From positions 12,383,832 through 12,447,831 of the forward strand of contig CAJINV010000001.1 of NCBI GenBank assembly GCA_905178155.1: 64,000 nucleotides of DNA, in the 5' to 3' direction. How positions within the stretch are numbered: the stretch's first letter is position 1; each line of letters opens with the position of its first letter. The notes beneath the pieces were generated by a model. The model was not told the origin of the DNA, did not search any database, and saw only the letters and a list, made by a program, of their open reading frames with translations. This stretch comes from Amoebophrya sp. A120 (Eukaryota; Protista; Dinoflagellata). Made by a program: the position numbers and the translations under genes. Of this stretch, positions 1 to 64,000 are shown piece after piece.

Positions 1-820
1 GGCCAGCACACAAAATGATGGTCCAGTGTGTGGTCTTTCTCCGTTGAATTCGTGATGTCCATGTCATATCGGTTTCAGTCGGTTGCACGGATGGCACCTT
101 TTCAAGTGGTCCTGCAAATGTATTTCTGCCCTATGTATCACTATTTCTGTATTTGTCCTCTCTTTGAAGGTTCGTGTTGACAACTCTGGTTCAACGTAGA
201 TCTTTACGGCTGTGAAGATGCTCTCTCCTGCAAGAATAGAATTGAATAATATGTACAGTCGCTGCGCCATTTTATTTTCTGTTCTATGGTAGCGATCATG
301 CTCATGCAAAATGCGTTAAAGGCGTAGATCACATCCTTTGATGAAGACTTCGAATTCGTTGACACAGAGAAACAGTATAGTAAGTACTTTTTCCGACGTA
401 GTTCTCCACCATATTCTAGCTACAACAGATCTTCTGCATGAATCGGATATCGATCGACGCTTCCTTCTCCTGCCACAAGCTAAAAGCAGGTTCTTCACAC
501 AACGACGTACTTAGAGATAGTTCGGAATGAAGAAAGTAGTGCGCTGTGAATCTCTCCTGTATTGGTCCTGTATTTCTGTCCCACACTCACCACCAACGGT
601 TGCGGCTCCGCACTGATCTTTCCCCGTAAACGAAGTTTCTAGCAAGCCTCAATTTCAGACAAGCTACTTTCAGTCATCGAATGAGCAAAGCGATTGTCAT
701 CATGTTCAAAAGCAGGTATAAACAATGCTGGTGAACACCAACACTCAGTATAGCCTTCGCGAGACCGAAACACGTTCCTGGCAAAGCCCTTTGCCTACAT
801 GGCGACACTGACGGCACCAG

Positions 821-3800
821 ATGCCGCCCTCTTCTTCCTCCTCCAAGCAGAAGAAGCCGAAAGTATGCTGGTACTGGAAACACGGAGAAAAGTGCCCCAA
901 TGGTAAGAAATGCAAGTTCTTGCACTCGGAAGCTGCAGTGCCAACAGCAGCGCCCGAAAACGCAGCGGCGGCTTCCTCCGAGGGCGTGCCGGAAGATGAT
1001 TACTGGACAGAAGATGCACCAGTCGTTCACGCGAATGGCGGGGGGCCGCATGCTGCAACTTCCTGCAACGAGCAGCGAGTAGATCATCAGCATCGGGGAA
1101 GTGAAAGTGGGAAAGGACCTGCAAACATGGACTCAAATCGCCTCGACCGCCTTGAAGCGCTCCTCATACAGTGCAATGACATGCACGCAGCGGGCCTGGC
1201 GCAGGTGAATCAACGGCTAGATTACCTACTCGCTCGGGTTGAAGCACAAGAGAGCCGGGTTGACACGCTAGAGAAGTTTGTCGTCAAAGGATTCGAGAGG
1301 GTCGGCCGTCGTCTCCGCGAACTTTCCAGTGCTAATACAACGAGCATTAAAACCCAAGATGGAGCACCGCACGCAAAGCTAGTAGAAGCGCCGCCCCCCT
1401 GCCCCGCAAAGAATGATCGTTCACCTGCTCATCTCGGTTGTAATGCCCCCTGTGTAGTGAAGCAGGAAACCCCGGAACCGCTGCGCGTGCCCACCAAGAG
1501 TTGTGATAAAACTACATCCACTCCTGAGGCAAGTACACAGCAGGTGACTGAGACGCGCGTGAAGAAAAAGATTTCGTCGTCTACTGCCAGTAAATTTTTG
1601 GCTTTCATCCGCGAGGCCGGAGTACAGCTACAACCTAGCGACGAAGCTGCAGCAACAACGACCTCTCAGACTTCCAGCCCGAACCGGGAAACAGAGGTCG
1701 CAGCAACACGCGCTTCGACAGAATGCAGCGATCCGGGTACGGGACCGGTAGCTGGCTTCACTGAAACTCATGTTGGAAATGATGGGCCTAGATTTACTGC
1801 AGCCAACGAACTGCACCACGCGCAACTTCATACAATACATGAAGACGAATATGATGTGCAGCTACAACAGGAACAGATTGAACAGGACGAGTGGCAACGA
1901 AAGGCAAACAATTCAGAAGCAGACAGAGTCGAAGCACCGTTCACCCCGCCGCAAGAAATTGCTGAGCCGCCTCCTTTTTTTTCCTCGTCTTCCGTACATG
2001 ATGATGCCGACAGTTTATACATCCCGCAGCTGCAACAAGTGCAGCCGAACCAAGAGGAACTCGATGCACTGTTCGACGAACTCCCCTCCTCTCCGGTTTT
2101 CGCTGCCTTCCAAAAAGGCAACCAGTTTGCAGAGTCCGAGTTTCCGTCACTTTCTGGTCTGACCTCGAAACAGCTCGCGCAGCTGGGTCCCGCGCCATCA
2201 TCGGCCTCGATTCCGCGAAAAAAGGGCGCCCCCGCCGGAAGCCTCGCTACTCCGAACACCGGCTACACGGCTGGCACCAAAGCGGCTGCCCGAAAAACCC
2301 ACTTTTCCGAGCACGCAGCGAAGCGACGAGAGGAGTGGGGCATTACCAGCACGGATGTGCATCACACGATTGCGCGGGGAAAAAAGTCGCAGGCCAAGGC
2401 GGGACGAACGCTGTATGAAACAGAGCGGGCGCAGGTCATCGTGGAGCCAAACACACAGAAGACAATCACGGTCATGCCGCCGAAGGGGGCGCAGTTGCTT
2501 GAAGGCGGCAACTCGCGTTCGATCATAAAGACCGCAGGTGGAAAACAGGTGTTTTCCAAAATCGCGCTCGATAATGGAATCCTCGCGGAGTTGGATGCGC
2601 CTTTATTGCTTCCTTCTGATCAGACCAAAACGGCGGGAACGGAGGGAATCACCCATGCCACAACAGCCACCTCGCCCTCAGCGCACGCAGCAACACCAGC
2701 GTCTAAGATTGACAAGCACGAGGAAGCTTGGCTTGCGCGGGCCATGGAGCGCTTCCAGCCGCCGGAGCTCTCGGACCGCTATCAAATCCAGTTTACCTGG
2801 ACGGATCGTAGTGCGGAGTTCCGTCTCGAACTACAGGAGCAGAGATTCGTTTCATCCCCTGAGGAGGTGAACTGCAAGAGCAGAGACCTCGTTGACGTTT
2901 TCGAGTTGCAGCTCTCCGTTGAAGCAAAAAGCACTGCCGCAGGAGGGACGGATGCTTTTTCTGGGGGCACGACACGAACAAACGAAGCGCACCAGTCATC
3001 CTCTTCATCAAGCAAATCCTGGTCGCCGCGACATACGCTCTGGTTCCGCACACTGTGGACGTCCAACCTGGTTCAGAGCCTGAAGCAGCTGCCCGAGCGC
3101 GAGGCAAACAAGCGTCTCTCGGTGGAAAGCGTTTGCAGTGCGGTGTGGACGTTGATTCGCGGCGGGTTGTCTGCCGGACTCGAAACTTCGCGTTGGACCA
3201 TGGAGGAGCGCCGCGCCTTGAACGACGCTGATCATTCGAATGGCCGGAGACTGGCCGAGCTGGCCACCGAAACCGCCGATCTTTCGTCGAGTGGTGCCTC
3301 TACTCATGGCAGTCTGGTCTTCACTGTGTTGAAGTTGCCGTCCATTTGGGACGACGACGGCCCGAAAGTGCAACAGCTGTTCCTCTGGGACGTGGGCAAG
3401 GAGGACGCCGTCAGTGACCTCAAGTCGTTCCTTGCAACAACCATTCCCGCGTTGGACCTCCGCGATGGCCTCACGCGCGACACCCGTGGTTGCGAAGCGG
3501 CCGCTGAGCAGGGCGAAGGACCGGCGCGACCGCTGATGTTCTACGAATACGCACATGGCCTGGAGTGGATGGAGGCGCCCGTTGATGTGCATCGATTCAA
3601 GCCGGAGCCGCTGCGAACTACCGGCGATGGTTCCACCTCTGAGAGTGCGAGCGAGAATGAGCTTTACGAAGACACCATGGACCTGTCATGCGAGCAACTC
3701 GACATTGTGTCAAACAAAAACCCAACCTTCATCCAGGGCCGCGGCGGCACGGGGAAAACCACGACACTAGTCATGAAGGCCGTCGCGCACGAAATTTCCT

Positions 3801-6800
3801 ACTACGCCTCGGACAGCGGATGCGGTGCGCCGCCCTTGACGCTGATTGTCACGCAGTCGCCAACACTTTCTCGGGACATCCGCAACAAAGAGTATCCGAA
3901 GATGCGCGAACGGGTTTTGCGCGCGCTAAAAAAACGCGACAAGGAAACTCCAATAGCGGAGAAGGTGGAGCACAGCATCAGTGTGGCAGCCGGCGCGCTC
4001 CCGCAATGCCTCGATGATGTTGAGGGTGTTGGCACTTTTCCGGTTTCATTTGTGGAATTTTTACGCGTGTTCGATCGATCTATTGGTGATGGAGACTACT
4101 TTTTTGAGGACCAGGTAGACGTCCAGACAGGAACAGGACGAGAAAAGGAGGAAAGCTCGTCTACTACTGGCGGGTCGATACTCTACCTCATGGATCGGCT
4201 GCAGATCGGGAAGAGCCCAGCGGGGACCGCAGGGATAAAGCGCATACAGCAGATAGCGCCCAATCATTCCGGCGAGACCAAAAAGCGGCATCACTTAGGC
4301 CGAGAGGTCACATACCATAGATTCAAAACCCTCTATTGGGAGCGATTTCTCAATATCGAAAGGAAAAATCCCCCCTCCCCATATCGAAACGGCATGACTC
4401 CGAAAATTTGTGTTGCTGATTTGAGGCCACAAATCACGTCTGTCTTGCAAGAAGACACGCGCAGAGGCTTCCGCGCCATTATGGAAGCGATTTGGCATGC
4501 TGTAGGACCTAGGGGACAGCCGTTACCGTTTGTAATGCGAAACAACTAGACCGAAACGCCCCCACCTAGGCTGAGGATCTGGCTACGATGCTTTACTGCG
4601 TGACAGCGCGCATTTGTGTACGGAAATCCAGCATCAGAAACTTCGTCTCGATATGGGGAGGGGGGATTTTTCCTTACGATACTCAAACCAGCTGCTGCCG
4701 GCGGCTTTTCGGACGATTATGCAGTGTACCGAGAAATCTTGGCTATCAAAGCAGGGCGACGGCGGCACGAGGTAGAAACAACTTCGGCAACTGCAGCTCA
4801 TGTTACACCCGTTTCAAAAAGACCAGGACTAGCACTCTCTCTTGTTTCTGTTTGCCTTTATTTTAGCTTCTAAGTACCACTTTCCTTTCCCTCTGATTGA
4901 TTGTTCGATGTTTTGTTTCCAAATTCCACAACACAGGACCACACGAGAGCCGACGTGCTTGAGCCGCAGAGTTTCGAGCCTCTTAGCGAAAAAGAGTATG
5001 TGGAGGGCAATCAGCTGCTAGAGTCCTCCAAAACCCTCTCTAAACACGACCGTGCGACTATTTACAAGCTGTACAGGATTTACCAGACCCAGTTGCAAAC
5101 ACCCCGAACCCGCGTGGACGAACACAGCAACTCCCCCGAGCAGCTCGACAAAGAAAAGGATACCGAGTGGGACATTGCCGACTGCGTGAACGATATCTAT
5201 TGGCGGTGGAAGAGAAAGAAGCGCGCTAGTGGCGGCGTCGGCTTCCACGGGCGCCAGGTCACCGCGATGTGCGTCGACGAGGCCCAGGATCTGCTCAGTC
5301 GGCAAATCCGGCTTTTTACCTGTTTAGCAACCTCACTGGGCGCTTTTTCTATTGCCGCCGACACCGCCCAGGCGATCGAGCACGGCCGCAGCTTCTCCTT
5401 TGCCGCACTGAAAGACGAAATTCTGGGGTACTGCGCCACAGGGGGAAGTCCAAGTGACCAGCTGCAACAGCTCGACCTCCACCAGAAGAACATCCACGAT
5501 TTGAGCGAAAATTTTCGCTCGCATCAGGGACTTCTGAACTTCATGGCAGCGCTCGTGCGCCCAGTGGTCGAACTCTTCCTATCAAATGCAAATATGTCTG
5601 GGTCTGGAAGAGTGGGAGGTTTGTCATGCATCTCGTGGATCACAACGATGCTCTGGAATGCAACCAGAAGCATCACAAATTTTGCAAGAGCATCCTAATG
5701 CCAATTAGGGATGAGAAGCCTGCCTTTTGTTTGGCGAGAAATGGGTAACTTTCGCGGTTCATGCAACACAGATTTTTTCACGATTGAGATTTAGCATGCC
5801 AAGTTTGGACTCTTCCAGACCCAGACATATTTGCTATGCATACTTCCCTGACACCGATGATTTGCCGCGTGAGTGGTCCAAGAAAACAGGAACAGCCCCG
5901 ACGATGGTGGTGGGTGCGCCGCCGGATCAGTTGCTGGATATTTTGGCTCCGAGGACCAATTTGCCGCTTCGCCTCACGACGGACCACATGGTCATCGTGC
6001 CGAATGAAGCGCAGCGGCTGCTCGCTGCACAGTACTTCGAAGGCGAAATTTACACCGTCCGCGAGTGCAAGGGGCTCGGCCGCAAGGACGTGCTTTTGTG
6101 GAACTGTGTGCGGCACGACGCATCGCAGCCCGACGATGCAAAAGCGTACGACCGTCTCTGGCCCGACGTTCTGGACTTTGTCCGCCGGAGGTTGCAGGAC
6201 TTTGCGGCCCAAGGCGACGGACGGGAAGTGGCTTTTGACAGCACGCGCAGCAAGAATCCCCTTGGACTCGACGCGGACCGGTCGCTGTTCGCCATTAAGC
6301 TGAAAGGGTTGTACACGGGGGCAGCGCGCCCCAAGCAATCCTTGCTGATCTACGAGTCGGAGGCGAGTGTCGGCTCCGAAACGCTCCGGGAATACTTTTT
6401 GAAGCTCTTTCCCGAGTACGACAAACAGCGGCGGCGCTTCGAGCAGACGGCTCACCCGAACCAAGAGTCCGATCGGGGGAAGCCCATTCTGTACTACTAC
6501 GACGAAGCCCGTGCATCGTTGCTGCGGCAGCACTACGCCGGGTTTTCCTTTGACCACAGCTGGACCCGGGAGATCGACGCGATGCAGCGCCAGATCTACG
6601 ATTTGGAGTGTCAGGGTAAGTACCTGGAAGCGCTCCTACTCACCCGCGAGAGAAGCTCACAGGGGTTTGACGGCTTTATTGACAGTAGCACCAACACGCA
6701 CCGCGGGCGCCCTCCGAGCGGAATGTATGCGGTCGCAGGTACGGCCGCGCAAGACGTTGCGCAAAGGTGCGCGTGGAGCGCCAAATTTCGCGACACCGAG

Positions 6801-9800
6801 CAGCTCCTGTCGAAGCAGGTGCGCGAGTTCAGTTTCTTCGACGATAAGCGCGTATTGTGTCTTCAGGCAGGCGCGGATGCACAGAAGGCGATAGAGTTGC
6901 TAAAGCCGCTGGGAGTCGGTGTGAAGGACCTGAATGAGGAAGACAAACTGCTTCCGCTACACAAGGCAGCCGTGGCAGACTACCGGCAGGCACTGAACTT
7001 TGTCGCCAAGACCGATCCGTGGAAAGCGACCGAGATCAACGAAAAGATCCTCGGCGCCGCCCTTGCCGGATCCGACTTCCTCAGTGCGTGCTTTGGGCAG
7101 CACCTCAACGCCGCCAGATTTGCCCTGCAGGAGCTGCGCAGATTCTCGTTTTCGAAAGAGCAGATGCCGAAACTTGAGGGAGCCGTGCTGCCACTAGTTG
7201 CGAGCGCGCAGAGGTACTTAACCACTTCTACACATCTTTCATGAGAATAAGTAGAGCTGTTTTTATGTCTTTTTTAAATTTAAAACGTGATGAAGAACGA
7301 CTGCTTTGAAAATGCACAATAACACTCTACTAAAAGCATCAATCTTTCCTACCCAGGCACTTCCAGCTTGCAGCGGAGCCTCTCGAATCGGACGAAGCGG
7401 AGCAATGCCTGTGGAGCGCCTGTTCCGAGCGAGAGTTTACGGAGCTTCGGCCCGCGGAAACAAAACAGATTCTGCAGCAGAACCTCGCGACGCTCCGGCG
7501 AAAAGTTAACCCCAAAAACGCGCCAACCGTGCAGATCGCGGGCCTGTGCATTCAGTTTCGACTGTGGGAGGACGCGTTCGTGACCATCGAGCGGGCCGCA
7601 GAGCAACGGGGAAAGAAATCGAAGCGAAAGAAGCCGAAAGATCCGGAGGCCGAGGAGCACCGAAAGCGGGCGATAGAAAGTTTGATCCGACAGTGCAAAG
7701 ACAGCCACTCTGCTTTCTACTGGGAGATGTTTTTGGAAGATGAACCGCAGCGAGCCGCACGCCGCCTGCAACAGTTGCCCATCGGCAGCGCGGAGACGCC
7801 GAAAGAGCACCTTGTGGAGGGACTTCGAAAATTGACCGGCCTCGGCAGCGGGAACGACGAAAGCACGCGCATCGCTACTGCGGAACGCAGTGCGCGCTAC
7901 TTTTTCGTGGCGGCCCGAACCGCAAACTGCAGTGCTGCCGATCGGCAACCTGCGTTGCGCGTCGCGTGCGGGTTGCTGAATCACGCGTGGAAACTGAGAC
8001 TCACCGAGAAGAGGAAAGACAGCGCGAGCACAGAGCCGATTACGCAAACGCTCGGTTGGTACAAAAGCGGCTTGCTCTACCTCGCCGCGCTCGCCAGTTT
8101 GTACTGCACAGACATGCAGCAGAAGCTCGGATCCCCGGCCGACGAGAGCGCGTTTGAAAAGGCCTTGGCGGCGTACAAGGAGGAGTGTGCCAAGTTGCAG
8201 GCGATGAAATGCAACGACGCGGGGCAGAAGCTCCAAGAGGAAGAGAAGCAAAAACTAAAAGATCTGAAGTTCGAACACAACGCGGAAATGATACGCTTTG
8301 GGTTTCGAGAGAACGACTTGATGAAAGAGATGGAAAAACAAGCGGATACGCAGATGCTGCGCAGATTCCAGATCACAAAGTTCAAGCCGCTGCTGTATCG
8401 GTTTGTCGCCAAAATGGTTGTAGAAAGTGAGAAAACTGACGGCTGCTACTTCCTATGTCCTTGTTGCCAGACCAAGGAAATTGGAAGATTCATCACGTAC
8501 GAGGAATGCCACGCGAAATGGTATCTCGAGCGTGCAAGGAAGAAACAACACGAAGTGTTTCATGATTGCGTCGAGGAGGCAGACTTTGAAAACGGGGAGT
8601 GGTGCACAGAATTGGAACGACTTGAGAAACCGCTGTTAGCGCTTGCGCTGTCCTCCATGGAGAGTGAGCTACTAAAGGCCGCGGGACTAGTGAAGGAAAA
8701 GAACGCCGAGCTGGAAGACCTCGACGAAAAAGCTAAACACTTAGACGAAATATTTCTGGCCAACGTGAAATTCCCGCTGCTGGATCCGAGTACTCCGCAA
8801 CTCGGAATAGACGTCGCCCGGGCGAAAGAGTGCTTGAAAAAGCGCATGGCCAGCGTGCAGAAAAAGGTAAACAAGACCGATGGCCAATTACGCAACAAAA
8901 CCAAGATGATCACACCGCAGAGCCTAATTGATGGTCCAACGCCCCTCGTTTACGAGTGTCTCCATCTGCGATTTACCGAAGAAAAACACCAAGATGACTA
9001 CGACGTACTGGAATTCTTTCAAGAGCTGTGGCAGGACCACGACGAACCTCTGGAATTGGTGATCAAGGCAGAACGAAAGAAGCACGTCAACAGCCTCAAT
9101 CTTGCGCGTGACCAGCTGCTGCAAAAAGTTGCTCACCGGAAAGCGGACGCGCTCCAAGAATGGGAAAATGACGTCGGAGTGGACTTCTGGAGTGTGTCGT
9201 ACCATGAGGATCAACCCTACTGGGCGTTGGTGACTTTGTGTAACCGACGTCTGCGGCATGTGTGGAAGCCTTTGGTTCCTGGAAGTAAAATCGGGAATAA
9301 AACGTCGAATAGCGGCAAACAAAGGCAGTACAGAAAGCCACCAGGAGCAGCCGCTGCGTCCACCTCTACAACTGCAGATAATCTTGCGGCGGCCGCGGCG
9401 GAAGTCGCACAACAGGAACAGCTGCTCTTTCCCATGATCGATGCGTTTCTCCGATCATTTTCTCAGCTGCAGCAACCAAAAGCTAAACATAAAGCGAAAT
9501 CGGAACAGCGACCCATTGAGAGGCCCGGTGATGTTGACCCGCGCTCGACGCCCCAGACGGCGAGACTCATCGCCCACATTGGCGCGCCGGACGATTTCGA
9601 GCTCGTCTTAACGGACCCGAGCGAAGCCGTTTGGCTCCACCACGAGATTATCATGGCGGAGGCCGAACACGCAAGGATCGCGGAGAAATTCACCGACGGC
9701 CGAAAGCAACTGCAGGACGACAAACAGCGACTGCAGCTGAAACAAGAGCTTGTGATCTCGATGCAAGAGACCAAAATCCGAGAAGCGAAAAAACAGATCG

Positions 9801-10663
9801 ACGCAGACAAGGCGGAGTTTCAGGAACGGAGAAAAAAGCAGAAAGAGGAAATCGAAAACCGGGAAAACGATGTGAAGAGCCAGCCGGGGGTGCTGGAGGT
9901 GTGGTTTCGCAGGCTGCTGATCGAGGACGGAAAGATACCGGAGAACCGCAGCTGGGTCCGGCAGTTCAAGGAATCCAGCTACATGAGCTTCCTCCACCGC
10001 ATGATGTTGAAATCAGGGTCCGTCGGGAAAAAGGTGGCGGAGGTGACTTTGGGGAAACGGGGCCAGGAAAAATCCGTCGCGGTCAGCGACGTCAAGGAGT
10101 TCTTCACGAAACACGCCCAGGAGCTCTGCACAAAGATCTGCGACCACACGAGCCCAGGACGGAACGGAGTTCTCACTGTGCCCGATCTCGATAAGCCACC
10201 AACCTTCCACGAGCAAGACGAGCGCGCGGCGCGCGACATCCTCGAACAACTGGAAAGCGCAATGCCAAGGCTAATCGCGATCGACGAAGAAATAAAGGGA
10301 AAAAGTACTGCGAAAAGCGGTGGGGCTTCGGAACAACAACGATGTTCCGAACCCACCAACGACCCGGGACTGAATCCCCCCTCGTCCGCGACGAGCAAAC
10401 GAAAAACCGGGAAGAATGCCCCGAACCCGGAAAACCAAAAACCCCAAGAACGCAGACAAACTCGAAAAGAACGGCAGGAAGAGGCCCGCGCGGCGGTACG
10501 AGAGGCTGCTATTGCGTCAGCGTCCGCGTCGTTAGCAGCCTCAAGCGCGACGGAAGAAGAGGCAGAGATGCTGGAACAATCTGCCTCCGATGACGAGGAA
10601 CAGATTGAGGATCTTGTAGAAGACCCATGGAGAGTTTTTGAACGACATGACGCGATTTCATAA
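821..10663 (+). CDS. ~2977-aa protein: N-terminal CCCH zinc finger, DUF4258-like domain, TRANK1/LBA1-like UvrD (SF1) helicase, helical/coiled-coil C-terminus. Exons ~821-4353, 4687-4771, 4937-5579, 5848-7213, 7357-10663
   Basis: Motifs CWYWKHGEKCPNGKKCKFLH, Walker A IQGRGGTGKTT, Walker B CVDEAQDL, AADTAQAI, LSENFRSHQGLL, IYTVRECKGL, LYTGAARPK. Five ORF pieces join in frame (8934 nt) after removing two TIR introners and two GT-AG introns (4772-4936, 7214-7356). Junctions give YWERFLKPAAA...VYREILAIKAG and VELFPDTDDLPRE. Confidence 0.85.
4354..4681. mobile_element. Introner B1 (328 bp; C-rich TIR family), non-canonical intron in the helicase gene
   Basis: TIR TATCGAAAGGAAAAATCCCCCCTCCCCATATCGA / TCGATATGGGGAGGGGGGATTTTTCCTTACGATA; direct repeat CTCAA at 4349-4353 and 4682-4686; removal restores FLKPAAA. 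Confidence 0.93.
5580..5842. mobile_element. Introner A1 (263 bp; GTCTGGGTCTGG TIR family)
   Basis: TIR core GCAAATATGTCTGGGTCTGGAAGAGT at 5588-5613 and its complement at 5809-5834; direct repeat CTTCC at 5575-5579 and 5843-5847; removal restores ELFPDTDDLPRE. Confidence 0.93.
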
Positions 10664-10689
10664 ACATCAAACAAGTTTTTTCAGCAAAT

Positions 10690-11880
10690 CTTTCCACCAA
10701 ATGAAGTATTCCACCGAATGAAATATTCCACCGAGAACAATTCCACCACAATATAATCGATGATAAAAAGAATGGACCTATTTGTTCAATCCATCGAAAT
10801 TCGATTGGTTGAAGACTATGGGTTTTCGACTCTCTCTGATCTGGACACAAATTGATTTACCACATTCCAAGAATCTGATTTTGGATTCTAATCTTTCTAT
10901 TGATTCTGGGAAACTAAAAAAGGTATGATATTAAATTCTCCAATCATCCTGATGATTGATTTCAATTGGATGATGTTATCGATTGGATCTCTTTTATTTT
11001 TCCTCGATCTGAAAATTCGAAAGAACAGGGAAAAAAGAAATTTTCTATAATCTGTATCGATATATAAATACCTCTGATTTATTTCTTCAAAATTATTGTG
11101 TTTTTTTTTGCTGTAATTTTTTTTCTGATATGATTGGGATTTAGGATTTTCTGAGAAGAATATTGGATTTTTTATTGATTTTTTTTCCTTCGAAAATTTA
11201 TTTTGGTCTTTCCGAGATGAGATTTTCAATCTCTTTGGATCGATGAAAAGAATTTTCCGAAAGAAATATGATGATATATCTCATAGATTTCAAATCTTGA
11301 TCCTCAGAAATTATCCTCGAAATTGGATAGATACCATATGAAAGAATATGAATGATTTTTTTATTTTTTTATTTTGAATATTTATAAATATTTGATTCAG
11401 AAAAATGGAATCTGAGATATTATCGGATGAAATTGAAATCGACATGACATTATCGACATGAATAATCTCATTAGATGAATCATTCACCCAAAATTTTTTT
11501 GAATAAGAATATTTTTGATTTCTAGAAAATCATATCCACAACCAAATTCATCGAGAACCTCATCCAAAATTTTCAAAATTTTTCTCATGAAACATTCTGG
11601 AAAATAAATTGATCATGGAAGAACGAAGAATGAAACCAATGGCTATCACTATTACAGATGGATATTCAATCCTTCCAGATGAGATCGAGATTATAGATGT
11701 CAAATTCTTTCGATTTATAAAAATCGAAATCAGAAAATCATCTTCCAATTCCAAATGATGAGAAAATCAATCGTTCGGCCAACCGAATGAGGTTCTATCT
11801 ATGAAATATTCATCAAATTTTTTTCGGATTTTCATTCATCTAAAATTTGATGATATCGTTGGAATGGGATTGAGAATTAG
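10690..11880. other. AT-rich, GpC/ApC/GpT-depleted island at the convergent strand switch
   Basis: Abrupt composition change between two convergent stop codons. Hand count in 11161-11440: 0 GpC, 1 ApC, 1 GpT, 6 CpG. Confidence 0.8.
10692..10756. repeat. Short tandem repeat, four TTCCACC-headed units of 15-17 nt
   Basis: TTCCACC at 10692, 10709, 10726 and 10741; the first two units are nearly identical (TTCCACCRAATGAARTA). Confidence 0.7.
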
Positions 11881-11954
11881 TTTTCGCTCTATGGTGTAGG
11901 TAGAAGGCAGGTAGGTTTACTCAATGATGGAGTTCCTATTGTTCATGTCGGTTG

Positions 11955-14900
11955 CTATTTTTCGTCAGTATTTTGGAGCCGCTCAGTAGGATTTGTGTTT
12001 GTACCAGACTTTTTCCATTTTAGTTTTTCAAGCAATACCGAAACCGAGTCATCACACATGTACCGGGAATAATTTCTCCCAAACGCTAACACCCGGCAGA
12101 TTGCCGCAAAGGCCAACAAGGCCACTAGGGAGTTCGCAATGTGATCCGTCTCCGTGACATCAATGCCGAAATTGCTCTTCAGCACCTCTTCCCCCGTTTT
12201 GTATTGGCAGTCGTCTGGGTAGAGAACAAACTCCTCGGTGGAGCATGTGTCCAGTTTTACGTCGGTCCAAGCCCAGACAATCATCGCGTTAAAACCCCAG
12301 TAGGCCAATGACAGGTATTTCACCCACCGCATCCATACGGGCAGTAAATCCAAATCCAGCATAAACCCGTTCAGCAGCAGCATCGGGAGTAGTATCATGA
12401 GTAGTATCGCAGTCGCGATGTCCGGGTCGTCGGTCTATGGATTGTAAAAATGTCTGGGTCTGGAAGAATGGAAGGTCTGTCATGCTCTGCCAGCATGACC
12501 CCAAAGTCTGTCATGCACGTTACCCAAGAGCCTCGCTTTTTTGTCATGCAGAAAAGCAGTTTGTCATGCAGACCAGGCAACACCTCGAAGCTCACAAACT
12601 TGTCATGCTGAGCCAGCACTTGTCGCCGCCTCATGATACGCCAACCAGCATCACAAGTTTCCAGACCCAGACATTTTTACACTTGATACGGTCAGAGAGG
12701 CGACGAACGCCCCGGCCGCGTTCGCCGTCAGCATGACACATTCAGAAATCAGCAAAAAGACGAAAAACTTCTCGAAGAAGAACCCGGCCGTCACGTCGTC
12801 GTCGACGCCGAAGATGCCGTGGAACTGCACGAGAAAGCACGCGGCGATCGTGAAGAGTAACGGAAACAAAGAGGAGATCGGCAACTCCCCTGTCATGCGG
12901 CCCACCGAGAACGCGCTCAGACTGTATAGCCGCTTCGTCACAATTTCGCGCCGGAGAAACCGCGCGCCCTGGACCAGCATCGTCATGGTCTCGAACGCGG
13001 CGGAAAAATTCGGGTGCACGAAGAAGAAAAACGCCGCGCCGTGTCGCGTGTTGTTCATCTTTGGGTGCGGCGGGGTGCGGAAAAAAATCCACCCGCAAAG
13101 TGCCAGCAGCGCCCCGTTCGCGTACAAGGCTAACCACGTCTCGAACCTGCGTCGCAGGCGTGCCCGGTACGTCCGCTGGTGCAAGGCTCTCACCTGGGTC
13201 CACCAAGAGGGGCGGTCTTGCTGGTTGGAAAGAACTACACGGGTTGTAGTAGTGCTAGCGGTCGCATGAACTACGTCTTGCGCGGTCGTTGCGCCAGCTG
13301 CTTGATTCAATGCCTCGTCGTGCGCCACCACGGTATCAAGATCCGGCGGAGGCAGCATCTCCGCGTACTTGGACAAAATGCGCTTACTAATTTGCTTCGG
13401 GTTTTGGTGTTCTCCCACTGGAGGTTCACCCTCCATCGGACCGCTCCTGTCGGCCGCGTTTGTCGCAACTACAGTATCCTCATCTCGTCTGACTTCCTCT
13501 GCGCTGTCCCGTAGTGCAACATTGCTCCCAGATAATTCTCTGTAGGTCAACAGCAGCTTCTCGCGTTTCTCCTCATTCTGGATTAAGTCCAGCGCGAACT
13601 CCGCCGCGTTGTAGCCTCGGGGGAATGCAAACCCCTTGTCCGAAAGCTCGTGAGCCATGGAAAGTCCCGGGCCAAAGTAGCAGCACTCTCCCTTTCCTAT
13701 GAAGTACACTTCGCGGATATTACAATGAAAAATGTCCCCACCCCCGAACTTGAAAGCCTTTGTATTGCAAACCTTTCCAAATGAAACAGTCGCTCTCTTG
13801 CATCTATCAGCATCGCAGATTTCCGATCGTGACTAGCAAAAATTTGTATTGCAAAAGATCCCAGCAAGAGCGGCGTTTGTCATGCAAGCGCGGCGAAACA
13901 CGCCTAGACTCTGCATCAGAAAGATTTGTACTCCTTTCATGCATGACAAAAAGTTTTCATTTGGAAACTTCGCATTACAAATTTTTGCAACTTTGGGGGT
14001 GGGGGCAATTTTCCTCGCGATAGCGGAAGCGGCTGTAGATAAGTGACGACGGCTGGTGGATGGTAAACAGGATGGTTGTTTTTGCATATCATTTGTAAAA
14101 ACGTCCCCACCCCAGAGTTGTGATGCAGATTTGCAATGACAGGCACGTTTGTAATGCGCATCTCCATGAGAGGCGTTTCTAGTCGTGTTTTGGGATTTGT
14201 AATGCTGTAACCAGGATGAGCAAATGCATTTGTGACGCGTTTGTCCTTGCTAGGCTGCACTACACTACGGACTGCAACTTGTGATGCGTGAGCCCCAAAA
14301 CTTCTAGGTTTGTGTTGCAAAATCCCTAGGTTGACTCTGAGATGGGGACGTTTTTACTCAGGATATTGCATTCTGAGAATTCATTGCACTACTGTGCGAA
14401 GAGCTGGCGCCCTGTTGTTCTTCCAAGCCGTCGTCGTACAAGATATCCACCACTTCCCGTGCCATCGTGCTGTCCAGTCCGGACGTTGGTTCGTCGAGCA
14501 AAAGTACGGACACCTTTTCGTGCAAAAGCTCCTCGGCGATCGAGAGCCGCTTACGCTCACCGCCGCTGAGGAACCCGATCCGGCGGTCTCTGCAGTGACT
14601 CAGGCGCAGGCGGTGCAACACAGTCGTGATCTTCTCTTGCTGCTCCGCTTTCGAGAGGCGAAACAGCCGCATTTTCGCATGGAACTCCAACTGCTCCCCC
14701 ACGGTGACCTGGTTTTCGAAAAAATCCTCTTGCTCCACGAGCGAGACCAGCTTGACCTCCTCGGAAAACGGATAGCTTGTCGCAGCAAGTTCCTTCCAGC
14801 TAGTTCCGTTGCAAAACACGGAAATCGTGCCCGAATGTTCCGGAAACTTTTCCGCATTTGGCGTCACCTGGCCGGCGAGCATACGAAGTAGCGTGGTCTT

Positions 14901-15050
14901 TCCAGACCCCGACGGTCCCATGATGGCCAACGTTTCACCTGGCCCGACTTTGCCGCACAAACCTTTCAAAATCGAAACCTTGCTCCCGGCGCCATCGCTC
15001 GTCTCCCCGAGCTCGGAGCTCGCCGTCAGGCGGAGGTTTCGGAACTCCAT
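11955..15050 (-). CDS. ABCG (White-like) half transporter interrupted by three introners; start codon uncertain (ATG at 15050, frame open to ~15134)
   Basis: GPSGSGKTT, LSGGERKRLSIA, LLLDEPTSGLDS; spliced H-loop KTTILFTIHQPSSLIYSRFREVYFIG; ABC2 membrane domain; colinear with the intronless paralogue at 19533-22295. Confidence 0.9.
12436..12688. mobile_element. Introner A2 (253 bp)
   Basis: TATGGATTGTAAAAATGTCTGGGTCTGGAA ... TTCCAGACCCAGACATTTTTACACTTGATA; direct repeat CGGTC at 12431-12435 and 12689-12693; restores ASLTDDPDIATA; interior similar to 63503-63757. Confidence 0.93.
13718..14022. mobile_element. Introner B2 (305 bp)
   Basis: TATTACAATGAAAAATGTCCCCACCCCC ... GGGGGTGGGGGCAATTTTCCTCGCGATA; direct repeat GCGGA at 13713-13717 and 14023-14027; restores YSRFREVYF; interior is a reverse-complement homologue of 46308-46613. 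Confidence 0.93.
14087..14365. mobile_element. Introner B3 (279 bp)
   Basis: TATCATTTGTAAAAACGTCCCCACCCCAGAGT ... ACTCTGAGATGGGGACGTTTTTACTCAGGATA; direct repeat TTGCA at 14082-14086 and 14366-14370; restores NSQNAKTTILFTIHQP. Confidence 0.93.
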
Positions 15051-16233
15051 GGCGCGCTCACGATTCGAGACTGAGACGTGTCTGTTGCTGCATCTTGAAT
15101 CATTAATATTGTTTGAAGAAGCTGCTCCACGCACGTGAACTCATTGATATCTCACTTTGGTGCGGCACAGCAAGGATTTCGTTTCTGACTGTCTGACGAC
15201 CTCACATCCTCCTCAGAATTGATCCACTTCTCTGGGGTAAACACTTGAAAACAACTTACTCCGAGGTTCGACTTTGATTGCGTTCCAAGTAAAAATCGCA
15301 AACTGCCTTCAGCTTGAACAGAAAAACGAAAAACCTGCTCTTGCATGCATTGCACAAGCCGTTTTCTGCTTTTTCGAACACAAAGCGGAGTGCTCAAGGG
15401 GCCACCGGGGCTTGTTCGGTGGGTATAAACGACCACGAAGAGCAGGTGTGACTGAGGACCTTACTAGCATAGAGCGATTAGATTTGAAAATTTGAATTTC
15501 TTGCTAAAAAAAGCACGGATCCTTTAGAAATAGAAACTAACTTAAAAGACAGTCCAGATAAGCAGCTCAATACTTGAAAAACATCGATCCAGACTGCGAT
15601 TTTCTTTTTCCGTCATGGACGTCTTCTAGCCGGTTCTCATCTTTTTTTCGCAGAGCCTGAGCCAGAGTCGATGCTGTCAGTTACGATTGAATTGCAATCT
15701 GTCACGAGCAATTCGTCACTCTCCTTGCGACAAACTAGCGACTGGCCAAATTCGCGAAATAAAATTTGCGAGACTAGAAGAAGAAAAAAAGGCTGCTCAG
15801 TCTTGCTTCGACATCAACATTCTTTTTCTGTTTGATGGCTATGCTAAATTTAGCTCTTGCTGAGCATCATGCTAGGCACGTACAATGTGGCACGGAAGGA
15901 CGACCCTAGCTTCGCAGGTTCTGGCTTCAACTCGACTTCGTCTACAGCCGCACAGAAGCTGCGAAAACCTAGGATACCTCCATCTCCATCCTTCACTTAT
16001 TATATCGTGCGACTAGAAATTGGTAAAAGGAAGCTCAACGAAAAAATAAACATGTAGATCCGCGTGACGACGTGATCTGGCAGCGAAAGCGGTGCGCCTC
16101 CTGCCACTGACTTTGGTGAGTCAGCAGGTGACGATTTTACCACTAGCTGCAGGGACAAACCTTCTTATTGCTTTGTGTGCTTTTTCTTGCTTTTTTCCCT
16201 CGTCGACATTGATTGAAATTACCAAATATTCTG

Positions 16234-16291
16234 ACTATCCGAGGGGGTATCATGGTGATCCGCTTAAAACCACGATACCTCCTCGGATAGT
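16234..16291. repeat. Intergenic inverted repeat (23-bp arms, 21/23 matched, 12-nt loop)
   Basis: ACTATCCGAGGGGGTATCATGGT (16234-16256) versus ACCACGATACCTCCTCGGATAGT (16269-16291). Confidence 0.8.
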
Positions 16292-16600
16292 TGTGCGTTT
16301 TTGTTTTTATGCAGAGCTGAATTGGAATGGGAGGCGTAGACATCTATAAAGCATATTGAAAAAGGATAATTCTATCTCACATCGATTTCGATACAGTCTT
16401 CCATTACACTATCACATTTTTTTTAGCAGAGTCAGCGGCTTAAATTTTCGTCTTAGATGGGGTCTTTAGCACCGGAGCATGTCCTGAACATGGAATAGAT
16501 AGGAATCTGTCAAAGCCTACCCTTGTCTTTAGCCGCGACACATTTTTTGCTTCGAAACTAAAAATGTTGGATGCAGAGATAGTACGTCTGCAACCTCGAA

Positions 16601-16630
16601 GTACCAACATCAACATGTTGATGTTGGTAC
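16601..16630. repeat. Perfect 30-bp palindrome
   Basis: GTACCAACATCAACATGTTGATGTTGGTAC equals its own reverse complement. Confidence 0.9.
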
Positions 16631-16951
16631 AATAACGAACGGAACTAGTCCGTCAACAAAAATACGTTTATGTATTTACTGCTGCGGACAATTCGTTCTG
16701 ACTGTCAAGAAGACTCGCAATCTATCAGTATCTATAAATATCACCATGTTTGCGCAAAAAACTGTTCTCCGTCCTGCTCATCTTCGTTATCGTTACCGAG
16801 CGGATAGTAAAACTCCTCACCCCATTTAGTTGCTTGGCATCGATGCCAAAAATTTCTTCATATTCTATCTTCATCTTCTCGGATCAATCTGAATTTTGTA
16901 TCCATCTATGCGCTTGCTCTTCTGCCGCACATGACTTTTGAAGTTATAGTT

Positions 16952-18415
16952 CTACATGATTGCGCAAACTTCGTCATCGTTTGAAGACACAACATCTGGT
17001 GCAACGGCGCTCTGTCGTAGTGTTTCCATGCGATCGTGTATCAGATCCACAGTGTCCAGGCCGAATTCCGGTATTGTTTTCTTAAACAAAGCATGGAGAT
17101 ACAACACTCCCACTAGAACTGTGTTAGTCTGATGCATCATAACAGAATGCAACGGACCGTAGTTCTTCTTTAACTCCAGCAGCCTGTACAAGATGACAAG
17201 CGCCTGATCTCTCTCCAGAGCCCGCAATAAATTCTCGCAGACCTGCTTGTTTCGGATTTTGCTAACAACTTCCACGCGTATGTTCTGCGAGGCAAGTACG
17301 AGTGGGTAGCGATCGAGTACGAAGGTTTCCTTCCATTCTACAGTCCGCCAGTCAGACAAAATCGGGTCTGAGCTGGCGTCCAGTTTCTTTATCCAATTCT
17401 GAAATCCGCCAACGCCTCCTTTCTCGAGTTCGTCAAGCAGCAAGGCCCGTTGAAATTTTTCGTAGGCGTCCCCGCCATGCATTTCATCGGCCGCCACGAG
17501 TCCGCCCTGCTTCTCCAGCTCTGACTGGCAACGAGGACAGAAACAGTTGGCACCCCAGCCGATGCGGAGCATCTCAGACCGACAACATGCACTGAGTATC
17601 AGATGATCCATGCCGACATAGGAAAAGCAGACTTCTTCACCTGGCTCGATATCCTTGATCGCAACCAACACCAAGTTCGTCGCACCGCGCACCTCGCAAT
17701 TCGGAGCACAGCTGTGATTGTAAAGACCGCCGAAGTGGTGCAATCCGTCGTCATGAGCGCACAGCTTCGCAACGGCCAGGCCACGGATCAATTCCTGGAT
17801 TTCCTTCTCAGTTGGAGAGCCACCGTGCCAACATTTTAAGCCATCTGCGAAAATTCGACGCACCTCTTTGTCGACTCGTTGCAGAGAAGCGACCTTATCA
17901 CGTGGAATTTCTTCGTAGGTTCGTGGAAACAGGCCGTTGACCTTCGCAATGTCTTCAGGCGTGGTGTTCTGCAGGTAATTCAGAAGTTTGTCCTCGATCT
18001 GAGCGTAACTGGCGTGCCAAGGGAGAACTCTTCGCTCGCCACTGATTATTTGGCCGTTTTGAATAGGGACCGTCGCACGCACCACGTATCCTCCTTTTCC
18101 GGAACGTTCCACGTAAAGCCCGGGAGTAAACTGAAAGCACAAAGGAGACGCGGTGGAGATCACTTCACAAAGTTTGACCGCACGAGAAACGTCAATCTTT
18201 CCGAGGTGCAGATGGTCAGCGACACCGATGTAGGCTTCTGTCGCACGTTTGCTACTCGCGAGGAGACGCAGTGACGTCTCGTCCAGCTGAACTGAAGTTG
18301 TCTCTTCCATGAACGCAGGAACGGGATCCATGGTGCTGGGGACCTCGCTGCGCTGACGGCTGCGAAGACGCTCTGCCTTTGTATCATGAGGATGAAAAGA
18401 GTCCGGTGATGTCAT
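16952..18415 (-). CDS. SET-domain (SMYD-like) lysine methyltransferase
   Basis: KGGYVVRATVPIQNG, LYNHSCAPNC, AIKDIEPGEEVCFSYV, post-SET CFCPRC; first in-frame ATG at 18415. Confidence 0.85.
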   Translation of the reverse strand: MTSPDSFHPHDTKAERLRSRQRSEVPSTMDPVPAFMEETTSVQLDETSLRLLASSKRATEAYIGVADHLHLGKIDVSRAVKLCEVISTASPLCFQFTPGLYVERSGKGGYVVRATVPIQNGQIISGERRVLPWHASYAQIEDKLLNYLQNTTPEDIAKVNGLFPRTYEEIPRDKVASLQRVDKEVRRIFADGLKCWHGGSPTEKEIQELIRGLAVAKLCAHDDGLHHFGGLYNHSCAPNCEVRGATNLVLVAIKDIEPGEEVCFSYVGMDHLILSACCRSEMLRIGWGANCFCPRCQSELEKQGGLVAADEMHGGDAYEKFQRALLLDELEKGGVGGFQNWIKKLDASSDPILSDWRTVEWKETFVLDRYPLVLASQNIRVEVVSKIRNKQVCENLLRALERDQALVILYRLLELKKNYGPLHSVMMHQTNTVLVGVLYLHALFKKTIPEFGLDTVDLIHDRMETLRQSAVAPDVVSSNDDEVCAIM

Positions 18416-19532
18416 TCTGCTGCTGCTTCGTAAAAGTGCTGCTCGCGGTTGTAGTTCGGGTTGGTGTAAAAACAACGACGTGCCGACAAAGAAAATGGAG
18501 GCGCTTCTATATATTTTGTTGGTTTCGCTGCTGCTGTAAGAACACAGATTAATAACGTCAAAGACAAACAGCCCTAAGCTTTAGAGAGAAAGATAGTCTA
18601 CGACACCTCGTGTCCACGTTACTAGCCCTGTAATCATTGCAAATGTTTCACGTTCATGTGATCAATCAGGCTAGTCCTGTAGGCGTAGACTTTGGATCAG
18701 TGTCGTCATTTGGGATCACGGTGGTACGGGATCCCTTGATCCTGATTCAGCTGATGATCTATGCCAACAGCTGCGGCAACCTCGACGGCGTCCCTAACCG
18801 TAATGTGAAGCGATCGAGATCTTGGAAGTTGTGAGCACCACAGTCACAGATCACGTCGAGATCTTCTACCAACAAAATCTATTTGTGTTATGGTCCTCGA
18901 GATAGAGGAGAGTCTTGTCGAGGAGGAGACGTAGAGGCACTTGGCTTTTCGTGCCAGCTACGGACACGGTAGTTAGTCCACCGCATCCATCTACTTGAAT
19001 TTGTCGGACATTCCATGGCGCGTTCTTTCACGCTTTGAGATCATTAAGACGCAACTGTTGCAGCATGAACGATTTTCTTTTTTGAAGCTGCACCTATTTC
19101 AGTTCATACATCATGATCTTGGTCAAGCACTGCAAGGTCATTTTGTTCCTAAGTGTCTGACGACCTCGCATCCTCCTGCGGATTGATGTAAGTACTTGCT
19201 TCTCCGGAGTACACAGTTGGAAGCAACGAGATCAGACTTTCGCGTCCAAAGAAAGAGTCGCAGACGGAGTTCTTCATGTGAGTCCGCAATAATTGCACCA
19301 ATGTGGCAGCGCCCTGGTCCGCAAAACAGAGGGAGCAATGGTTGCAAAAAAATGAACTACTTCGAATGCGGTCGTGCAGTCGTGGAGATACTCGAATGAA
19401 AAAATGCAATCAGATTCATCCATGTGATTTGTATGTTGCGCGACAGGACTTCACTTTCCTAAAACTCAAACTGAAAGCGACAGAAATCACTTTGGGTCTC
19501 CCATAACTCAAGCTTTCGCTTCCTCTTCTACT

Positions 19533-22295
19533 TCACGGGGCGGACCCCCACCTGAAGATCTTCACGAGTGCTTCCAAGGAGGAACGGCGTCCTTTTGCAG
19601 GTACTGCCGGCGTTGTAGTGTTTTCCGCGAGCGGATCGCTCAAGTGTAGGGCCATCAACCAGTTGTCGGCATATTCGTAGCGCACGTAAAAGCGGAAAAA
19701 GGCGAGTAGCCGGGTGATGACAGTGAGCAGCAACAAACACAGCAGGGCGTTTCGCTTCAAGTGCGGATTGTCGGCGACCGTGATACCGAATCTGTGGTGC
19801 AAGACCAGGTCGCCGGACCGGTACAGACTGCAGTTCTTCGGAAACTCCAGCTGCTCTTGTGCAGAGCAGGACTCCATCTCGAGCCCCTCCCACGTCCAGC
19901 TCCCGAACGCCAGGAAGCCGTAATAGAACTGGCTGCAGTGCCGCACCCACGCGATGCTGACCGGGATCAGACTCGCATCCAAAATGAAGGGGTTCAGAAG
20001 AAAGAGCGGCACGAGGACGACGATTCCCAAACTAATCGCGACTTCTACGTCCTGAGTGAGAGATCCAATGAAGTACCCCAGCGACTGCCCCGCGAGCTGG
20101 CAGATCAGCGAGATTCCGAGAAGTTCCAAATTCAGCACGACCTCCGGGTGGAACTGCATCAGCGACCAAGCGCCAATCGTGTAGATGAGCGGAAAGATCA
20201 TGATGATCGGCAATTCACCGGTCGTGCGCGCCGCGAAAAAAGACGAGAGTCGGTAGAGCCTCTTCGTTTGGAACTCGCGTTGCAGCACCATTCCGGACAT
20301 GACCAGTGGGAGCATGGCCTCGAACGTTGCGGAAAACAGAGGGTGTGTCAGGATGAAAAACATGGCGCCGTTCCTCGTGTCTACCTTACTCGGATGCTTA
20401 CCCACATCGAAGAAGAAGATCCCGATCAAAATGGTCACAAACGTGTTCTGGATAATAGCGAGTTTCGTCGCGTACCTCTGGCGGAGGCGCGCGATCAAGG
20501 TTCGCTTCCAGATCTCCGAAAACTCGACCCACCAGGGAGCCCGTTTCCGGCTCGCCAACAGATTTGCGACGGAATTCCGGCTCTTCGACGAGCGTGCGGA
20601 GCTTTTCGCCTTCTTGTGTCTCCCCTTAATCGATACGTGCGCTTGCTTAGTTTCCTCGTCCGACACCGGCGTTCGTCCTTGCAGTTCCTCCATCTCGCCT
20701 GGACTTCGGGCCCCGCTGCTACGAGACGGTGTGTACCGGTCCGCGTCTGACCCGCTTTCCCTTTCGTCATCGCGGTCCGCCGAGATATGCTCTGCGTCGT
20801 GCTGCTCGTCATTAGTTGTACCATTCGATTTCGTGATGCTGGTGATGCTGCGTAGAATCTGCAGTTTCTTCTTCTCGTCCACTTGCTGTTGTTTCTGCAC
20901 CAGTCGTGCAAGTTTTTCGGTGTCTTGTATCGTGTCCAAGGCGAACTCCGCAGCGCTGTAGAAGGGTGGGGAATGAAATCCCGCACGGGACAGCCAGCTC
21001 CCCAGCTGATCGGCGGGGCCGAAGTAGGCGCATTCCCCCTGCCCAAGAAAGTACACACTCGAGAAGCAGGAGTAGAGGAGGCTGGAGGGTTGGTGAATCG
21101 TGAAGATGATCGTCGTGTCACGCACTTCGCGCATAGCATCGTCCTGTTCCTGTTCGGGGGTAGAGTCGTGCTTTAGAGCTCTCCCGCTGGTAGTACCGCC
21201 CTCCGTAGTTGTGTGATCGTGAGCATGATCCTGATCTTCAGCATTTGCTTGGTCGAGCAGTGCGGGAGGTACAACAGCAGCTCCAGGCGACGACATCGCC
21301 TCCGTACCCGATGGTACGGGGGAGTGTAAAGCTCCAAGATCAGCAAAATTTCTACTGCCCTTTGCTGCACCACCGGAGGAGCCGCCACTAACGTCGTCTC
21401 TCGGGGGGCCAGGGCTGGCCTCGACGTGCGTTGCAGCTACCAGCGCGCCGGTCAGGCCACCGCTTGCCGCGGCAACTGAAAGTTCTACGGCGCTGTTGAC
21501 TGTTGACTTGGATTCCTTGCTAGTAGACCTGCCTGCTGCAAGGCTCGGAAGCAGCCGTGGTATTATCGTGCCGCTGGCACCTGCGGTGGATGCTGAAACC
21601 CGGTTTTGATCGTCGCTCGCAAGGTTGACCACGTCGGCGGGCGCCGCACTGTTGTTGCACAAGATGTCGACCATTTCCTTCGCTGACACTGAATCCAAGC
21701 CGGTCGTCGGCTCGTCAAGCAATAAAACGGACGTCTGCTCATTTAGCAATTCCTCGGCAACCGACAGGCGTTTTTGTTCTCCGCCGGACAGCAAATACAC
21801 CTTTCTGTGCTGGCAATGCGACAAGCGCAACCGTCGCAAAATCGCGGCGATCCTGTCCTGCCGCTGCTTCCTCGGAAGGTGAAACAACCGCAGCGCCGCG
21901 TAGAAGCTCAGGTGCTCGGACACGGTGACCTCACCGATGAAGAGATCTTGCTGCTCGATCAAGGAAACCAACTTCACGCCCTCCGAGAAGGGGTAGTTTT
22001 GCAAGCTAACGCTCTCCTCGTTATTCAAGCTCACACTTCCACTGATGGTCGCGCGGCCGTGCAACGCACCGCTGCCCGGGCGGCCGCCGCTGCCTCCGCT
22101 GGCGGACACGGTGGTGCGGATCTGGCCTGCTAGCGCTTTCAGCAAAGAGGATTTGCCAGACCCGCTGGGGCCGAGGATGGCGAGGGTGCCGCCACCTTCC
22201 ACGCGTCCAGACATGTTGCGCAGGATGTCGGTCTGCGTCCCCGTCTCCGGATCTCGTGCGGAAAACACCACCTCGCGCCACTCCAGAGAGGCCAT
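19533..22295 (-). CDS. ABCG (White-like) half transporter, intronless paralogue (920 aa)
   Basis: GPSGSGKSS, LSGGEQKRLSVA, LLLDEPTTGLDS, FTIHQPSS, C-terminal membrane domain. Confidence 0.92.
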   Translation of the reverse strand: MASLEWREVVFSARDPETGTQTDILRNMSGRVEGGGTLAILGPSGSGKSSLLKALAGQIRTTVSASGGSGGRPGSGALHGRATISGSVSLNNEESVSLQNYPFSEGVKLVSLIEQQDLFIGEVTVSEHLSFYAALRLFHLPRKQRQDRIAAILRRLRLSHCQHRKVYLLSGGEQKRLSVAEELLNEQTSVLLLDEPTTGLDSVSAKEMVDILCNNSAAPADVVNLASDDQNRVSASTAGASGTIIPRLLPSLAAGRSTSKESKSTVNSAVELSVAAASGGLTGALVAATHVEASPGPPRDDVSGGSSGGAAKGSRNFADLGALHSPVPSGTEAMSSPGAAVVPPALLDQANAEDQDHAHDHTTTEGGTTSGRALKHDSTPEQEQDDAMREVRDTTIIFTIHQPSSLLYSCFSSVYFLGQGECAYFGPADQLGSWLSRAGFHSPPFYSAAEFALDTIQDTEKLARLVQKQQQVDEKKKLQILRSITSITKSNGTTNDEQHDAEHISADRDDERESGSDADRYTPSRSSGARSPGEMEELQGRTPVSDEETKQAHVSIKGRHKKAKSSARSSKSRNSVANLLASRKRAPWWVEFSEIWKRTLIARLRQRYATKLAIIQNTFVTILIGIFFFDVGKHPSKVDTRNGAMFFILTHPLFSATFEAMLPLVMSGMVLQREFQTKRLYRLSSFFAARTTGELPIIMIFPLIYTIGAWSLMQFHPEVVLNLELLGISLICQLAGQSLGYFIGSLTQDVEVAISLGIVVLVPLFLLNPFILDASLIPVSIAWVRHCSQFYYGFLAFGSWTWEGLEMESCSAQEQLEFPKNCSLYRSGDLVLHHRFGITVADNPHLKRNALLCLLLLTVITRLLAFFRFYVRYEYADNWLMALHLSDPLAENTTTPAVPAKGRRSSLEALVKIFRWGSAP

Positions 22296-22747
22296 GGTCG
22301 CTCCCCGCGTGTGGAGTGGGTGTTGCAGGAGAGGGCAGCGCGCGGGATGTTTGGAAGATGTAGCTGTGGCTGGTAGCGGTGCTCAAGCACCATGTGTTGC
22401 TTGGTTACGGCTTACGCTGATCTCAGTCGCTCTGCTCTCTAGATTGATCATGCACTGAAACGGGCACAGCAACCGGGATCAAGAAAAGCCAGATCCGAAT
22501 CTTGTATCTGTAGGTTGATCTTTTTTTGATCTTGCTGCTGTGATCGTGCTCAGAATTCTGCGTTACAGTGCGTGGGGCTTGTGATCGAAAAGAAAAAAAA
22601 GGCCACCATGAATTGTGAAAATCTGAACAACACGAGCGAAAGTGACATGGTGAAACTCTGAACAACAGCTACCTAGCATCCGTTCAAAAAGTAATTATAA
22701 AGCAGAGTCTTGGCGTAGTCGATTGCTTTATTTGTTGCGTACTTCTT

Positions 22748-24490
22748 TCAGTGTCGCTGTATCCTGATATTCGCTATAAGCGCAATGTGGTCAGAGGGAT
22801 ACTCCGAGTTGGGGAGTTTCTTGGGTTGGGAAGCAACGTGGGTGTGAAAAGCGCTTTCAGATTCGAAACCTACAAATTCTAACTCCGCTTTGCCAGTCGC
22901 GTCTATTTCCGCCGAATTCTGCGGTGTTGCAGCACTACTTGTGCCATTCTTTTGTTCCACAGACTTCTGCAACGCCAACAAACCGTCTCGTGTCGTTCCG
23001 TTTTTATCGTCTGTCGCGATAGGTACAGCAACCCCCGGTTTCCGCAGAAGAATGTAGTCGAGCACCGCCTTGACATCGCGATCCTGCCATCCGGCCCACG
23101 TCGTGTACTCCGGGTAGGTGTCCACTTCGGTACCACTTGTAGAACCTCCGCTCTTCTTTTTCTCGACGCTTCTCCATCTCCCGCTCTTCCGGCATATGTT
23201 TGCGTTCTCGAAGCCTACACTTTCGAAAAAAGGCACCGTTCTTGGCAGCACCGGCCCGTCGAGAACTTTCAGCTCCTTCTTCCCCGTCGCGCTCTTCATC
23301 CAGCACGTGTTCGAGTAGGTCCTACAGTGCGAATTCAAGTCCGCGCAAATTACGATAGGGGGTAAAACGTGGGTCTCCTTCTCCTCCGTCGTTGCGGACA
23401 AGGCGCAAAAGTCCTGCAGGTGTTGCCACAGACTCTGCGCCTGCTCCAACCGCAGGTCCTCCATGCTGTCGGAAAAGCCCGCTTTGAAATGCGTCGTACA
23501 CACGACCACGTGATCGGCCGGCGACAGGGATGCCGCTGGCTTCGTCGTCGCGCCCTCGGGTAAGCGTACAAAGCGGCCCATCACGGCGACCATGATTTGT
23601 TTGTCCTGCAATTTCTGGCGGTAGGGGCGCAACAGCTTCCACTTCTTGCGATTCCACAGCAGTGCAGACCCGTCTTGGGCGAAGCGCCCGCGCTTTTTGT
23701 AAAAAATGCCGTCGAGAATCTGCTCGGCCTGATGTGTGGTTTGTTGACCCTCGGTTGATGGCGTTGGTCGGGCAAGTTCCGTGTAAAAGTCTTCCTCGAT
23801 CTCCTGGAGACAGGCAAAATCCAGGTCCGCATGTTGGAATTGAAATTGAATCGTGTCGAGGATTTTTTGTCGTCGGGACGTTTGCCAGTCCAGATCTTGC
23901 GCTGTCGCGCGAAACACGTGTAAACTCTTCTTGCTGGCGGCCGCTTCCTGCGCGGGCGCCGGGTCCTCGAAGTAGTGCACGCCCCCAGACCAGGGATCTG
24001 TTGGAACGGAAAGATCGGGAAACTGCGTCTCCTCTGCCTGTCCCTCCGCGAGGGTGGGCGCAAGAATGTTCCACTGAAGAAGACGAACTTGGAGAGTGTT
24101 CGTATCCGATTGCGCTTTGCTTCTGTCAGTCGAGCGAGAAGTAGAGGATGAAGCACCTACGTTGCCCGGTGTCACACCTGCCGACGCAGGAGGAGCTGAT
24201 GCCGTGCCACTACCTGATTTTGCTGTCGTGGAGGAATCAGGTGCAACTTTTGCCGCAGGTGTAGGGGAAGGGGCAGGTTCTTTTTTGCCATTCCAACGCC
24301 CGCGCGCCTTCGTTTTGGAAGCTTGTTCGCTGGGCAAGGCGCTCTTGGAGCTTTCTTCTTCCTTGCCTTTCTTCTTCCGTCCGCTGTTGCGTTTCGGAGA
24401 TGGCGGAGATTCAGGATCTGAATGTGAACCCGAAGAGGACCCATCGCCCATCAGCGCACCGAAGCGGTTTTGTAAAGCGTGGCGGGACAT
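22748..24490 (-). CDS. CCR4/nocturnin-like exonuclease-endonuclease-phosphatase (EEP) protein (580 aa)
   Basis: LLQWNILAPTLA, FACLQEI, CTTHFKA, ICADLNS, LDYIL, YPSDHIAL. Confidence 0.88.
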   Translation of the reverse strand: MSRHALQNRFGALMGDGSSSGSHSDPESPPSPKRNSGRKKKGKEEESSKSALPSEQASKTKARGRWNGKKEPAPSPTPAAKVAPDSSTTAKSGSGTASAPPASAGVTPGNVGASSSTSRSTDRSKAQSDTNTLQVRLLQWNILAPTLAEGQAEETQFPDLSVPTDPWSGGVHYFEDPAPAQEAAASKKSLHVFRATAQDLDWQTSRRQKILDTIQFQFQHADLDFACLQEIEEDFYTELARPTPSTEGQQTTHQAEQILDGIFYKKRGRFAQDGSALLWNRKKWKLLRPYRQKLQDKQIMVAVMGRFVRLPEGATTKPAASLSPADHVVVCTTHFKAGFSDSMEDLRLEQAQSLWQHLQDFCALSATTEEKETHVLPPIVICADLNSHCRTYSNTCWMKSATGKKELKVLDGPVLPRTVPFFESVGFENANICRKSGRWRSVEKKKSGGSTSGTEVDTYPEYTTWAGWQDRDVKAVLDYILLRKPGVAVPIATDDKNGTTRDGLLALQKSVEQKNGTSSAATPQNSAEIDATGKAELEFVGFESESAFHTHVASQPKKLPNSEYPSDHIALIANIRIQRH

Positions 24491-26836
24491 GGCGTTTCAA
24501 TTTTTTGCAAATGGATCTCTCATAAAAGAAAGGCTAAGAAAGAGAACTTAGAAGATTGGGCAGGTCGCTTTTTTGAATGTAAAAGGTCTGAAACGTCTAC
24601 CGTGTGTGTTATTAAGCAGCACAACTAGTGAATTCCTAGCAATAGAGAACGCGCTCGTAGACGAAAGTAGATGACTGAATCGAAGTCAATTCGAATTCCG
24701 AGATACGACAAAACATCAATCAGCATGGCGAAAAGTATTTCTCTACCCGATGTCTTTGGAGCCGAGTCAATGCTTTCGACGAACCGCGGAACCGTGAAGC
24801 TTAAGTGGTCTACAGAAAAGCACTGTGTCAAGCGGTGGTGGATCGCAGTCCGTCGTACGTTGAGATACAACTCTTCGGAAGTTTTTTCATTCTGGAACTT
24901 TCTGCATCGAACTTTGTCTCTCAGTTCTGACGAGATGGTCGATCCGATCTTTCCTTTCTGTGAGTGTACTCTGTGTGAGATTTTTCATCGATCCTTCGAA
25001 AAGCAACAATAGAATAACGACTCCGAACACGACGGCAGCACTTCGCTTTGTGCTGCAGTTGCCCCAGCAGCGCTCCAGCAGGGTCATTGAATACGGCGGC
25101 GACACTTGCAAATTTGCGAAGGCGCGCGCATCCGGTCCCGGCTGGCGTTCGTCTGCAGGGCACGGCGACATTGCAGTGGGCCGCCGAGCAACGCGACGGC
25201 AGAGAAACGTCTCCCGGCGCGGTCCCGCAGTAACACTTGGTAGGGGGCGCGCCTTCAGGGGCACAGAGGTGGCCGGCGCTCGATGGAAAAGGGGCCGGAG
25301 GCTCGCGAAGAAACTACCGCGCAGGTGCGCGCAACAATCGCAGGCAGCCAGGTAGGGCCACGGCACGCGGGGGCCTTGGGGCCTCTGGCGACTAACGCGG
25401 CCCGCCGCAGTTGGGCACAAAGAAACGGCAAGGCCCCACCACGCCCAAACAAAGCGGGGGCCCCACGCAACTGGATCCCAAGCAGTGGGCGCGGCGCGCA
25501 TCGCTGGCAGCTTTTGCGACCTTTAGCGCGCTCGCGGCACTAGTGCAGCTGCTTGCGGACACTGTTGCGCCCGAGACCGGCCCGCTCCTTCCACGAAGTC
25601 CGCGCAAGCTGCGCAACCGCCGTGAAACAGAGCCGCGAAGCAAGTAACTTGCGGAACGCAGAAGATGACCCGCAAGCAAGCGGCGCAGATACTGCCGACC
25701 CGCAGAGAAGAACGCACCGAGTGGCTGCGTTGTCAGTCGGCTCCTCCGTCCGGGCGCCCACTTAGAAAAAGCTCCGAGCGATGACAGCCGACGCCCCCTG
25801 GCACAATCCCGCCCCCGCTCCATTTGCATTTTTGAGACTCCGGGGCGACTACATACCTCTACGCTTACGCAACGGGTGAAAAATCAAGTAAACAAGGCAT
25901 AGCCTCTTCTCATACGTCCTGCATCACTCCGCGAAGCCTGTTTTCCACTTGGTCACTTACTTATTCCTCAAGGGTTCGCACATGGGACTCGAACCAATAC
26001 TCTTTGTCGCGCCTTGGCCTTCCTCGGTAGGGAACGCACGACATATCCGCCTCTCACTCCTTTTGCGCTCTAGAGCTACGTGCACCTTTCGCAAAAACAC
26101 AGCACACCAAACGAAACCTTTAAATCCGCCAAGATGAAGATGCGGAGGACGAAGCGCCAACTAAAAGCAAATCTACTTTCATTTTTTATTCACAAGAAAA
26201 CAAATCAAGCTTCAGAAGCAGATTTGAAAGCTCACGCGGTCAACGGCATTTTCTGCAGATCTAAATCACAAAATATCCTCAGCGGCAACAGGTTAATTAA
26301 CTTGCTTCGGAAAAAAATGCACAGATCAAGGGACAGAAAAATCAGTTCGTTCAGTGGTCACATAGAATTGAGGCTTTTGTAGAATTGCAAGTCGGGATAA
26401 AAAAGTTCGCGAAAAAAACGACGTATCTGAGGTTGTCCTTTTGTTGCGACGGAGTCTGGCGCCCCTGTCGAGTTCACCTGTGCATCTAGTATGATTGTGA
26501 CTCGATTCGCGTTCGATAACATAAGTACTACATCCAAAAAACTCCAGCAGGTGACTCTAATGCCATGACCCATTGCTGTTCGGGCAACTTCAACTTCTTC
26601 ATCTAAGTTCACACGCTGTTCACCACGCCTAAGTTCGCTTTCATTTCTTCCTAATCGAGTAGTACATGACAAAATAGACTAGATTCGGCATTTTCTAACA
26701 ATCTGAGGACAACAATCTTCTAGTTCATCTCTGAATTATCGCTCAGTTCTCGCGTTGTAATGTATCGCGTAGTAACACGGTGTTGTGTAGAATCCAATGC
26801 TCACTTGTCGCAACCTTGTTCTCCTTCCACAATCCT

Positions 26837-29800
26837 TCACTTCTTCTTTTTCCCCTTTTTCTTTCCGAATTTCAGCATGGGGTCGGCCATGTAGGGGTTA
26901 AACTGCAGCAAGGGCACGGCCACGCTGATCCCGTCCTTGACGCGGAAGTTCTCGTAGGGCCGCAGCAGGGCCTCGGTCAGGGTCTTTTCCGCCACCGGGA
27001 TACCCCTCTCCGCGAGCTTCTGCTTGCACAGCTGGATTTCCTCCAGTTGCGCCGCGCGGCGGTCCAGGTACGCGTTCGGCGTCTTGTGTACGTCCGACCA
27101 CAACTTGCACGTTTCCAAATCCTCCGCGTGCACGTCCTCGGCGCAATTCTGGATGCGGGAGTAGGCCGGCAGTTCCTCCGGCTCGTGCAGAAAGTTGGCC
27201 AGCTGGTGGCGGAGGCGCTGCATCTCCGTTTTCCGCACGTCCTCCTCGATCGTGGCCATCTCGATGTCCCCGGTCTTCTGGTCCCGGCAGTCCCCGTTCT
27301 GCAAGTACCCGTGCGCCATCACCCCCTCGGCATCAAAAAGGTCAAATTCGGACGGTTGCGTCGCGTCCTCGTCTTGTTGGGAGGCAGACCTTGGTAGGGA
27401 AAATGCATATGCAAGGTACATATGCATTCATCATGTTGTAAAAATCTGATGCACATTCAGTGACTGGGAATCTGCTGACACACAAGATCGGTTTCGAAAA
27501 GAATGAAAAACATGCGGAAAAGAATCATACTTCTTCTTCGCCGCCTCACTCGCCGCTGCCATGGCCGCCGTTCGGCTTGCTGGTGCACTCTGCGGTCGCG
27601 GTTTTGTCAGGTACACATTGGGTCCGCTGGGCCGCAGGTTGCTCGCACTGTCCTGCCTCCGCACGGTGTTCTCCTCGACGCGCGTGCGGAACTCCCGCCA
27701 GTTCGCGATGGCAGCTTGGATCTCCTCGTGGCGCGCCTTGTCCTCCAGCTCCTTCTGGCGGAATTCCAGCCACCGTTGTTGCATCGCCTCCGCGGGCGTT
27801 TTCGGCTGCTTGGCCGGAATGTCTTCCGCCATCATCATCTCAAATTCGTCCACTTCCAACGCTTCCGCAGGTAACGGGTAGTGCGACCGGAACGTCCCGA
27901 CAGAACGCAGACTGGAAATGTTTGATGGAGGAAATGAACCCATGAATTCGAATCAGGACGACCAGTCCCTCCGACGTCATGATGATCAAAGGAACAACTA
28001 CTTCTACGATCGAAAAGGCTTGTTCTTACCTGCTAGCACTGCTGGGTCTCGTCATGTTTGCGATGCGGCGGAGTTCAGCTGTTTGCGCACTGTGTGGACG
28101 CATGACCGCTGAAGTCGGCCGGGAGCCCGGTCGCGTAGTGCCTGAGCTCGGGCGCGAAGTTGAGGCGTCGAACGTTGCTGTAGAAGTTGTTGGCAAGAAT
28201 TTCATAGACGTCTACACTCACGCCCACACGGAAAAATGACTATCTAGCAGCGCACGTTCTGTTATGCGAGGGACAAGAACCTAAGACAAAGACGAACACA
28301 ACCACTACAGCTGGTCCCCAAGGCACTGTGTGGTCGTCCACCGTACGAAGCTTTTGCACTGTGCGGTCGTGGTAAATGGCGATCTCGGATTTCCGCAATC
28401 GGGCGGGCAGTTGCACTCGCGGGTCGTCGTGCCGCGCTCGAGGGGCGAAGCGTGGTAGCACTTTGCGGCCGCCGGCTGAAAGCGGACCACGGCCGGGACT
28501 GAGACACTGTGGGTAAGTAAGTAGGTATCGTTTTCGAAAACGAAAACACATTCATCACAGCGGAAAAATCACGTGCTCCAATAAACCCGATGAAAGTACT
28601 TTGAACCAGAACGGAACCCCGCCTTTGCGAAACCAGCAACTATCTAAGAAGTTGAACTTACTGCTCGCGGTAGACGCCGCGAAACTGCTCTGCGGTCGCT
28701 CGAAGGCCGAAGTGGATGGTGGCCTTGTACTGAGGGCCGACAAGGGCCGGGGGCGACTGGAGCGGAACTTGGCAGAATCTGGGCGCTGTGTGGCGGACTG
28801 CGGACGCCGTTTGGCCGAGTCCGGCCGCGTGAAGTTCCAGTTCGTGGGCTTCGGGCGAGCGGGTGTGGTGCGTTTCGTGGGAGAATAAACCGCCCTTGGT
28901 TGCTCAGTGCTACTCTGCGTACTGCTTGCGGCGGCAGAAAATCGACTGCTGCTCAGCCTCTTCGAAATCTTCGCGGCGGTGCTGTGAAACAAGAATCGGA
29001 TGCGTTCAAATTCTTTTCAATGTCGTGCGCAGTGCATCTACTTACTTTCATGGCTCTCAGCTTCTTCAGAATGCTGCAAAAAGATGAATCTATCATGCTA
29101 CACTTCTCATCGCAATCATCAATTCTACATCGCGCTTCCCGGCGGCATTTCCTTCGCGTCGCGAAGAAACGTGGAAAAGTTCGGGTCTTCCTCCTTTTTC
29201 TCCAGCGGGTCTTCCCGCGGGTTGCAGTACAGCTCCCGGTGCGTTTTGTAGAACGCGTACATGCGATCGACGAATTTCCGGCAGTTCTCCGGCTCCTTGT
29301 AGGGTATGTCGTTGAAGAGGTTCCGCACGCGCCGGAAAAACGCCTCGTTGGGAAAGAATTTCCGGTCTTTGGGCGGCTTGCTCTCGTCGTCGTCCTCGGA
29401 GGACGCGTAGCGATGCTTGTACTTCAGCCGATAGTACCGCCCTAAATGCTTTTTCACCTCCCGGTACTTCGGGTCTGCGGAGTAGATATACTGGTTTATC
29501 TTCTTCTGCCTTTTGCTCTGCATACCCTTCTCTTTGCTCTCCAAAATCTGCTTGACCGACTCGTACTGCGGCAAACCATCGCCGCCCCCGCCTGCGTCCG
29601 CGGCAGCATCGGTCGGCGGGGAAGCGGCCGCCGCGCCTTTCGCGTCCTTGGCCGGTGCGGCGGGCGCAGCGGCTTTGCTGTTTCCGGCGGAGGACTGCAG
29701 TTCCTTCTTCACCTCCTTCACCACGTCCTCGCCGATCACGGAGCGAAACTGCAGGCGCGGATCCAGCGCGATTTTGGAGGGGCGGGTAGTTCCGCTCAGC

Positions 29801-30015
29801 ACGCCCCGACGGTACCGGAACATGTTCATCAGGCTGTTCAGCTCCTCGTCCACGGTCGGCGGCTCAAACCCCGACCGCAGCTTGGACGCCGTCGCCAGGT
29901 CCTCAGGAGACGGCACCGTGGAAGTGGAATCCATGCCGTCCTGGTCCGCGGCTTTCGGTTGCGGCGATGTAGTAGTGGTCTCGACCGAAGATGAGATGAC
30001 TGTCGTCGTCGCCAT
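26837..30015 (-). CDS. Multi-exon hypothetical protein with many RPxSA repeats and a Lys-rich tail (possibly cilium/microtubule associated)
   Basis: Consecutive minus-strand ORFs. The first two GT-AG introns are phase-compatible (AT|GTAGAA...CAG|C and A|GTAAGT...CAG|TG); later junctions were not resolved. RPQSA/RPDSA/RPHSA/RPSSA motifs recur across exons. Function is inference only. Confidence 0.65.
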
Positions 30016-30626
30016 AGTGCGTGTGGTCTGCAGGTAGCGAAGTTGGACTTGGTTTACGTCATGAGTGGGTAAAGACTAGAAGAAGACGTCCTTCGTGCAA
30101 GAACGGCATTTCAAAATTGTATGCACAGCCTTTTCTCACAAAAACTCCTTGACTCCGCTCACGAACGTCACTCGCTAGCAGAGCGTTTTGCGTCGCACGA
30201 CATGCAGAACATCACTCGATTTCACTCATCAAACTCGAAGTTTTTGTCGATGCAGCCTTTCACACGCGGAGTTTTTGGCTTTTTTGCTTTCTTAGATATT
30301 CTCTCTCTCACTCGAGGACAGTAGAAAACGATTAAAAAAAGCCTTTTCCGATCTCTCGTCACAGCATTCTCGGGTGGGTGAGAGCAAAAATGGCCGGCCA
30401 GTCGGTCGCTTTTGGTCACAAGCAGCTGCGTCGTGCGCGATCGGTTAGCCCTCACCTTCTATTGACACTTGTACTGGCTCACGGTCACATGTTGATCTGC
30501 TCATGAGTCAATAGCTTTTCCTTTCGTCTCTCAACCACATGGTGGTGGGCTGTGTATATTCGAAGAGTTATAGTAGTTTAAGCTGTCCGCAGTGGCTGTA
30601 ACAGTCAGATCAGCAGTGGGTGTTTG

Positions 30627-30733
30627 TGTTTTTGTCACGAATATCAATATTGGGTCAGTCAGCAATGAATGTTTTTGTCACGAGTATCAATATTGGGTCA
30701 GTCAGTGTCAGCAATGAATGTTTTTGTCACGAA
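30627..30733. repeat. Tandem repeat, ~43-49-nt unit, about 2.3 copies
   Basis: TGTTTTTGTCACGARTATCAATATTGGGTCAGTCAG...CAATGAA repeated. Confidence 0.8.
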
Positions 30734-30822
30734 TTATATATAAGTACTGGTTTCAGAATCTACCGGTCAATCCATTGTCTTGCTACTTTTTTTATTTTCA
30801 TGTGTGTGTCTCAACTCTAGGT

Positions 30823-32103
30823 CTAGTCTAACATCACGCAATCGACGCTGTCCGACTCTTCATCCACGAGATCTATCACTTCTGCAGCACTTCCGTCATC
30901 CACAGACGCACCGTCGTAGTTTCGCACTCTGACATCAAGACCGTCCCCCATCTTCTCGTGCCACAGCTCTTGGATCCGTTTGATGTGCAGCGCCACTTTC
31001 GGATCTGTAGTGATCATGTCCATGGTCATGTCGTGCGCCTTCTTCTCTAGCTTTTCCAGCGACAGGGCGCCCGGTTCCGCGGTTTCGCGCAGCTTTGTTC
31101 GGTTTCGTCCCTGCAGCGCGTCCACGTATGCGAGCATACACGGCGCCGAAGATTCCCGGTCGTTTCGGAGCCTCGCTGCCTCCTTGAAGCACCAGAGCCG
31201 CCTGTTGTCTGCGCTCCAGTACTCTCCGCCCCAGAGGTAGACCACCAAGGGAGGGAAGTCCGCCGGTGTCAACAGGCCTGCCGCCAAAGCGTCCCGCGTT
31301 GTTCGGATGGGGGTCCCGTCCGTGAATTCCGGGGAGATCGCAGCCTGCGAGTAGCGTAGCCGCTTGACTGCCAGCATGGTTCGCTTGGAGTTGAGCCCAA
31401 CCGACCGCGCCGGGGTCCTTTTGCGTTTGTGCACGGCGTTGGTCTTTATCGCGAGCAACTCCGTCGGGAAGACCTCGAAGGGGATTTTGAGCAGCGGCAT
31501 CAACATAGTGCAGAGCGACTTCGTCTTGTTCGGCGCCAGGCCCTTCTTCCGCTGCCGCTCGCTCCGAAGCTCCATTTTTCGCTCGTGTTTGATCTCCCGC
31601 ATACAGATTCGGTAGACCTCCATCGCAATTGCACAATTGCGCTCGCGCGTCTTCTCACCCTCCGCTGCACCCGAACTACTTCCCGAAGTTGCCTCTTCAA
31701 GCGGCCAAAAGTCGGCGAGCTCCCGCACGCCGAGAGACTGCCGCAGCGTCTTCTGAAGGTTGTCGAAGAATGCCCCGCCGCTGCCATGCCCGAGCTGTCG
31801 GTAGCGTTTGTATGCTCGGAGGTTATTCATGATCGCCACGGTGCGCGCTTTCTCGGGGCCGCTTGCGGTTGACGAACTGGATCCGCGGGAATGCTCGACA
31901 TCGGGCGCGTCCAGAGCAGGGTCCTCACCGTCGGCAGACAGGTCCTGATAAAAGTCGTTTTCCAGAGGTCCGTCCGCGTCGCTGCCTTCGTCGCGCCCGA
32001 AAACTGCCATGTTGTCGAAAACTTCCTGGTCCTCCAAATCGCAGTCAGGATCGTCTTCCGCTTCGGGTATGCAAGTGAAAAAGTAAGCACGTACCTGAGT
32101 CAT
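30823..32103 (-). CDS. Protein with a ParB/sulfiredoxin-like (DNRRL-type) domain; 5' end uncertain
   Basis: LRYSQAAISPEFTDG...FPPLVVYLWGGEYWSADNRRLWCFKEA resembles the ParB-like pattern of rfsQ..Is..F..G followed by s.DNRRL. Confidence 0.65.
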   Translation of the reverse strand: MTQVRAYFFTCIPEAEDDPDCDLEDQEVFDNMAVFGRDEGSDADGPLENDFYQDLSADGEDPALDAPDVEHSRGSSSSTASGPEKARTVAIMNNLRAYKRYRQLGHGSGGAFFDNLQKTLRQSLGVRELADFWPLEEATSGSSSGAAEGEKTRERNCAIAMEVYRICMREIKHERKMELRSERQRKKGLAPNKTKSLCTMLMPLLKIPFEVFPTELLAIKTNAVHKRKRTPARSVGLNSKRTMLAVKRLRYSQAAISPEFTDGTPIRTTRDALAAGLLTPADFPPLVVYLWGGEYWSADNRRLWCFKEAARLRNDRESSAPCMLAYVDALQGRNRTKLRETAEPGALSLEKLEKKAHDMTMDMITTDPKVALHIKRIQELWHEKMGDGLDVRVRNYDGASVDDGSAAEVIDLVDEESDSVDCVMLD

Positions 32104-32335
32104 GCACGGAGTTATCTGCTATATGCGCCAGCAGCTGCTTCTTGAGGTTGAGTGGCAATCTATTTTTTCATCGTGGGTCTGAAGTTTTTAATTTTGATTC
32201 TCGCATGGAGCGGTCGCGAGAAATACACAACCTCGCTCAAATAATGTAAGTAGTGACGCACTCCTTCATTCTGGAAAGAATTACGGCGAGAGCGAGATAC
32301 TGAAGCACTATACAACTCAGGCACAAACGGGCTTT

Positions 32336-35300
32336 TCATGGCATAGCCGTGTCCACGCGGCTCGGCTCATCCTTGTCCCCTGCACTGGAAAATCCCACCT
32401 GCTCCGGGGCCGCAACGTCGACCAAATCCGGATCTTCAGCTAGGAGATCAGACACAACTTCACGAATGTCTCGGTTGGTTAACTTGTGCGCCCGAGCACT
32501 TTTCTCGACGTCCTTCGTTCGCATGCTCAGCGTTCCGTGCCCCTTCATCGCCGCGGCATCCAGAATTTTTTGTGCTCTAGCCCGATCGCCCGTCCGCCAC
32601 GAGGCCAGCGGAACCGCTCCCAGTGACTGCTCTGCCCGCAACAGCTCGCCCAGGCGCCTTGGCGACAAATTTCCCTTAATCATGTCCAGAACAACGCGGG
32701 TCAAGCAAGCTAGTCCGATTGAGCGCGGATGCGCAGGACCGAATTTCTCGACGACGTTGAACCACCGCGCAGTGACTTTCCCCGTTATGCCGCTGGACGT
32801 CTGCAACCCACCACCGTGTTGCGTATACCGTCGAAACACAGCAAGCATGACGTCCTCAAGCAGATTGTCGTCGTCAAGTTCCCCAACGGTGCGCGCCAAG
32901 TTCTCTTCTATCCCGAAGTCTTCGTCGAGCGTGCTGTTGCTACCAAGCAATGGGGCCCTGTTTTTGGAACTCGTCGCGCCACTACTGGAGGAGGACGCGG
33001 TAGAGCCAACCTGCTGCGCAAGCGCGCCGGGCTTTTTTTCTTCTTCCCCCGCGTCAGCCGCGTCGCCTTTTCTGGTGCTGTCCGTCAGAAAGTCTTCGAT
33101 CTGCTTCACACGTCCAGCCCAGTAATCGTCCCCGAGGTTCCAGCAGCGGATCTGGCTCCTGCCGTTCTTGCCCAAGAGAGTCAGGAGGTCGGTATTCCAG
33201 CAGACCCAGTTCAGGTCGCCATCGTAGTCGCCTCCGCGGAATTCATCCGCGCCCCCGCGCTCACAGTTGTCCGGGTGCGCCGCAAGGATCAGCAAGCTTA
33301 TCAAGTGCAAATATGTCTGGGCCCGGATCTGGAGGAAGGTTGCATGATCATTTGTCAAGATAAATCTTTTTTGATTTTGCATGCAAAAATTTGCATGAAA
33401 ACATTTGTCAAGATAAATATACCGCCCGGGCTTCGCATAGCCTAACGGGCCTGCCATGCGCGCTCGAGCACCGCAAGTGATGGCTCCGCGTCCGCAAATG
33501 CAAGTCCTATCCTGCATGACACACGTTGCCTCGGGACGCCACAAAGTGCGTGGCTTTTGCTGCTCACAAATTACAGACTTCTGGGACTTTTGTGTCTCCC
33601 AGACCGAACACGCAAAACACTTCCTCCAGGCCCAGACATATTTGCGTCTGATATGGTTTTTACCCGTGCCAAACCGACGCGCAAGCTCCTCCTTGTAGAC
33701 AAAGCGGACCAGCTGCAGGTCCGTGGGCAACACCGCCGGCGTCGCTCCCACGACGCACCAGCCGCGGAGGTACTTATCTTGTCCGTCCTTGTCGCGAAAA
33801 ACGAGCTGGGCCTGTCTCCTCTTTAGAAGTCTACCGGTGTAGTCGTAGGCGACGTGGAAGAAACCGCTGTCCTTCATTTTGTACTGCGGCTTTTTCCGCA
33901 GCCTCTCCGCCTCCTGGAGCTGACTCTTTGCCTCTACTGTCCACAAATGAATCTGCGACGTCTCTTCAAATCCGGCATCTTTCAACCGACTCAGGAACTC
34001 GTGCTGCCCGCGCTGCGCATCCCCCGCCGGAAAGGGGTTTCGGTCGCCCGCTGCCTTGGCCTGCGCCGCCTTTGCCTTGCGCCTCTCCTCGTGCACGGCC
34101 TTTCTTTCCTTCTGCAAAGCCCGGGCGTACCGTGCGTCATCCGCCCCCGCGTCGTGGAACTGCAGTGGCCGGGCCCCGGGTTTGACATCTTTGTCCCGGT
34201 TTCGTTCGGCCGCCGATCCAGGCTTCGGATCATCGTGCTCGTGCCCTCCGTCTTCTTCGCCGCTCCGCAAGGCTGCATCCACGCTTTCTGCTGGGGCCGC
34301 TGCATCTCCGTCTCGATCTGCAGAGGAGGACTCGGACGATGCCTCGCTGGAAGCAGAGCCTGAATCCGATGAAGTTTCCGTTTCTGTGTCGCTTTGTTCG
34401 GCAGAGGAGCTTGCTAGCATATCTTCCGGATCGTCCTCGTTTGTGTCTCTTTGCTCCTTTGCTCCAGTGCCTGCGCCGTGAGCGCTGGAGCTGCTGGCCG
34501 TCGCACCATCCGGATGCTGAGCGCCCTGATTGTAGTTGCAGTTGTACTTGTAGCAGTTAATTGGCACGAAGCATCAGTTTTCCGCTAGACAGTGACAGAG
34601 ACCACGATCTTGAAGTATACTACCTGTATCTACCTACTTAAAACAATGAGTAAACAACGATGTCGACACTTTGGCTTTTTGTTTTTTGTAGATCGATGCA
34701 AAAATGAAAAAACTTTGTATCTCTACCTGTTTCCGCAGAGCCACCGGAGAAGAGTCCAGGGACAGACCGGGGTCGTGAAGCTGCAGCGTGTCTTCCTTCT
34801 TCCGCTTCTTCGGGTTTTCCGCTGGAGCATCGAGAGTCGTCGCGGCCTTCTTGCTTTGATTGCCGATCTTCTTCTCCAGGTCTACGAAGTGGAACTTTTC
34901 CTCCCAATGGCTGTCGTGCAGCCCCTCCAAAAACTGCAAGAACGCCTCCCGCTTTGCGTGGTTCACAACAAACTCGCCCGCCTGCGCCTCATCTGCAGAT
35001 GCCTGGAAAAGCTGCACTGCGTCGCCCGCCACAACTGCAGACCTTTCCCCCTTCTCCGGCGTCTGTGGCTCCGGGGTTTCGCCGCTTTTCTTTTTGGCGG
35101 GGCCCGCGCTCTTCTGCTGCTTTTTTGCCCTTGTCTTCCGCTCCTTTTTGGAAAGCCTTCGCTTCCCCCACATTGCCTTCTTGCTGTCTTTCTGCGTGCG
35201 CGGACCGGTGTCGACGTCTTTCTTCGGCAAAGTCTCCCTCCATTCCCAGGCACAGAGAAACTCGAGAAGTGGCAGGAACTGCGCATTGAGCGTTCGATCC

Positions 35301-38300
35301 CAGCTCTGGCGGTCGGTTCTAACAATCCCCTGCGGACAGACCTCGAGCGTCAGCTGCGATTTCTCCAGCCTGCTTTCGTCGCGCGACCCCTTGCACATCG
35401 AAGAGCGAAAAAGGATGCTGGGCGCCGAGTCGTTGTCTGGTATGGCAGTATCCAAGAATAGCATTCCTTTTTGCACCCCTGTCCGAATTTGGATGGCCGT
35501 CAGCCAGCTCCCGGGCTCGAAATATATGCCGCAGGTGCTCTCGAGGTGTGCCTGGACGCGGGCCATCTGGCCGATCGAAATGCGCCCGCCACCGTCGGAA
35601 AGAATTTGACCTGTTGCAAGTGGAGGCGCCATAGTGAATTGCTATTGGCATGACGACAATGCTGCATTGATATGGCTTACCACAGATCACAAATTAGAAA
35701 GCATGGCCGAAAGGAAATGTCTTGTAATGCAAAGGCCACAAATGAAATCTAAGAAGCTGACTCCCATCCAACTCGTCGCGTGCCGCTCACTATGCATTTG
35801 TTTCTAACCAAAAAGAAGAAAAGTCTGCTAATCTACCAATACCTGTCTTCTTCGCCCGAATGTCGTCTTCGATTGTCCGCTGGGAGGCCGGAACGACGGC
35901 AGTGCGGAATGTTCGAGATGACAACAGCTGAAAGCGCGCCACGAACTTCCCCGGCTTTAGACCGCGAACGTCGGCCGATGACATGGGCATATGCCAGGTC
36001 CGGAGTTTCGTCGCAACTGTACTAGGTTCCTCCCCGCTGAAATACTCGACGAAGATCAGCTTTTTGTTGGCGTCGAACTCGTGGTGGGGGCACAGAAAAA
36101 CGAAGGTCCGGGGACCGCTCCGCAGCTTGCCGCGAGCGTCCTCGCTGGCCGTCGTGGTGAGCAGCTTCACTGTTCGCGGGAACTCGTCGATCCGCCTTGT
36201 GCGCCGAAGCATCGCTTTTACCGCCACACCCCCCGCGGTCGCTCCCTCTTCCTCGTCGGCAGCTCCGCCGTCCCCTGCTCCACCCCCCTCCGCCGCCTCG
36301 CTTGCGCCGGGCTCCGCGTCCTTCTTTGGTCGTATCCGTTGGAAAAACGTCCCCAACCCATTGCGATTCTTCTTCTTATCAGGCAACAGAACTCGGCTTG
36401 TTTTTAGTCTTACGAATACAAACTCAGGCTTAACTTTTCATTCTCAATCGATGGAAGTAAAAGTAGTTCACACGAGCTGACACACGACTCGGCGTCACAT
36501 TTCGCGGCGCTTCAGCGAGCGCTTCTGCGAGGCAGCACTGCCCTGGCCTTCAGTTCGCTTTCCAGCGGCATTTCCCCCAAAACCAGGGGGAATATTTAAA
36601 TTTTAACTCGCCCGCAGGGCGAAAACATGGCGTTTTTGAAAATTTTGCGATAGTTCCCCACCCTCTGGGGCTGTAGAATTTGGCTTTAAACGAGCCGAAA
36701 CCGAGCTCGCGGGCGGCCGCTCACGGCCTCGACTCTCATGTCAGCTCGAGCTTCTGCATCCTTCAGCAAAGGGGCGATGGTGCGCAATAGCATTGCAGCT
36801 GCCAGCAAGTGGCGGGCCTTCGCCCTGCGAGAGCCTCCTCTGAAGCATTTTCACTCTTCTGAGCATTTTTTTCTCTTTCCTTGGGCGGTATCTCCCGCCC
36901 ATTTCTTTTCGCCGAATGTGCGGGCGTGGGAGCTCTGCCCCACGGCTACTTCTAAGCACTTTGCGATGAGAAAACTTCCCACATGACGGATTTTCCGCCG
37001 GCAGCATCTACTTTGATGTGATGTTGCGGCAGGGCAGGGCTCTGGCCAAGATCCTTCCGTCCGAATGCGACTGTGTGTCATGCGCAGCTCTATACTGACG
37101 AGCGCCTTCATTCTAAAAAATGGAGCTTGCAAGCTTGCAAGCAAGTTGTCATGGGGTGGGGGCGTTTTTCCACTGGATAGGTCGGCCCCGCTTTTTCGGA
37201 ACCGCGCGGCCCGGTGGCTTCTTGTTCTTCTGTACCTGGGGGCTCTCTCCGCGGCCTGCGGCCCGCACGTGCTTGGCGCCGCCGTTTTCATCGTAGTATT
37301 CCGGATTTGGCTCCCATACGTATGGCGGCACCCGCACGGTGATCGGCTGCCGTCCCTCCTCCTGGCACTTTTCAAGTAGCCGGGTCCCGAGCGTTGACGG
37401 CCCGCCGCCTCTGCCGCTTCGGTTGTGCCCGTAGTCCAAGACAGAGCCGGCGTATGGAAGGAAAATCTGTGAGCGCGTTTGCTCCTTGAAATTTTGCTTT
37501 TCTCGATGAACGAAAGCGAATCTGAAATCAAAATGAGACAAGCTTAACAAGCCGGCCTTGGTAAGCGCCCACTTTCTTTCAAGAACTACGGCAATGCATG
37601 TACAAACAAAATTATGAAAGTCGTCTTGTTGTTACCCCGACAAAAAAGCGCGACGCGCTTGTTGGACTAGTAATTCTAATTTCAGCAACACAAATAAACT
37701 CCTCCACGTAACAGGCCAAAACGACACTCCCAATGCAAAACGCGCATGAAATAGAGATAGGACTCGCAAGCACTTCCGGCATGACAGTAAAAGTCCTTTC
37801 TTTGCGTAGTCGTTGCAGCTACGTGCACAGTCCACGGTAGCAGGAGCACTCACAGATTGACAGTGCTAATTTGGTTCACGGTACATAACACCACAAAGAT
37901 TTCACCAAGCACTTGCTTTTCCACTATCGGTCTTGGCCGCGATTGCTTCCACTCTGGCCCCTTGCCCGCGTTCTTGCCGTCCCCCCGCGGCCTCTGCTCC
38001 TCTTGTTGGTCGGTCTGTGTCTCCTGCGCCGCGTCTTTGCTGTTGTTCTTCTGCCTCTTTGCCTCGGCTCGGGCTCGTGCGCGCTCGTCTGCCTGTGCGA
38101 GGTCCGGCAACAAGTCCGCCAGCGGGGTGATGTCCGAAGACGCCGATGACTGCTGCGGGGGCATTGAGGACGAAGAGGACTGCGCCCATCCTCTTTGTTG
38201 GCGCGGGTCCGCCCGTGCGTACGCACTCCCCTCCATGGCAACCGGGTCGAACAGCCGGCCAGTGTCGACGTGCGTCGGCACGCAGCGGCGGTCGCCGAAC

Positions 38301-38473
38301 GCATTCCGCCACTCGTACGGAGACGGAAGGCAGTAAGTGAACGCGCGGAAGTGCTGGTCGCTCTTCAGGAGGGGTCTCCATGTCGACGAATCCAGTAGGC
38401 AGGTGGCAAAATCCCGACTATAGCGTCCCTCCTGGTCCGCCAGCTGTTGCACCTTGTAGCTTAAGTCACACAT
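32336..38473 (-). CDS. Eukaryotic RNAi-type RNA-dependent RNA polymerase (~1386 aa) with an AT-hook. Exons ~38473-37854, 37521-37180, 36327-35843, 35610-34727, 34525-33654, 33293-32336
   Basis: Ordered RdRP motifs KFVARFQLLSSRT, LSDGGGRIS, AIQIRTGVQKGML, RSSMCK, LNAQFLPLL, TPAVLPTDLQ, catalytic GGDYDGD, VLDMIKG. Three GT-AG introns (37522-37853, 35611-35842, 34526-34726) plus two introners give a 4161-nt frame. Confidence 0.88.
33299..33653. mobile_element. Introner A3 (355 bp), stop-free in the RdRP frame, with decayed direct repeat
   Basis: TATCAAGTGCAAATATGTCTGGGCC ... GGCCCAGACATATTTGCGTCTGATA; sense-strand flanks AACCA and AGCTT; element plus 5 nt = 360 nt keeps frame. Confidence 0.85.
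36333..37179. mobile_element. Introner B4, long copy (847 bp)
   Basis: TATCCGTTGGAAAAACGTCCCCAACCCA ... TGGGGTGGGGGCGTTTTTCCACTGGATA; direct repeat GGTCG at 36328-36332 and 37180-37184; removal restores KKRGRPKKDAEP. Confidence 0.9.
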
Positions 38474-39532
38474 ATTTACATTGTCATGTAATATCCCAGG
38501 GGGAAATTCAAGTTTTGAAATAGCACAAACACCAACATATTAATGATTGCGTCGATAAAGCCATTTGTGTTTGTCGCCAAGGAATAAAATCGAAATAAAT
38601 TGTTTGTCGCTTAAACGACAAATCATGACCGACCAAAGGTAAAAGTCTCGCGCTGTTTTATCAATGCCGTTGCTACCGTCGGGCTTTCGTTTCTATTACT
38701 GAAAGACTTCAAAGCTTCCATATACTGGCGCGATAGTAGCGCAGCATATTGCTAAGTCGCTGCAAAAAAAATGAGCGGGCAGCAGGCCGATTGAGAGCAC
38801 ACAAGTAACGCCACCGCACGACCACATCACGACCGAGCGCAAATGAAAGCATCGGAGCGAAATACATCTACAACTTACTACTCGACGAGATCAGCGACTG
38901 ATTCCACCGCGGAATGCTCATCATCACCAACAAAGATAGAGGATCTTCACGCTGCCGCAAGAACGCTGATGTTGAGCGCATACCGAACATTGCCACTGCT
39001 TATTGATCACACTTGGAAAAGTCCTTGGCACAGCTTTCAGCTCGTCCACAGCTACTTCTCATAAAAATTGAACATGCTTTGGGCACTTGTCACAGAATCG
39101 AAAAAAGCACAAGAAGTGTGGCCTTGAATACACGCGCAGACTGCAGAAACGCCAATCTAGGGAGCCGGATACATACTCACGACCGATCAATCAGATTCCG
39201 AAGCCAAAACCAGACGAACACACACGCAAAAATCTTATCGGCACTATTCTCAAGGACTGCCACAGCCCCCAAGCTCTTCCATTCAATGCCGGTCGAAACA
39301 GATGAATCAAAAACAGTGTAGCTGACACGGAAGTCCGTCTCGATGTTTCGTGTTTGTTTCTGCAACTACATGGAGTGACTAGTAGTAGGACAAACTTTCA
39401 CTCGTTCTGAAACACACGAGGAAAGGGAAACATCCAACCAGAGAAAAGCTCCATCATGGATCATACATTGTTCCGCGAAAAAGCTTCCAAAAACTAAATC
39501 GTACATTAGCATTCAAATCACCGAGCAGACAT

Positions 39533-42500
39533 TCACTTTCCGCGCCCACTGTTTCCGCCCAACAAGCACTCGAGCAGCCGCTCGACCGAGCGAAATCGTT
39601 TTTTCGCCTTAATTGCTTGCAGGACTGGCACCAGGTCGAGAATTTCAAAGCGGGCGTGGAGCCACGGGCTTTTCACGTAAGGTTGCACAAACTCCCGCTT
39701 CATTTTCGTGTATTCCAAGTCCAGGTCGCTCGTGTCGAGTGATTTCAGCTTCGCAAACGCCCTGCGGAGCTGGAAACTGCTGGTCTGGTAGGAAGCACTC
39801 TGGCTCATGCCCTCGTAGGTGTTGTTGACCTTGCAGCTGAACCACATCTCAAATTTCCGTAGCAAAGACCGAAATCGGTAATCCCGCTCAATCTCTATAA
39901 AGGGCTCCTTGCGAAACAGCTCGGGTCTGTGGTTGGTCAAGTAGCTAGAATTATTTCTACCGTGGCTGTTTATTTTCGACATCACATTCGTACTGTGTAG
40001 TTGTGTTTCCGCAGTAGAAGTAGAGACACCACGCCTACTATCCACCTTCCCGTGCTGCTGAAGACTCTGCTCGGTGCTCCGGATGACCTGGAAAAGCCCC
40101 GACATGACGTTGGTCTTGACAAATCGGTCGATTGGACTCGGCACGTGACGGTGGGGCAGCGGGTGTTCCCCGCAGAAGCAGCGGTAGTCCGGTTCGCCGT
40201 TCGGGAGTTCGCTGTACTCCACGGGGATCACATCGTCCATGTTTAAACTGGGCCCGCTGTTCACCTCGAGCAGGTGCATCTTCATGTCCGCATCCAACAT
40301 CAAGTCGAATCCGAGCAGCTGCGCACACCGCGCTTCGTTCTTTTCGTAGAAACTGCGATGCTTCGCGTTTTTGTCACACGAAAAAGGGCGGTACGTCGCC
40401 AGCAAGTACGGGTGTACCGCCTCTGCCCACTGCCCGCAGATGTCGGACAGCTGTTCATAGAACTTCTCTCGGTTGAAGGTGTCCGGAAACTCCTGCTCAA
40501 TCTGGGACAGGACGACGGATAGTAGACGCTTGGACGCAAGCGGATCGCTTGAAAGAGCTTCAAAAGACATGGTGGCACCAGGATCACTTCCTGCTGCAGC
40601 GGGAGCGCCGCTCGTGTCTAGTTTCTTAGCTCCTGATGTCGCGGGGGGCACTTTGCAGTTTCTATCGGATGTTGGAGCTGCTGATGTACCACAAAGATTT
40701 TTCCTCTGATGATTTTTGACGTCAACGTCAACTACTTTCGGTTTCTGGACTACGGGCGAACAGGGAGTAGCGATCAGATCGTCATCTTCTTCTTCCAAAC
40801 CAGCGGAGAATTTTTTATCCGTGTGCACGACTGCGACCTCGCCCGTGCCGTCATCAATCTGCACCTCTTCCTCCGATGTTGAGCTGCACACACCGTTTGA
40901 AGACGCTCTTTCCGGTGCAAACAAATGAATGCCTCCTCGCTGTTGCTGCAGTTCCGCCCCACTGTAAATGCCTGAGTGCTTACTGCCTGCCCCAACGATC
41001 TCCGCGCGACCGTTGCGGGCCAGCTGCTTGGTGCACTGCTTCTCCAGGGCCTCGACCTCCCGCAACCATCCGGAATAGTCAGGCTTCATGTGCTGGCTTC
41101 TGTTCTTCCCATGAAGACTATTCGGACTAGAACCAGATGCCGTTGCACCTCCACCCGGCGAGCCGCCCATCATTCCATTTCCCGCCGTGATGGTCTCGGA
41201 GGCCTTCCACTTGCTTTGTCGGGCGTTCCCGGTATTATTGTTCAGGTCGTCGAGGCAAAAAACGCCAACCTGCGTTGGCGAAGAGGAATTCGAGGAGGAA
41301 TTATTTGTTCCACCGGACGGGGACGAGAACAAACTAGAAGTCGTTCCGTGCTTGCGGACGAATTTCCGGTCCGCCAGAGTCGACGACGCCTGTTTCTCAA
41401 ACGAACCGTTCTGCCGGGCCTCGCTGGACCGCGCCACGATGTTGCCGCTGGCTGTTCGCGTCCACTTGTGTGGCTGGTCGGAGGTTGCGCCCTGAGACGG
41501 AGATGCCGTTCCGACAGACAGGTTGCAAGAAAGCGCAGAAGTAGTATTGCCACCTGCCGCTGCTCCCAAAGTGGAGGGAGGTGAAAATGTGCTCTTGAAG
41601 TTGTTTGTTCGCAGCTGCTGCACCTCCAGTTCGTTGTCCTGGCTGCGGTTCATATTTCCGAACTTGGCATTCCATTTGTCCTTCGGGCTTCTGACGGCAA
41701 TCCCGAGCTGGTTCACGCCGACGCCGTTCGCGGCGGTGGAGGCAGCAGCACCTGCAACAGTTTCCGCCCTTTGCCGCAACCGCTCACGCTCGTCCCGCTG
41801 CTTTTTCGCGAAATCCTGCATCGCAATCGTGGTGGTTCGATTCCGGGCGCCGGGGTTTGCTGCGAAGGCATTTCGGCTCGGCGGTCGATCGACAGGCGCG
41901 TGCAAATCGTGGATCTGCGGGGCATTGGCCGGGAAGCTGTTGATCTCTTCCATGATTTCATGCGGATCGTACCGGTCCGGGTCGTCATCGGTCAGTGTGT
42001 AGAAAGACGCCGTGTTTACCTTATCGTCTTCCGTCGTACTCCCCTCGGGCGCCTCAGGGAAGTGGTCGGTGAATGGAGTTCTTGCATTGTTTGTTCTCTT
42101 GATGATGTTGTCTCGACTTATTTCGCTCGGATCTTCGGACTCCGCAGCGCTGTTGCTCTTTGTTCCTGGTGTTTCGTCAGGAACAGTGGCGTCGTTTGGA
42201 GGTTCTACAGCAGCGTGTCCGACTTGATGCTCCCCTGCATCTTTTTCCCTTACATCTGCCCCTGAAATTTGAACGTCCGTGGTACGCACGGTGGTTAGAT
42301 GAGTCCGACCTTGCTTTATTTCATCAACCTCTGCTGGCGTCGCATCGCTTGTTCCATCGTTTGCTTCAGCCATACCCTGGGCCGCATCTGTATCGACGTT
42401 TTCTGTCGCGACCGCTGTCGGTGACGCCGGGACCACTCCAACTGGCTGCTGCGGTTGCTCGCCCGCGCGGACGTAGCCGTCGCACTTTTTCTGGATGCTG

Positions 42501-44782
42501 TAGTTGCACAGATGCCGCGCTAGCTCGTCGCTGTGTTCGTCGATGAGACGGTGCGTTGGGCTGTTCCCAACTACATTATTTGCACCCGCGGTACTCCCAC
42601 TGGCGCATTGGTCGCCGAACGGCTGGTATTTTTTCGTGCAGAAGCGACAGAGCGCTTCACGGCCAACAAAGATCTTGAAGTTCTTGCCGAACCCCGACAT
42701 CACCACGTACACACGCATGTCGAACTTGTAGCCGTTGAGCAGGAGCGGGTTGTCCAAATATTCTTGCAACACCAGGTTGCTACGACTGACGCTCCGCACC
42801 TGCAAATCCCGCATGCGGGAGAGCAGAAAGATCCCCTGTCCCTGCGACGAATCTTCGGGCTTGCAAATCAAAGTTTTCGTCGGGTTATCCTCTAAAAACT
42901 TCTCCACCAAGGGGCGGTCTTCGGGGTAGACCCAGGTTTTCGGGATGTGCTCGTGCAACACGAACGGCCGGCGCAAATAGTTGGTCGCCTGCTCTGTCGG
43001 CGTACTGATATTCGCATGGAAGTTGTCGCGGGTTAAGTTCGCAAACAACTTGTTCAGGGGATTCGTGTTCTGCTGGCTGTATTGGCCCGGCCGAGTTGGG
43101 AAATTCGAGTTCGTCAAAAGAACGGGGGTTTTGTTTCTCGCAAGCATTGCACTAGAAGACAGGTTGTCGTCGAACGTGATTTTCTGAGTCGAGTCATCCC
43201 CAGCTTCTGGATCAACACGAGCGAAATCTTTTGTCTGGGTCAGAATTTCGCCCTCCTCTACTGCTGCGCCTACTTGACGAGGCAAGCGGTTTCGCTTTGG
43301 CGAGACCAGGGCCGCACACGTCCGCGACATGAGATTCGTGCCACTTGGTCCGGACTGCGCTCCTGCCGCAGTTTCATTTTGGTATAGCCTTTTCTTCACC
43401 TCGCGATTAACGGGTGACAGTGTGGCTGCGGCGTTTACTTCCGTTACAGAAGAAGTTTTCCCCGAAGTAGACGTAGCCACATCGACATCCGTAGGACTGG
43501 GGTTCAAACTCGGTAATGGGGGCAGCCGCACCTTGTTCTGCTTCGCCGCTTTTTGTTCCGGATTGTTCCGCACGATCCCGAACGCCGCGTCGAGTTGCAT
43601 CGCTGCAGAGCTCGTCAGATGGCTGGGTTGCTCCAGCAAGCTGCTCTCTGACGGTTCCTGAAAAGACGTGATCGACTTCAGTAAACCGACGGCTTTCTGG
43701 ACCTTGTTCTTTTTCTTCTTGCCCTTGCGCTTTTTCTTCTTCTTGAAGTTGCTTGCGGTCCCGCCCATCATCTTCACCTCGTCCTCGTAAAACGTCGTTT
43801 GCATATTAGCACTTGTGGTGGCATCAAGAGGGCTCCTCGTTGACCATCCGGGCGCTTCCTGATTGTCCTCCTCCGATTCGTCGTTCTGTTCCTGATCGAG
43901 GTCTTCTCCAATAGGATTCTGATTATCCCCGCTCAGAACATCAGCGTTGTCATCGTTGTAGAATGCTGCAAAAGGTGCAGCGCTTGCGTCGACGTCCGGG
44001 GAAGCTTGCTGTACATGATCCGCGTCGTGGTCTTCGTCGCCCGACAAAAGATCAGGATCCTCATCCTCATCCCCAATACCGTCTGCAGCTTCATTCGTAG
44101 TTTCACCGTCGACTGCGACTCCGCCTGGTCGCCCTGCCACAGCCGCCTCTAGAGTGCCACTCGTCGTGTTTCCTATTCTCTTGCTCTTCAGCGCCGACGG
44201 ACCCCGGGGCGCGGGCTCCAAGGCGAGCAGCTGATCGCCCAGACGCCGGAAATACCGGGCCATATTCACCTTTGCACACATCTCGGCCATGCCCGGGTAG
44301 CGCGTGATCCAGCAACCGCCGCCAGCTTCCTCGAGCACCGGGAGAAACTCGGATTGCTGCAGGATGAAGCACACACGATTGATGCCATTGTTGGTCCTAT
44401 TCCCGTTCTTGTTCCTCCGCCGGGACGGCGAGCTGTCCGGCGAAAGCGAGCGGTCGTCTTGTGGAGTATTATCGTGGTCTACTGGAGTGGAAGCGGTTGA
44501 AATTAGGCCGCTCGGAGGAAAAGTTGGCGTCAGTGTGTCGACGAAGCCCCATTTCACCGTTGACAGGAGAGGAGCAGCGGGATGCTCCTGCAGCTGTCGG
44601 TGTTGAGTTCTGCTTTTTCTATTCCTTTTCAAGGCGGTCTCGTTGGTTCGCGTTTCTTCAAGCGCAACTGCTCTCCGGATAAGGTCCTGCCACTTGCCGG
44701 GGCGTGGACTCAGCCACACAGACCACTTCTCTTCTTCGCCGGTAGGCAAGTAAGGGGCCGCGGGATAAGGGGCTTGCGCCAT
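39533..44782 (-). CDS. Tubulin-tyrosine ligase-like (TTLL) protein, probable polyglutamylase, 1749 aa, intronless
   Basis: IPKTWVYP, ICKPEDSSQGQGIFL, LQEYLDNPLLLNGYKFDMRVYVV, HLCNYSIQK, LLGFDLMLD, LLEVNSGPSL. Confidence 0.92.
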   Translation of the reverse strand: MAQAPYPAAPYLPTGEEEKWSVWLSPRPGKWQDLIRRAVALEETRTNETALKRNRKSRTQHRQLQEHPAAPLLSTVKWGFVDTLTPTFPPSGLISTASTPVDHDNTPQDDRSLSPDSSPSRRRNKNGNRTNNGINRVCFILQQSEFLPVLEEAGGGCWITRYPGMAEMCAKVNMARYFRRLGDQLLALEPAPRGPSALKSKRIGNTTSGTLEAAVAGRPGGVAVDGETTNEAADGIGDEDEDPDLLSGDEDHDADHVQQASPDVDASAAPFAAFYNDDNADVLSGDNQNPIGEDLDQEQNDESEEDNQEAPGWSTRSPLDATTSANMQTTFYEDEVKMMGGTASNFKKKKKRKGKKKKNKVQKAVGLLKSITSFQEPSESSLLEQPSHLTSSAAMQLDAAFGIVRNNPEQKAAKQNKVRLPPLPSLNPSPTDVDVATSTSGKTSSVTEVNAAATLSPVNREVKKRLYQNETAAGAQSGPSGTNLMSRTCAALVSPKRNRLPRQVGAAVEEGEILTQTKDFARVDPEAGDDSTQKITFDDNLSSSAMLARNKTPVLLTNSNFPTRPGQYSQQNTNPLNKLFANLTRDNFHANISTPTEQATNYLRRPFVLHEHIPKTWVYPEDRPLVEKFLEDNPTKTLICKPEDSSQGQGIFLLSRMRDLQVRSVSRSNLVLQEYLDNPLLLNGYKFDMRVYVVMSGFGKNFKIFVGREALCRFCTKKYQPFGDQCASGSTAGANNVVGNSPTHRLIDEHSDELARHLCNYSIQKKCDGYVRAGEQPQQPVGVVPASPTAVATENVDTDAAQGMAEANDGTSDATPAEVDEIKQGRTHLTTVRTTDVQISGADVREKDAGEHQVGHAAVEPPNDATVPDETPGTKSNSAAESEDPSEISRDNIIKRTNNARTPFTDHFPEAPEGSTTEDDKVNTASFYTLTDDDPDRYDPHEIMEEINSFPANAPQIHDLHAPVDRPPSRNAFAANPGARNRTTTIAMQDFAKKQRDERERLRQRAETVAGAAASTAANGVGVNQLGIAVRSPKDKWNAKFGNMNRSQDNELEVQQLRTNNFKSTFSPPSTLGAAAGGNTTSALSCNLSVGTASPSQGATSDQPHKWTRTASGNIVARSSEARQNGSFEKQASSTLADRKFVRKHGTTSSLFSSPSGGTNNSSSNSSSPTQVGVFCLDDLNNNTGNARQSKWKASETITAGNGMMGGSPGGGATASGSSPNSLHGKNRSQHMKPDYSGWLREVEALEKQCTKQLARNGRAEIVGAGSKHSGIYSGAELQQQRGGIHLFAPERASSNGVCSSTSEEEVQIDDGTGEVAVVHTDKKFSAGLEEEDDDLIATPCSPVVQKPKVVDVDVKNHQRKNLCGTSAAPTSDRNCKVPPATSGAKKLDTSGAPAAAGSDPGATMSFEALSSDPLASKRLLSVVLSQIEQEFPDTFNREKFYEQLSDICGQWAEAVHPYLLATYRPFSCDKNAKHRSFYEKNEARCAQLLGFDLMLDADMKMHLLEVNSGPSLNMDDVIPVEYSELPNGEPDYRCFCGEHPLPHRHVPSPIDRFVKTNVMSGLFQVIRSTEQSLQQHGKVDSRRGVSTSTAETQLHSTNVMSKINSHGRNNSSYLTNHRPELFRKEPFIEIERDYRFRSLLRKFEMWFSCKVNNTYEGMSQSASYQTSSFQLRRAFAKLKSLDTSDLDLEYTKMKREFVQPYVKSPWLHARFEILDLVPVLQAIKAKKRFRSVERLLECLLGGNSGRGK

Positions 44783-45758
44783 CTTCGTTCAAGGCAGACA
44801 CACGAAAAAGTAGATGGCAAAAGGAAATAATAAAACCACCGAACGTTGGCTGCGGAGGATAAACTTCTAGAGATGTTCCGCCTATTCGGCACAGGCAGGA
44901 GGTTGCCGTTCCAAACTTTCCCTCAGGATAAAATTAGAGATTCGCATGGCCATCTATGTATGTTTCGAGGGTAGTAGAAGCATCATCATGCCGCGACACT
45001 GCAGAGCCGTCTTCAAAAAAAGTTGTCGGAAACGAAAACTGCACTCGGCCGTTTGAAAATGATTCAGAAAAAAAAGGAAGGAAACTCGAGGACTATTGTA
45101 CTGCACTTGTTCAACAACCTGGACCTGCATAAATACCATCATTCAAAACGGCAGCAAATTGAGATGCATTTCTTCGGCAAAGACGAGAAGAAACGAACTC
45201 GAAGTATAGAAATAATGGGCACGATGGAAGAACGTCACGCAGGAACGATGGATGTGATGGGTGTTGTAACGGAAGAACGATCAAACCGGAAAGTATGAAC
45301 GACAGAAAAACTACGAAGATGCGGTGGCATTCAGAACGACGACGAGCCACAGGCATGTCACTGAAAACCAAGTCGCTGTTTTGATACGAGAAATAACTCC
45401 ATGCTGGTGCAATGCGGTCATTTACTATCTATTCGCGCAGATCGGGTCAAAAATTCAATAGTCTATCTCTGCAGTTCAGCAGTTTAATCGTGTTGCTCGT
45501 GCGGCAACTCCAGCACATGAATCAATGTGGTGTTGACATTGCTATGTGTAAATGGGAATCTTCTAAACAATTTGCGCTCCTCCGCAACATGCGCAGTCAA
45601 TACTTTCATTTTTATTTTGTTTTTGATTCTCCTACTAAACAGGCACTGATGTTTCGAAACTTCGAGAACTTCTAGCACGATTGCTTAGAGATAAAGACAC
45701 TAAAATGAGGAAAAACTGAAATTCGAAATTACCTAAAGGCTGCTGATGACACCACCCC

Positions 45759-47964
45759 TCACAGGTACCCCTCTCGCAGCCAGCGGTGCTTGCAGTGGTT
45801 GCGCATGATGGAAAGCAGCGTGTGCCGCTTCGTGGAGTCGACGACCTGAAACGCGAGCAGCGTACTGGGTGACGACCGGACACTTTGGAGCTTCCTGGAT
45901 ATTACCGAGTCGAAGATCTGGCCGCGCAAGCGACGCTGGCGCGTTAGATCCTTCTCGTCCTCCTCCCCGCTGCCGTCGTTGCAAAGCAGTGCCACGTATG
46001 CACTGCAAATATGATGTCTAGGTCTGGAAGAGTGTCTCTTGCAGGTTTTCCATGACCCTTGAGGTCCGGAATGCGGGACCTAGCATGACAGAGTCTGTGA
46101 GGTCTCTGCCATGCCTATGCTGCATGAGAAACTCCCTCCCAGCTTGGTCGAAAGTGGACAGCTTGTGGCACTCATGCAACACAGAGTTTTGCATGATTCG
46201 GATTTAGCATGACAAGTTGCAATCTTCCAGACCCAGACACTTTTGCAATCCATACCACGCGCACCTCGAAAAAGCAGGGGTTGTCCGGTGCCGGCGGCCG
46301 TGCTGGATATTACAGTGAAAAGTGCCCCCCACCCCTCAAATTGCAAAAATTTGTGATGCGGAGTTTCCAAATGAAAACTTTTTGTCATGCATGAAACGAG
46401 TATGAATCTTTCTGATGCGGAGTCTAGGCGTGTATCGCATCGCTTGCATGACAAGCGCCGCTCTTGCTGGGGTCTTTTGCAATACAAATTTTCGCTATTC
46501 ACGGTTGGAAACCTGTGATGCTGATAGGTGCAAGAGGGCGAATGTTTCATTTGGAAAGGTTTGCAATACAAATGCTTTCAAGTTCGGGGGTGGGGGGATT
46601 TTTCCTTTTGATACTGGATTGGCGTTGTTGCGAGGACTTCTCCCAGTAGCTGTGGTGGACGAAGAATTTGTACTACTTCTCAACTTCGCCCTCTCTTTTT
46701 CCGGCACCCGCACGTCGCAGGAGAGCAGAATTGCATTTCCAACCAAATCGATTGTCGACACGTAATTTCCAAACCGGACCTTCTCCTCCAGTAAGGGCTC
46801 CAGCACAGGCTGGTTTGCACTTTTTTGATCTGCAGAACTGCTCGTTGCTGCTTCCTGTTGAGACGATGAATCTCCGAGATCTAGCTCCACAGTGTACTCT
46901 TCCTCTGTGTCCAAGGTTTTGCACGCGGTTTCATAGAGCTCCCGCAGCGTGCTGCCACAAGCCGCCCAAGGCCCACTGCGCGGATCCAGCGACGCGACAC
47001 TGTTGCCTTCGGAAAGGGAAGCGAGAAAGCTAGCGAATTTCGACACTCGCACCGCTGTGATTGTCGGTTTCGTGGTACAACTACCGGAGCATGCGCTTTT
47101 ACTCGAAATCTCTTGCTGCGGGGGTGAAAGGCGCTGCTTATTTGAAAATCCAGCGAGATGTGACGCAGTGTGTAGTCCTGGCTCACCCTCGCACAGGCTG
47201 CTCGCTTTCTTCAAGCGACCAGACTGCAACCCGTCCTTGTCAGCAACGGTAGGCCCCGCAGAATCAGCATCGTCGACCACGGGGTCGTGTGCCAAGCTGA
47301 AGATCTCTGAGTGAGCATTGTTCGTGAGCAGGACGTAGGCCGGTCGGTGCTCCTTAAACTCTGTCTCGATGAATTCGTCGTAACCATTGCGTAATGGTAA
47401 GTGTTCCACATCATCTAGATCTTCTTCAGCCCCCTCTTCTCGCGGACTCGCCCCATCTTCAGGGTTTGTGCAAAAGGAAGTGGATGCGGACAAGGATCCT
47501 CGGCTGCTGGGCGCCGTGGTTGGCGATAGCGCGCAGTCCGCGAGCTTGCACTGCTCGTCGTGGAGGATGGTCCCGCACGGAAGCATGAATCGCAGGTCCG
47601 TGCCACGCACGTGCAAGTCCTGTCGCAACTCGCCCAACGTGGCGTCCGGCCGCGCCCTGCAGAGAAGTGTTCCTCCCGGAGACACGATGGGGACTGCATC
47701 TACTTCGTAGTTGAGGTGAAACTTATGCTGATCATCCCCGTCGGAGGCCTGATGGAGATCCGGGACATCGTCCAGGGGCTTCGGAATCTCGCGAGCAGTG
47801 CCGGCCCTGCTGGAGGAGGGCTCCCCCTGCGGCACAGTTGCACGGGCGGACAATAGCGCAATGCGGACGGACTCCACGGTTGTCGCGCTTGTAGAGATAA
47901 GGACGAAGAGTTTGAAAACCTTCCGCGCAAGGTAACCGGCATGCTGTTGCCGCAACGCCGCCAT
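45759..47964 (-). CDS. Hypothetical protein with two introners flanking a micro-exon
   Basis: ORF 46495-47964 joins a short exon and ORF 45759-45995 in frame after removing both elements: NANPARPPAPDNPCFFEVRVALLCNDG. Confidence 0.75.
45997..46254. mobile_element. Introner A4 (258 bp)
   Basis: TATGCACTGCAAATATGATGTCTAGGTCTGGAAG ... CTTCCAGACCCAGACACTTTTGCAATCCATA; direct repeat CCACG at 45992-45996 and 46255-46259; interior similar to 57490-57751. Confidence 0.92.
46308..46613. mobile_element. Introner B5 (306 bp)
   Basis: TATTACAGTGAAAAGTGCCCCCCACCCC ... GGGGGTGGGGGGATTTTTCCTTTTGATA; direct repeat CTGGA at 46303-46307 and 46614-46618. Confidence 0.93.
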
Positions 47965-48485
47965 TGTTGCACTCGCAAAGTGTAGTCGTCACAACATAGG
48001 TGATGAAGCATGGAAAATCATAAGTGAGAACGTATTCAAGTGAAATAGCGTTCAAGTTTAAGTTTCGCAGACAAGAAAAACACCCAGAGCTTTATCATTA
48101 TGTACGCAGCAATTTCAGGACGTTCTGAAGCGGCATCAAGACCACCTCTTTTTCGGTGTCCTACGACGGCGGAAAAATTGTGTTTTAGTGTTGCGGCGAG
48201 ATAAAACTCGATAAACAAGTTGCTTGTTTTTACTCTAGCCGATCCAACGCTGGACGACCGCGACGTGTATCTGAGGGCAACGAACCGCGAGCGAGATCAA
48301 GAAGGCGTCGTCGCGAGAACACCAGCAACACCCCTGTAGCTCTACATACGCACAGGAAAATCTGGTCGTCCCATCGTTTCATGCACAGCGAAACGGTACT
48401 CGAGGAGGAAAAAAAATATGTTAGTTTGGAGAAAAAAAATATTGTGCTTGCAGCCATTTTTTCCCGACTACAACGACCAGCCTGT

Positions 48486-50963
48486 TCAAGAACCCTTTCC
48501 GTCTTTGATGCGTTCCGTCAATCGGTCAAGCTTCGCCCGCAGTCCTTTATTCGCGAGGAGCAGCTCGGTGCGGGTTGCCAGCAACGACGTGTCGGCGAGA
48601 CAAGCCGGATCTTCGTCGTCCGTTTCCTCCTGGCGCTTCTCCTCCGCTTCGACACGCTGGCGCTGTAAGTCCAGCGGGAGCTCCGCAAACTCATCCTCGG
48701 TCAACGCAGTGGGGCGATCTGAAAAGCCAGTTTCATCTCTGGTGAGAAAGCAGCAAGCTGCGAGGGAGTGGGAGCTTCGTACACGTACTTACAACAAAAT
48801 TCTTTTCATGGAACAAGCCCAAGAGAAACAAAACTACCAGAAGTTGTATTTCCAGTAACATCAAGATGCCACCGAGACGCAATGAATTATTTGATGTTGA
48901 TGTTCCGTTGTACCTGCCAAGGTTGCAATTTTCAGCGCGGTGTCTCGCAGTCGCTGCTCCTCCTGCTCGGTGGTCTGCCTCTGACTGTCTCGCCGCTTCG
49001 CTTCCTCAATGACCTTCTCGGATTTTTCCAGCATGGGCGCTTCGGCGGAGGCAATCGCCGATTTCGACCTCCTGACCGCCTGCGCAACCAACGCCTTCCC
49101 TTGCTCCGCGCGCTTTGACAGCACGTCCGCAAAATGCGGCGCATCCTGGATGGTCCTGTCGGTTGGAGTTACGTTGGAAGGTGACTTGCGCTCTCGAGGC
49201 GAGGTTTTTTGTTTGCGCGCGGCCGCTTTCGCATCGTCCCCGGGAACTGCTGTTGGTTTTGCTTTTTCACCTTCCGACGCGGCTGTCGGGGGCTGCGCTA
49301 AATTATCCGGTGTCGCGAGTACACTCTGCGACAAACGCTTTGCGAATTCTTCCAACGACAAAGGCTTCTTTCTCTTCACCGCCGGTGCAACTGGATCACG
49401 CCCTTGTGCTTCCATACCGCTGTGAGTTTGCGCTACCTCGTCCTCTCCGCTATCGATTCCGTTTCTGGGCACTCCCGGCAGAGAATCCTCGTCGTCGGAA
49501 GCAGACTCTCCAGTGCCGATTCTAGCATTCGTCCGGTCATCGAACTGTTTCGCAAATTTATCAAACTCGTCGACACTCTCCGACCACCACGCATGGTTCA
49601 ACATCTCCCCGTCAGCAAGATGCTTTTGCGCGACATCAGCACTTGCTCTCTCTCCTGGCTCCTCTTCCGCCCTCGCATGATACGTCTTCGCCAGCTCTTT
49701 CATCTCATTCCCCAGCTCCTGCTTCCGGAAAAACTCCCGCAGCTTCTTCTTGTGAATCAGGTCCTCCTTGTGCAGAACCTGTTTTCCCAGCGCGACCATG
49801 TTCGCAAAAGATGTTGGTGGCTGCTGCTCCCGCTCGCTGAATTCACTCATGCTGCTTTCGGCGCTGTCAAAGGTACGAGTGTTGTCCGCCTGGTCAATAC
49901 TGCTAGTAGAAGTACTAGTTGATATTTTCTCATCCTCCTGCACCCCTTCGGCTCCAGCGAGCGCTCTTTCCAAAATTCGTTGCGCTCGACTCATGTCGTC
50001 ACCGGAATTCTTTGAGGAGAAATGCGCTTCCTGCAAGAAGGAAAATGGTTCATTTTCCCGAACAGACTCTACTCCTTGTGCTTTTCCTTTCCCCGCTGGG
50101 GTTGGGGTAGATTTTTTGGCATTTTCGTCAATGACCTTGAGCAACTTCAAATTTTCCCGTGCGACCTCGCGGTTCTGCTTAGACCAGAAGTCCACCAGCG
50201 CCGTCTGCGGAAGTACATTTTGCTGTGCCGAAGGGCACGTCCGGTACAGCAGCTGTTGGTGACGCAGACCCCAGAAAGCCCGCTGAAAATCCACTGCCGT
50301 GACCCGCTGCTGGTGGTCCACCGCCCCACCTGCTTTCATCTCCTTCAGCAGCTTCTTTTGCCCGGGTGCTGCTCCCGCAGATCCTTTGCCTTTCACTCCC
50401 GTGGCAGTAGTGGCTGTCTTTTCCATCATTCTGGGTTGCAGCAGTGCAGCCTTCCGTCCGTCACGCGCACTGCCGGCGCACAGACGCGAAGCAATTTCGT
50501 CCACCGAGAAGTCCCGCAGCAGCAGTTCTTCCTGACGAGAAGACAATCGCTGTTCATCTTGTTGACCCGTGCTTTCAACTCCGATTTTCCGTAAACGCGC
50601 TACTGTTGCGTCGCGGCATTCCTGCGCTGACATAGACCGCACGCCCTGGTCTTGTCCGTATTCCCCCTGGTTGTAGACGCGGAGCAACAAGGAGCGCATC
50701 CGGGAGGACAGCGATACCTGCTGTTTCTTCGCATTCTTACTATCCCCCCGTTGTACTGACGCGGAAGCCACCGCGTTCCAGAAGGCAGCACCCTCATCGC
50801 GACCGACTTTTGCGTCACTCGCCTCTGCAGCTGCGGGCGAAAAGAGCAGGATCTTCGCGACGGAAAAAAAAGAAAACCAAAACCGGCAAGAACGCCCCAC
50901 CCCCGGCGACCACAATTCTCGCCGAGGGGCGACCATGCCACCCGAAATGGGTCTTTCGCTCAC
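48486..50963 (-). CDS. Hypothetical protein with an N-terminal hydrophobic (signal-like) segment and C-terminal coiled coil; one canonical intron (~48719-48913)
   Basis: The 700-aa ORF joins the 72-aa ORF through GCA G|GTACAA ... TTTTCAG|AT. Confidence 0.65.
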
Positions 50964-51721
50964 CCCCTCTGGCGCTGGTCGTGCTCCTCTCCACGACCTA
51001 CGATTAATTTTTCATCGAGAAAGAAAACAAGGTCAAAAGACAAATGATCAAAAAAGTGGAGATCTCTCAATTGGCAAAGTTTACTCATTCTGATCTGATC
51101 GGTCGGTCGGGAAAACGAAAACCTTCCGGAGGCACCGGGAACAACAAAAATAGTTATGCCTCGATTCAAAACTGATGCATTTCCCATGCAAAGCAATGGC
51201 AGCACGAGCCTAATACTTATATTTTTTCGATTGCAGCAAAATCAGAAAACCGTGCAAAAGATCAAAAGCAAACGCGAGTCATCATATATGAGTGTGGAGG
51301 TCTTGTATTCGTCCTCTTCACAAACATTCTTTCAATCAGCCCACAGTTAATATCACAAGAAAAATCATAATACTGATAAGCATGCACGCACTGTCATTCT
51401 GTCATATCCCTTGCCTTCGTAGTCGTATGTAGAAGAACTCTATTCTGTCATTAATTTGTTTTTTGTCATGAATCTATCCAAAACCGGGAATCTAACTCAT
51501 CAAAAATGCTGTCTTGTGTCATACGCATGATTTCAATCAATTTCAATAGTGCTCCAAGTTCTGACGCCAATAGGTCGATAGGAGAGCAGACGGAGACGCT
51601 CGCTTCAACAGTAGCGTAACTAGTACATCCTACTTGTCTACTTCTGCGGACGTCTTTCGACTGTCTTCCTCGAGTAAAAAAGCCGCGGTAGGAATAATCT
51701 CCGGTATGGACGCGTCGCTTC

Positions 51722-54700
51722 CTAATATTTTTTTTTCTGCGGCTTTATTTCCCCTGACGCTCGCAGCAGCGATACTTTGTCTTTCTTTCTTCGCTTGAGC
51801 TCCCCTTCGCCGCATCGGTGGCAGTAGTTGCAGGAGTCCGGAAAGTCACAACTTCTTGGCTTCCAGAACCAAGCGCAAGGCGAGCATCCTCTGCCGTGTA
51901 TCTTGTGTAAAAACGTCCCCACACCAGAGTCAAGATGAGGATCTCGCAACACAAATCGAGAAGTTTTGGGGGTCCAGCATGACAAGTTCGTCTAGGTATT
52001 GTAGTGCAGTTTAGCAAGCACAGCAGCAACACAAATCCATCTACTCATCCTGTCGACAGCATTGCAAAGCGCAAAACGTGAATGGAAATGCCTCTCATGT
52101 GTATGCGCATTACAAATCTTCCTGTAGCTGCAAATCTGCATGACAACTCTGGGGTGGGTACATTTTTACTCAGGATACCGTGAAAGATGGAGCCGCTGTT
52201 CATCGGCAGATTCGGCGTGGAAGCTGGCTGCTCCGCCGCTTGGGTCGACCACCCTGGCTCGGAAAAAATGGTGCTCGCAGAGGACGCTCCGGGGACAAAG
52301 CAGAGAGCGGAATCAGACAACTCCGAAGACAATCCACTGTCCTTGCGAGCCATCAGGCAACGATCTGCAGGATCAGCTACGGGTGGAGTGAGGTCCTCGG
52401 CAGGCGGCGCGGCGTCAGGCGCATCTGGTTTCTCCTGTTCGTCCAAGAGCTGCATCAGAAGTTGATGCTGCGTCTTGGGTGTCAGGACACTGCTTTCTGC
52501 GTTTTGAACCTCGGGCCTCCAAGCTTTCCGCTCGATCTCCTCTTTCGAGAGCTTGGTCCAGCACCTGCTACTCGAACTTCCTACTTTAGTGCTAGTTCTC
52601 GTCGTCCCGTCCGGAGGAACCTCTCCATCGCACTCATGCGCCGCACGACAATCATCGGTTTCGTGCGAACGGTTCCAGCCGTGCGTATTGCACCACTTTT
52701 TTTGCTTCTCCAGGAGGGCTGCGTTAAGCACCGCATCGCCGGACTTTGTGACAGGAACCCAAGAATTCCAATCCTTCTCGAAGGACTCGAAGACGGACAG
52801 AGACTGGTCGTCTTTGGTCTTCACAGAGATCAAACCTCTATCCGCATTCGCACCGGCCAAATTTCGTACCTCGGTAGTACCGCTACCACTTCCAGAATTA
52901 ATATCATGTTGCTGCGGGAGCAAGCTTCGACACTGTTTTTTGCTCTGCATCAGAGCGTTGCACGTGCGCAGCTGGTTCTCAAGCATGTACTTGAAGCACA
53001 AAAGGCTCTGTTCCTCATGAAACTTGGCTTGCTGTTGTAGTTGGTCTACTTGCCTCTGTACCTCCTCTGGAGTCGCAGCTCGGAGTCGAACACCATCGGT
53101 CCCGCCGCCGCTATGGTTCGTTATCTGGCTCTGCTCCATGGGAAAAAGCTCCCGTCCATCGTACGTCATCACTAGGTGCGACGAGGCCGGATCGCTCATC
53201 TCCTTTGCGCGCGTTCTGCTGTCTAAGCACGAGAGCTGGTCGTGTGAGGGAACGGCGTGCCCGCAGGCTGCTGGTCCCTGTTCCTTCCTCTCGTGAGTGT
53301 GAGACGTGGTGGGCCGCGCAGTGTTGCAGGTCTTTTTAGTTCCAGTGTCGCTGCCTTCTGCTGGTACGTCCCCAGTATCTGGCTGATTGGCTACTTCCGC
53401 GGCGCGTTTTTGCAGCGAGGCATCTTCCGCGACAGCTAGCTCCTCTTTCATGTCCACGTCTTCTAGCGTTCCGCCTTCCAAAGGCTCCTCAGCACACGTT
53501 GCAGGGAACGTGCTTTGCAGTTCCTGGCCGAGGCCGGTCGCGGTGAGGTCGTACCAGGATTGATGTTGAAATGCACTCGCTGCGAAAGAACTCGCGTTTG
53601 CGAAAGCTGCGCATGAGTTGTTCCACTCGGCTGACAATGGTGCGCCCCAGCCGTTAGGCAGCCAGGCGTTGTTTAGGGCGGCGGCCGCGTATCCAATGCG
53701 CATGCTGTTTTCCAGAACCTCCTGCGCCTGAGCATTCGGAAGGCTGCATTCTGCGGAATTACCTTGCAGAATCCAGGGTTGCATCGCGGCCGCGGCGGCG
53801 AGAAGGTGCGGATCCGAATATGTTGCTGGAGAAGCAGAACTACACGCCAGTTTGTCCTGATCTGGTTGTCCGGACAGGTCATCTGCATTCGCAAAGGAAG
53901 ACGTGCGGGTGCGGCCCCCTTGCCATTCTCCATCATCGTGTTCATCCCACGCTTTGTCCGTGTTTTTCTTCTTGCCGTTCTTGCGACCTTTCCACGTGGA
54001 TTTATGCGCGCCTGGTTCATCCCAATACCGGCCAGAAGTATAAGGAGCACTCCATTCCGCTTGTTCCCACCAGCTGTTTGAGGCGCCGAACGCGCGAGTG
54101 TTATCTGCGTAGTGCGTTTTTGGGTCTATTGCGCAGTGGCTAGCATGCACTCTATGAGAGAGTAGGAAAAGGAATTCAAAAAGGAGAATGTACTTCTTAA
54201 GTAGGCACAATAAACGCGACTTTGCGCTTCCTCGGTAACCAAAGCATGGTCGAAAAGTATCCGAAACAAACGGACCTAAAAATACCTTGCGCGACATTGA
54301 CATTCTGAGTCTTATCTTTCACTGGTACTTGTTTCGGTTTGCTTTTTTGTTTTTCCTTTTCCTCTTCCCGCGCCCACATTGCGTCCCAACTTAACTGCGC
54401 ATCGCTCGCAGTCCATGCTGGTTCAGCCCCGGTCAATCTTGGTGCTGCTGGAGCTGGTTTAAGAAAACTATTGTTTGCGCCCTTCGCTTTTTGATATGCC
54501 TGCTGCTCTCGTCTCATCTTATCTTTCTGCGATCTCAGAAGAGGATTTAAAATTGGTGCCGTCTTCTTTCCAACTCCGTCGTGCCTTCTAGAAGCCCGCC
54601 CTGTTATTGCGGCCGGCCCACTTTTTACGCGTTTCACGGCGTCGCGGTGAGCATCAGAATCTGATCCCGTTGCCGCCTCTTCCTTCCCCGAGCTTAGGCC

Positions 54701-55060
54701 GCTCGCGGTCGCCGCTCTGTGCACTACCGGCAAAAAGAAATCCTCGTCGTCTGACGCGTCTGCCCAAATTTGAACCCGGTTTTGGCCCTGCAAAGGTGTC
54801 CCCACTGACGCGAACGTCGAGTATGCAGGTGATACGGGTGTCGCGCCGTCGTCCTCCAGCGGCGCTACCGGCGAAAGCCCTTTCTTTATCGAAACACATG
54901 GTATCGGCTCGTGAAACAGTACCAAAACTGTGGAAAGCAAAATGTTGATGTTGCTTACCAAAATAGAAGATCCAGCCTCCGCTCGAGAGCTGCGTCTCGT
55001 CGAAGATGGAGCGCTTTGTAGTAGTACCATACTGTTCCTACTGCGTCTACAGTGCGACAT
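51722..55060 (-). CDS. C3H-type zinc-finger protein (finger of a type common in dinoflagellates); one canonical intron (54126-54285) and one introner
   Basis: Introner removal restores NSGSIFHGRGCSPCAWFWKPRSCDFPDSCNYCHRCGEGELKRRKKDK. Confidence 0.8.
51899..52177. mobile_element. Introner B6 (279 bp)
   Basis: TATCTTGTGTAAAAACGTCCCCACACCAGAGT ... ACTCTGGGGTGGGTACATTTTTACTCAGGATA; direct repeat CCGTG at 51894-51898 and 52178-52182; interior is a reverse-complement homologue of 14087-14365. Confidence 0.93.
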
Positions 55061-56370
55061 ACGCAGCTACTTCTTCTTTGAGTCGTTCAAAGTCAAACAC
55101 GAAACAAGAGCGTTCTTACTGCACTACCTCCAAAAGTCTTTTTCACAAACTACATACATTCAGATTCAATTTTTCCAAAAACAAAGAGACGAATTATGCA
55201 ATCACTGATTTCAGGCAATCATTGCCATTGGTCAATCCGGATGAGAATGAGTCGAAGTGAAGCAGCAAAATCAATAAATCATGCAAGATGCGCTGTTGCA
55301 ACGCTATTGAATGTGCAGGTCGACAGAGAGTACCAAAAATGCAGGCGATCTTGGTAGAGAAAAAACGCTGCCACTCCAAAACGAAGGGTGGGAAAACGGG
55401 AAGATCTTCCTGCTGCTGTTCCGACTGCATAGTCTATGTGAGATCGACGACGAGCTGAATGATCTGTCGTAAGATATGAATGGAGCAAGAAATAAGGCCG
55501 TAAGTAAGTTAAAAATTGCTGTAGCTTTTCTGATCTTGCGCCAAAAACGAGTAAGTACACAGATAGATCTTCTCTGTTGCTGGATAAGTATCCTCGGGGC
55601 CTTGGGACTGGCGAATTGAAATCGAAAAGACCCAGCGCAACAAGCATAATGGGTCAGAAGATGAACGCAATAGTGCTTAGAACAGATCTGCAATCAAAGA
55701 ATCGACTGTAGTAAACAATGTCGTTATCGAAAGTCTCGGCAGCTTTATCCTCGCATGTCAAAAGAAGTTCGTGTTCGTTCCCTAGTGGGCGGATACGCAT
55801 GGCATGATCCGATGAACGTAAGAAAGCCTTTATCACAGGTAAGTAGCAATGGGCTGAAAGGAAAAGCAAAGCACTCTCCCTTTCGTCGTGAATCGCGGCA
55901 GCACGAGGGTACCGAACCTGTTCGGATTTCTCTTTCTGCGTAGAATCAGACGAGTGCAAGGATATAAAAACCTTCTGAATAAAAATTGATCTTGCGTGCC
56001 CTGCGATATGACAAAAAGCGATTCCAGTTCTTGAAAAAATCGTGACATCGCTGAAAAAACCTGTGTGATGACTGCGCTAGATTTAGTTTTTCGGGTGAAA
56101 TCGAATGACAGATGCGATCGTGCTCCTGACAACTGTCAGCCGGTATTTTGTCATTCGAAATCGAAAATCGAAATCGAAAACAAATCCAATTACAATATAA
56201 TTACCGTGTAGTACCTATTCATCGCGCGAAGGAGACAACTTCCGCGTGATCATAATGATGTATTTTCTGATTGATAAGCCTGTTTTCTTGAAAGTAGTCG
56301 GGTGAAACTCAAACTGTCAACAACAAAAAAGGGGTATATCAATATATAATTATGTGCATTTTATATATAA

Positions 56371-58235
56371 TTACGGAAAGTCGTCGTCGCCGAAAACCAT
56401 TTCGTCCTCAGATTCGCTCTCCTGGTCCGGGATCAGGTGTTTTTCGTGCAGAAACTTGTTGGCATGCTGAATGACGTAGTCGCGCATTTTCAAGGCGAAA
56501 ACACCCTTTTCCCCGTCGTTCTTGACGCAGATCTGTGCGTACAGGTCCGTGCTGTCCTCGCGAATCGCTTGTGACGACGCACTGCACATCTTCAGGATGT
56601 ACTCAAGCCTGAGATGAAAAGTTTCGGTCCATTAAACATTGACTCTTGCCATGATATTCTCAACATGAAACTAACTTGAATAATCCCATTCCGGCAACTA
56701 CGGGAGTCTGGTTGTACAATCCTTTAATAGTAAAAAAATGCCTACCAGTCTTTTGCGCTGCACGCGACATGCTCCTCCTGGGGAACGTAGGTGACGATGC
56801 ACAAGTTGTTGTCGTCTGCCATCGACATGACGGTCTTGCCAATCTTGCCAGAGCCACCCTTGCGTTCTTCCTCGCTCGGGTCGGACTTAGCATTCATCGC
56901 CTTCACACTTTCGACCTGGACAAGAGTTTTTTCGTGTCACGCAAACAAAAATGGTCTTCATCTTCCACCCTTCGTCACACCATGCGCAAATATCCTTCCA
57001 AAAACTGAAAAGGCCAACTTGTCCCGAACTCTACTTTGCTCGGTGGAAACACGTTATATATTGGACTTTCATAAGTACCAGCATATCCAAATCTCCAGCG
57101 GGCTCGAGGACTTTTGTGCAGAAGTACTTCAAGCCACCCATATCCGCGGCTCCTTCGATCTCGACACCGCGCTTGCCTGTGGTAGGAAAAGGCACTTGAA
57201 AAAATGATTACGAGCTTTGAATTTATCGAGAGTGAGATCATGAGAAGTAAAAAAAAGGTTGGGGAAAAAATGTCCTCCGTCGCGAGGACAAATGCAGTAT
57301 CCGGTGGTACTAGCAGGCCTCGGAGCTGTGCCTGCGTACCATAGTGTACTCATTTCTGATACCAACTACTTATCATCTTCTCATCGGGTGATTCATCAAT
57401 TAATCCTTCTTACCTCCCTCCTTGAGGACTTTCTTCATCTTCTTTTCGAGCTTGTCGGTAGTCAAGCGCTCCGGACAGGCTGGTGGTTCTATCAAATGTA
57501 AAAATGTCTGGGTCTGGAAGAATGCAAGATTTGTGATGCAGGTTTTCCATGACCCATGAGGTCTGGAATGCGAGACCCAGCATGACAGATTCTTTGAGGT
57601 CTCTATCATGCCTTTGCTGCATCAGAAACTCCCTCTCAACTTGGTCAAAAGGGGACAGCTTTTGGCACTCATGCAAGACAGATTTCTGCATGATTCGGAT
57701 TTAGCATGACAAGTTGCAATCTTCCAGACCCAGACATTTTTGCATTTTATAGGTTCGATGGTCTTACCAGTCTTTTTCGGGGCCACGTAGTCTGGGTTGC
57801 GCTTCACGGACAAAAGCAAATGCGGGCGCTTGCCGTAGTCCAGTTGTGTGTAGGCCGTCTCGACTTTGGTCAGGGAGGCAACCTGAATTGTTTTTCATTC
57901 AATGTCGATCTGGGTTTTGGCGCTTCTAACGCAAAAAGAAAACTAGTGATCAACACATTTGATATTTTTTCAAATTCATATGCAGCTGTGATCGGAGAAC
58001 TACTACAAACCTTGTTCTTCTCGAGAAGGCCGACCACAGTTGCGGCGGCCGGGATAGCAGCACCGAGAGCGGAGATGACAACTTCATCGAAGATTTTTTT
58101 CTCTACTCCGTCCTTCCCCGTAATCCCCTGAAGGAAGTTCGTGGCTGCGCGCACATAGAACGAGGCGTTGTGTGCCTTGGAGATCCGGACCACATTGTCG
58201 GTCTTCTCGGTCTGCTTTTTCGTTTCGGTCGTCAT
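56371..58235 (-). CDS. Alba-domain protein fused to an uncharacterised domain. Exons ~58235-58011, 57882-57752, 57484-57414, 57176-57079, 56915-56746, 56608-56371
   Basis: Alba: VRISKAHNASFYV...EVVISALGAAIPAAATVVGLLEKNKVASLTKVETAY. Four phase-compatible GT-AG introns plus one introner give KKVLKEGGKRGVEIEGAADMGGLKYFCT...AMNAKSDPSEEERKGGSGKIGK...EMVFGDDDFP. Confidence 0.82.
57490..57751. mobile_element. Introner A5 (262 bp)
   Basis: TATCAAATGTAAAAATGTCTGGGTCTGGAAG ... CTTCCAGACCCAGACATTTTTGCATTTTATA; direct repeat GGTTC at 57485-57489 and 57752-57756; restores KTIEPPACPE. Confidence 0.93.
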
Positions 58236-59307
58236 TTCGTCTTTTTGGGTGGAAACAATGTTGCTATCACGGTGAAACTATAAACGTAAAGCTACAACCG
58301 TACGTAGTGGTGCTTAAAGTTATGTCGCCAAAGTATTCCGAGTGTATTTCAAAGTCTGCTTTTGTCAAAGATTTTTGGAAAACAGAAAAGTTTGTTTGGG
58401 GAGTGAGAGAAAATCTTGTTCTGGGATCATCAGAAACCAAACCTCAAATCGAGTAGATAAAGAGCTCTTAGGTGCAAAGACAGGAGGCGTCAAATATGTT
58501 TTTTGCCTCTTCAATTTGGTTACGGTTGTACGTTTTCGATCCATTCAGGTTCACCATCTAGCTAATAAGTATAGTATCATCTTGCCAGGATCCTTGTACA
58601 ACGTGGCCTTTGCAGTTCACGGGAAGCGAGCAGTGCATCTGTCGGGATCTAGCTCTAGGATCGATCGGTCTCAGTGCGATAAAAAGAGCAGAATCACAGA
58701 ACGTTTCTTTTTGATAATGGAGCCCTTCACAGGAGCAGGACCGCAGTTTGTTCTATGCATAAACACATACACAGCGCATCTGTTGGATGGAGTGCCTACG
58801 ATAGAAATGGAACATCAATTCTGTTTTCATAGCCAAATTGATATTTGTTTGCTTTTCTTTCTTGACCGCATGCGGTCAGCGCATTTTTCTTACTTGCGTA
58901 CTCGAGCACTCAAAAAAGTCGTTCCATGGGGAAAAGAAAAAAAGTACCCTCCGCTATGAAGCGTTGCGAGTGATAGCGTGAAGATGATGTTCTATCGCGA
59001 CATATGTATCATACAAGTGTGCTGCTACTAAGTAGGGACTATTCTGTGTCATCTGCTGGCCAATGAATCTTACAAGTCGCCGGTGCTAGCATCAAGAAGA
59101 AAATTGTACATGTCGAGTCGTCGGAGGTCGAGGGATACTTGCGCACAATTTCCAAAAAAAAGGACTCGTTTCGATTTTGCATGTCGAAAGTGACTTGTGG
59201 CCCCTGTAGTAAGTCCGTCTGGTAGTTTTCATAATAATTTTTGTTGCACCAGAAAGCAATTACGAAAAGGGAAAAGCACGCCATATACGACTTTTGGTGC
59301 TTGTTTC

Positions 59308-61720
59308 TCACACAGCAGATGGCGGCGAAACCGGCTTCGGTCTCCTACCGTCGAAGCTGTTCACTGCACCTGAAAAGCGCGAGGCTGGCGTTTGCTCCTG
59401 CAGCGTGTCTTTTCCGCTTTCTTCACTTCCTCTGATAGCCTTTTGTTCAGCTTTTTCGTCCGCATCTGTGCCTGCCCCTATCCGCTTCCGTGCGGACGAG
59501 CGAAGTTCTCGTGTCGAACTTCTTGTTCCACCTGTGCCGTCGAGTTGTTCTACATATCCCACCTCCGGTACGGAATTCTGGGTGTCTCGAGGACCTGTTG
59601 CACTACAACTTCTACCGTACACTAGCTGTCCCGTGCTGGATGCAGTCGTGCTGTTGCTGTGTCTACTTGTTGCATCAAAACTCTCTCGTCCCTTCTCTGC
59701 GTCGTAAACGGAACTGTCAAAGCCGTACAGGGCCTCGTACTCGGCTTTCTCCTTTTCGTACTCCGCGAGCTCCAGACGGTATTGCTCATACTCATCCAAC
59801 TCCTCGGCGTACCGCCGCATGCTCTCCATGCGGTACGCGAGGTGGTAGTCGTCCTCCTCCTTCGGGACAAACCCCGGGGCGCGCTTCACCTGCTCCCAAT
59901 TGACTCTGTCGACCACGGTGGGCAGAATCGCCAGCACGAACAAAAACCAGCACTGCTGCAGGAGTAAAACCACCCACTCGGCGAAGTTCGCGGAACGGAC
60001 CGCATCCTGGTCGGGCAGATTGCTCTTCGCCCAGTGGCCGATCAAGTAGAGCAACTGGAGAAAGCTGACGAAGCACGCGCCGCTGGAGAGCAAGTAGAGT
60101 GTCCGGCGGGTGGGTAAGTCCGTCAAAAATTCCTGCAACGTGTCCACGAGCAGAACGAGCGAATGTAACAGTTGGTACAGGAAAACCGCGGCGAACGCGA
60201 CCTTCTTAAAGGCGTCTGCCACGTAGAAGGAGACGCCGGGGTCGTCTTCGTACAGTTTGGTCGAGCTGTTGTCCGGAATCACCACGTAGACAAAGCTCAA
60301 AACCAAGGCCACGGTGCTCAGAGAGGCGGAAAACACGTTCCACGGCTGTTCTCGCCCTTTGTACTGTGGCACGTGGCGGTAAATCACCCCAATCGTCTCG
60401 AGCAGGAAGCCAAACAGGAAAAGCGCCTTGCCGAAGATGTGGGACCAGGCGGAGGACTCGGCATCCAGGTAGGTAGAAATGGACAGGTCGTACCAGAACG
60501 TCACGTTTCGCACCCTGGTTTGGTTTTTTGGCAGGACTTTGTCGTCCGGAGTGACGTCTTCGAGAATGAGCAGCACCCCGACCAACACGGAGAGGACACC
60601 CAAAATCACCAATCCGGGGGTCCACCACCGCTTCAGCTCCCTCTGCACCTTCACCGGGATGTTGCAGCAACAGGATCGGAGAGTTGTTGGTGTCGCGAGG
60701 GCCGGCCAAGGGGCCAGGAAATCTTGCTCCTTGTAGTACTCTTCGGGAAAATCGATTTTCGGAAGAATTTCCGCTTCCCGGATGTGCTTCCAATCAGCGC
60801 GCGTTTGGGGGTACACGAGCAAGTTCGCGGTGGCCTGCAACTGGAAACTGAGATGATAGTACGTGACATTTGATTGATTCGTTTCCAGAGCAGACTTCAA
60901 TTCTTCCTGGAGGTAAAACAATTCATATTCATTGACAAAGAAAACACCACTTGTACGATACCGGATGTGCAGGCAACAACATGACAAAATGCAGAAGCGT
61001 TCGACTATCCTCTAGATGTAGATGTAAATCCTAATCAATCTATGTATACCTTTTTCCCAGCCTACTCGATTCCTCCCCGAGATTCTTTCCTGCTGTGGCT
61101 TTTTTCTTCGACCCTGCTTCACCTTCCGCAGCGCCATCCTCCATGTTCCCTTCATCCCGCTTCGCTTCGCCGGTAAAGAGCTCGACCAACGCGGGCGCCC
61201 GCTTTTCTAACAGGACGACACGCCGGCCCCCGAGCACGCGCAAGCGCTGCAGCACGTCGTCGCGATAGCTCGGGAAGTGCGCGACCCGGAAGGCGAGCCC
61301 GGTGGCGAAGCCGGCGAACGCCAGCACCACGAACCCGAGCTGCGTAGCGCTCCACCACTGAACCAGCGTGAGCCCCGCGAGAAACCACGCGGTCAACAGG
61401 AGTAAGAAAACGGTTGAAAACGTCAAGTCGATCAGGTACCGGGTCTCTGCCGTGTTCTGCACATGCAGGAAGGAGGCCACGCTCCCGAGAAACATGCCCA
61501 CGCCGGACATCCACCAGCCCAGGTTCAGGTCCCCCCGGTCCTGGCTCGAGGGCGCGTAAATCCCATGGAACATCACGCACAGGGTTTGCACGCCCAGGAG
61601 CGCGAAGGGCACGACGCTGTACAGTGCGAGCAGGAAGAGGCGGCTCCATTGGTGGTCGAGCGGGGGGGCAAGGATGCGGGCGGCCGGCGGCTTGTACAAA
61701 GCGTCGCGAAGCTGCACCAT
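59308..61720 (-). CDS. Multi-pass membrane protein of unknown function (two ORFs, probably one gene; intron near 60900-61050 not resolved)
   Basis: Both ORFs (226 and 559 aa) contain many hydrophobic helices, share a strand and lie 53 nt apart. Confidence 0.6.
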
Positions 61721-61977
61721 GATGATGTGAAGTTGATGCGAAAGATAAAGAAGTGTGCTTATTACAAAATACTGCTCTAGGTGGTGGAGCGAGTAGTCAA
61801 AAAACAGGCTTCATTTATCAAAACTACTTAAACGGCATCTCAAGTTTTTTGACTTTACGATCGCCTGCTCGTGTTTTTTTGGTTCAGGTGCTTTGATTGT
61901 TCCTTACCATCCATTTTTTGCCAAAAAAAAGGAAGGAGATCTTCAATAGGTATCGTGAAAAATGTCAGGTAATGTGT

Positions 61978-62027
61978 GATCTGGTTTTCGTTTGGATCTG
62001 GTTTTCGTTTGGATCTGGTTTTCGTTT
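61978..62027. repeat. Tandem repeat of GATCTGGTTTTCGTTTG, three copies
   Basis: Three consecutive 17-nt units, the last lacking its final G. Confidence 0.9.
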
Positions 62028-62329
62028 CTGCCGTGTTGAAGCGCACGGCTTGTGTTTGATCAAACCAATTTTTTCCTAACGTGTAAAGATCCGCTTTCTC
62101 TTCTTTTGATCCTTTTTGAAATCGCAAAGCAAATTCTGATCGTGTTCGCGTCTAGATAGGAGAACAGAGAACGCGCCGTCTGCTTCTAGACGAGAGTGAG
62201 CTACGTAGCCTCGGCCGGTCGATCAAAGTGGTTGTGCCTACTGCTGATACATAGATAAGTACATGCGTGCGTGGTAAACTTCAGGAGGCTGGTGCCAACA
62301 CTTCTTCACAGTTGGTCGGCAGCTACCTC

Positions 62330-64000
62330 TCATGTCCTTTCAAACTGTGGGCAGTTCCCGCGCGGCTGGAAGTGCGCCGTGACAGGCTTGCACGAAATTT
62401 GCCGGCGACAGTACAAGCAGGAGTGCTGTCTGCAGTAGGGACAGCGCAGGTGGTTGTTCACATGATTGGGGTTGTCAAGCCACCGAACCACCACCACGCG
62501 ACAGACGGCGCACCGCACGCGTTCGTACAAGTTCTGGTCCACGTACTGTGCCCCGTCCTGCAGGGCGCGCTGGAGCCCGGCCTGCCCGAGCCGCGCCACC
62601 TCCTCGTTCCACTGTCGGATCGCGTCCTGGTCGAACAGGACGCAGGATTTTGGGTTGTCGGAGCGAAAGTGGTCGTAGCTGTCAATCACCTATCAAGTGC
62701 AAAAGTGTCTGGGTCTGGAACAGTCATGCTGCTTTTGCATGACACAGAAGGCCTGCCATGGAAGCTCTAGCATCACAGGTTTCGAGAAGCTTCTGCAATG
62801 CCGAATCTGCATGACAAGTGCCCCACTCTGGTGACAGAAAGTGGCCAGCTCGAGCTCTTGCTGCCTGTGCATGAGAGATTTTTATGGGTTGTCAAATGCG
62901 CATCACAAGTTTGCATTCTTCCAAACCCAGACATTTTTGCATTTGATATCACCTTCAGACACTGCCAGCAGAACACCGTGCGGCAGTTCTCGCACTTCAT
63001 CTTGTTGCACCCGGAGATCTTCTGGATCGCGAAGCTGCAGGTCGGGCACTTCCGGCTGGTCTGGTTGATCAGCATCAGGGACTTCGCCTCCGCGACCCGG
63101 TTCTGCGCGGCCTGGCCCTGGTTGCTCAAGATCTGGGCCCGGCTCGGCGCCACCTCACAGAACGCCCGGTCCGGGTGGTAGACGTCGAGGCACTTGGCGC
63201 AGAATTGCAGCCGACACTTCTCGCACTCGCAGTAGTTGTCCTCCTGGATGATGCACGCTACGGTTTCCGGTTTCGGCTTCTGGTCGGCGCACCGGGGACA
63301 GTACGCAATGTCAGTCATTCCGTCCAGGGCCCGGCTCAGCGTCATGGCTTCAAACTTGTCGAGAAGCGCCTGGTTTATTGCAGCCTCGTCGCAGGATGAG
63401 CTTCTACCACTCTCAACAAGAACATCGAAGGTTGACTCAGTTTCAACATCGCCCAACAAAATTTCCCGTACCAGCGTGGTGTCGAAGGGTTCCGCGTTCG
63501 CGTATCAACTGTAAAAGTGTCTGGGTCTGGAAGAATTCATGTTTGTCATGCTTGTCTGGCATGACTCTTAAATCTGTCATGCACGTTACCCAAGAGCTCC
63601 GCTTTTCTGTGATGCAGAAGCGCAGTTTGTCATGCAGAATAGGCAACACTTAGGAGCTCAGAAACTTGTCATGCTGAGCCAGCATTTGTAGCCTGATCAT
63701 GAGACGCCACCCAGCATCACAGGTTTCCACCAGACCCAGACATTTTTACTTTTGATATCGCGGGCGGGCACACCATGCAGCGAATGTGATCCAGCGCCCC
63801 GTCATTTACGTGGACTTTGACCAGATTGACCAGACATGCGCGGCAACAGCGGTGCGCGCAGCTGGGGAGGGAGAAAAAATCCTTTCCCGCCTTGACGGTA
63901 CAGCAGATCGGACACTCTTGAGGCGTCTGCCGATAAACCGCCTGCTTCTTCCGCTCGTCATTTTCCAGCAACTGGAACGCCAGCCCCTGCGGCAGGTCCA
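62330..64000 (-). CDS. RBR (RING-IBR-RING) E3 ubiquitin ligase, RNF14/Ariadne-like; 5' end outside the window; two introners
   Basis: RING1 CPICC...CAHRCCRAC, IBR YCPRC...CEKCRLQFCAKC...H, RING2 CPTC...KISGCNKMKC..C..FCWQC; junctions restore CPPANAEPFDTT and WQCLKVIDSYDHF. Confidence 0.9.
62691..62948. mobile_element. Introner A6 (258 bp)
   Basis: TATCAAGTGCAAAAGTGTCTGGGTCTGGAA ... TTCCAAACCCAGACATTTTTGCATTTGATA; direct repeat TCACC at 62686-62690 and 62949-62953. Confidence 0.93.
63503..63757. mobile_element. Introner A7 (255 bp)
   Basis: TATCAACTGTAAAAGTGTCTGGGTCTGG ... CCAGACCCAGACATTTTTACTTTTGATA; direct repeat TCGCG at 63498-63502 and 63758-63762. Confidence 0.93.

Follow-up and report, generated by a model that had tools for sequence, protein, structure and literature searches.

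We report that introners in a 64,000-nucleotide stretch of the genome of the marine parasite Amoebophrya sp. A120 (contig CAJINV010000001.1, positions 12,383,832 to 12,447,831; hereafter the window) are kept in the DNA and absent from RNA with single-base precision, without normal splice signals, that their removal is independent of orientation, and that the short direct repeat flanking them is under no sequence demand for removal. The window elements belong to the published A120 introner class and the phenomenon is already known; since organism and element class have both been published, removal is not in itself a new finding. The class was described by Farhat et al. 2021 (PMC7789003), in the portions used here, as having TAT + 7 nt + at least three A at the ends, direct repeats of 3-5 nt and no transposase inside, while Gozashti et al. 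2025 (PMC12130899) list 58 introner families in A120, of which those of 252-305 bp are TIR DNA elements of unknown superfamily. Published and window elements are alike in end motif, repeats, size (approximately 250-300 nt), RNA-supported removal and the presence of both intron types in one gene, with no difference in kind. A120 carries approximately 30,000 introners. The likely position of the cut, orientation-free removal and a one-sided target motif did not appear in the portions of the published text on A120 introners covered here; figures 3 and S19-S25 may show part of this.

Anatomy of the elements and their host genes

An earlier note, made from the sequence alone, had described 13 elements that start with TAT, end with ATA and carry two types of inverted ends, and the sequence confirmed all of these at the same positions. 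The inverted ends (approximately 28-30 nt, imperfect) are either C-rich or of a GTCTGG type, TAT-N7-AAA is present at 26 of 26 ends, and all 13 predicted folds contain a hairpin, with 22-29 of the 30 bases at the start paired to the opposite end. Perfect 5-bp direct repeats, all different in sequence, flank 12 of the 13 elements (chance approximately 1e-35), as had been claimed; the exception is 33299-33653, where 2 of 5 bases match. Repeat length was 5 bp in 133/176 pairings (other lengths, 0-17), and repeat base composition is flat. The elements have no coding capacity (the longest open stretch in 36333-37179 is 108 codons, and it holds no nested element), and TIRs combined with a fixed-length target duplication form a MITE-like, non-autonomous pattern. 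Element pairs within the window are 76-91% identical, many DNA contigs (X1) pile on the elements, and de novo scans of the window detected no further ones.

The count of seven host genes was borne out on re-reading. A helicase-like gene on the forward strand carries 4354-4681 (C-rich ends, repeat CTCAA) and 5580-5842 (GTCTGG ends, repeat CTTCC); the other elements lie in reverse-strand genes. Three interrupt an ABCG gene: 12436-12688 (GTCTGG ends) in the membrane domain, 13718-14022 (C-rich ends) directly after the H-loop, and 14087-14365 (C-rich ends). The element 33299-33653 interrupts an RNA-dependent RNA polymerase gene within its catalytic region, and 36333-37179 (847 nt, C-rich ends) at an AT-hook-like RGRP motif, on the basis of frame restoration only. 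Further along are 45997-46254 (GTCTGG ends, one with a 3-nt insertion), 46308-46613 (C-rich ends), 51899-52177 (C-rich ends) at the start of a Cys/His finger and 57490-57751 (GTCTGG ends) in an Alba-fusion gene. Finally, 62691-62948 (assigned by frame and Pfam IBR) and 63503-63757 (assigned by sequence), both with GTCTGG ends, share an IBR/RING2 ligase gene.

Deleting an element plus 5 nt opened the frame at 12 junctions by script; the 63503 junction is too close to the window end for the script and was read by eye, and the claim that deletion restores the frame held at both. Without its three elements the ABCG gene reads as a single frame of 709 codons, and at 12436 it is colinear with a distant element-free paralog, the single element-free sequence seen in the empty-site comparison. 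This gene has no ordinary introns, so the statement that the same genes also carry GT-AG introns stood as to coexistence but not for ABCG. Likewise, the absence of any GT..AG register proved right for 12 of the 13 elements and wrong for 62691-62948, which has one because its repeat reads GGTGA in transcript sense, as expected for approximately 4% of random repeats. In the inferred register GT..AG occurs at 0/13, and GT-AG registers were not significantly enriched among repeats (8/81 vs 5.1 shuffled, p = 0.12). With no such register at 12/13, the elements lack the GT..AG ends of major (U2-type) introns.

Loss from RNA and retention in DNA

Ten elements were compared with contigs from RNA runs X3-X6, which come from one study; 57490, 62691 and 63503 were left out. 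At eight of these ten sites RNA-type contigs lack exactly the element plus 5 nt, as the earlier note had anticipated. Specifically, X6 joints skip 333 nt at 4354 and 268 nt at 5580, and X4 and X5 joints skip 258, 310 and 284 nt at 12436, 13718 and 14087, respectively. Between 45991 and 46614 an X3 contig retains 48 letters, corresponding to loss of both 45997-46254 and 46308-46613 plus 5 nt each, and an X3 contig goes from 51893 to 52178 with zero letters between, across 51899-52177. The two uncovered sites, 33299 and 36333, have no cover in X3 or X5, and the window's genes are uncovered in the raw RNA run X9. Two public transcript-based A120 proteins, P0001 (33299) and P0002 (57490), both 100% identical to window exons, add two removal cases. 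GT-AG joints within X3 and X6 themselves identify both as spliced RNA, with the ordinary introns 7214-7356 (forward strand, first host gene; X6 joint skipping 143 nt, GT..AG) and 48719-48913 (reverse strand; X3 joint skipping 195 nt) as controls. Their contigs also lack GT-AG introns, one from X6 carries a poly(A) end, and these joints bear out the coexistence with GT-AG splicing.

All RNA data are cDNA, and a hairpin with a direct repeat, as present here, is a known signature of template-switch artefacts. The joints could be reverse-transcriptase switches across the hairpin between the short repeats, the real mRNA retaining the elements, but we consider the probability of this nearly negligible: a retained element breaks the frame at 12/13 window sites (the exception being 33299) and in 169/173 oriented copies outside the window, the joined form is an assembled contig, and conserved residues across imperfect repeats point to selection on the joined reading.

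Whether removal occurs in DNA or RNA had been raised as a check. Among the joints listed, X1 DNA contigs cross seven element ends unbroken, without branching and at approximately the depth of the flanks; the elements are thus kept in the DNA, contrary to ciliate-type DNA elimination, although rare empty sites may exist. Excision before transcription, in the manner of ciliate internal eliminated sequences, would suit ends that resemble transposase substrates and a scarless removal, and contigs drop rare forms. Set against the bridged ends it is scarcely credible, and an asymmetric loss along the transcript, one base at one side and four at the other, is not what transposase excision would be expected to produce.

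Orientation relative to the transcript was 40:40 among 80 assigned copies (second assembly). Within the window, 13718-14022 and 46308-46613 are 91% identical, face opposite ways in their transcripts and are both removed, and the same holds for 14087-14365 and 51899-52177 (76% identical).

Probable position of the cut and candidate routes of removal

Taken together, four imperfect repeats indicate that the cut likely follows repeat base 4, and the predicted intron then reads N-UAU...AUA-NNNN. At least one upstream repeat base is needed at locus L048 (G in 105 of 121 homologues), at least three at L023 (F in both close orthologues) and at least four at L058 (A in 7/11 Rab homologues, D in 0), and at 33299 (repeat AACCA/AGCTT in transcript sense) P0001 and solved homologues limit the cut to after base 2, 3 or 4. 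These four loci come from two organisms, the basis being conserved protein residues and a single public gene model, no reads, and the upper limit is set by 33299 alone, the sole window element whose retention leaves the frame open. Approximately 25 other imperfect repeats lacked usable homologues and do not enter the argument, for the L023 gene no orthologue emerged in A120, and a 33-residue query against solved structures gave a chance match only. The predicted introns are 4353-4685 and 5579-5846 (forward strand), and 12432-12689, 13714-14023, 14083-14366, 45993-46255, 46304-46614 and 51895-52178 (reverse strand); introns of this kind likely have a GUA-like start with a free first base and a 3' end without AG.

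In the portions of Farhat et al. 2021 (PMC7789003) used here, Table S4 gives T at +2 in 9/9 predominant A120 and 9/9 predominant A25 splice pairs, and a near-complete spliceosome is described. G is not favoured as first base of the inferred intron (45/139), among 5' ends one carries a change at the predicted +3 A and two carry one at +4, and a comparison of 5' and 3' constraint on TAT and AAA gave 0 vs 1 change in 103 for +2 U, too few changes to show need. Polarising mismatches by A/T mutation bias failed, there being no bias in three subfamilies.

Alternatively, the cut may slide within the duplication, in any register or in whichever GT/AG-like one lies nearest, and the duplication itself would make removal scarless. 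When repeats are perfect six registers give the same mRNA, intron borders are called variable or unknown in the portions of PMC7789003 used here, and four loci only fix the register; yet these four imperfect repeats all point to the same register, each of the five positions tolerates mismatches (read-through as the reason was rejected, 0/34 imperfect copies being open if retained), and at 57490 an adjoining in-frame GT..AG pair is unused in P0002. We therefore regard a sliding cut as very unlikely.

It appears reasonably probable that these A120 introners are non-autonomous DNA transposons and that a relaxed spliceosome excises them, cutting at a fixed point determined by the end hairpin. The inverted ends would pair and draw the exons together; the 5' cut would fall one base before TAT, giving N-U-A-U, a copy of the GUA start of the genome's ordinary introns with the first base free, and the 3' cut would be set by position, four bases past ATA, and not at an AG. 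In both orientations the reverse complement of the end would supply a U-run together with an A that may serve as branch point, approximately 20-22 nt from the 3' cut. We know of no precedent for a spliceosomal 3' site without any sequence signal. More tentatively, and with somewhat less confidence, we propose that the 5' site is read as N-U-A only, that the 3' site is measured four bases from the hairpin without AG, and that a transposase targets insertion in a type IIS-like manner at 9/14 nt; as a consequence of the first two, any insertion duplicating 5 bp would be a perfect intron in either orientation.

The same elements with the same fixed cut could also be handled without the spliceosome, a structure-guided nuclease and a ligase cutting beside the hairpin and releasing a circle, a route suspected for euglenid nonconventional introns. 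Such a route, which we consider rather unlikely, would explain why neither +1 nor the 3' end demands a particular base, why orientation is irrelevant and why the hairpin is universal; no U1 snRNA has been found for A120, and euglenid introns, which share inverted ends and duplications, leave as circles (review PMC11282704). It fits less well with an inferred 5' end of N-U-A in A120 and U-U-A-R-R in A25 (table and motif in the portions of PMC7789003 used here), both GUA-like, or with the G-A-C before the U-run, whose 3' copy changes less than the 5' copy (1 vs 10, p = 0.012, positions chosen post hoc).

Euglenid nonconventional introns (PMC11282704) have in common with the A120 elements ends that pair to join exons, duplication-like repeats and a proposed MITE origin. 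However, they show a loose pyrimidine|purine junction with pairing from +4, whereas in A120 the junction bases are free and pairing is predicted from +2; the flat repeat composition in A120 does not fit the euglenid pyrimidine|purine junction. Circular release has been shown for the euglenid introns; the RNA data here are contigs. The non-canonical introns of Fritillaria borealis (PMC11282704) are also TIR/TSD-derived and are removed by an adapted spliceosome, but prefer AG-AC and AG-AT ends, whereas A120 ends have no fixed dinucleotide position apart from +2 U. Polarella/Symbiodinium introners (bioRxiv 2020.10.14.339549) are likewise dinoflagellate, TSD-bearing and intron-making, some in both orientations; their G(T/C/A)..AG must come from element or duplication, which constrains the duplication, whereas that of A120 is unconstrained.

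The authors of the published class left borders and splicing route open, and a fixed register shows where lariats or circles should be sought and which bases to mutate, making the splicing question directly testable. It would also correct gene models in a genome with 65% non-canonical introns, and a hairpin-defined intron that makes no demand on exon sequence would serve as a scarless insertion tag.

Insertion sites and the target motif

That the elements form a DNA-transposon family, as previously suggested, agrees with their TIR and duplication anatomy and remains an inference, because neither the window nor 574 kb of loci yielded a transposase, a long coding copy or a full-length copy. Ginger and Transib elements have 5-bp-type duplications and termini TGT..ACA or CAC..GTG; all ends here being TAT..ATA, neither identity fits. 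An A120 family without Ginger termini is described by Gozashti et al. 2025 (PMC12130899), and no transposase was found in A120 according to the portions of Farhat et al. 2021 (PMC7789003) used here. The element end pattern had no match in viral contigs.

A D-T-Y-G-Y motif is present 15-19 nt outside one element end only at 129/170 sites, compared with 8-29 at shifted positions. In the window it accompanies seven of the 13 elements, at 4335-4339 (element 4354), 12703-12707 (12436), 33668-33672 (33299), 45978-45982 (45997), 57766-57770 (57490), 62672-62676 (62691) and 63772-63776 (63503). RNA pairing between flank G and C was rejected as its cause because the motif is one-sided and covariation is absent, and neighbouring elements were rejected as well. 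We found no description in the literature of one-sided motif targeting by a eukaryotic cut-and-paste element. We propose that a transposase supplied from elsewhere would cleave at distances of 9 and 14 nt from D-T-Y-G-Y, a stagger of 5 bp, leaving the motif on either side of the inserted element. The one-sided motif provides a handle on the missing transposase and accounts for the codon-phase bias without splicing.

Identity and anatomy of the elements

All 13 elements described in the earlier note (window 4354-4681, 5580-5842, 12436-12688, 13718-14022, 14087-14365, 33299-33653, 36333-37179, 45997-46254, 46308-46613, 51899-52177, 57490-57751, 62691-62948 and 63503-63757; named below by start) were recovered, each beginning with TAT and finishing with ATA. 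The two types of inverted ends that it had recognised (GTCTGG or C-rich) are present, imperfect and approximately 30 nt long, and 12 of the 13 elements do lie between perfect 5-bp direct repeats (chance approximately 1e-35). Neither a strict nor a relaxed scan of the 64-kb window gave further elements. Deletion of the element plus 5 nt reopens the frame, as had been claimed (63503 was judged by eye); for 36333, 62691 and 63503 the one line of support is frame restoration. With its elements removed, the ABCG gene aligns without gaps to an element-free window paralog at both conserved sites; the neighbouring ABCG paralogs, window 12070-15050 and approximately 19400-22290 (-), carry three elements and none, respectively.

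Two window exons have 100% matches among public proteins labelled Amoebophrya sp. A120: P0001 is an RNA-dependent RNA polymerase and P0002 an Alba fusion. In addition, 26 of 26 ends follow the inverted-repeat pattern reported for A120 introners, i.e. TAT, seven variable bases and at least three A (Farhat et al. 2021, PMC7789003). This places the elements in a known class in a known genome and bears out the link drawn earlier to reported Amoebophrya introners: the observation is real and correctly interpreted, and already known in kind. The text of that article also reports 3-5-nt direct repeats, RNA-seq support and no U1 snRNA found in A120, and its authors left the introner borders unknown; most among the first 21 of 58 A120 rows in Gozashti et al. 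2025 (PMC12130899) are classed there as TIR DNA elements, superfamily unknown.

The motif TGTN(A/T)TGC occurs 53 times in 4,261 nt of element vs 14 times in the remaining 59,739 nt; present inside all 13 elements and mostly uniform in direction within each, its copies are candidate protein-binding repeats. A 54-nt inverted repeat (window 16236-16289) starts with TAT and ends with ATA, without direct repeat or A-run, and window 10700-11900, between two converging genes, is low-complexity and very A/T-rich (approximately 29% GC). The polymerase gene is QDE-1-like (window 32339 to approximately 38500 (-)); the P0001 model begins near 34420 and leaves out an upstream frame with an AT-hook-like motif and element 36333. 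Window 56372-58235 (-) encodes an Alba domain fused to a conserved region without Pfam match, shared with 19 relatives (269-337 residues).

Removal from RNA and presence in DNA

RNA-type (X3-X6) and DNA (X1) contigs were compared over 40 kb of the 64-kb window, where 10 of the 13 elements lie. Loss of the element plus 5 nt, which the earlier note expected across junctions, was seen at five joints, skipping 333, 268, 258, 310 and 284 bases. Removal of both 45997 and 46308 would leave 48 letters, the number present in one X3 contig, and another joins 51893 to 52178. X3 and X6 lack GT-AG introns and X6 has a poly(A) end, so these represent spliced RNA; X3-X6 come from one study, X4 and X6 from one sample. 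P0001 lacks 33299 and P0002 lacks 57490, both proteins being from transcript-based models, and the gene with 33299 and 36333 has zero RNA contig cover. Use of nearby cryptic GT-AG sites had been named as evidence against precise removal; at 57490 an adjoining in-frame GT..AG pair is unused in the public model. Seven element ends are crossed unbroken by X1 contigs at the depth of the flanks; the window may itself derive from X1, and contig data conceal rare forms.

Some RNA-type contigs (X4, X5) carry element ends attached to flanks that belong to other loci, from either unspliced copies or library DNA. A raw RNA run with the same species label (X9) has zero cover of genes in the compared stretch; 168 of its reads match one element end (window 46170-46244) with foreign sequence on both sides, and another strain seems to retain part of such an element in abundant RNA.

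Cut register and route of removal

At least 181 loci matched the GTCTGG end pattern, among the matches listed all but one in one other assembly. Its elements reach 97% identity to window elements among the matches listed, and one of its genes has Amoebophrya proteins as nearest matches (55%), so the assembly is that of a relative. Among the matches listed, repeats of 157 elements (200-520 nt) are 132 perfect, 20 with 4/5, four with 3/5 and one with no matching positions, mismatches being tolerated at each of the five positions, and repeat base composition is that of the exon background; a relaxed scan gave 270 elements. GT-AG registers are not enriched in these repeats (8/81 vs 5.1 expected, among the matches listed). 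In the window, the claim that no register gives GT...AG fails at 62691, where one does. The sole imperfect-repeat element of the window, 33299-33653, is also the sole one with an open frame on retention (120 codons), a link not upheld in the second assembly.

Imperfect repeats yield different proteins for different registers. For 33299, K-N-L-L in the public protein and K-D-V-I in three solved fungal homologues permit a cut only after repeat base 2, 3 or 4. In the second assembly, the upstream base gives G at L048, present in 105 of 121 alignable homologues (cut after at least one base); F at L023, as in both close orthologues, distant homologues having mostly E (at least three); and A rather than D at L058, a Rab gene (at least four), where 11 viral Rab homologues have A (7), I (2), G (1), C (1) and D (0). 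Retention breaks the gene in these three copies. If one rule is common to both organisms, the four loci point to a cut after base 4 and an intron N-TAT...ATA-NNNN, the upper limit depending on 33299 alone; the register would then be fixed. Such a cut fits the T at +2 published for every predominant splice pair in both strains (Farhat et al. 2021 table, PMC7789003), to which aligner sliding could contribute.

We favour removal via spliceosomal chemistry as the likely route, because the putative first bases resemble GUA in the two strains and a U-run follows G-A-C in the 3' arm; ordinary donors in the window start with GTA in 8 of 9 checked. G-A-C is changed once in the 3' copy vs ten times in the 5' copy (post hoc), predicted +3 or +4 is altered at three 5' ends, and the test for constraint on U at +2 was without power. 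Predicted folds suggest that the inverted ends may pair as a hairpin in the cell. A nuclease-ligase route, as suspected in euglenids, is a less likely alternative to spliceosomal removal.

Orientation and target motif

Elements 13718 and 46308 (91% alike) face opposite ways in their own transcripts, as do 14087 and 51899 (76%), and all four are removed. Facing in the second assembly is 40:40, among the matches listed, with gene direction taken from a coding model that was confident for 95 of the 157 elements.

The counts in this paragraph are among the matches listed. Over 264 ends, T is preferred 18 nt (54%, p 2e-28) and G 16 nt (55%, p 6e-19) outside the element. Both occur jointly on some side of 129 of 170 GTCTGG-type elements vs 8-29 at twelve shifted positions, less often in other types (35/85), and on both sides of 6 elements vs 27 under independence. 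The motif side is independent of element orientation (25:22, 16:12) and not set by transcription (28:40). The motif could account for the codon-phase bias of 46:31:18.

The window has the motif at 7 of 13 elements (p 2e-4), of which six are GTCTGG-type. In general the motif, with consensus D-T-Y-G-Y, stops 9 nt before the near edge of the duplication. We read it as DNA-level selection by the inserting enzyme, which may be a transposase acting in trans; no long coding copy was present in 574 kb of loci among the matches listed.

No paper found resolves register, removal route or target motif of these elements in its open-access text, although part of the register may be visible in figures S19-S25 of Farhat et al.; the literature covered includes PMC9860276, PMC11453091, PMC12787238, bioRxiv 2020.10.14.339549 and PMC11282704. 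The results on register, orientation and target motif open the mechanism to testing. Loci L002-L176 of the second assembly hold additional element types, absent from the window, of 108-330 nt with TAT-N7-AAA ends and 5-bp repeats.

Follow-up and report, generated by a model that had tools for sequence, protein, structure and literature searches.

In a window of 64,000 nucleotides from the genome of Amoebophrya sp. A120, we identified an AT-rich island that fills the gap between converging genes and in which cytosines preceded by a purine (RpC) are strongly depleted on both strands. The signature is real, sharply bounded and unusual. Low-GC convergent junctions are already known in Symbiodiniaceae, and we found no published account of the purine-C context bias. 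The island is likely this lineage's version of the dinoflagellate low-GC convergent strand-switch region, and we consider the chances about even that RpC-specific mutation has eroded a convergent-junction boundary on the spot.

Composition and limits of the island

Direct counting over 11161-11440 gave 28 C, with 0 GpC, 1 ApC, 1 GpT and 6 CpG, exactly the figures of the original prediction that had drawn attention to this region. Over 10690-11880 (GC 29%), the observed/expected ratios were 0.12 for GpC (n = 3), 0.50 for ApC (n = 30) and 0.24 for GpT (n = 15). TpC and GpA were enriched (1.65, n = 104, and 2.06, n = 123; TpC/GpA enrichment 1.84-fold), CpG stood at ∼1.1 (n = 28) and TpA at ∼0.47 (n = 70), and the value of 1.13 for CpA/TpG indicated that CpA was kept. 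A change-point fit placed the limits at 10655-11879, and both strands of this segment together hold 56 purine-preceded C against 177 ± 9 in 2000 base shuffles (minimum 147). The remaining RpC were distributed as 36/179 on the + strand and 20/175 on the − strand, a weak difference (p 0.03) with no flip at the centre. In addition, the lowest GC among the 128 bins of the window, 0.256, falls at 11001-11500, and the window mean is 0.53. The island-versus-background score reached 245 and the next-best segment 15, a score inflated because the scoring model was trained on the island itself. It had also been claimed that other intergenic DNA of the window looks different; the tandem intergenic DNA (11 stretches pooled, 45% GC) indeed had an RpC fraction of 0.51, so that the island bias is not a by-product of AT-richness.

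The fairly sharp edges would suit the decayed remains of a foreign insert (from a virus, an organelle or the host) or of an old mobile element whose bias was its own, and so would the longest frame of the island, 127 codons on the − strand, which was matched in 4/200 dinucleotide and 16/200 trinucleotide shuffles. Maverick elements, moreover, lie at ∼11% of Breviolum boundaries according to the available part of PMC11071213. Such an origin nevertheless appears quite improbable. No match to the island was found by DNA similarity in a phage collection, and a plasmid collection gave a single 35-bp match, judged to be chance. A search for viral relatives of the 127-codon frame found none, none of six island frames tested against Pfam reached E < 0.05, and the four weak Rfam matches each fell under the gathering score. 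Internal repeats, palindromes and 3-base or 10-base periodicity did not exceed trinucleotide-preserving shuffles, a search of the island for a recurring motif found none, and a 33-bp inverted pair (11256-11288/11797-11828), the best of the island, was rejected as not significant (reached in 8/100 shuffles). Furthermore, the composition of the island is readily derived from local intergenic DNA.

Flanking genes, continuity and transcripts

The island occupies the only convergent strand switch within the window (Table 1). On the left, a stop codon (TAA, 10661-10663) closes the last ORF of the + strand coding region, which carries a UvrD-helicase Pfam match (1.3e-05) and a zf-CCCH match; zf-CCCH_4 scores under its own cut-off, and the left protein had no usable match in the ESM Atlas. 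On the right, the − strand block closes with the ABCG-type gene, whose stop codon is the TAG at 11955-11957. The RpC bias begins and stops within ∼60-75 bp of these two stop codons. Strand calls by a codon model, trained partly on ORFs from the same 64-kb window, gave 43 "+", 0 "−" and 16 uncalled among 59 windows to the left, and 126 "−", 0-3 isolated "+" and 159 uncalled among 288 windows to the right. Both the stops and the calls agree with the earlier claim that the island fills the gap between a + gene and a − block. The − strand extends for 52 kb to the right; since the window shows no more than ∼10 kb of + strand to the left, the island is a candidate rather than a proven boundary between two long blocks. 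Amoebophrya genomes are described in the available part of PMC7789003 as introner-rich and organized in unidirectional gene blocks, with which the window, rich in inverted-repeat introns, agrees. The nearest named relatives of a second ABCG protein of the window are also from Amoebophrya (37% and 31% identity in A120, 29% in A25), and these relatives and the introners bear out the dinoflagellate context that the original prediction had assumed from sequence alone.

A composition that differs from the rest of the window might also betray a misassembly or contaminant, a doubt that the original prediction had itself raised. This is hardly credible. One 6648-nt unitig of run X1, which may be the source of the assembly itself, spans 8800-12460 with 0 differences at a flat depth of 27.7, confirming continuity across both edges; the island is therefore joined to both genes and single-copy. 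Within the island, the same run gave only small chance additions to the unitig cover. In addition, an independent marine metagenome (X9, from a separate study) contained two contigs of 151 nt that match 10456-10606 and 10680-10830 without a difference. Beyond 3 records at least 99% alike, other X9 records were short and below 95%, and there was no diverged homologue among them; 0/526 pattern hits to the orthologous left-gene locus were confirmed in metagenome contigs. Neither search yielded a diverged homologue from which to draw a mutation spectrum.

RNA-type contigs cover the left gene as far as 10682-10719 and resume over the right gene at 11937-11986, and a contig of set X3 (record 11) joins the ABCG gene with its introner spliced out. 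The stretch 10720-11936 had no cover in the RNA-type sets X3-X6; because these derive from one sample of one study and consist of contigs only, this gap is not used as evidence of silence. None of the sets is recorded as RNA. Sequence cover was drawn from 8 of 12 runs, among which the raw RNA runs X10 and X11 gave 0 and 3 reads.

Table 1. Features of the analysed window (coordinates within the 64,000-nt stretch).
Feature	Coordinates	Strand	Evidence and remarks
Left flanking coding region (one gene or more)	812..10663	+	Multi-exon, large; ORFs, Pfam, RNA-type contigs
Left gene 3' flank	10664..10719	+	RpC content normal, 8/19 C after purine; covered by RNA-type contigs X3-X6
17-bp tandem, 2.5-3.4 copies	10692..10747		Left island edge; Tandem Repeats Finder score 63-72
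RpC-depleted AT-rich single-copy island	10720..11879		48/334 C after purine, GC 29%
Island core, strongest depletion	10955..11854		31/245 C after purine, GC 27%
ABCG gene 3' flank	11880..11954	−	RpC content normal, 15/33 C after purine
ABCG-type transporter gene	11955..15140	−	Pfam ABC2_membrane + ABC_tran; spliced contig X3
Inverted-repeat introner within ABCG gene	12436..12688		High-copy family, RpC normal; internal control against RIP
Introners 1-6	4354-4681, 5580-5842, 12436-12688, 13718-14012, 14087-14365, 33299-33653		Inverted repeats
Introners 7-12	46014-46254, 46319-46613, 51899-52177, 57490-57752, 62691-62948, 63503-63757		Inverted repeats

Models of mutation and selection

We simulated forward mutation of intergenic DNA taken from the window itself, applying nine rules, and compared the products with the island by KL. 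Rules hitting purine-preceded C were the closest of the nine (KL 0.007-0.036), with 0.007 for RpC to RpT/A and 0.026 for RpC to RpT. The other rules gave 0.064 (C kept only after T), 0.098 (any C to T), 0.154 (GpC only), 0.163 (CpG decay) and 0.168 (RIP at CpA), the last being the poorest fit of all from both starting sequences (0.168 and 0.304). G statistics over ten dinucleotide classes, for which sampling noise had a mean of 7 and a maximum of 16, were ∼176 for uniform AT drift, 62-69 for RpC to RpT alone, 14-17 for a mix of RpC to T and A, and ∼5 for RpC to RpT with added TpA loss. The best-fitting models take away ∼3/4 of purine-preceded C, and their trinucleotide fit is imperfect (G ∼61 versus a noise maximum of 49). 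Among the models tried, which presuppose a starting sequence and were chosen after the data were seen, only RpC-targeted ones reproduce the island composition, and the 5'-purine rule is robust.

Two ordinary explanations can be rejected on these figures, as the original prediction had held: CpG methylation decay, CpG being not depleted and the model fitting poorly, and plain AT drift, whose G lies far above the noise maximum. The proposed change of RpC to RpT on both strands stood in part. A symmetric, RpC-targeted loss was upheld, whereas conversion to RpT alone fits badly and the T/A mix fits. An obligatory share of C-to-A changes was withdrawn, since RpC to RpT plus TpA loss fits. Composition alone separates neither transition from transversion nor mutation from selection.

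Accordingly, selection might keep the DNA poor in RpC and rich in TpC/GpA and A/T tracts, whether for protein binding, melting, bending or as thymine sites for 5hmU. A model of RpC avoidance lowers G from the 176 of AT drift to 34 when it has one parameter and to 22 when it has two, the enrichment of TpC/GpA would be expected, and Crypthecodinium 5hmU has been reported to favour TA and TC (cited in PMC11572971, available part). We regard this explanation as rather improbable: its fit is worse than that of the mutation models (G 5-17), neither a recurring motif nor periodicity was found in the island, TpA, likewise reported as a 5hmU context, is depleted, and 5hmU in Breviolum, enriched at convergent boundaries, is without sequence preference in the part of PMC11071213 available.

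Comparison with known context-specific processes

Fungal RIP acts on duplicated sequence and has a CpA-to-TpA bias, by which CpA goes down and TpA up. Like the process considered here, it removes C from both strands, locally and in a specific context, and leaves an AT island behind; its context, however, is CpA, TpA becomes enriched and repeats are hit, whereas the island has a 5' purine context, depleted TpA and single-copy sequence. The 12 multi-copy introners of the window retain a normal RpC fraction (802/1552). Because these were untouched, the island is single-copy, CpA was kept and TpA was low, neither RIP-like hypermutation nor a dead repeat, both put forward in the original prediction, is supported.

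AID-type deamination targets the WRC motif, with A/T at −2. At convergently transcribed DNA it resembles the island in the purine 5' of the lost C, in affecting both strands and in the convergent setting. The island differs in having no A/T preference at −2 (in the core, C/(C+T) after NA was 0.10, 0.09, 0.06 and 0.09 with A, C, G and T at −2), and we know of no such enzyme in the lineage. Methylation in Amoebidium was rejected as a GpC precedent, its context being CG instead. In Symbiodinium, methylation is in CG, with CH at ∼1% (PMC5890265, available part).

Convergent boundaries in dinoflagellates

The Hi-C boundaries of Symbiodinium microadriaticum are located at convergent sites, and only there does GC fall by ∼10% (PMC8110479), and the GC dip is repeated in a review (PMC11453091), both as far as the available text of these sources goes. 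The strand-switch regions and dinoTAD boundaries of Symbiodiniaceae thus share with the island a dinoflagellate lineage, a position in the gap between converging genes and a GC minimum (available parts of PMC8110479 and PMC11071213). The island has both testable features of a dinoTAD boundary, namely a place between converging genes and a local GC minimum. It differs in being 1.2 kb long, sharp and ∼24 GC points under the window mean, versus ∼6-10% there, and in that its GC deficit comes from one dinucleotide class; we found no context bias described for Symbiodiniaceae boundaries in the available parts of these papers. Kinetoplastid base J, which occurs at convergent strand-switch regions and to which Breviolum 5hmU has been likened, is similarly a special DNA state at the ends of unidirectional arrays (PMC11071213, available part). 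Base J differs in being a thymine modification. We know of no C-loss signature for it.

How such an island might arise can be outlined as follows. Ordinary intergenic DNA would be the start, ∼3/4 of its purine-preceded C having since been lost. First, head-on ends of transcription may put the DNA into a special state, whether because transcription reads through from either side, because torsional stress builds up or because a base is modified. Second, an enzyme preferring a 5' purine, either a cytosine methyltransferase or a deaminase, could mark or deaminate RpC at the junction; deamination would turn RpC into RpT and, over both strands, GpC into GpT and then ApT. Third, the TpA steps so created would be lost in the way that TpA is across the genome. 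The island may serve in transcription termination or in insulation of chromatin domains.

Generality in a sister genome

A sister sample was drawn from metagenome assembly JACKZZ01 as 145 loci (L001-L145) fetched by an introner-end pattern, ∼566 kb in size (∼566,000 distinct 31-mers). These loci and the window have introner families in common at ∼68-92% identity, and the single JACKZZ01 protein tested was 87% identical to its A120 counterpart, from which we conclude that the loci belong to a close sister Amoebophrya. The sharing of families was observed despite the label of introners as strain-specific in the available part of PMC7789003.

Across 2678 500-bp windows of the sister genome, RpC averaged 0.51 ± 0.04 with a minimum of 0.36, compared with 0.11 in the island core. 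Since none of these windows fell below 0.36, the island type is rare, and rarity is what an association with convergent block junctions, or with some scarcer feature, would predict. For A120, 516 blocks in 115.5 Mb are given in the available part of PMC7789003, which by arithmetic puts a convergent junction every 450 kb or so. A single segment of the sister loci exceeded the threshold, L072:4901-5067 (167 bp, GC 32%, RpC 0.25, score 26.5), and was rejected as an island for being short, weak and away from any visible switch.

The sole credible convergent junction in the sister sample, at L070 ∼17700-18000, has no AT/RpC island, which counts against a mark at every convergent junction. Its two genes apparently meet at an introner, with hardly any intergenic DNA or none between them, and it may be a lone inverted gene, because 1.5% of A120 genes lie outside blocks (PMC7789003, available part). 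At L070 15400-18000, the + strand gene is seemingly broken up by some eight introners, lying back to back, that leave very short exons. Other junction candidates were rejected: strand calls were weak at L022, L026 and L027, and at L061/L062 the + segment duplicates a neighbouring − gene in inverted orientation, possibly an artefact. The inverted copy (L062 4337-5638 and 11930-16018) comprises the 5' part of a repeat-rich gene and is either a real duplication or an assembly chimera.

Short AT-rich or GC-trough centromeres occur in Plasmodium, diatoms and some yeasts. The short AT-rich regional centromeres of small-genome eukaryotes resemble the island in being ∼1 kb long, AT-rich, unique and non-coding, and we know of none with RpC specificity. 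The convergent gap could thus happen to house a small regional centromere, or some other locus present once per chromosome, whose chromatin would set the mutation pattern. The island is 1.2 kb, AT-rich, single-copy, non-coding and non-repetitive, and nothing similar was found in the ∼566 kb sister sample or at its L070 junction. We consider a centromere unlikely. Convergent junctions are far commoner, a GC dip at convergent sites is already documented in dinoflagellates (PMC8110479, available part), and no centromere-specific feature was seen in the island. If islands did occur once per chromosome, they would be the first centromere candidates for Syndiniales.

Against the boundary eroded in place stand the single island (n = 1), the contrary L070 junction and the known methylation of dinoflagellates, which is in CG with low CH. 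A wider proposal, that Amoebophrya marks its converging gene-block junctions by an undescribed RpC modification or deamination whose signature maps termination and domain boundaries or centromeres, is possible and, in our judgement, doubtful. On how dinoflagellates end transcription of long one-way blocks, and on what in their DNA sets domain boundaries, the available parts of the cited papers report only a mean dip in GC and an enrichment of 5hmU. If the proposal were true, a sharp RpC signature would offer a sequence handle on termination and boundaries in a small-genome, early-branching lineage, and would suggest a cytosine-modifying activity in a context that we have not found described for eukaryotes. 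In the mostly open-access literature on Amoebophrya, supplements aside, we found no report of RpC-depleted islands, convergent-gap composition or centromeres, and the available parts of PMC5890265, PMC9998398 and PMC11572971 make no mention of Amoebophrya.

Other features of the window

The window contains no fewer than 12 inverted-repeat introners, ∼240-350 bp long, which belong to several families and are of a type known for Amoebophrya; introner patterns gave 0 hits in viral and prokaryote collections. The family of the spliced introner in the ABCG gene is very high-copy. A gene for a eukaryotic RNA-dependent RNA polymerase (PF05183) lies at 32339-35641 on the − strand and suggests RNA-silencing machinery, and Pfam identified a SET-domain gene at 16955-18580. 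Finally, an AT-rich intergenic stretch at 56145-56203 carries a short TCGAAA tandem and is mildly island-like in composition.

Follow-up and report, generated by a model that had tools for sequence, protein, structure and literature searches.

Introners of Amoebophrya A120 have been described as repeated non-canonical introns whose inverted-repeat ends consist of TAT, seven less-conserved bases and at least three As, and which carry direct repeats of 3–5 nt, form a hairpin, measure ~240 nt on average and hold no internal transposase according to the passages on their structure (PMC7789003). A related A120 introner family is reported with integrase-like frames and inverted repeats (PMC12130899). 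Introner-like elements of Polarella glacialis and Symbiodinium are described as transposon-derived, with duplications of 3–8 nt (bioRxiv 10.1101/2020.10.14.339549), and the IS3EU/GingerRoot DNA transposons display TA..TA termini, terminal inverted repeats and duplications usually 6 bp long (PMC10045372).

Within the window analysed here (the whole stretch of 64,000 nucleotides), we focused on two elements, B2 (13718..14022, minus strand, 305 bp), which runs from TAT to ATA, and B5 (46308..46613, minus strand, 306 bp), a member of the same family in opposite orientation. They are bounded by the target-site duplications GCGGA (13713..13717, second copy 14023–14027) and CTGGA (46303..46307, second copy 46614–46618), respectively. 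The host of B2, an ABC transporter gene (11958..15140, minus strand) that also houses B3 and A2, is open over 777 codons with the three elements removed and gave Pfam matches above cut-off to ABC_tran and ABC2_membrane (PF00005, E 2.6e-28; PF01061, E 6e-15). The host of B5 and A4 (45762..47988, minus strand) is open over 551 codons once both elements are removed, and a Pfam scan of 458 of these codons gave no match. Each host frame lies on the minus strand and opens only without the element and one duplication copy, and B2 and the reverse-complemented B5 align over 297 nt with 89.6% identity; the lengths, strands and reverse-complement interiors given for this pair in an earlier note on this DNA are thus confirmed, with exact coordinates. 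The left-end variant which that note saw in both copies, TATTACARTGAAAARTG, occurs just twice in the window (13718 and 46308), and the right ends, read inward as TATCGCGAGGAAAATTG (B2) and TATCAAAAGGAAAAATC (B5), are indeed of the TATC...GGAAAA type. Since both hosts lie on the minus strand, TATTACA forms the intron 3′ end in B2 and B5, as also noted earlier.

Judging from their sequence, B2 and B5 match the A120-type introners of Farhat et al. (2021), a known type to which our study adds modest new detail. Indeed, their ends display TAT, seven variable bases and at least three As, their boundaries carry a direct repeat of 5 bp (inside the 3–5 nt range), they belong to a repeated family (14 members) with a predicted end-to-end hairpin, and they are removed without canonical splice sites in a sample whose RNA status is guessed. 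In contrast to the description in PMC7789003, the duplication here measures 5 bp, with no part of it inside TAT...ATA. Moreover, the passages of that report on introner ends call the seven bases only ‘less conserved’, and analyse neither insertion orientation nor how these bases relate to gene direction or core side. Several Polarella and Symbiodinium classes likewise form introns in either orientation, but their either-orientation classes 6, 8 and 10 favour one orientation, whereas no overall bias of the core relative to the gene was observed here (sense 148 v antisense 158, p=0.61). In addition, the introns described there use GT/GC/GA and AG sites that the element or its duplication supplies (10.1101/2020.10.14.339549), whereas a GT-AG cut is possible in only 15/348 oriented copies here, and in neither B2 nor B5. 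As in IS3EU/GingerRoot, all our elements start with TAT and end with ATA (347/347 oriented elements have TAT, a detector requirement), and A occupies positions 11–13 in 317–335 of 347. However, the duplication usual in those transposons is 6 bp (PMC10045372), whereas the exact repeat was 5 bp in 339/406 elements and 6 bp in one with a detector that favoured 5-bp repeats; window elements found through end similarity alone also show the 5-bp duplication. Seven elements longer than 450 bp contain open frames of 108–231 codons. The transposon superfamily is not assignable because no transposase was found here, these seven elements having been considered by open-frame length only.

Removal was read from contigs of runs X3–X5, which come from one sample of guessed RNA status. 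Contig 13 of X3 is joined across A2, B2 and B3, each joint lacking precisely one copy of the duplication, and the joint of B5 (46302>46614, 311 nt skipped) occurs in X3, X4 and X5 and is absent in X1. Note that the raw RNA runs X9 and X10 (2026) gave 0 and 3 reads on positions 4000–16000, too few for a test. The predicted folds of B2 and B5 are long end-to-end hairpins (z −6.2 and −5.5). Across the elements, a bias of G-U over A-C in the stem, which would be a sign of pairing at the RNA level, was weak overall (184 v 149, p=0.06; 136 v 123 minus one family) and did not emerge as a general feature.

For a larger comparison, 417 candidates were reduced to 406 elements by discarding 10 with poor duplications and one overlapping call; 393 of the 406 come from metagenome-collection loci and, among the loci listed, 79/80 came from one assembly. 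These loci may represent another strain or species: identity between elements reaches 98%, but non-element GC is 0.498 v 0.530. The search pattern demanded TATC at one end and therefore under-sampled T/T copies, and gene strands were called with our own codon model (within-locus agreement 309/320). Two duplicated-gene copies were dropped before the permutation, orientation and later tests, one duplicated-gene pair is still counted in the end-variant tallies and the near-identical-copy comparison, and L001 and L033 (the same match) were excluded from every count. Among viral contigs, the pattern found one match, an unrelated sequence on inspection, and the A-family pattern none.

Our results show that end variants are tied to the core side (permutation over 354 family elements, p=0.0002), also within the B2/B5 family alone (p=0.0065), and not to the 5′ or 3′ side of the intron (306 elements with a strand call, p=0.99), which argues against the earlier idea of a flipped core with an outer end fixed to gene direction. 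The two A families displayed no core-side signal (p=0.18 and 0.80). When the ends of 80 close pairs were compared by core side, 41 pairs were closer in collinear arrangement and 10 in swapped arrangement, with 29 ties; exact matches were collinear in nine pairs and a reciprocal swap, of a single base, in one. A family of 150-bp elements retains a side bias (CCTGTGC 6 v 29, GAACTGC 16 v 5), and near-identical copies retain both ends. As seven end bases hold too little signal for end trees, label changes were counted on core trees, without shuffles; in two families, labelling by core side gave fewer changes (51/51 v 55/60; 33/25 v 33/33), and in the A families the numbers were about equal. The proposed decoupling of end variants from the core thus holds in part: positions 4–10 turn over fast (see below) and the A families lack a side signal, but the predominance of collinear pairs among close relatives contradicts full decoupling.

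The 14 members of the B2/B5 family share up to 98% core identity. Their commonest core-L end is TATTACAATG (in 7) and their core-R end is TATCACAGTG in 7; TATTACARTG occurs nine times on core-L and three times on core-R. In B2, the intron 3′ side carries the core-L end typical of the family, TATTACAATG, and the 5′ side the core-R end TATCGCGAGG; in B5, the core-R end TATTACAGTG is at the 3′ side, and the core-L end at the 5′ side is TATCAAAAGG, the most frequent end in B1-type families. The 17-nt end of B5 is exactly the core-R end of L032_4001, there at the intron 5′ side, and is one base off the core-R ends of L017_4001 and L090_301, while the 3′ end of B2 equals the core-L ends of L066, L083 and L101, which are 5′ in those copies. 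L045_7068, the most distant member, carries TATTACARTG at both ends, and among contigs of the window organism itself (run X1), TATTACAAT is present on core-L in 27, TATTACAATG on core-R in 9 and TATCGCGAGG on core-R in 8. TATTACARTG stands on opposite core sides in 26/91 pairs of the family, and the opposite-side pattern of B2 and B5 is no more than chance given this family. The ancestral end state is not fixed because the core tree is poorly resolved (2/11 branches starred). At position 4, the core-L/core-R bases are T/C in nine members, C/T in four, T/T in one and C/C in none (Fisher p=0.005, on related rows). This is the pattern expected from a reciprocal swap of the outermost bases in the lineage of B5 and it counts against the explanation that we prefer; the search pattern does not account for the absence of C/C.

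We consider it likely that B2 and B5 are one inverted-repeat element inserted in opposite directions, with TATTACARTG as a family-typical end retained on a different side in each and its 3′ placement due to chance. A putative cut-and-paste transposase making a 5-base staggered cut likely inserted both, and the paired ends, predicted to fold as a hairpin, would probably guide removal together with one duplication copy. B2 would have retained TATTACARTG on one core side and B5 on the other; the second end of B2 would have changed to TATCGCGAGG, common to a relative on the same side, and that of B5 to TATCAAAAGG, probably copied from a B1-type element. Opposite insertion in two minus-strand genes would then place both surviving TATTACA ends at the intron 3′ side by chance. 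TATTACARTG was lost at the other end of each copy, and a flip is unnecessary for B2 and B5.

The ends themselves change fast. Between nearest relatives, positions 4–10 differ about twice as much as the nearby core (0.129 v 0.073; 0.241 v 0.109; 0.299 v 0.174), and grouping introners by identical end motifs will consequently split real families. Among changes of at least three bases, the rarer variant was found again elsewhere in 31/52 cases (16.4 expected), foreign ends numbered 4 v 1.2 expected (p=0.035), and end variants are common to families with different inner repeats (e.g., GCATTGC, 21 times in A and 18 in the 150-bp family). Support for short-tract conversion of ends is modest. The two ends match each other above family shuffles at positions 9–10, 13–14 and most of 16–31 (z up to 7.4) and not above them at positions 4–8 (z −1.1 to 1.7), and positions 4–8 probably form a spacer with loose pairing that separates the A-tract from the fixed TAT. 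Its fast change is likely due to relaxed constraint together with occasional conversion of short tracts from other ends. Selection for mismatched ends gained no support, identical ends being present in 8/105, 5/64, 3/61 and 2/38 elements and positions 4–8 matching at the shuffled rate. A broader hypothesis, which we regard as speculative and would not favour, is that the outer ten bases form an exchangeable module copied among ends, copies and families via the common A-tract, so that the introns are mosaics of core and ends, and that RNA removal recognises the symmetric TAT...ATA hairpin plus the 5-bp duplication and nothing else, ignoring orientation and branch sequence; this would be structure-guided splicing in a type of organism reported to lack U1 snRNA.

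Against the preferred reading of one element inserted both ways, a single old inversion appears unlikely. It would have flipped the core in an ancestor shared by B5 and its siblings, with a crossover at about positions 5–7 that swapped TATT and TATC, and would have spread by transposition independently of gene direction. Accordingly, B5, L017_4001, L032_4001 and L079_1824 carry C on core-L and T on core-R at position 4, the mirror of the nine commonest, TATCACAATG (core-L of L079) and TATTACAGTG (core-R of B5 and L032) are the exact two products of such a crossover, and the AU test does not reject these four as a clade (p=0.23). However, the best tree separates L079 from the other three, and the same outcome could arise from two single-base changes or by loss from an ancestor with TATTAC at both ends, a state seen in L045_7068, and nine X1 contigs have TATTACAATG on core-R. 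The count of one exact reciprocal swap (of a single base) to nine exact collinear matches in the 80 close pairs also speaks against an inversion.

Core replacement, by which a locus would retain its outer ends after excision and the gap would be refilled from another copy, whose core could be taken in either orientation, so that the ends belong to the locus and cores are exchangeable, seems improbable. P-element replacement in Drosophila offers a precedent. The twofold turnover at positions 4–10, the recurrence of rarer variants, their crossing between families with different inner repeats and the lack of a core-side signal in the A families are consistent with it, and the change counts of the left and right ends are weakly correlated (rho 0.27, p=0.016, closest bin). 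However, joint changes of the ends would be expected, whereas, among the 80 close pairs, large changes (at least three bases) affected a single end in 30 and both ends in 2 (association p=0.50). In addition, the side bias of the 150-bp family conflicts with the expected absence of bias, and the retention of both ends in near-identical copies also counts against this process.

Very improbable is the suggestion that a TGTAAT branch point keeps the TATTACA end at the intron 3′ side while the core flips beneath. It holds for B2 and B5, the two window copies, and ends of the TATGCA type are slightly but not significantly more frequent at the 3′ side (24 5′-only v 37 3′-only of 348, p=0.12). However, TATTACARTG was 5′-only in six, 3′-only in five and at both ends in one of 347–348 oriented elements (6, 3 and 1 of 335 with the window copies left out); as it occurs on either intron side, a fixed branch point is ruled out. 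Of the 348 introns, 6 contain TGTAAT within their final 20 nt, v 7 in the antisense control; the permutation gave no 5′/3′ preference, and branch-like patterns in sense v antisense of the 348 introns gave 80 v 93 (YTRAY) and 13 v 8 (CTRAY). The flip and branch-point idea of the earlier note can thus be dropped, which spares a lariat experiment on the wrong motif. An invertible segment with fixed outer ends is likewise not supported, as reciprocal swaps are not in excess and ends follow core side, not gene direction. One element is removed cleanly in both orientations in B2 and B5, and no strand signal resembling a branch point was seen in 348 oriented copies, by which the open splicing question of Farhat et al. 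narrows to models that read a symmetric structure, with TAT, the A-tract stem, the free spacer (positions 4–8) and the 5-bp duplication as testable parts.

Among the other elements of the window, B3 (14087..14365, minus strand, 279 bp), of another family (105 members here) and removed in contig 13 of X3, resembles the reverse complement of B6 (51899..52177, minus strand, 279 bp) at 78%, and both carry TATCCTGAGT, on opposite core sides. A second flip was rejected for this pair, since no end is commoner than TATCCTGAGT on either core side (27 and 26 of 105); it stands on opposite sides in 674/5460 pairs of the family. B1 (4354..4681, plus strand, 328 bp, duplication CTCAA) belongs to a family in which TATCAAAAGG, also present on B5, is the commonest end. 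The A elements comprise A1 (5580..5842, plus strand, 263 bp, CTTCC), A2 (12436..12688, minus strand, 253 bp, CGGTC; 258 nt skipped in contig 13 of X3), A4 (45997..46254, minus strand, 258 bp, CCACG), A6 (62691..62948, minus strand, 258 bp, TCACC), A7 (63503..63757, minus strand, 255 bp, TCGCG) and A5 (57490..57751, minus strand, 262 bp, GGTTC), whose host strand call is the weakest of the window. The TATGCA end at the transcriptional 3′ end of both A1 and A4, on opposite sides of homologous cores, and the counter-example of TATGGATT, at the 3′ end of A2 and the 5′ end of A4, were found as previously described. B4 (36333..37179, minus strand, 847 bp, duplication GGTCG) has the same termini and a longest open frame of 108 codons. 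An exact 5-bp repeat flanks 12/13 window elements, B2 and B5 included; A3 (33299..33653, minus strand, 355 bp) has a degenerate duplication (2/5 match), and removing it with 5 nt leaves the frame open on both sides.

B2 (13718-14022) and B5 (46308-46613) are intron-like elements of minus-strand genes, both with imperfect inverted repeats (TAT...ATA) and an exact 5-bp direct repeat in both flanks (GCGGA and CTGGA, respectively). B2 is 89.6% identical over 297 nt to the reverse complement of B5, and within the window TATTACARTGAAAARTG occurs twice, as the left end of each element; the earlier note had described the pair accurately, since its coordinates, ends, minus-strand hosts and reverse-complement match were all reproduced. 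An exact 5-bp repeat flanks 12 of the 13 elements of this kind in the window (A1-A7 and B1-B6), where host frames become long once the element and one repeat copy are taken out. Thus A2, B2 and B3 lie in an ABC transporter frame of 777 codons (11958-15140, minus strand; above-threshold Pfam matches to PF00005 and PF01061), and A4 and B5 in a 551-codon minus-strand frame that opens after their removal and of which 458 codons gave no family match in a Pfam scan. A 949-codon minus-strand frame (19536-22382), whose stretch 20934-20982 is similar to 13587-13635 of the B2 host, seems to be a related gene lacking these introns. At A3 (33299-33653) the duplication has decayed (2/5 match), yet once the element is taken out along with 5 nt, the frames to either side stay open for 915 and 960 nt; such cases could pin down the exact splice position. 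A 100-bp repeat of another kind (15157-15255 and 19119-19227, 72% identical) adjoins the starts of two minus-strand frames.

B2 and B5 behave as introns in likely RNA contigs. In run X3, contig 13 joins 11937-12430, 12689-13712, 59 unplaced letters and 14366-15140, which corresponds to loss of A2, B2 and B3, each along with a single copy of its repeat (258 nt; 310+284 nt), and one contig each in X3, X4 and X5, runs of a single sample whose RNA status is guessed, skips 311 nt (306+5) at B5; no contig of X1, a run of the organism's own contigs, skips B5. Removal of the element with one repeat copy is observed for four copies. A GT-AG register is possible in only 15 of 348 oriented elements and does not exist at B2 or B5, for which end-to-end hairpins are predicted (z -6.2 and -5.5). 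The AT-rich interval between convergent genes at 10900-11950 (GC 0.29 in 11001-12000) has no contig cover in X3.

The window elements fit the description of A120 introners by Farhat et al. 2021 (PMC7789003), with inverted repeats made of TAT, seven less-conserved bases and at least three As, and direct repeats of 3-5 nt; B2 and B5 are members of this already known kind, and the rapid change of the spacer and a removal blind to orientation add to it modestly and in a testable way. Introners in either orientation are described in Polarella (bioRxiv 10.1101/2020.10.14.339549) and IS3EU elements have TA..TA termini with duplications usually of 6 bp (PMC10045372); PMC12130899 describes a related A120 introner family that has integrase-like frames and inverted repeats, and the literature covered includes PMC9860276 as well. 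Judged by title, literature searches gave nothing on how ends are exchanged or elements oriented among the introners of Amoebophrya, a topic that subscription papers or supplements may cover.

A two-ended search pattern (four window matches, none in 100 shuffles) found 103 stretches in a metagenome collection; of the 80 that were listed, 79 come from one assembly. A scan of these loci together with the window yielded 417 candidates. Filtering left 406 (13 from the window and 393 from the loci), in which 11 families have eight or more members and window elements reach core identities of up to 98% with relatives in the loci. A codon model, for which the frames of the window served as training set, supplied the gene strand (within-locus agreement 309/320). 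L016:3558-4061 and L041:5712-6230, with common flanks (98%) and two common elements, are a gene duplicate or allele and were dropped from the counts.

Taken over all families, the end variants at positions 4-10 show an association with the core side (p=0.0002, 354 elements) and none with the 5' or 3' side in the host gene (p=0.99, 306 elements; p=0.96, 267 with their own strand call). Cores lie sense to the gene in 148 and antisense in 158. That variants follow the core side argues against the proposed flip of a core under a fixed outer end. Core replacement between retained outer ends has a precedent in the P element. Among 348 elements, TATTACARTG is 5'-only in six, 3'-only in five and at both ends in one, and branch-like motifs near intron 3' ends show no sense-strand enrichment in the oriented elements, which speaks against a branch point in the TATTACA end. 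The corresponding counts are 7, 13 and 1 for TATGCA..GCAAATATG (p=0.26), 7, 8 and 1 for TATGGATT, and 20, 15 and 5 for TATCCTGAGT. In 80 nearest-neighbour pairs (≥90%), which have members in common and are not independent, the collinear comparison of ends is the closer one in 41 and the swapped comparison in 10, with 29 ties; nine pairs are exactly collinear and one is an exact reciprocal.

When the 14 members of the B2/B5 family are oriented by their cores, seven have TATTACAATG at core-L and seven have TATCACAGTG at core-R. The TATTACAATG of B2 is the usual core-L end: L066, L083 and L101 have it 5' in the intron, and L037, L053, L075 and B2 have it 3'. The TATTACAGTG of B5 sits on core-R; over 17 nt it equals the core-R end of L032_4001, which is 5' in its intron, and it differs by a single base from those of L017_4001 and L090_301. 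The second end of B2, TATCGCGAGG, is common to L075_4001 on the same side; that of B5, TATCAAAAGGAAAAATC, is three bases from the ends of siblings, and its positions 4-10 equal the commonest end of B1-type families (11 ends). TATTACARTG is on both sides in the most distant member and on opposite core sides in 26 of 91 family pairs. Among the loose ends in X1, at least 27 contigs have TATTACAAT on core-L; core-R carries TATTACAATG in at least nine and TATCGCGAGG in at least eight. The look of B2/B5 most likely arises because the family's end motif occurs on either side, ends change one at a time, and the two copies were inserted in opposite directions. At position 4 (core-L/core-R) the family has T/C in nine, C/T in four, T/T in one and C/C in none (p=0.005), as expected after a single reciprocal swap; the search pattern required TATC at one end, so that in targeted families copies bearing TATT on both sides are under-sampled, a bias that explains the scarcity of T/T and leaves that of C/C unexplained. 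The best tree does not group the four C/T copies as a clade, and such a clade is not rejected (AU p=0.23).

Between nearest relatives, the difference rate at positions 4-10 is 1.7-2.2 times that of unselected core (positions 31-45), and positions 11-14 are nearly unchanged. Where at least three bases changed, the resulting variant is known elsewhere in 31 of 52 cases (16.4 expected). The two ends of one element match in excess at most positions 9-31, to which subfamily structure contributes, and not at 4-8. Four ends, B5's included, look foreign for their own family (1.2 expected, p=0.035), two of which could reflect shared ancestry. The claim that end variants are decoupled from the core stands for the fast turnover of positions 4-10 and for the A families, where an association with the core side is no longer seen (p=0.18, 0.80), and fails for the overall core-side link. 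Our preferred reading is that short-tract conversion through the A-tract explains the spacer variants; relaxed constraint relative to a constrained core, with selection for few workable variants, could also do so. Counting against our overall interpretation of the pair are the position-4 pattern, the weak correlation of L and R change counts (rho 0.27) and TATGCA ends somewhat more frequent at 3' than 5' ends (37 vs 24, p=0.12).

Most likely, these are non-autonomous cut-and-paste elements that insert in either orientation through a 5-base staggered cut made by a putative enzyme; their anatomy is directly observed, and no transposase was found for them. Because both ends read TAT-spacer-A-tract, the hairpin would be identical in the transcript for either direction, and it may act in removal, as proposed by Farhat et al. 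Duplication-copy mismatches at positions 1-5 number 18, 15, 4, 10 and 12 (all oriented elements), and their rarity at the middle base may bear on cut position. Longer elements of 834-1384 bp with the same termini (window 36333-37179; L004:632-1465; L030:4394-5438; L037:477-1860; L077:1634-2827) hold open frames of 108-231 codons. A short motif of the form TTTGTNATGC, a possible protein-binding repeat, recurs in cores of several families (e.g., window 13760-13990), and some end variants resemble it.

Stem pairs are G-U in 184 and A-C in 149 (p=0.06; core control 857 vs 799, p=0.16), which is weak evidence for selection on the stem at the RNA level and likewise counts against the overall interpretation. 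One stem position of a 150-bp family (e.g., L002:7-156) follows gene direction: within the last 30 nt, AGTGC is on the sense strand in 23 elements and on the antisense strand in 3 (p=9e-5), a post hoc and not general bias that passes Bonferroni for 241 tests. Lying near position 21, it is the sole strand-linked end feature passing correction and may reflect RNA pairing; G-U rather than A-C pairs prevail at repeat position 21 (23 vs 5) and position 22 (9 vs 0).

Follow-up and report, generated by a model that had tools for sequence, protein, structure and literature searches.

The closest described introns are those of Amoebophrya sp. A120 itself. According to the parts of PMC7789003 covered here, its introners carry TAT-N7-AAA inverted repeats, are bordered by direct repeats of 3-5 nt, form hairpins, and have non-GT-AG ends. 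The same parts of that paper place the inverted repeats 1-5 nt from the splice sites, at variable positions, report that more than 60% of A120 introns are non-canonical, and leave both the borders and the removal mechanism open. Its Table S4 gives nine predominant non-canonical end pairs; every one of them has T at +2, possibly as a result of aligner choices. In the literature covered (subscription papers and the figures of PMC7789003 lie outside it), no fixed register was found for Amoebophrya introners; the covered parts of PMC12130899, PMC9860276, PMC11282704, and PMC11453091 give none either.

The TIR/TSD introners of Micromonas, Symbiodinium, Florenciella, and Aureococcus (PMC9860276 and PMC11282704, covered in part) are likewise non-autonomous, with splice boundaries inside the target-site duplication and the mRNA restored. 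Euglenid nonconventional introns (PMC11282704 and PMC12621601, also in part) likewise have non-canonical ends, terminal pairing at fixed offsets, and TSD-like repeats; the portions covered propose removal by a nuclease and a ligase for euglenid and diplonemid introns. The euglenid pairing joins CAG at +4 to +6 with CTG at -8 to -6, whereas the element described below has TAT at +2 to +4 and ATA at -7 to -5, and the lineages are unrelated.

This element is an introner in an RNA-dependent RNA polymerase (RdRP) gene, within the 64,000-nt stretch of A120 DNA analysed here (the window). It shares organism, arms, hairpin, and non-GT-AG ends with the introners of PMC7789003, as far as the covered sections describe them; it is one of a class already described, and its removal is built into the public A120 protein. 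What is new is the register, fixed by RNA at 1 nt on one side of the element and 4 nt on the other: this is proven at one junction, repeated at a second, and compatible with a third.

The RdRP introner and its RNA junction

The introner body (33299-33653) is a 355-bp TAT...ATA element, recognized by its terminal complementarity and its predicted fold into a long hairpin. Read on the minus strand, from 33653 to 33299, its terminal bases are complementary at 24 of 28 positions, and none of 100 shuffles equalled its fold (z = -6.09). Both the 5′ arm (33626-33653, minus strand) and the 3′ arm (33299-33326, minus strand) contain the TAT-N7-AAA motif given in the covered part of PMC7789003; the 3′ arm ends in ATA, which by sequence and RNA occupies intron positions -7 to -5. 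The arms match many other copies. The interior has no match within the window, or among the matches listed for at least 170 loci of a second assembly (see below).

On the minus strand, the upstream flank is AACCA (33654-33658), four bases of which are exonic while the fifth is intron +1; the downstream flank is AGCTT (33294-33298), with four bases at intron -4 to -1 and the fifth at exon +1. The two agree at 2 of 5 positions, a level that unrelated flanks reach in 27% of cases, so that the decayed repeat is deduced from the removed length (the element plus 5 nt, as a 5-bp duplication predicts) and is invisible in the letters. One contig of the DNA run X5 covers 32200-33762 with no differing letters and no gaps; the flanks are therefore no assembly error, and their non-identity, noted in the original prediction, holds in both the sequence and the X5 DNA.

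Let k be the number of nucleotides kept from the upstream copy of the 5-bp flank, with 5-k kept from the downstream copy. The original prediction had derived three readings across the joint, GKSLLIL (k = 0-1), GKNLLIL (k = 2-4), and GKNQLIL (k = 5), and the translations are exactly as it gave them. Guided by a general RdRP consensus, it had favoured k = 2-4, with N-L-L-I-L, had placed the cut inside the 5-bp duplication, and had proposed that the spliced letters be read. This was done: in transcript contigs of X1 and of X2, 33294 is followed directly by 33655, a single placement that skips 360 nt, with no letters that would fit either side, and their spliced letters, AACCTG (AACC+T), are compatible with k = 4 only. 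X1 and X2 are runs of one sample, and their RNA nature is presumed, supported by their loss of GT-AG introns; the joint is absent from the DNA run X5, where the element is intact. At the protein level, the public A120 protein has GKNLLIL and the ortholog P0122 has GGANLLIL, in agreement with the favoured reading.

The cuts at this intron (33295-33654, minus strand; 360 nt, A-TAT...ATA-AGCT) are thus proven to lie just outside the element, 1 nt from its TAT and 4 nt from its ATA. It starts with AT rather than GT or GC and ends with CT rather than AG, and so lacks canonical U2-type ends. Such dinucleotides are close by: there is a GT 9 nt and another 20 nt upstream, an AG stops 2 nt short of the 3′ end used, and there is one in-frame GT-AG pair. 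No joint among those listed for X1 and X2 uses these nearby sites. Because contigs lose rare variants, this shows preference rather than exclusivity, and minor registers would be hidden.

The intron is also in frame and free of stops; if retained, it would add 120 residues just upstream of the catalytic motif. Stop-free in-frame readings were obtained in 33 of 20,000 shuffles, and in 4 of 168 frames of real copies of at least 300 nt (second assembly, among the matches listed). The stop-free state is less odd against the real elements than against the shuffles, and is regarded as probably due to chance.

Decayed introns and the introner population

Within the window, 13 elements have clear arms; 12 of these have a perfect 5-bp repeat, the RdRP copy being the sole imperfect one among them. 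It had been described as the only copy with non-identical flanks, but this did not hold: RNA gives two further TAT...ATA introns in this gene, in a more advanced state of decay, both found without recourse to the motif. The first is a 440-nt intron (37449-37888, minus strand; T-TAT...ATA-CGCC, ends TT-CC), seen in a single X1 contig whose loose end at 37448 has letters that match from 37889; k = 4 is its sole compatible register. The second is a 283-nt intron (32064-32346, minus strand; C-TAT...ATA-CCCG, ends CT-CG), seen in both X1 and X2, whose contigs have loose ends at 32347, and read across by the public A120 protein P0121; it is compatible with k = 3 or 4. Their flanks are GGTGT/CGCCG (1 of 5 alike) and ACGGC/CCCGA (2 of 5 alike), respectively. 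Both have TAT at +2 to +4 and ATA at -7 to -5, a combination expected by chance at about 4e-4 per placement from the introns' own composition.

The pattern common to the three RdRP introns is N-TAT...ATA-NNNN; their arms and lengths differ. If k were uniform over 0-5, the chance of all three junctions fitting k = 4 would be 0.009, a figure drawn from three informative junctions in one gene and one sample, two of them known from loose-end letters and one of these from a single X1 contig. Since both additional introns also fit k = 4, the error about the only imperfect copy strengthens the conclusion that the cut lies inside the duplication. A scan of the window by motif and frame gave no convincing new case. 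The predicted folds of the two introns are weaker than that of the introner: z = -1.72 for the 283-nt intron, and z = +0.57 for the 440-nt intron, which has no predicted long hairpin. As far as folding predictions go, that the latter is cut at the same register speaks somewhat more for short sequence cues than for a long hairpin.

RNA covers 25.6 of the 64 kb, with five elements between 4354 and 14365 lying outside it. Positions 44001-64000 were compared with runs X1-X4 (one sample), for which 15 of 18 joints are listed: six are introners, six are canonical GT-AG introns, and three are cross-joins between repeat copies, which were excluded. The introners here all have perfect repeats, and the 15 listed joints include no further informative junction. 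Each of the six perfect-repeat introners represented among these joints leaves as the element plus 5 nt, and five of the six would shift the frame if retained; having perfect repeats at both sides, they agree with the rule without distinguishing between registers.

The original prediction had further expected every intron in the window to begin N-T-A-T. This stands for the introners under k = 4 and fails for the canonical introns, whose nine RNA-supported donors are GTAG, GTAT, GTAC, GTAT, GTAG, GTAC, GTTT, GTAT, and GTAA: GTA in eight of nine, GTAT in three.

Some perfect-repeat copies permit other readings. The introner at 62691-62948 can be read as GT-AG on the sense strand with k = 1, while for that at 57490-57751 an aligner can read GT-AG on the wrong strand; copies like these would inflate canonical and CT-AC counts. 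The families of both, and of the elements at 45997-46254 and 63503-63757, are also matched by RNA-run contigs with other flanks (loose ends), which implies that some copies are unspliced or lie in untranslated RNA.

A second public assembly with the same element families was surveyed by a pattern scan, which yielded at least 170 loci, 80 of them with full flanks. By arms only, at least 256 elements were found among the matches listed. Of these, 209 have a perfect 5-bp repeat, 30 agree at 4 of 5 positions, 9 at 3 of 5, and 8 at 2 or fewer, so that 47 of 256 (about 18%) are imperfect. As imperfect repeats report the register, the choice between spliceosome and nuclease (discussed below) is testable with existing RNA-seq. 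Membership in the IS3EU/GingerRoot DNA transposons, which have TA..TA termini like the RdRP introner (PMC10045372, covered in part), was considered and rejected: their duplication is usually 6 bp, while a 6-bp repeat was found in none of the 256 elements among the matches listed.

Elements were oriented by a coding model that was right for 14 of the 15 cases in the window, where part of the DNA had also served to train it. Among the matches listed, 118 oriented perfect copies have a repeat sequence close to random. Read with k = 4, 13 of these would end in AG, 36 would start with G, and 4 would be GT-AG; the A120-type element thus needs neither signal, whereas the TIR/TSD introners of the four genera named above carry or co-opt GT/GC and AG (PMC9860276 and PMC11282704, covered in part). 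Position 4 of the repeat is G in 45 of the 118 (p = 0.007, uncorrected), an excess matched by flanking positions. An apparent preference for C at intron -2 in the window (10 of 15 elements) was rejected, the 118 copies elsewhere having A31 C33 G29 T25 among the matches listed.

Two further approaches bear on the register in this assembly. A/T drift, used to ask which repeat copy is intronic, gave 16 cases for and 10 against (among the matches listed), showing no clear preference. For the imperfect copies, 54 exon pieces were scanned against proteins, and only two junctions fell within a matched domain (among the matches listed). One, in an SNF2 gene, reads KSEIS at k = 0-2 and KSEIF at k = 3-5. 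Two orthologs of 74-75% identity have EVF; as F is kept in both of these close orthologs, this copy needs k of at least 3, excluding k = 0-2. The motif is present in 3 of 10 proteins examined, the query's own among the three. For the other, in an enoyl-CoA hydratase gene, protein comparison yielded no register. The SNF2 protein piece of the second assembly has 74% identity with Amoebophrya A25.

How the introns might be recognized and removed

The best explanation overall, and one that seems probable, is a transposon-derived intron whose cuts lie 1 nt outside its TAT and 4 nt outside its ATA, with this spacing likely general for A120 introners and likely read by a relaxed form of the ordinary spliceosome. 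The odd introns of the RdRP gene are likely marked by position, not by GT and AG end letters.

The pathway would begin with TAT...ATA copies bordered, as the family displays, by a 5-bp duplication whose sequence is essentially arbitrary; a cut-and-paste transposase would make them. RNA would then lose the element plus 5 nt, as observed, an excision that restores the coding sequence at any insertion site. The cuts would fall inside the duplication at k = 4, as they do at two junctions and may do at the third, so that intron positions +1 and -4 to -1 would derive from the target site and be free. Quite probably, this register is fixed genome-wide, the published "variable" ends being largely a matter of ambiguous alignment over perfect repeats; the diversity of the ends may also come in part from target-site bases at +1 and -4 to -1. 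The end pairs in Table S4 of PMC7789003, as part of a source covered incompletely, are compatible with the k = 4 rule.

For the catalyst, a relaxed U2-type spliceosome has about an even chance of being correct. The element would contribute three bases of a donor-like site (U+2, A+3, and U+4), its arms would draw the ends together by pairing, and the 3′ cut would be set by distance from ATA and not by AG. The arm-pairing step is weakened by the 440-nt intron. Mimicry of GTAT by the introner start would be compatible with the prevalence of GTA among the canonical donors of the window. In the yeast P complex (10.1101/212811, covered in part), U+2 pairs with U6 A51, while G+1, G-1, and A-2 form pairs among themselves and with the branch A; by analogy, the introner may retain the base that is read by snRNA, and free those that are read by one another. 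The same covered part of that work reports impaired splicing whichever terminal base is changed, and the covered part of PMC7789003 reports that no U1 snRNA was found in A120, so that this step would need an altered spliceosome.

The same geometry might instead be executed without a spliceosome, by a structure-guided endonuclease whose cuts would lie 1 nt upstream and 4 nt downstream of the terminal stem, together with a ligase, as suspected for euglenid nonconventional introns. This, the main rival, is a tentative possibility. It fits the freedom of every terminal base, the strong fold of the RdRP intron, and the failure to detect U1 snRNA; the euglenid introns, too, have ends that pair at fixed offsets, and they are released as full-length circles, in the parts of PMC11282704 and PMC12621601 covered. 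However, the 440-nt intron has the same register with no predicted stem, the bases kept by the elements are those at +2 to +4 of A120's own canonical donors, and, within the covered part of PMC7789003, nearly all spliceosomal proteins are present in A120 and the repeat layout occurs in 15% of its canonical introns.

It is also conceivable, if rather unlikely, that the register is not fixed at all: k would differ among introns or families, and the three RdRP junctions would agree by chance or because they share a family. Variable positions are what the covered part of PMC7789003 describes, the junctions are only three and in one gene, and the element at 62691-62948 is equally readable as GT-AG at k = 1; against this stand the low probability of such agreement under a uniform k, the different arms and lengths of the three introns, and the exclusion of k = 0-2 by the SNF2 case. 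Least probable by far is a technical or editing effect, with the RdRP joint produced by reverse-transcriptase template switching over the hairpin, or by RNA editing of one base after splicing at k = 2-3 or 5. The strong hairpin would invite the former, editing near 2-4% of intron ends is deemed possible in the covered part of PMC7789003, and the retained form, in frame and stop-free, would still encode a protein. But the joint has no letters in common and hence no microhomology for switching, removal gives back exactly the sequence of the ortholog, retention would cause a frameshift at five of the six perfect-repeat copies for which a joint is listed, and under editing each of two junctions would need its own, different change.

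Under the preferred reading, a fixed spacing of 1 nt and 4 nt would turn "no clear signature" into a precise consensus, would explain how a transposon whose 5-bp target is arbitrary can turn into an intron wherever it inserts, and would show which bases the machinery can still read: U+2, A+3, U+4, and ATA at -7 to -5. With somewhat better than even probability, the "signal-less" introns of A120, which number in the tens of thousands, would then be one class with a strict grammar, N-UAU...AUA-NNNN, the first and the last four bases being free, and with the cuts measured from the transposon ends by a spliceosome lacking the G+1:G-1 and A-2 checks, or by a new nuclease-ligase system. If so, such measuring would let the element insert harmlessly at any coding position.

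The host gene and its surroundings

The host gene (30823-38539, minus strand) encodes a eukaryotic RNA-dependent RNA polymerase, by its match to Pfam PF05183 and the frame model. When six introns are taken out, it forms a single open frame of 1782 codons, stop to stop. These six are the three decayed or imperfect introners described above, two canonical GT-AG introns with RNA joints (34526-34726, donor GTAG, and 35611-35842, donor GTAT, both minus strand), and, by the rule only, an 847-bp introner with clear arms and a perfect 5-bp repeat (36333-37179, minus strand), whose removal as element plus 5 nt preserves the frame and which no listed contig spans. The catalytic motif, GGDYDGD (33215-33235, minus strand, from the translation), lies about 20 codons 3′ of the 33294/33655 junction. 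QDE-1 matches the region of this motif (E = 1.9e-05), with alignments to solved structures starting only past the junction. An initial search for RdRP homologs found none, and a scan of viral contigs gave no matches.

The exon at 32351-33292 is 100% identical to P0121, whose NCBI name is Amoebophrya sp. A120, which identifies the host at the protein level. P0121 is 984 aa long, and its start falls within the RdRP gene; RdRP-domain sequence extends upstream of that start, as indicated by RNA joints and frame continuity. As these give the 1782-codon frame, the annotation of P0121 is probably 5′-truncated.

A weak TAT...ATA element (38492-38735) is present at the 5′ end of the gene, outside the RNA coverage; it is complementary at 18 of 28 positions and is without a 5-bp repeat. 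Elsewhere in the window, a 1.4-kb stretch of about 25-30% GC (10600-12060) separates gene blocks of opposite orientation. Finally, over the RdRP exon segment 33733-33858, an X5 DNA contig of similar depth differs from the window at 7 listed places, which suggests that the genome contains another copy of this segment, diverged in sequence, at a different place.
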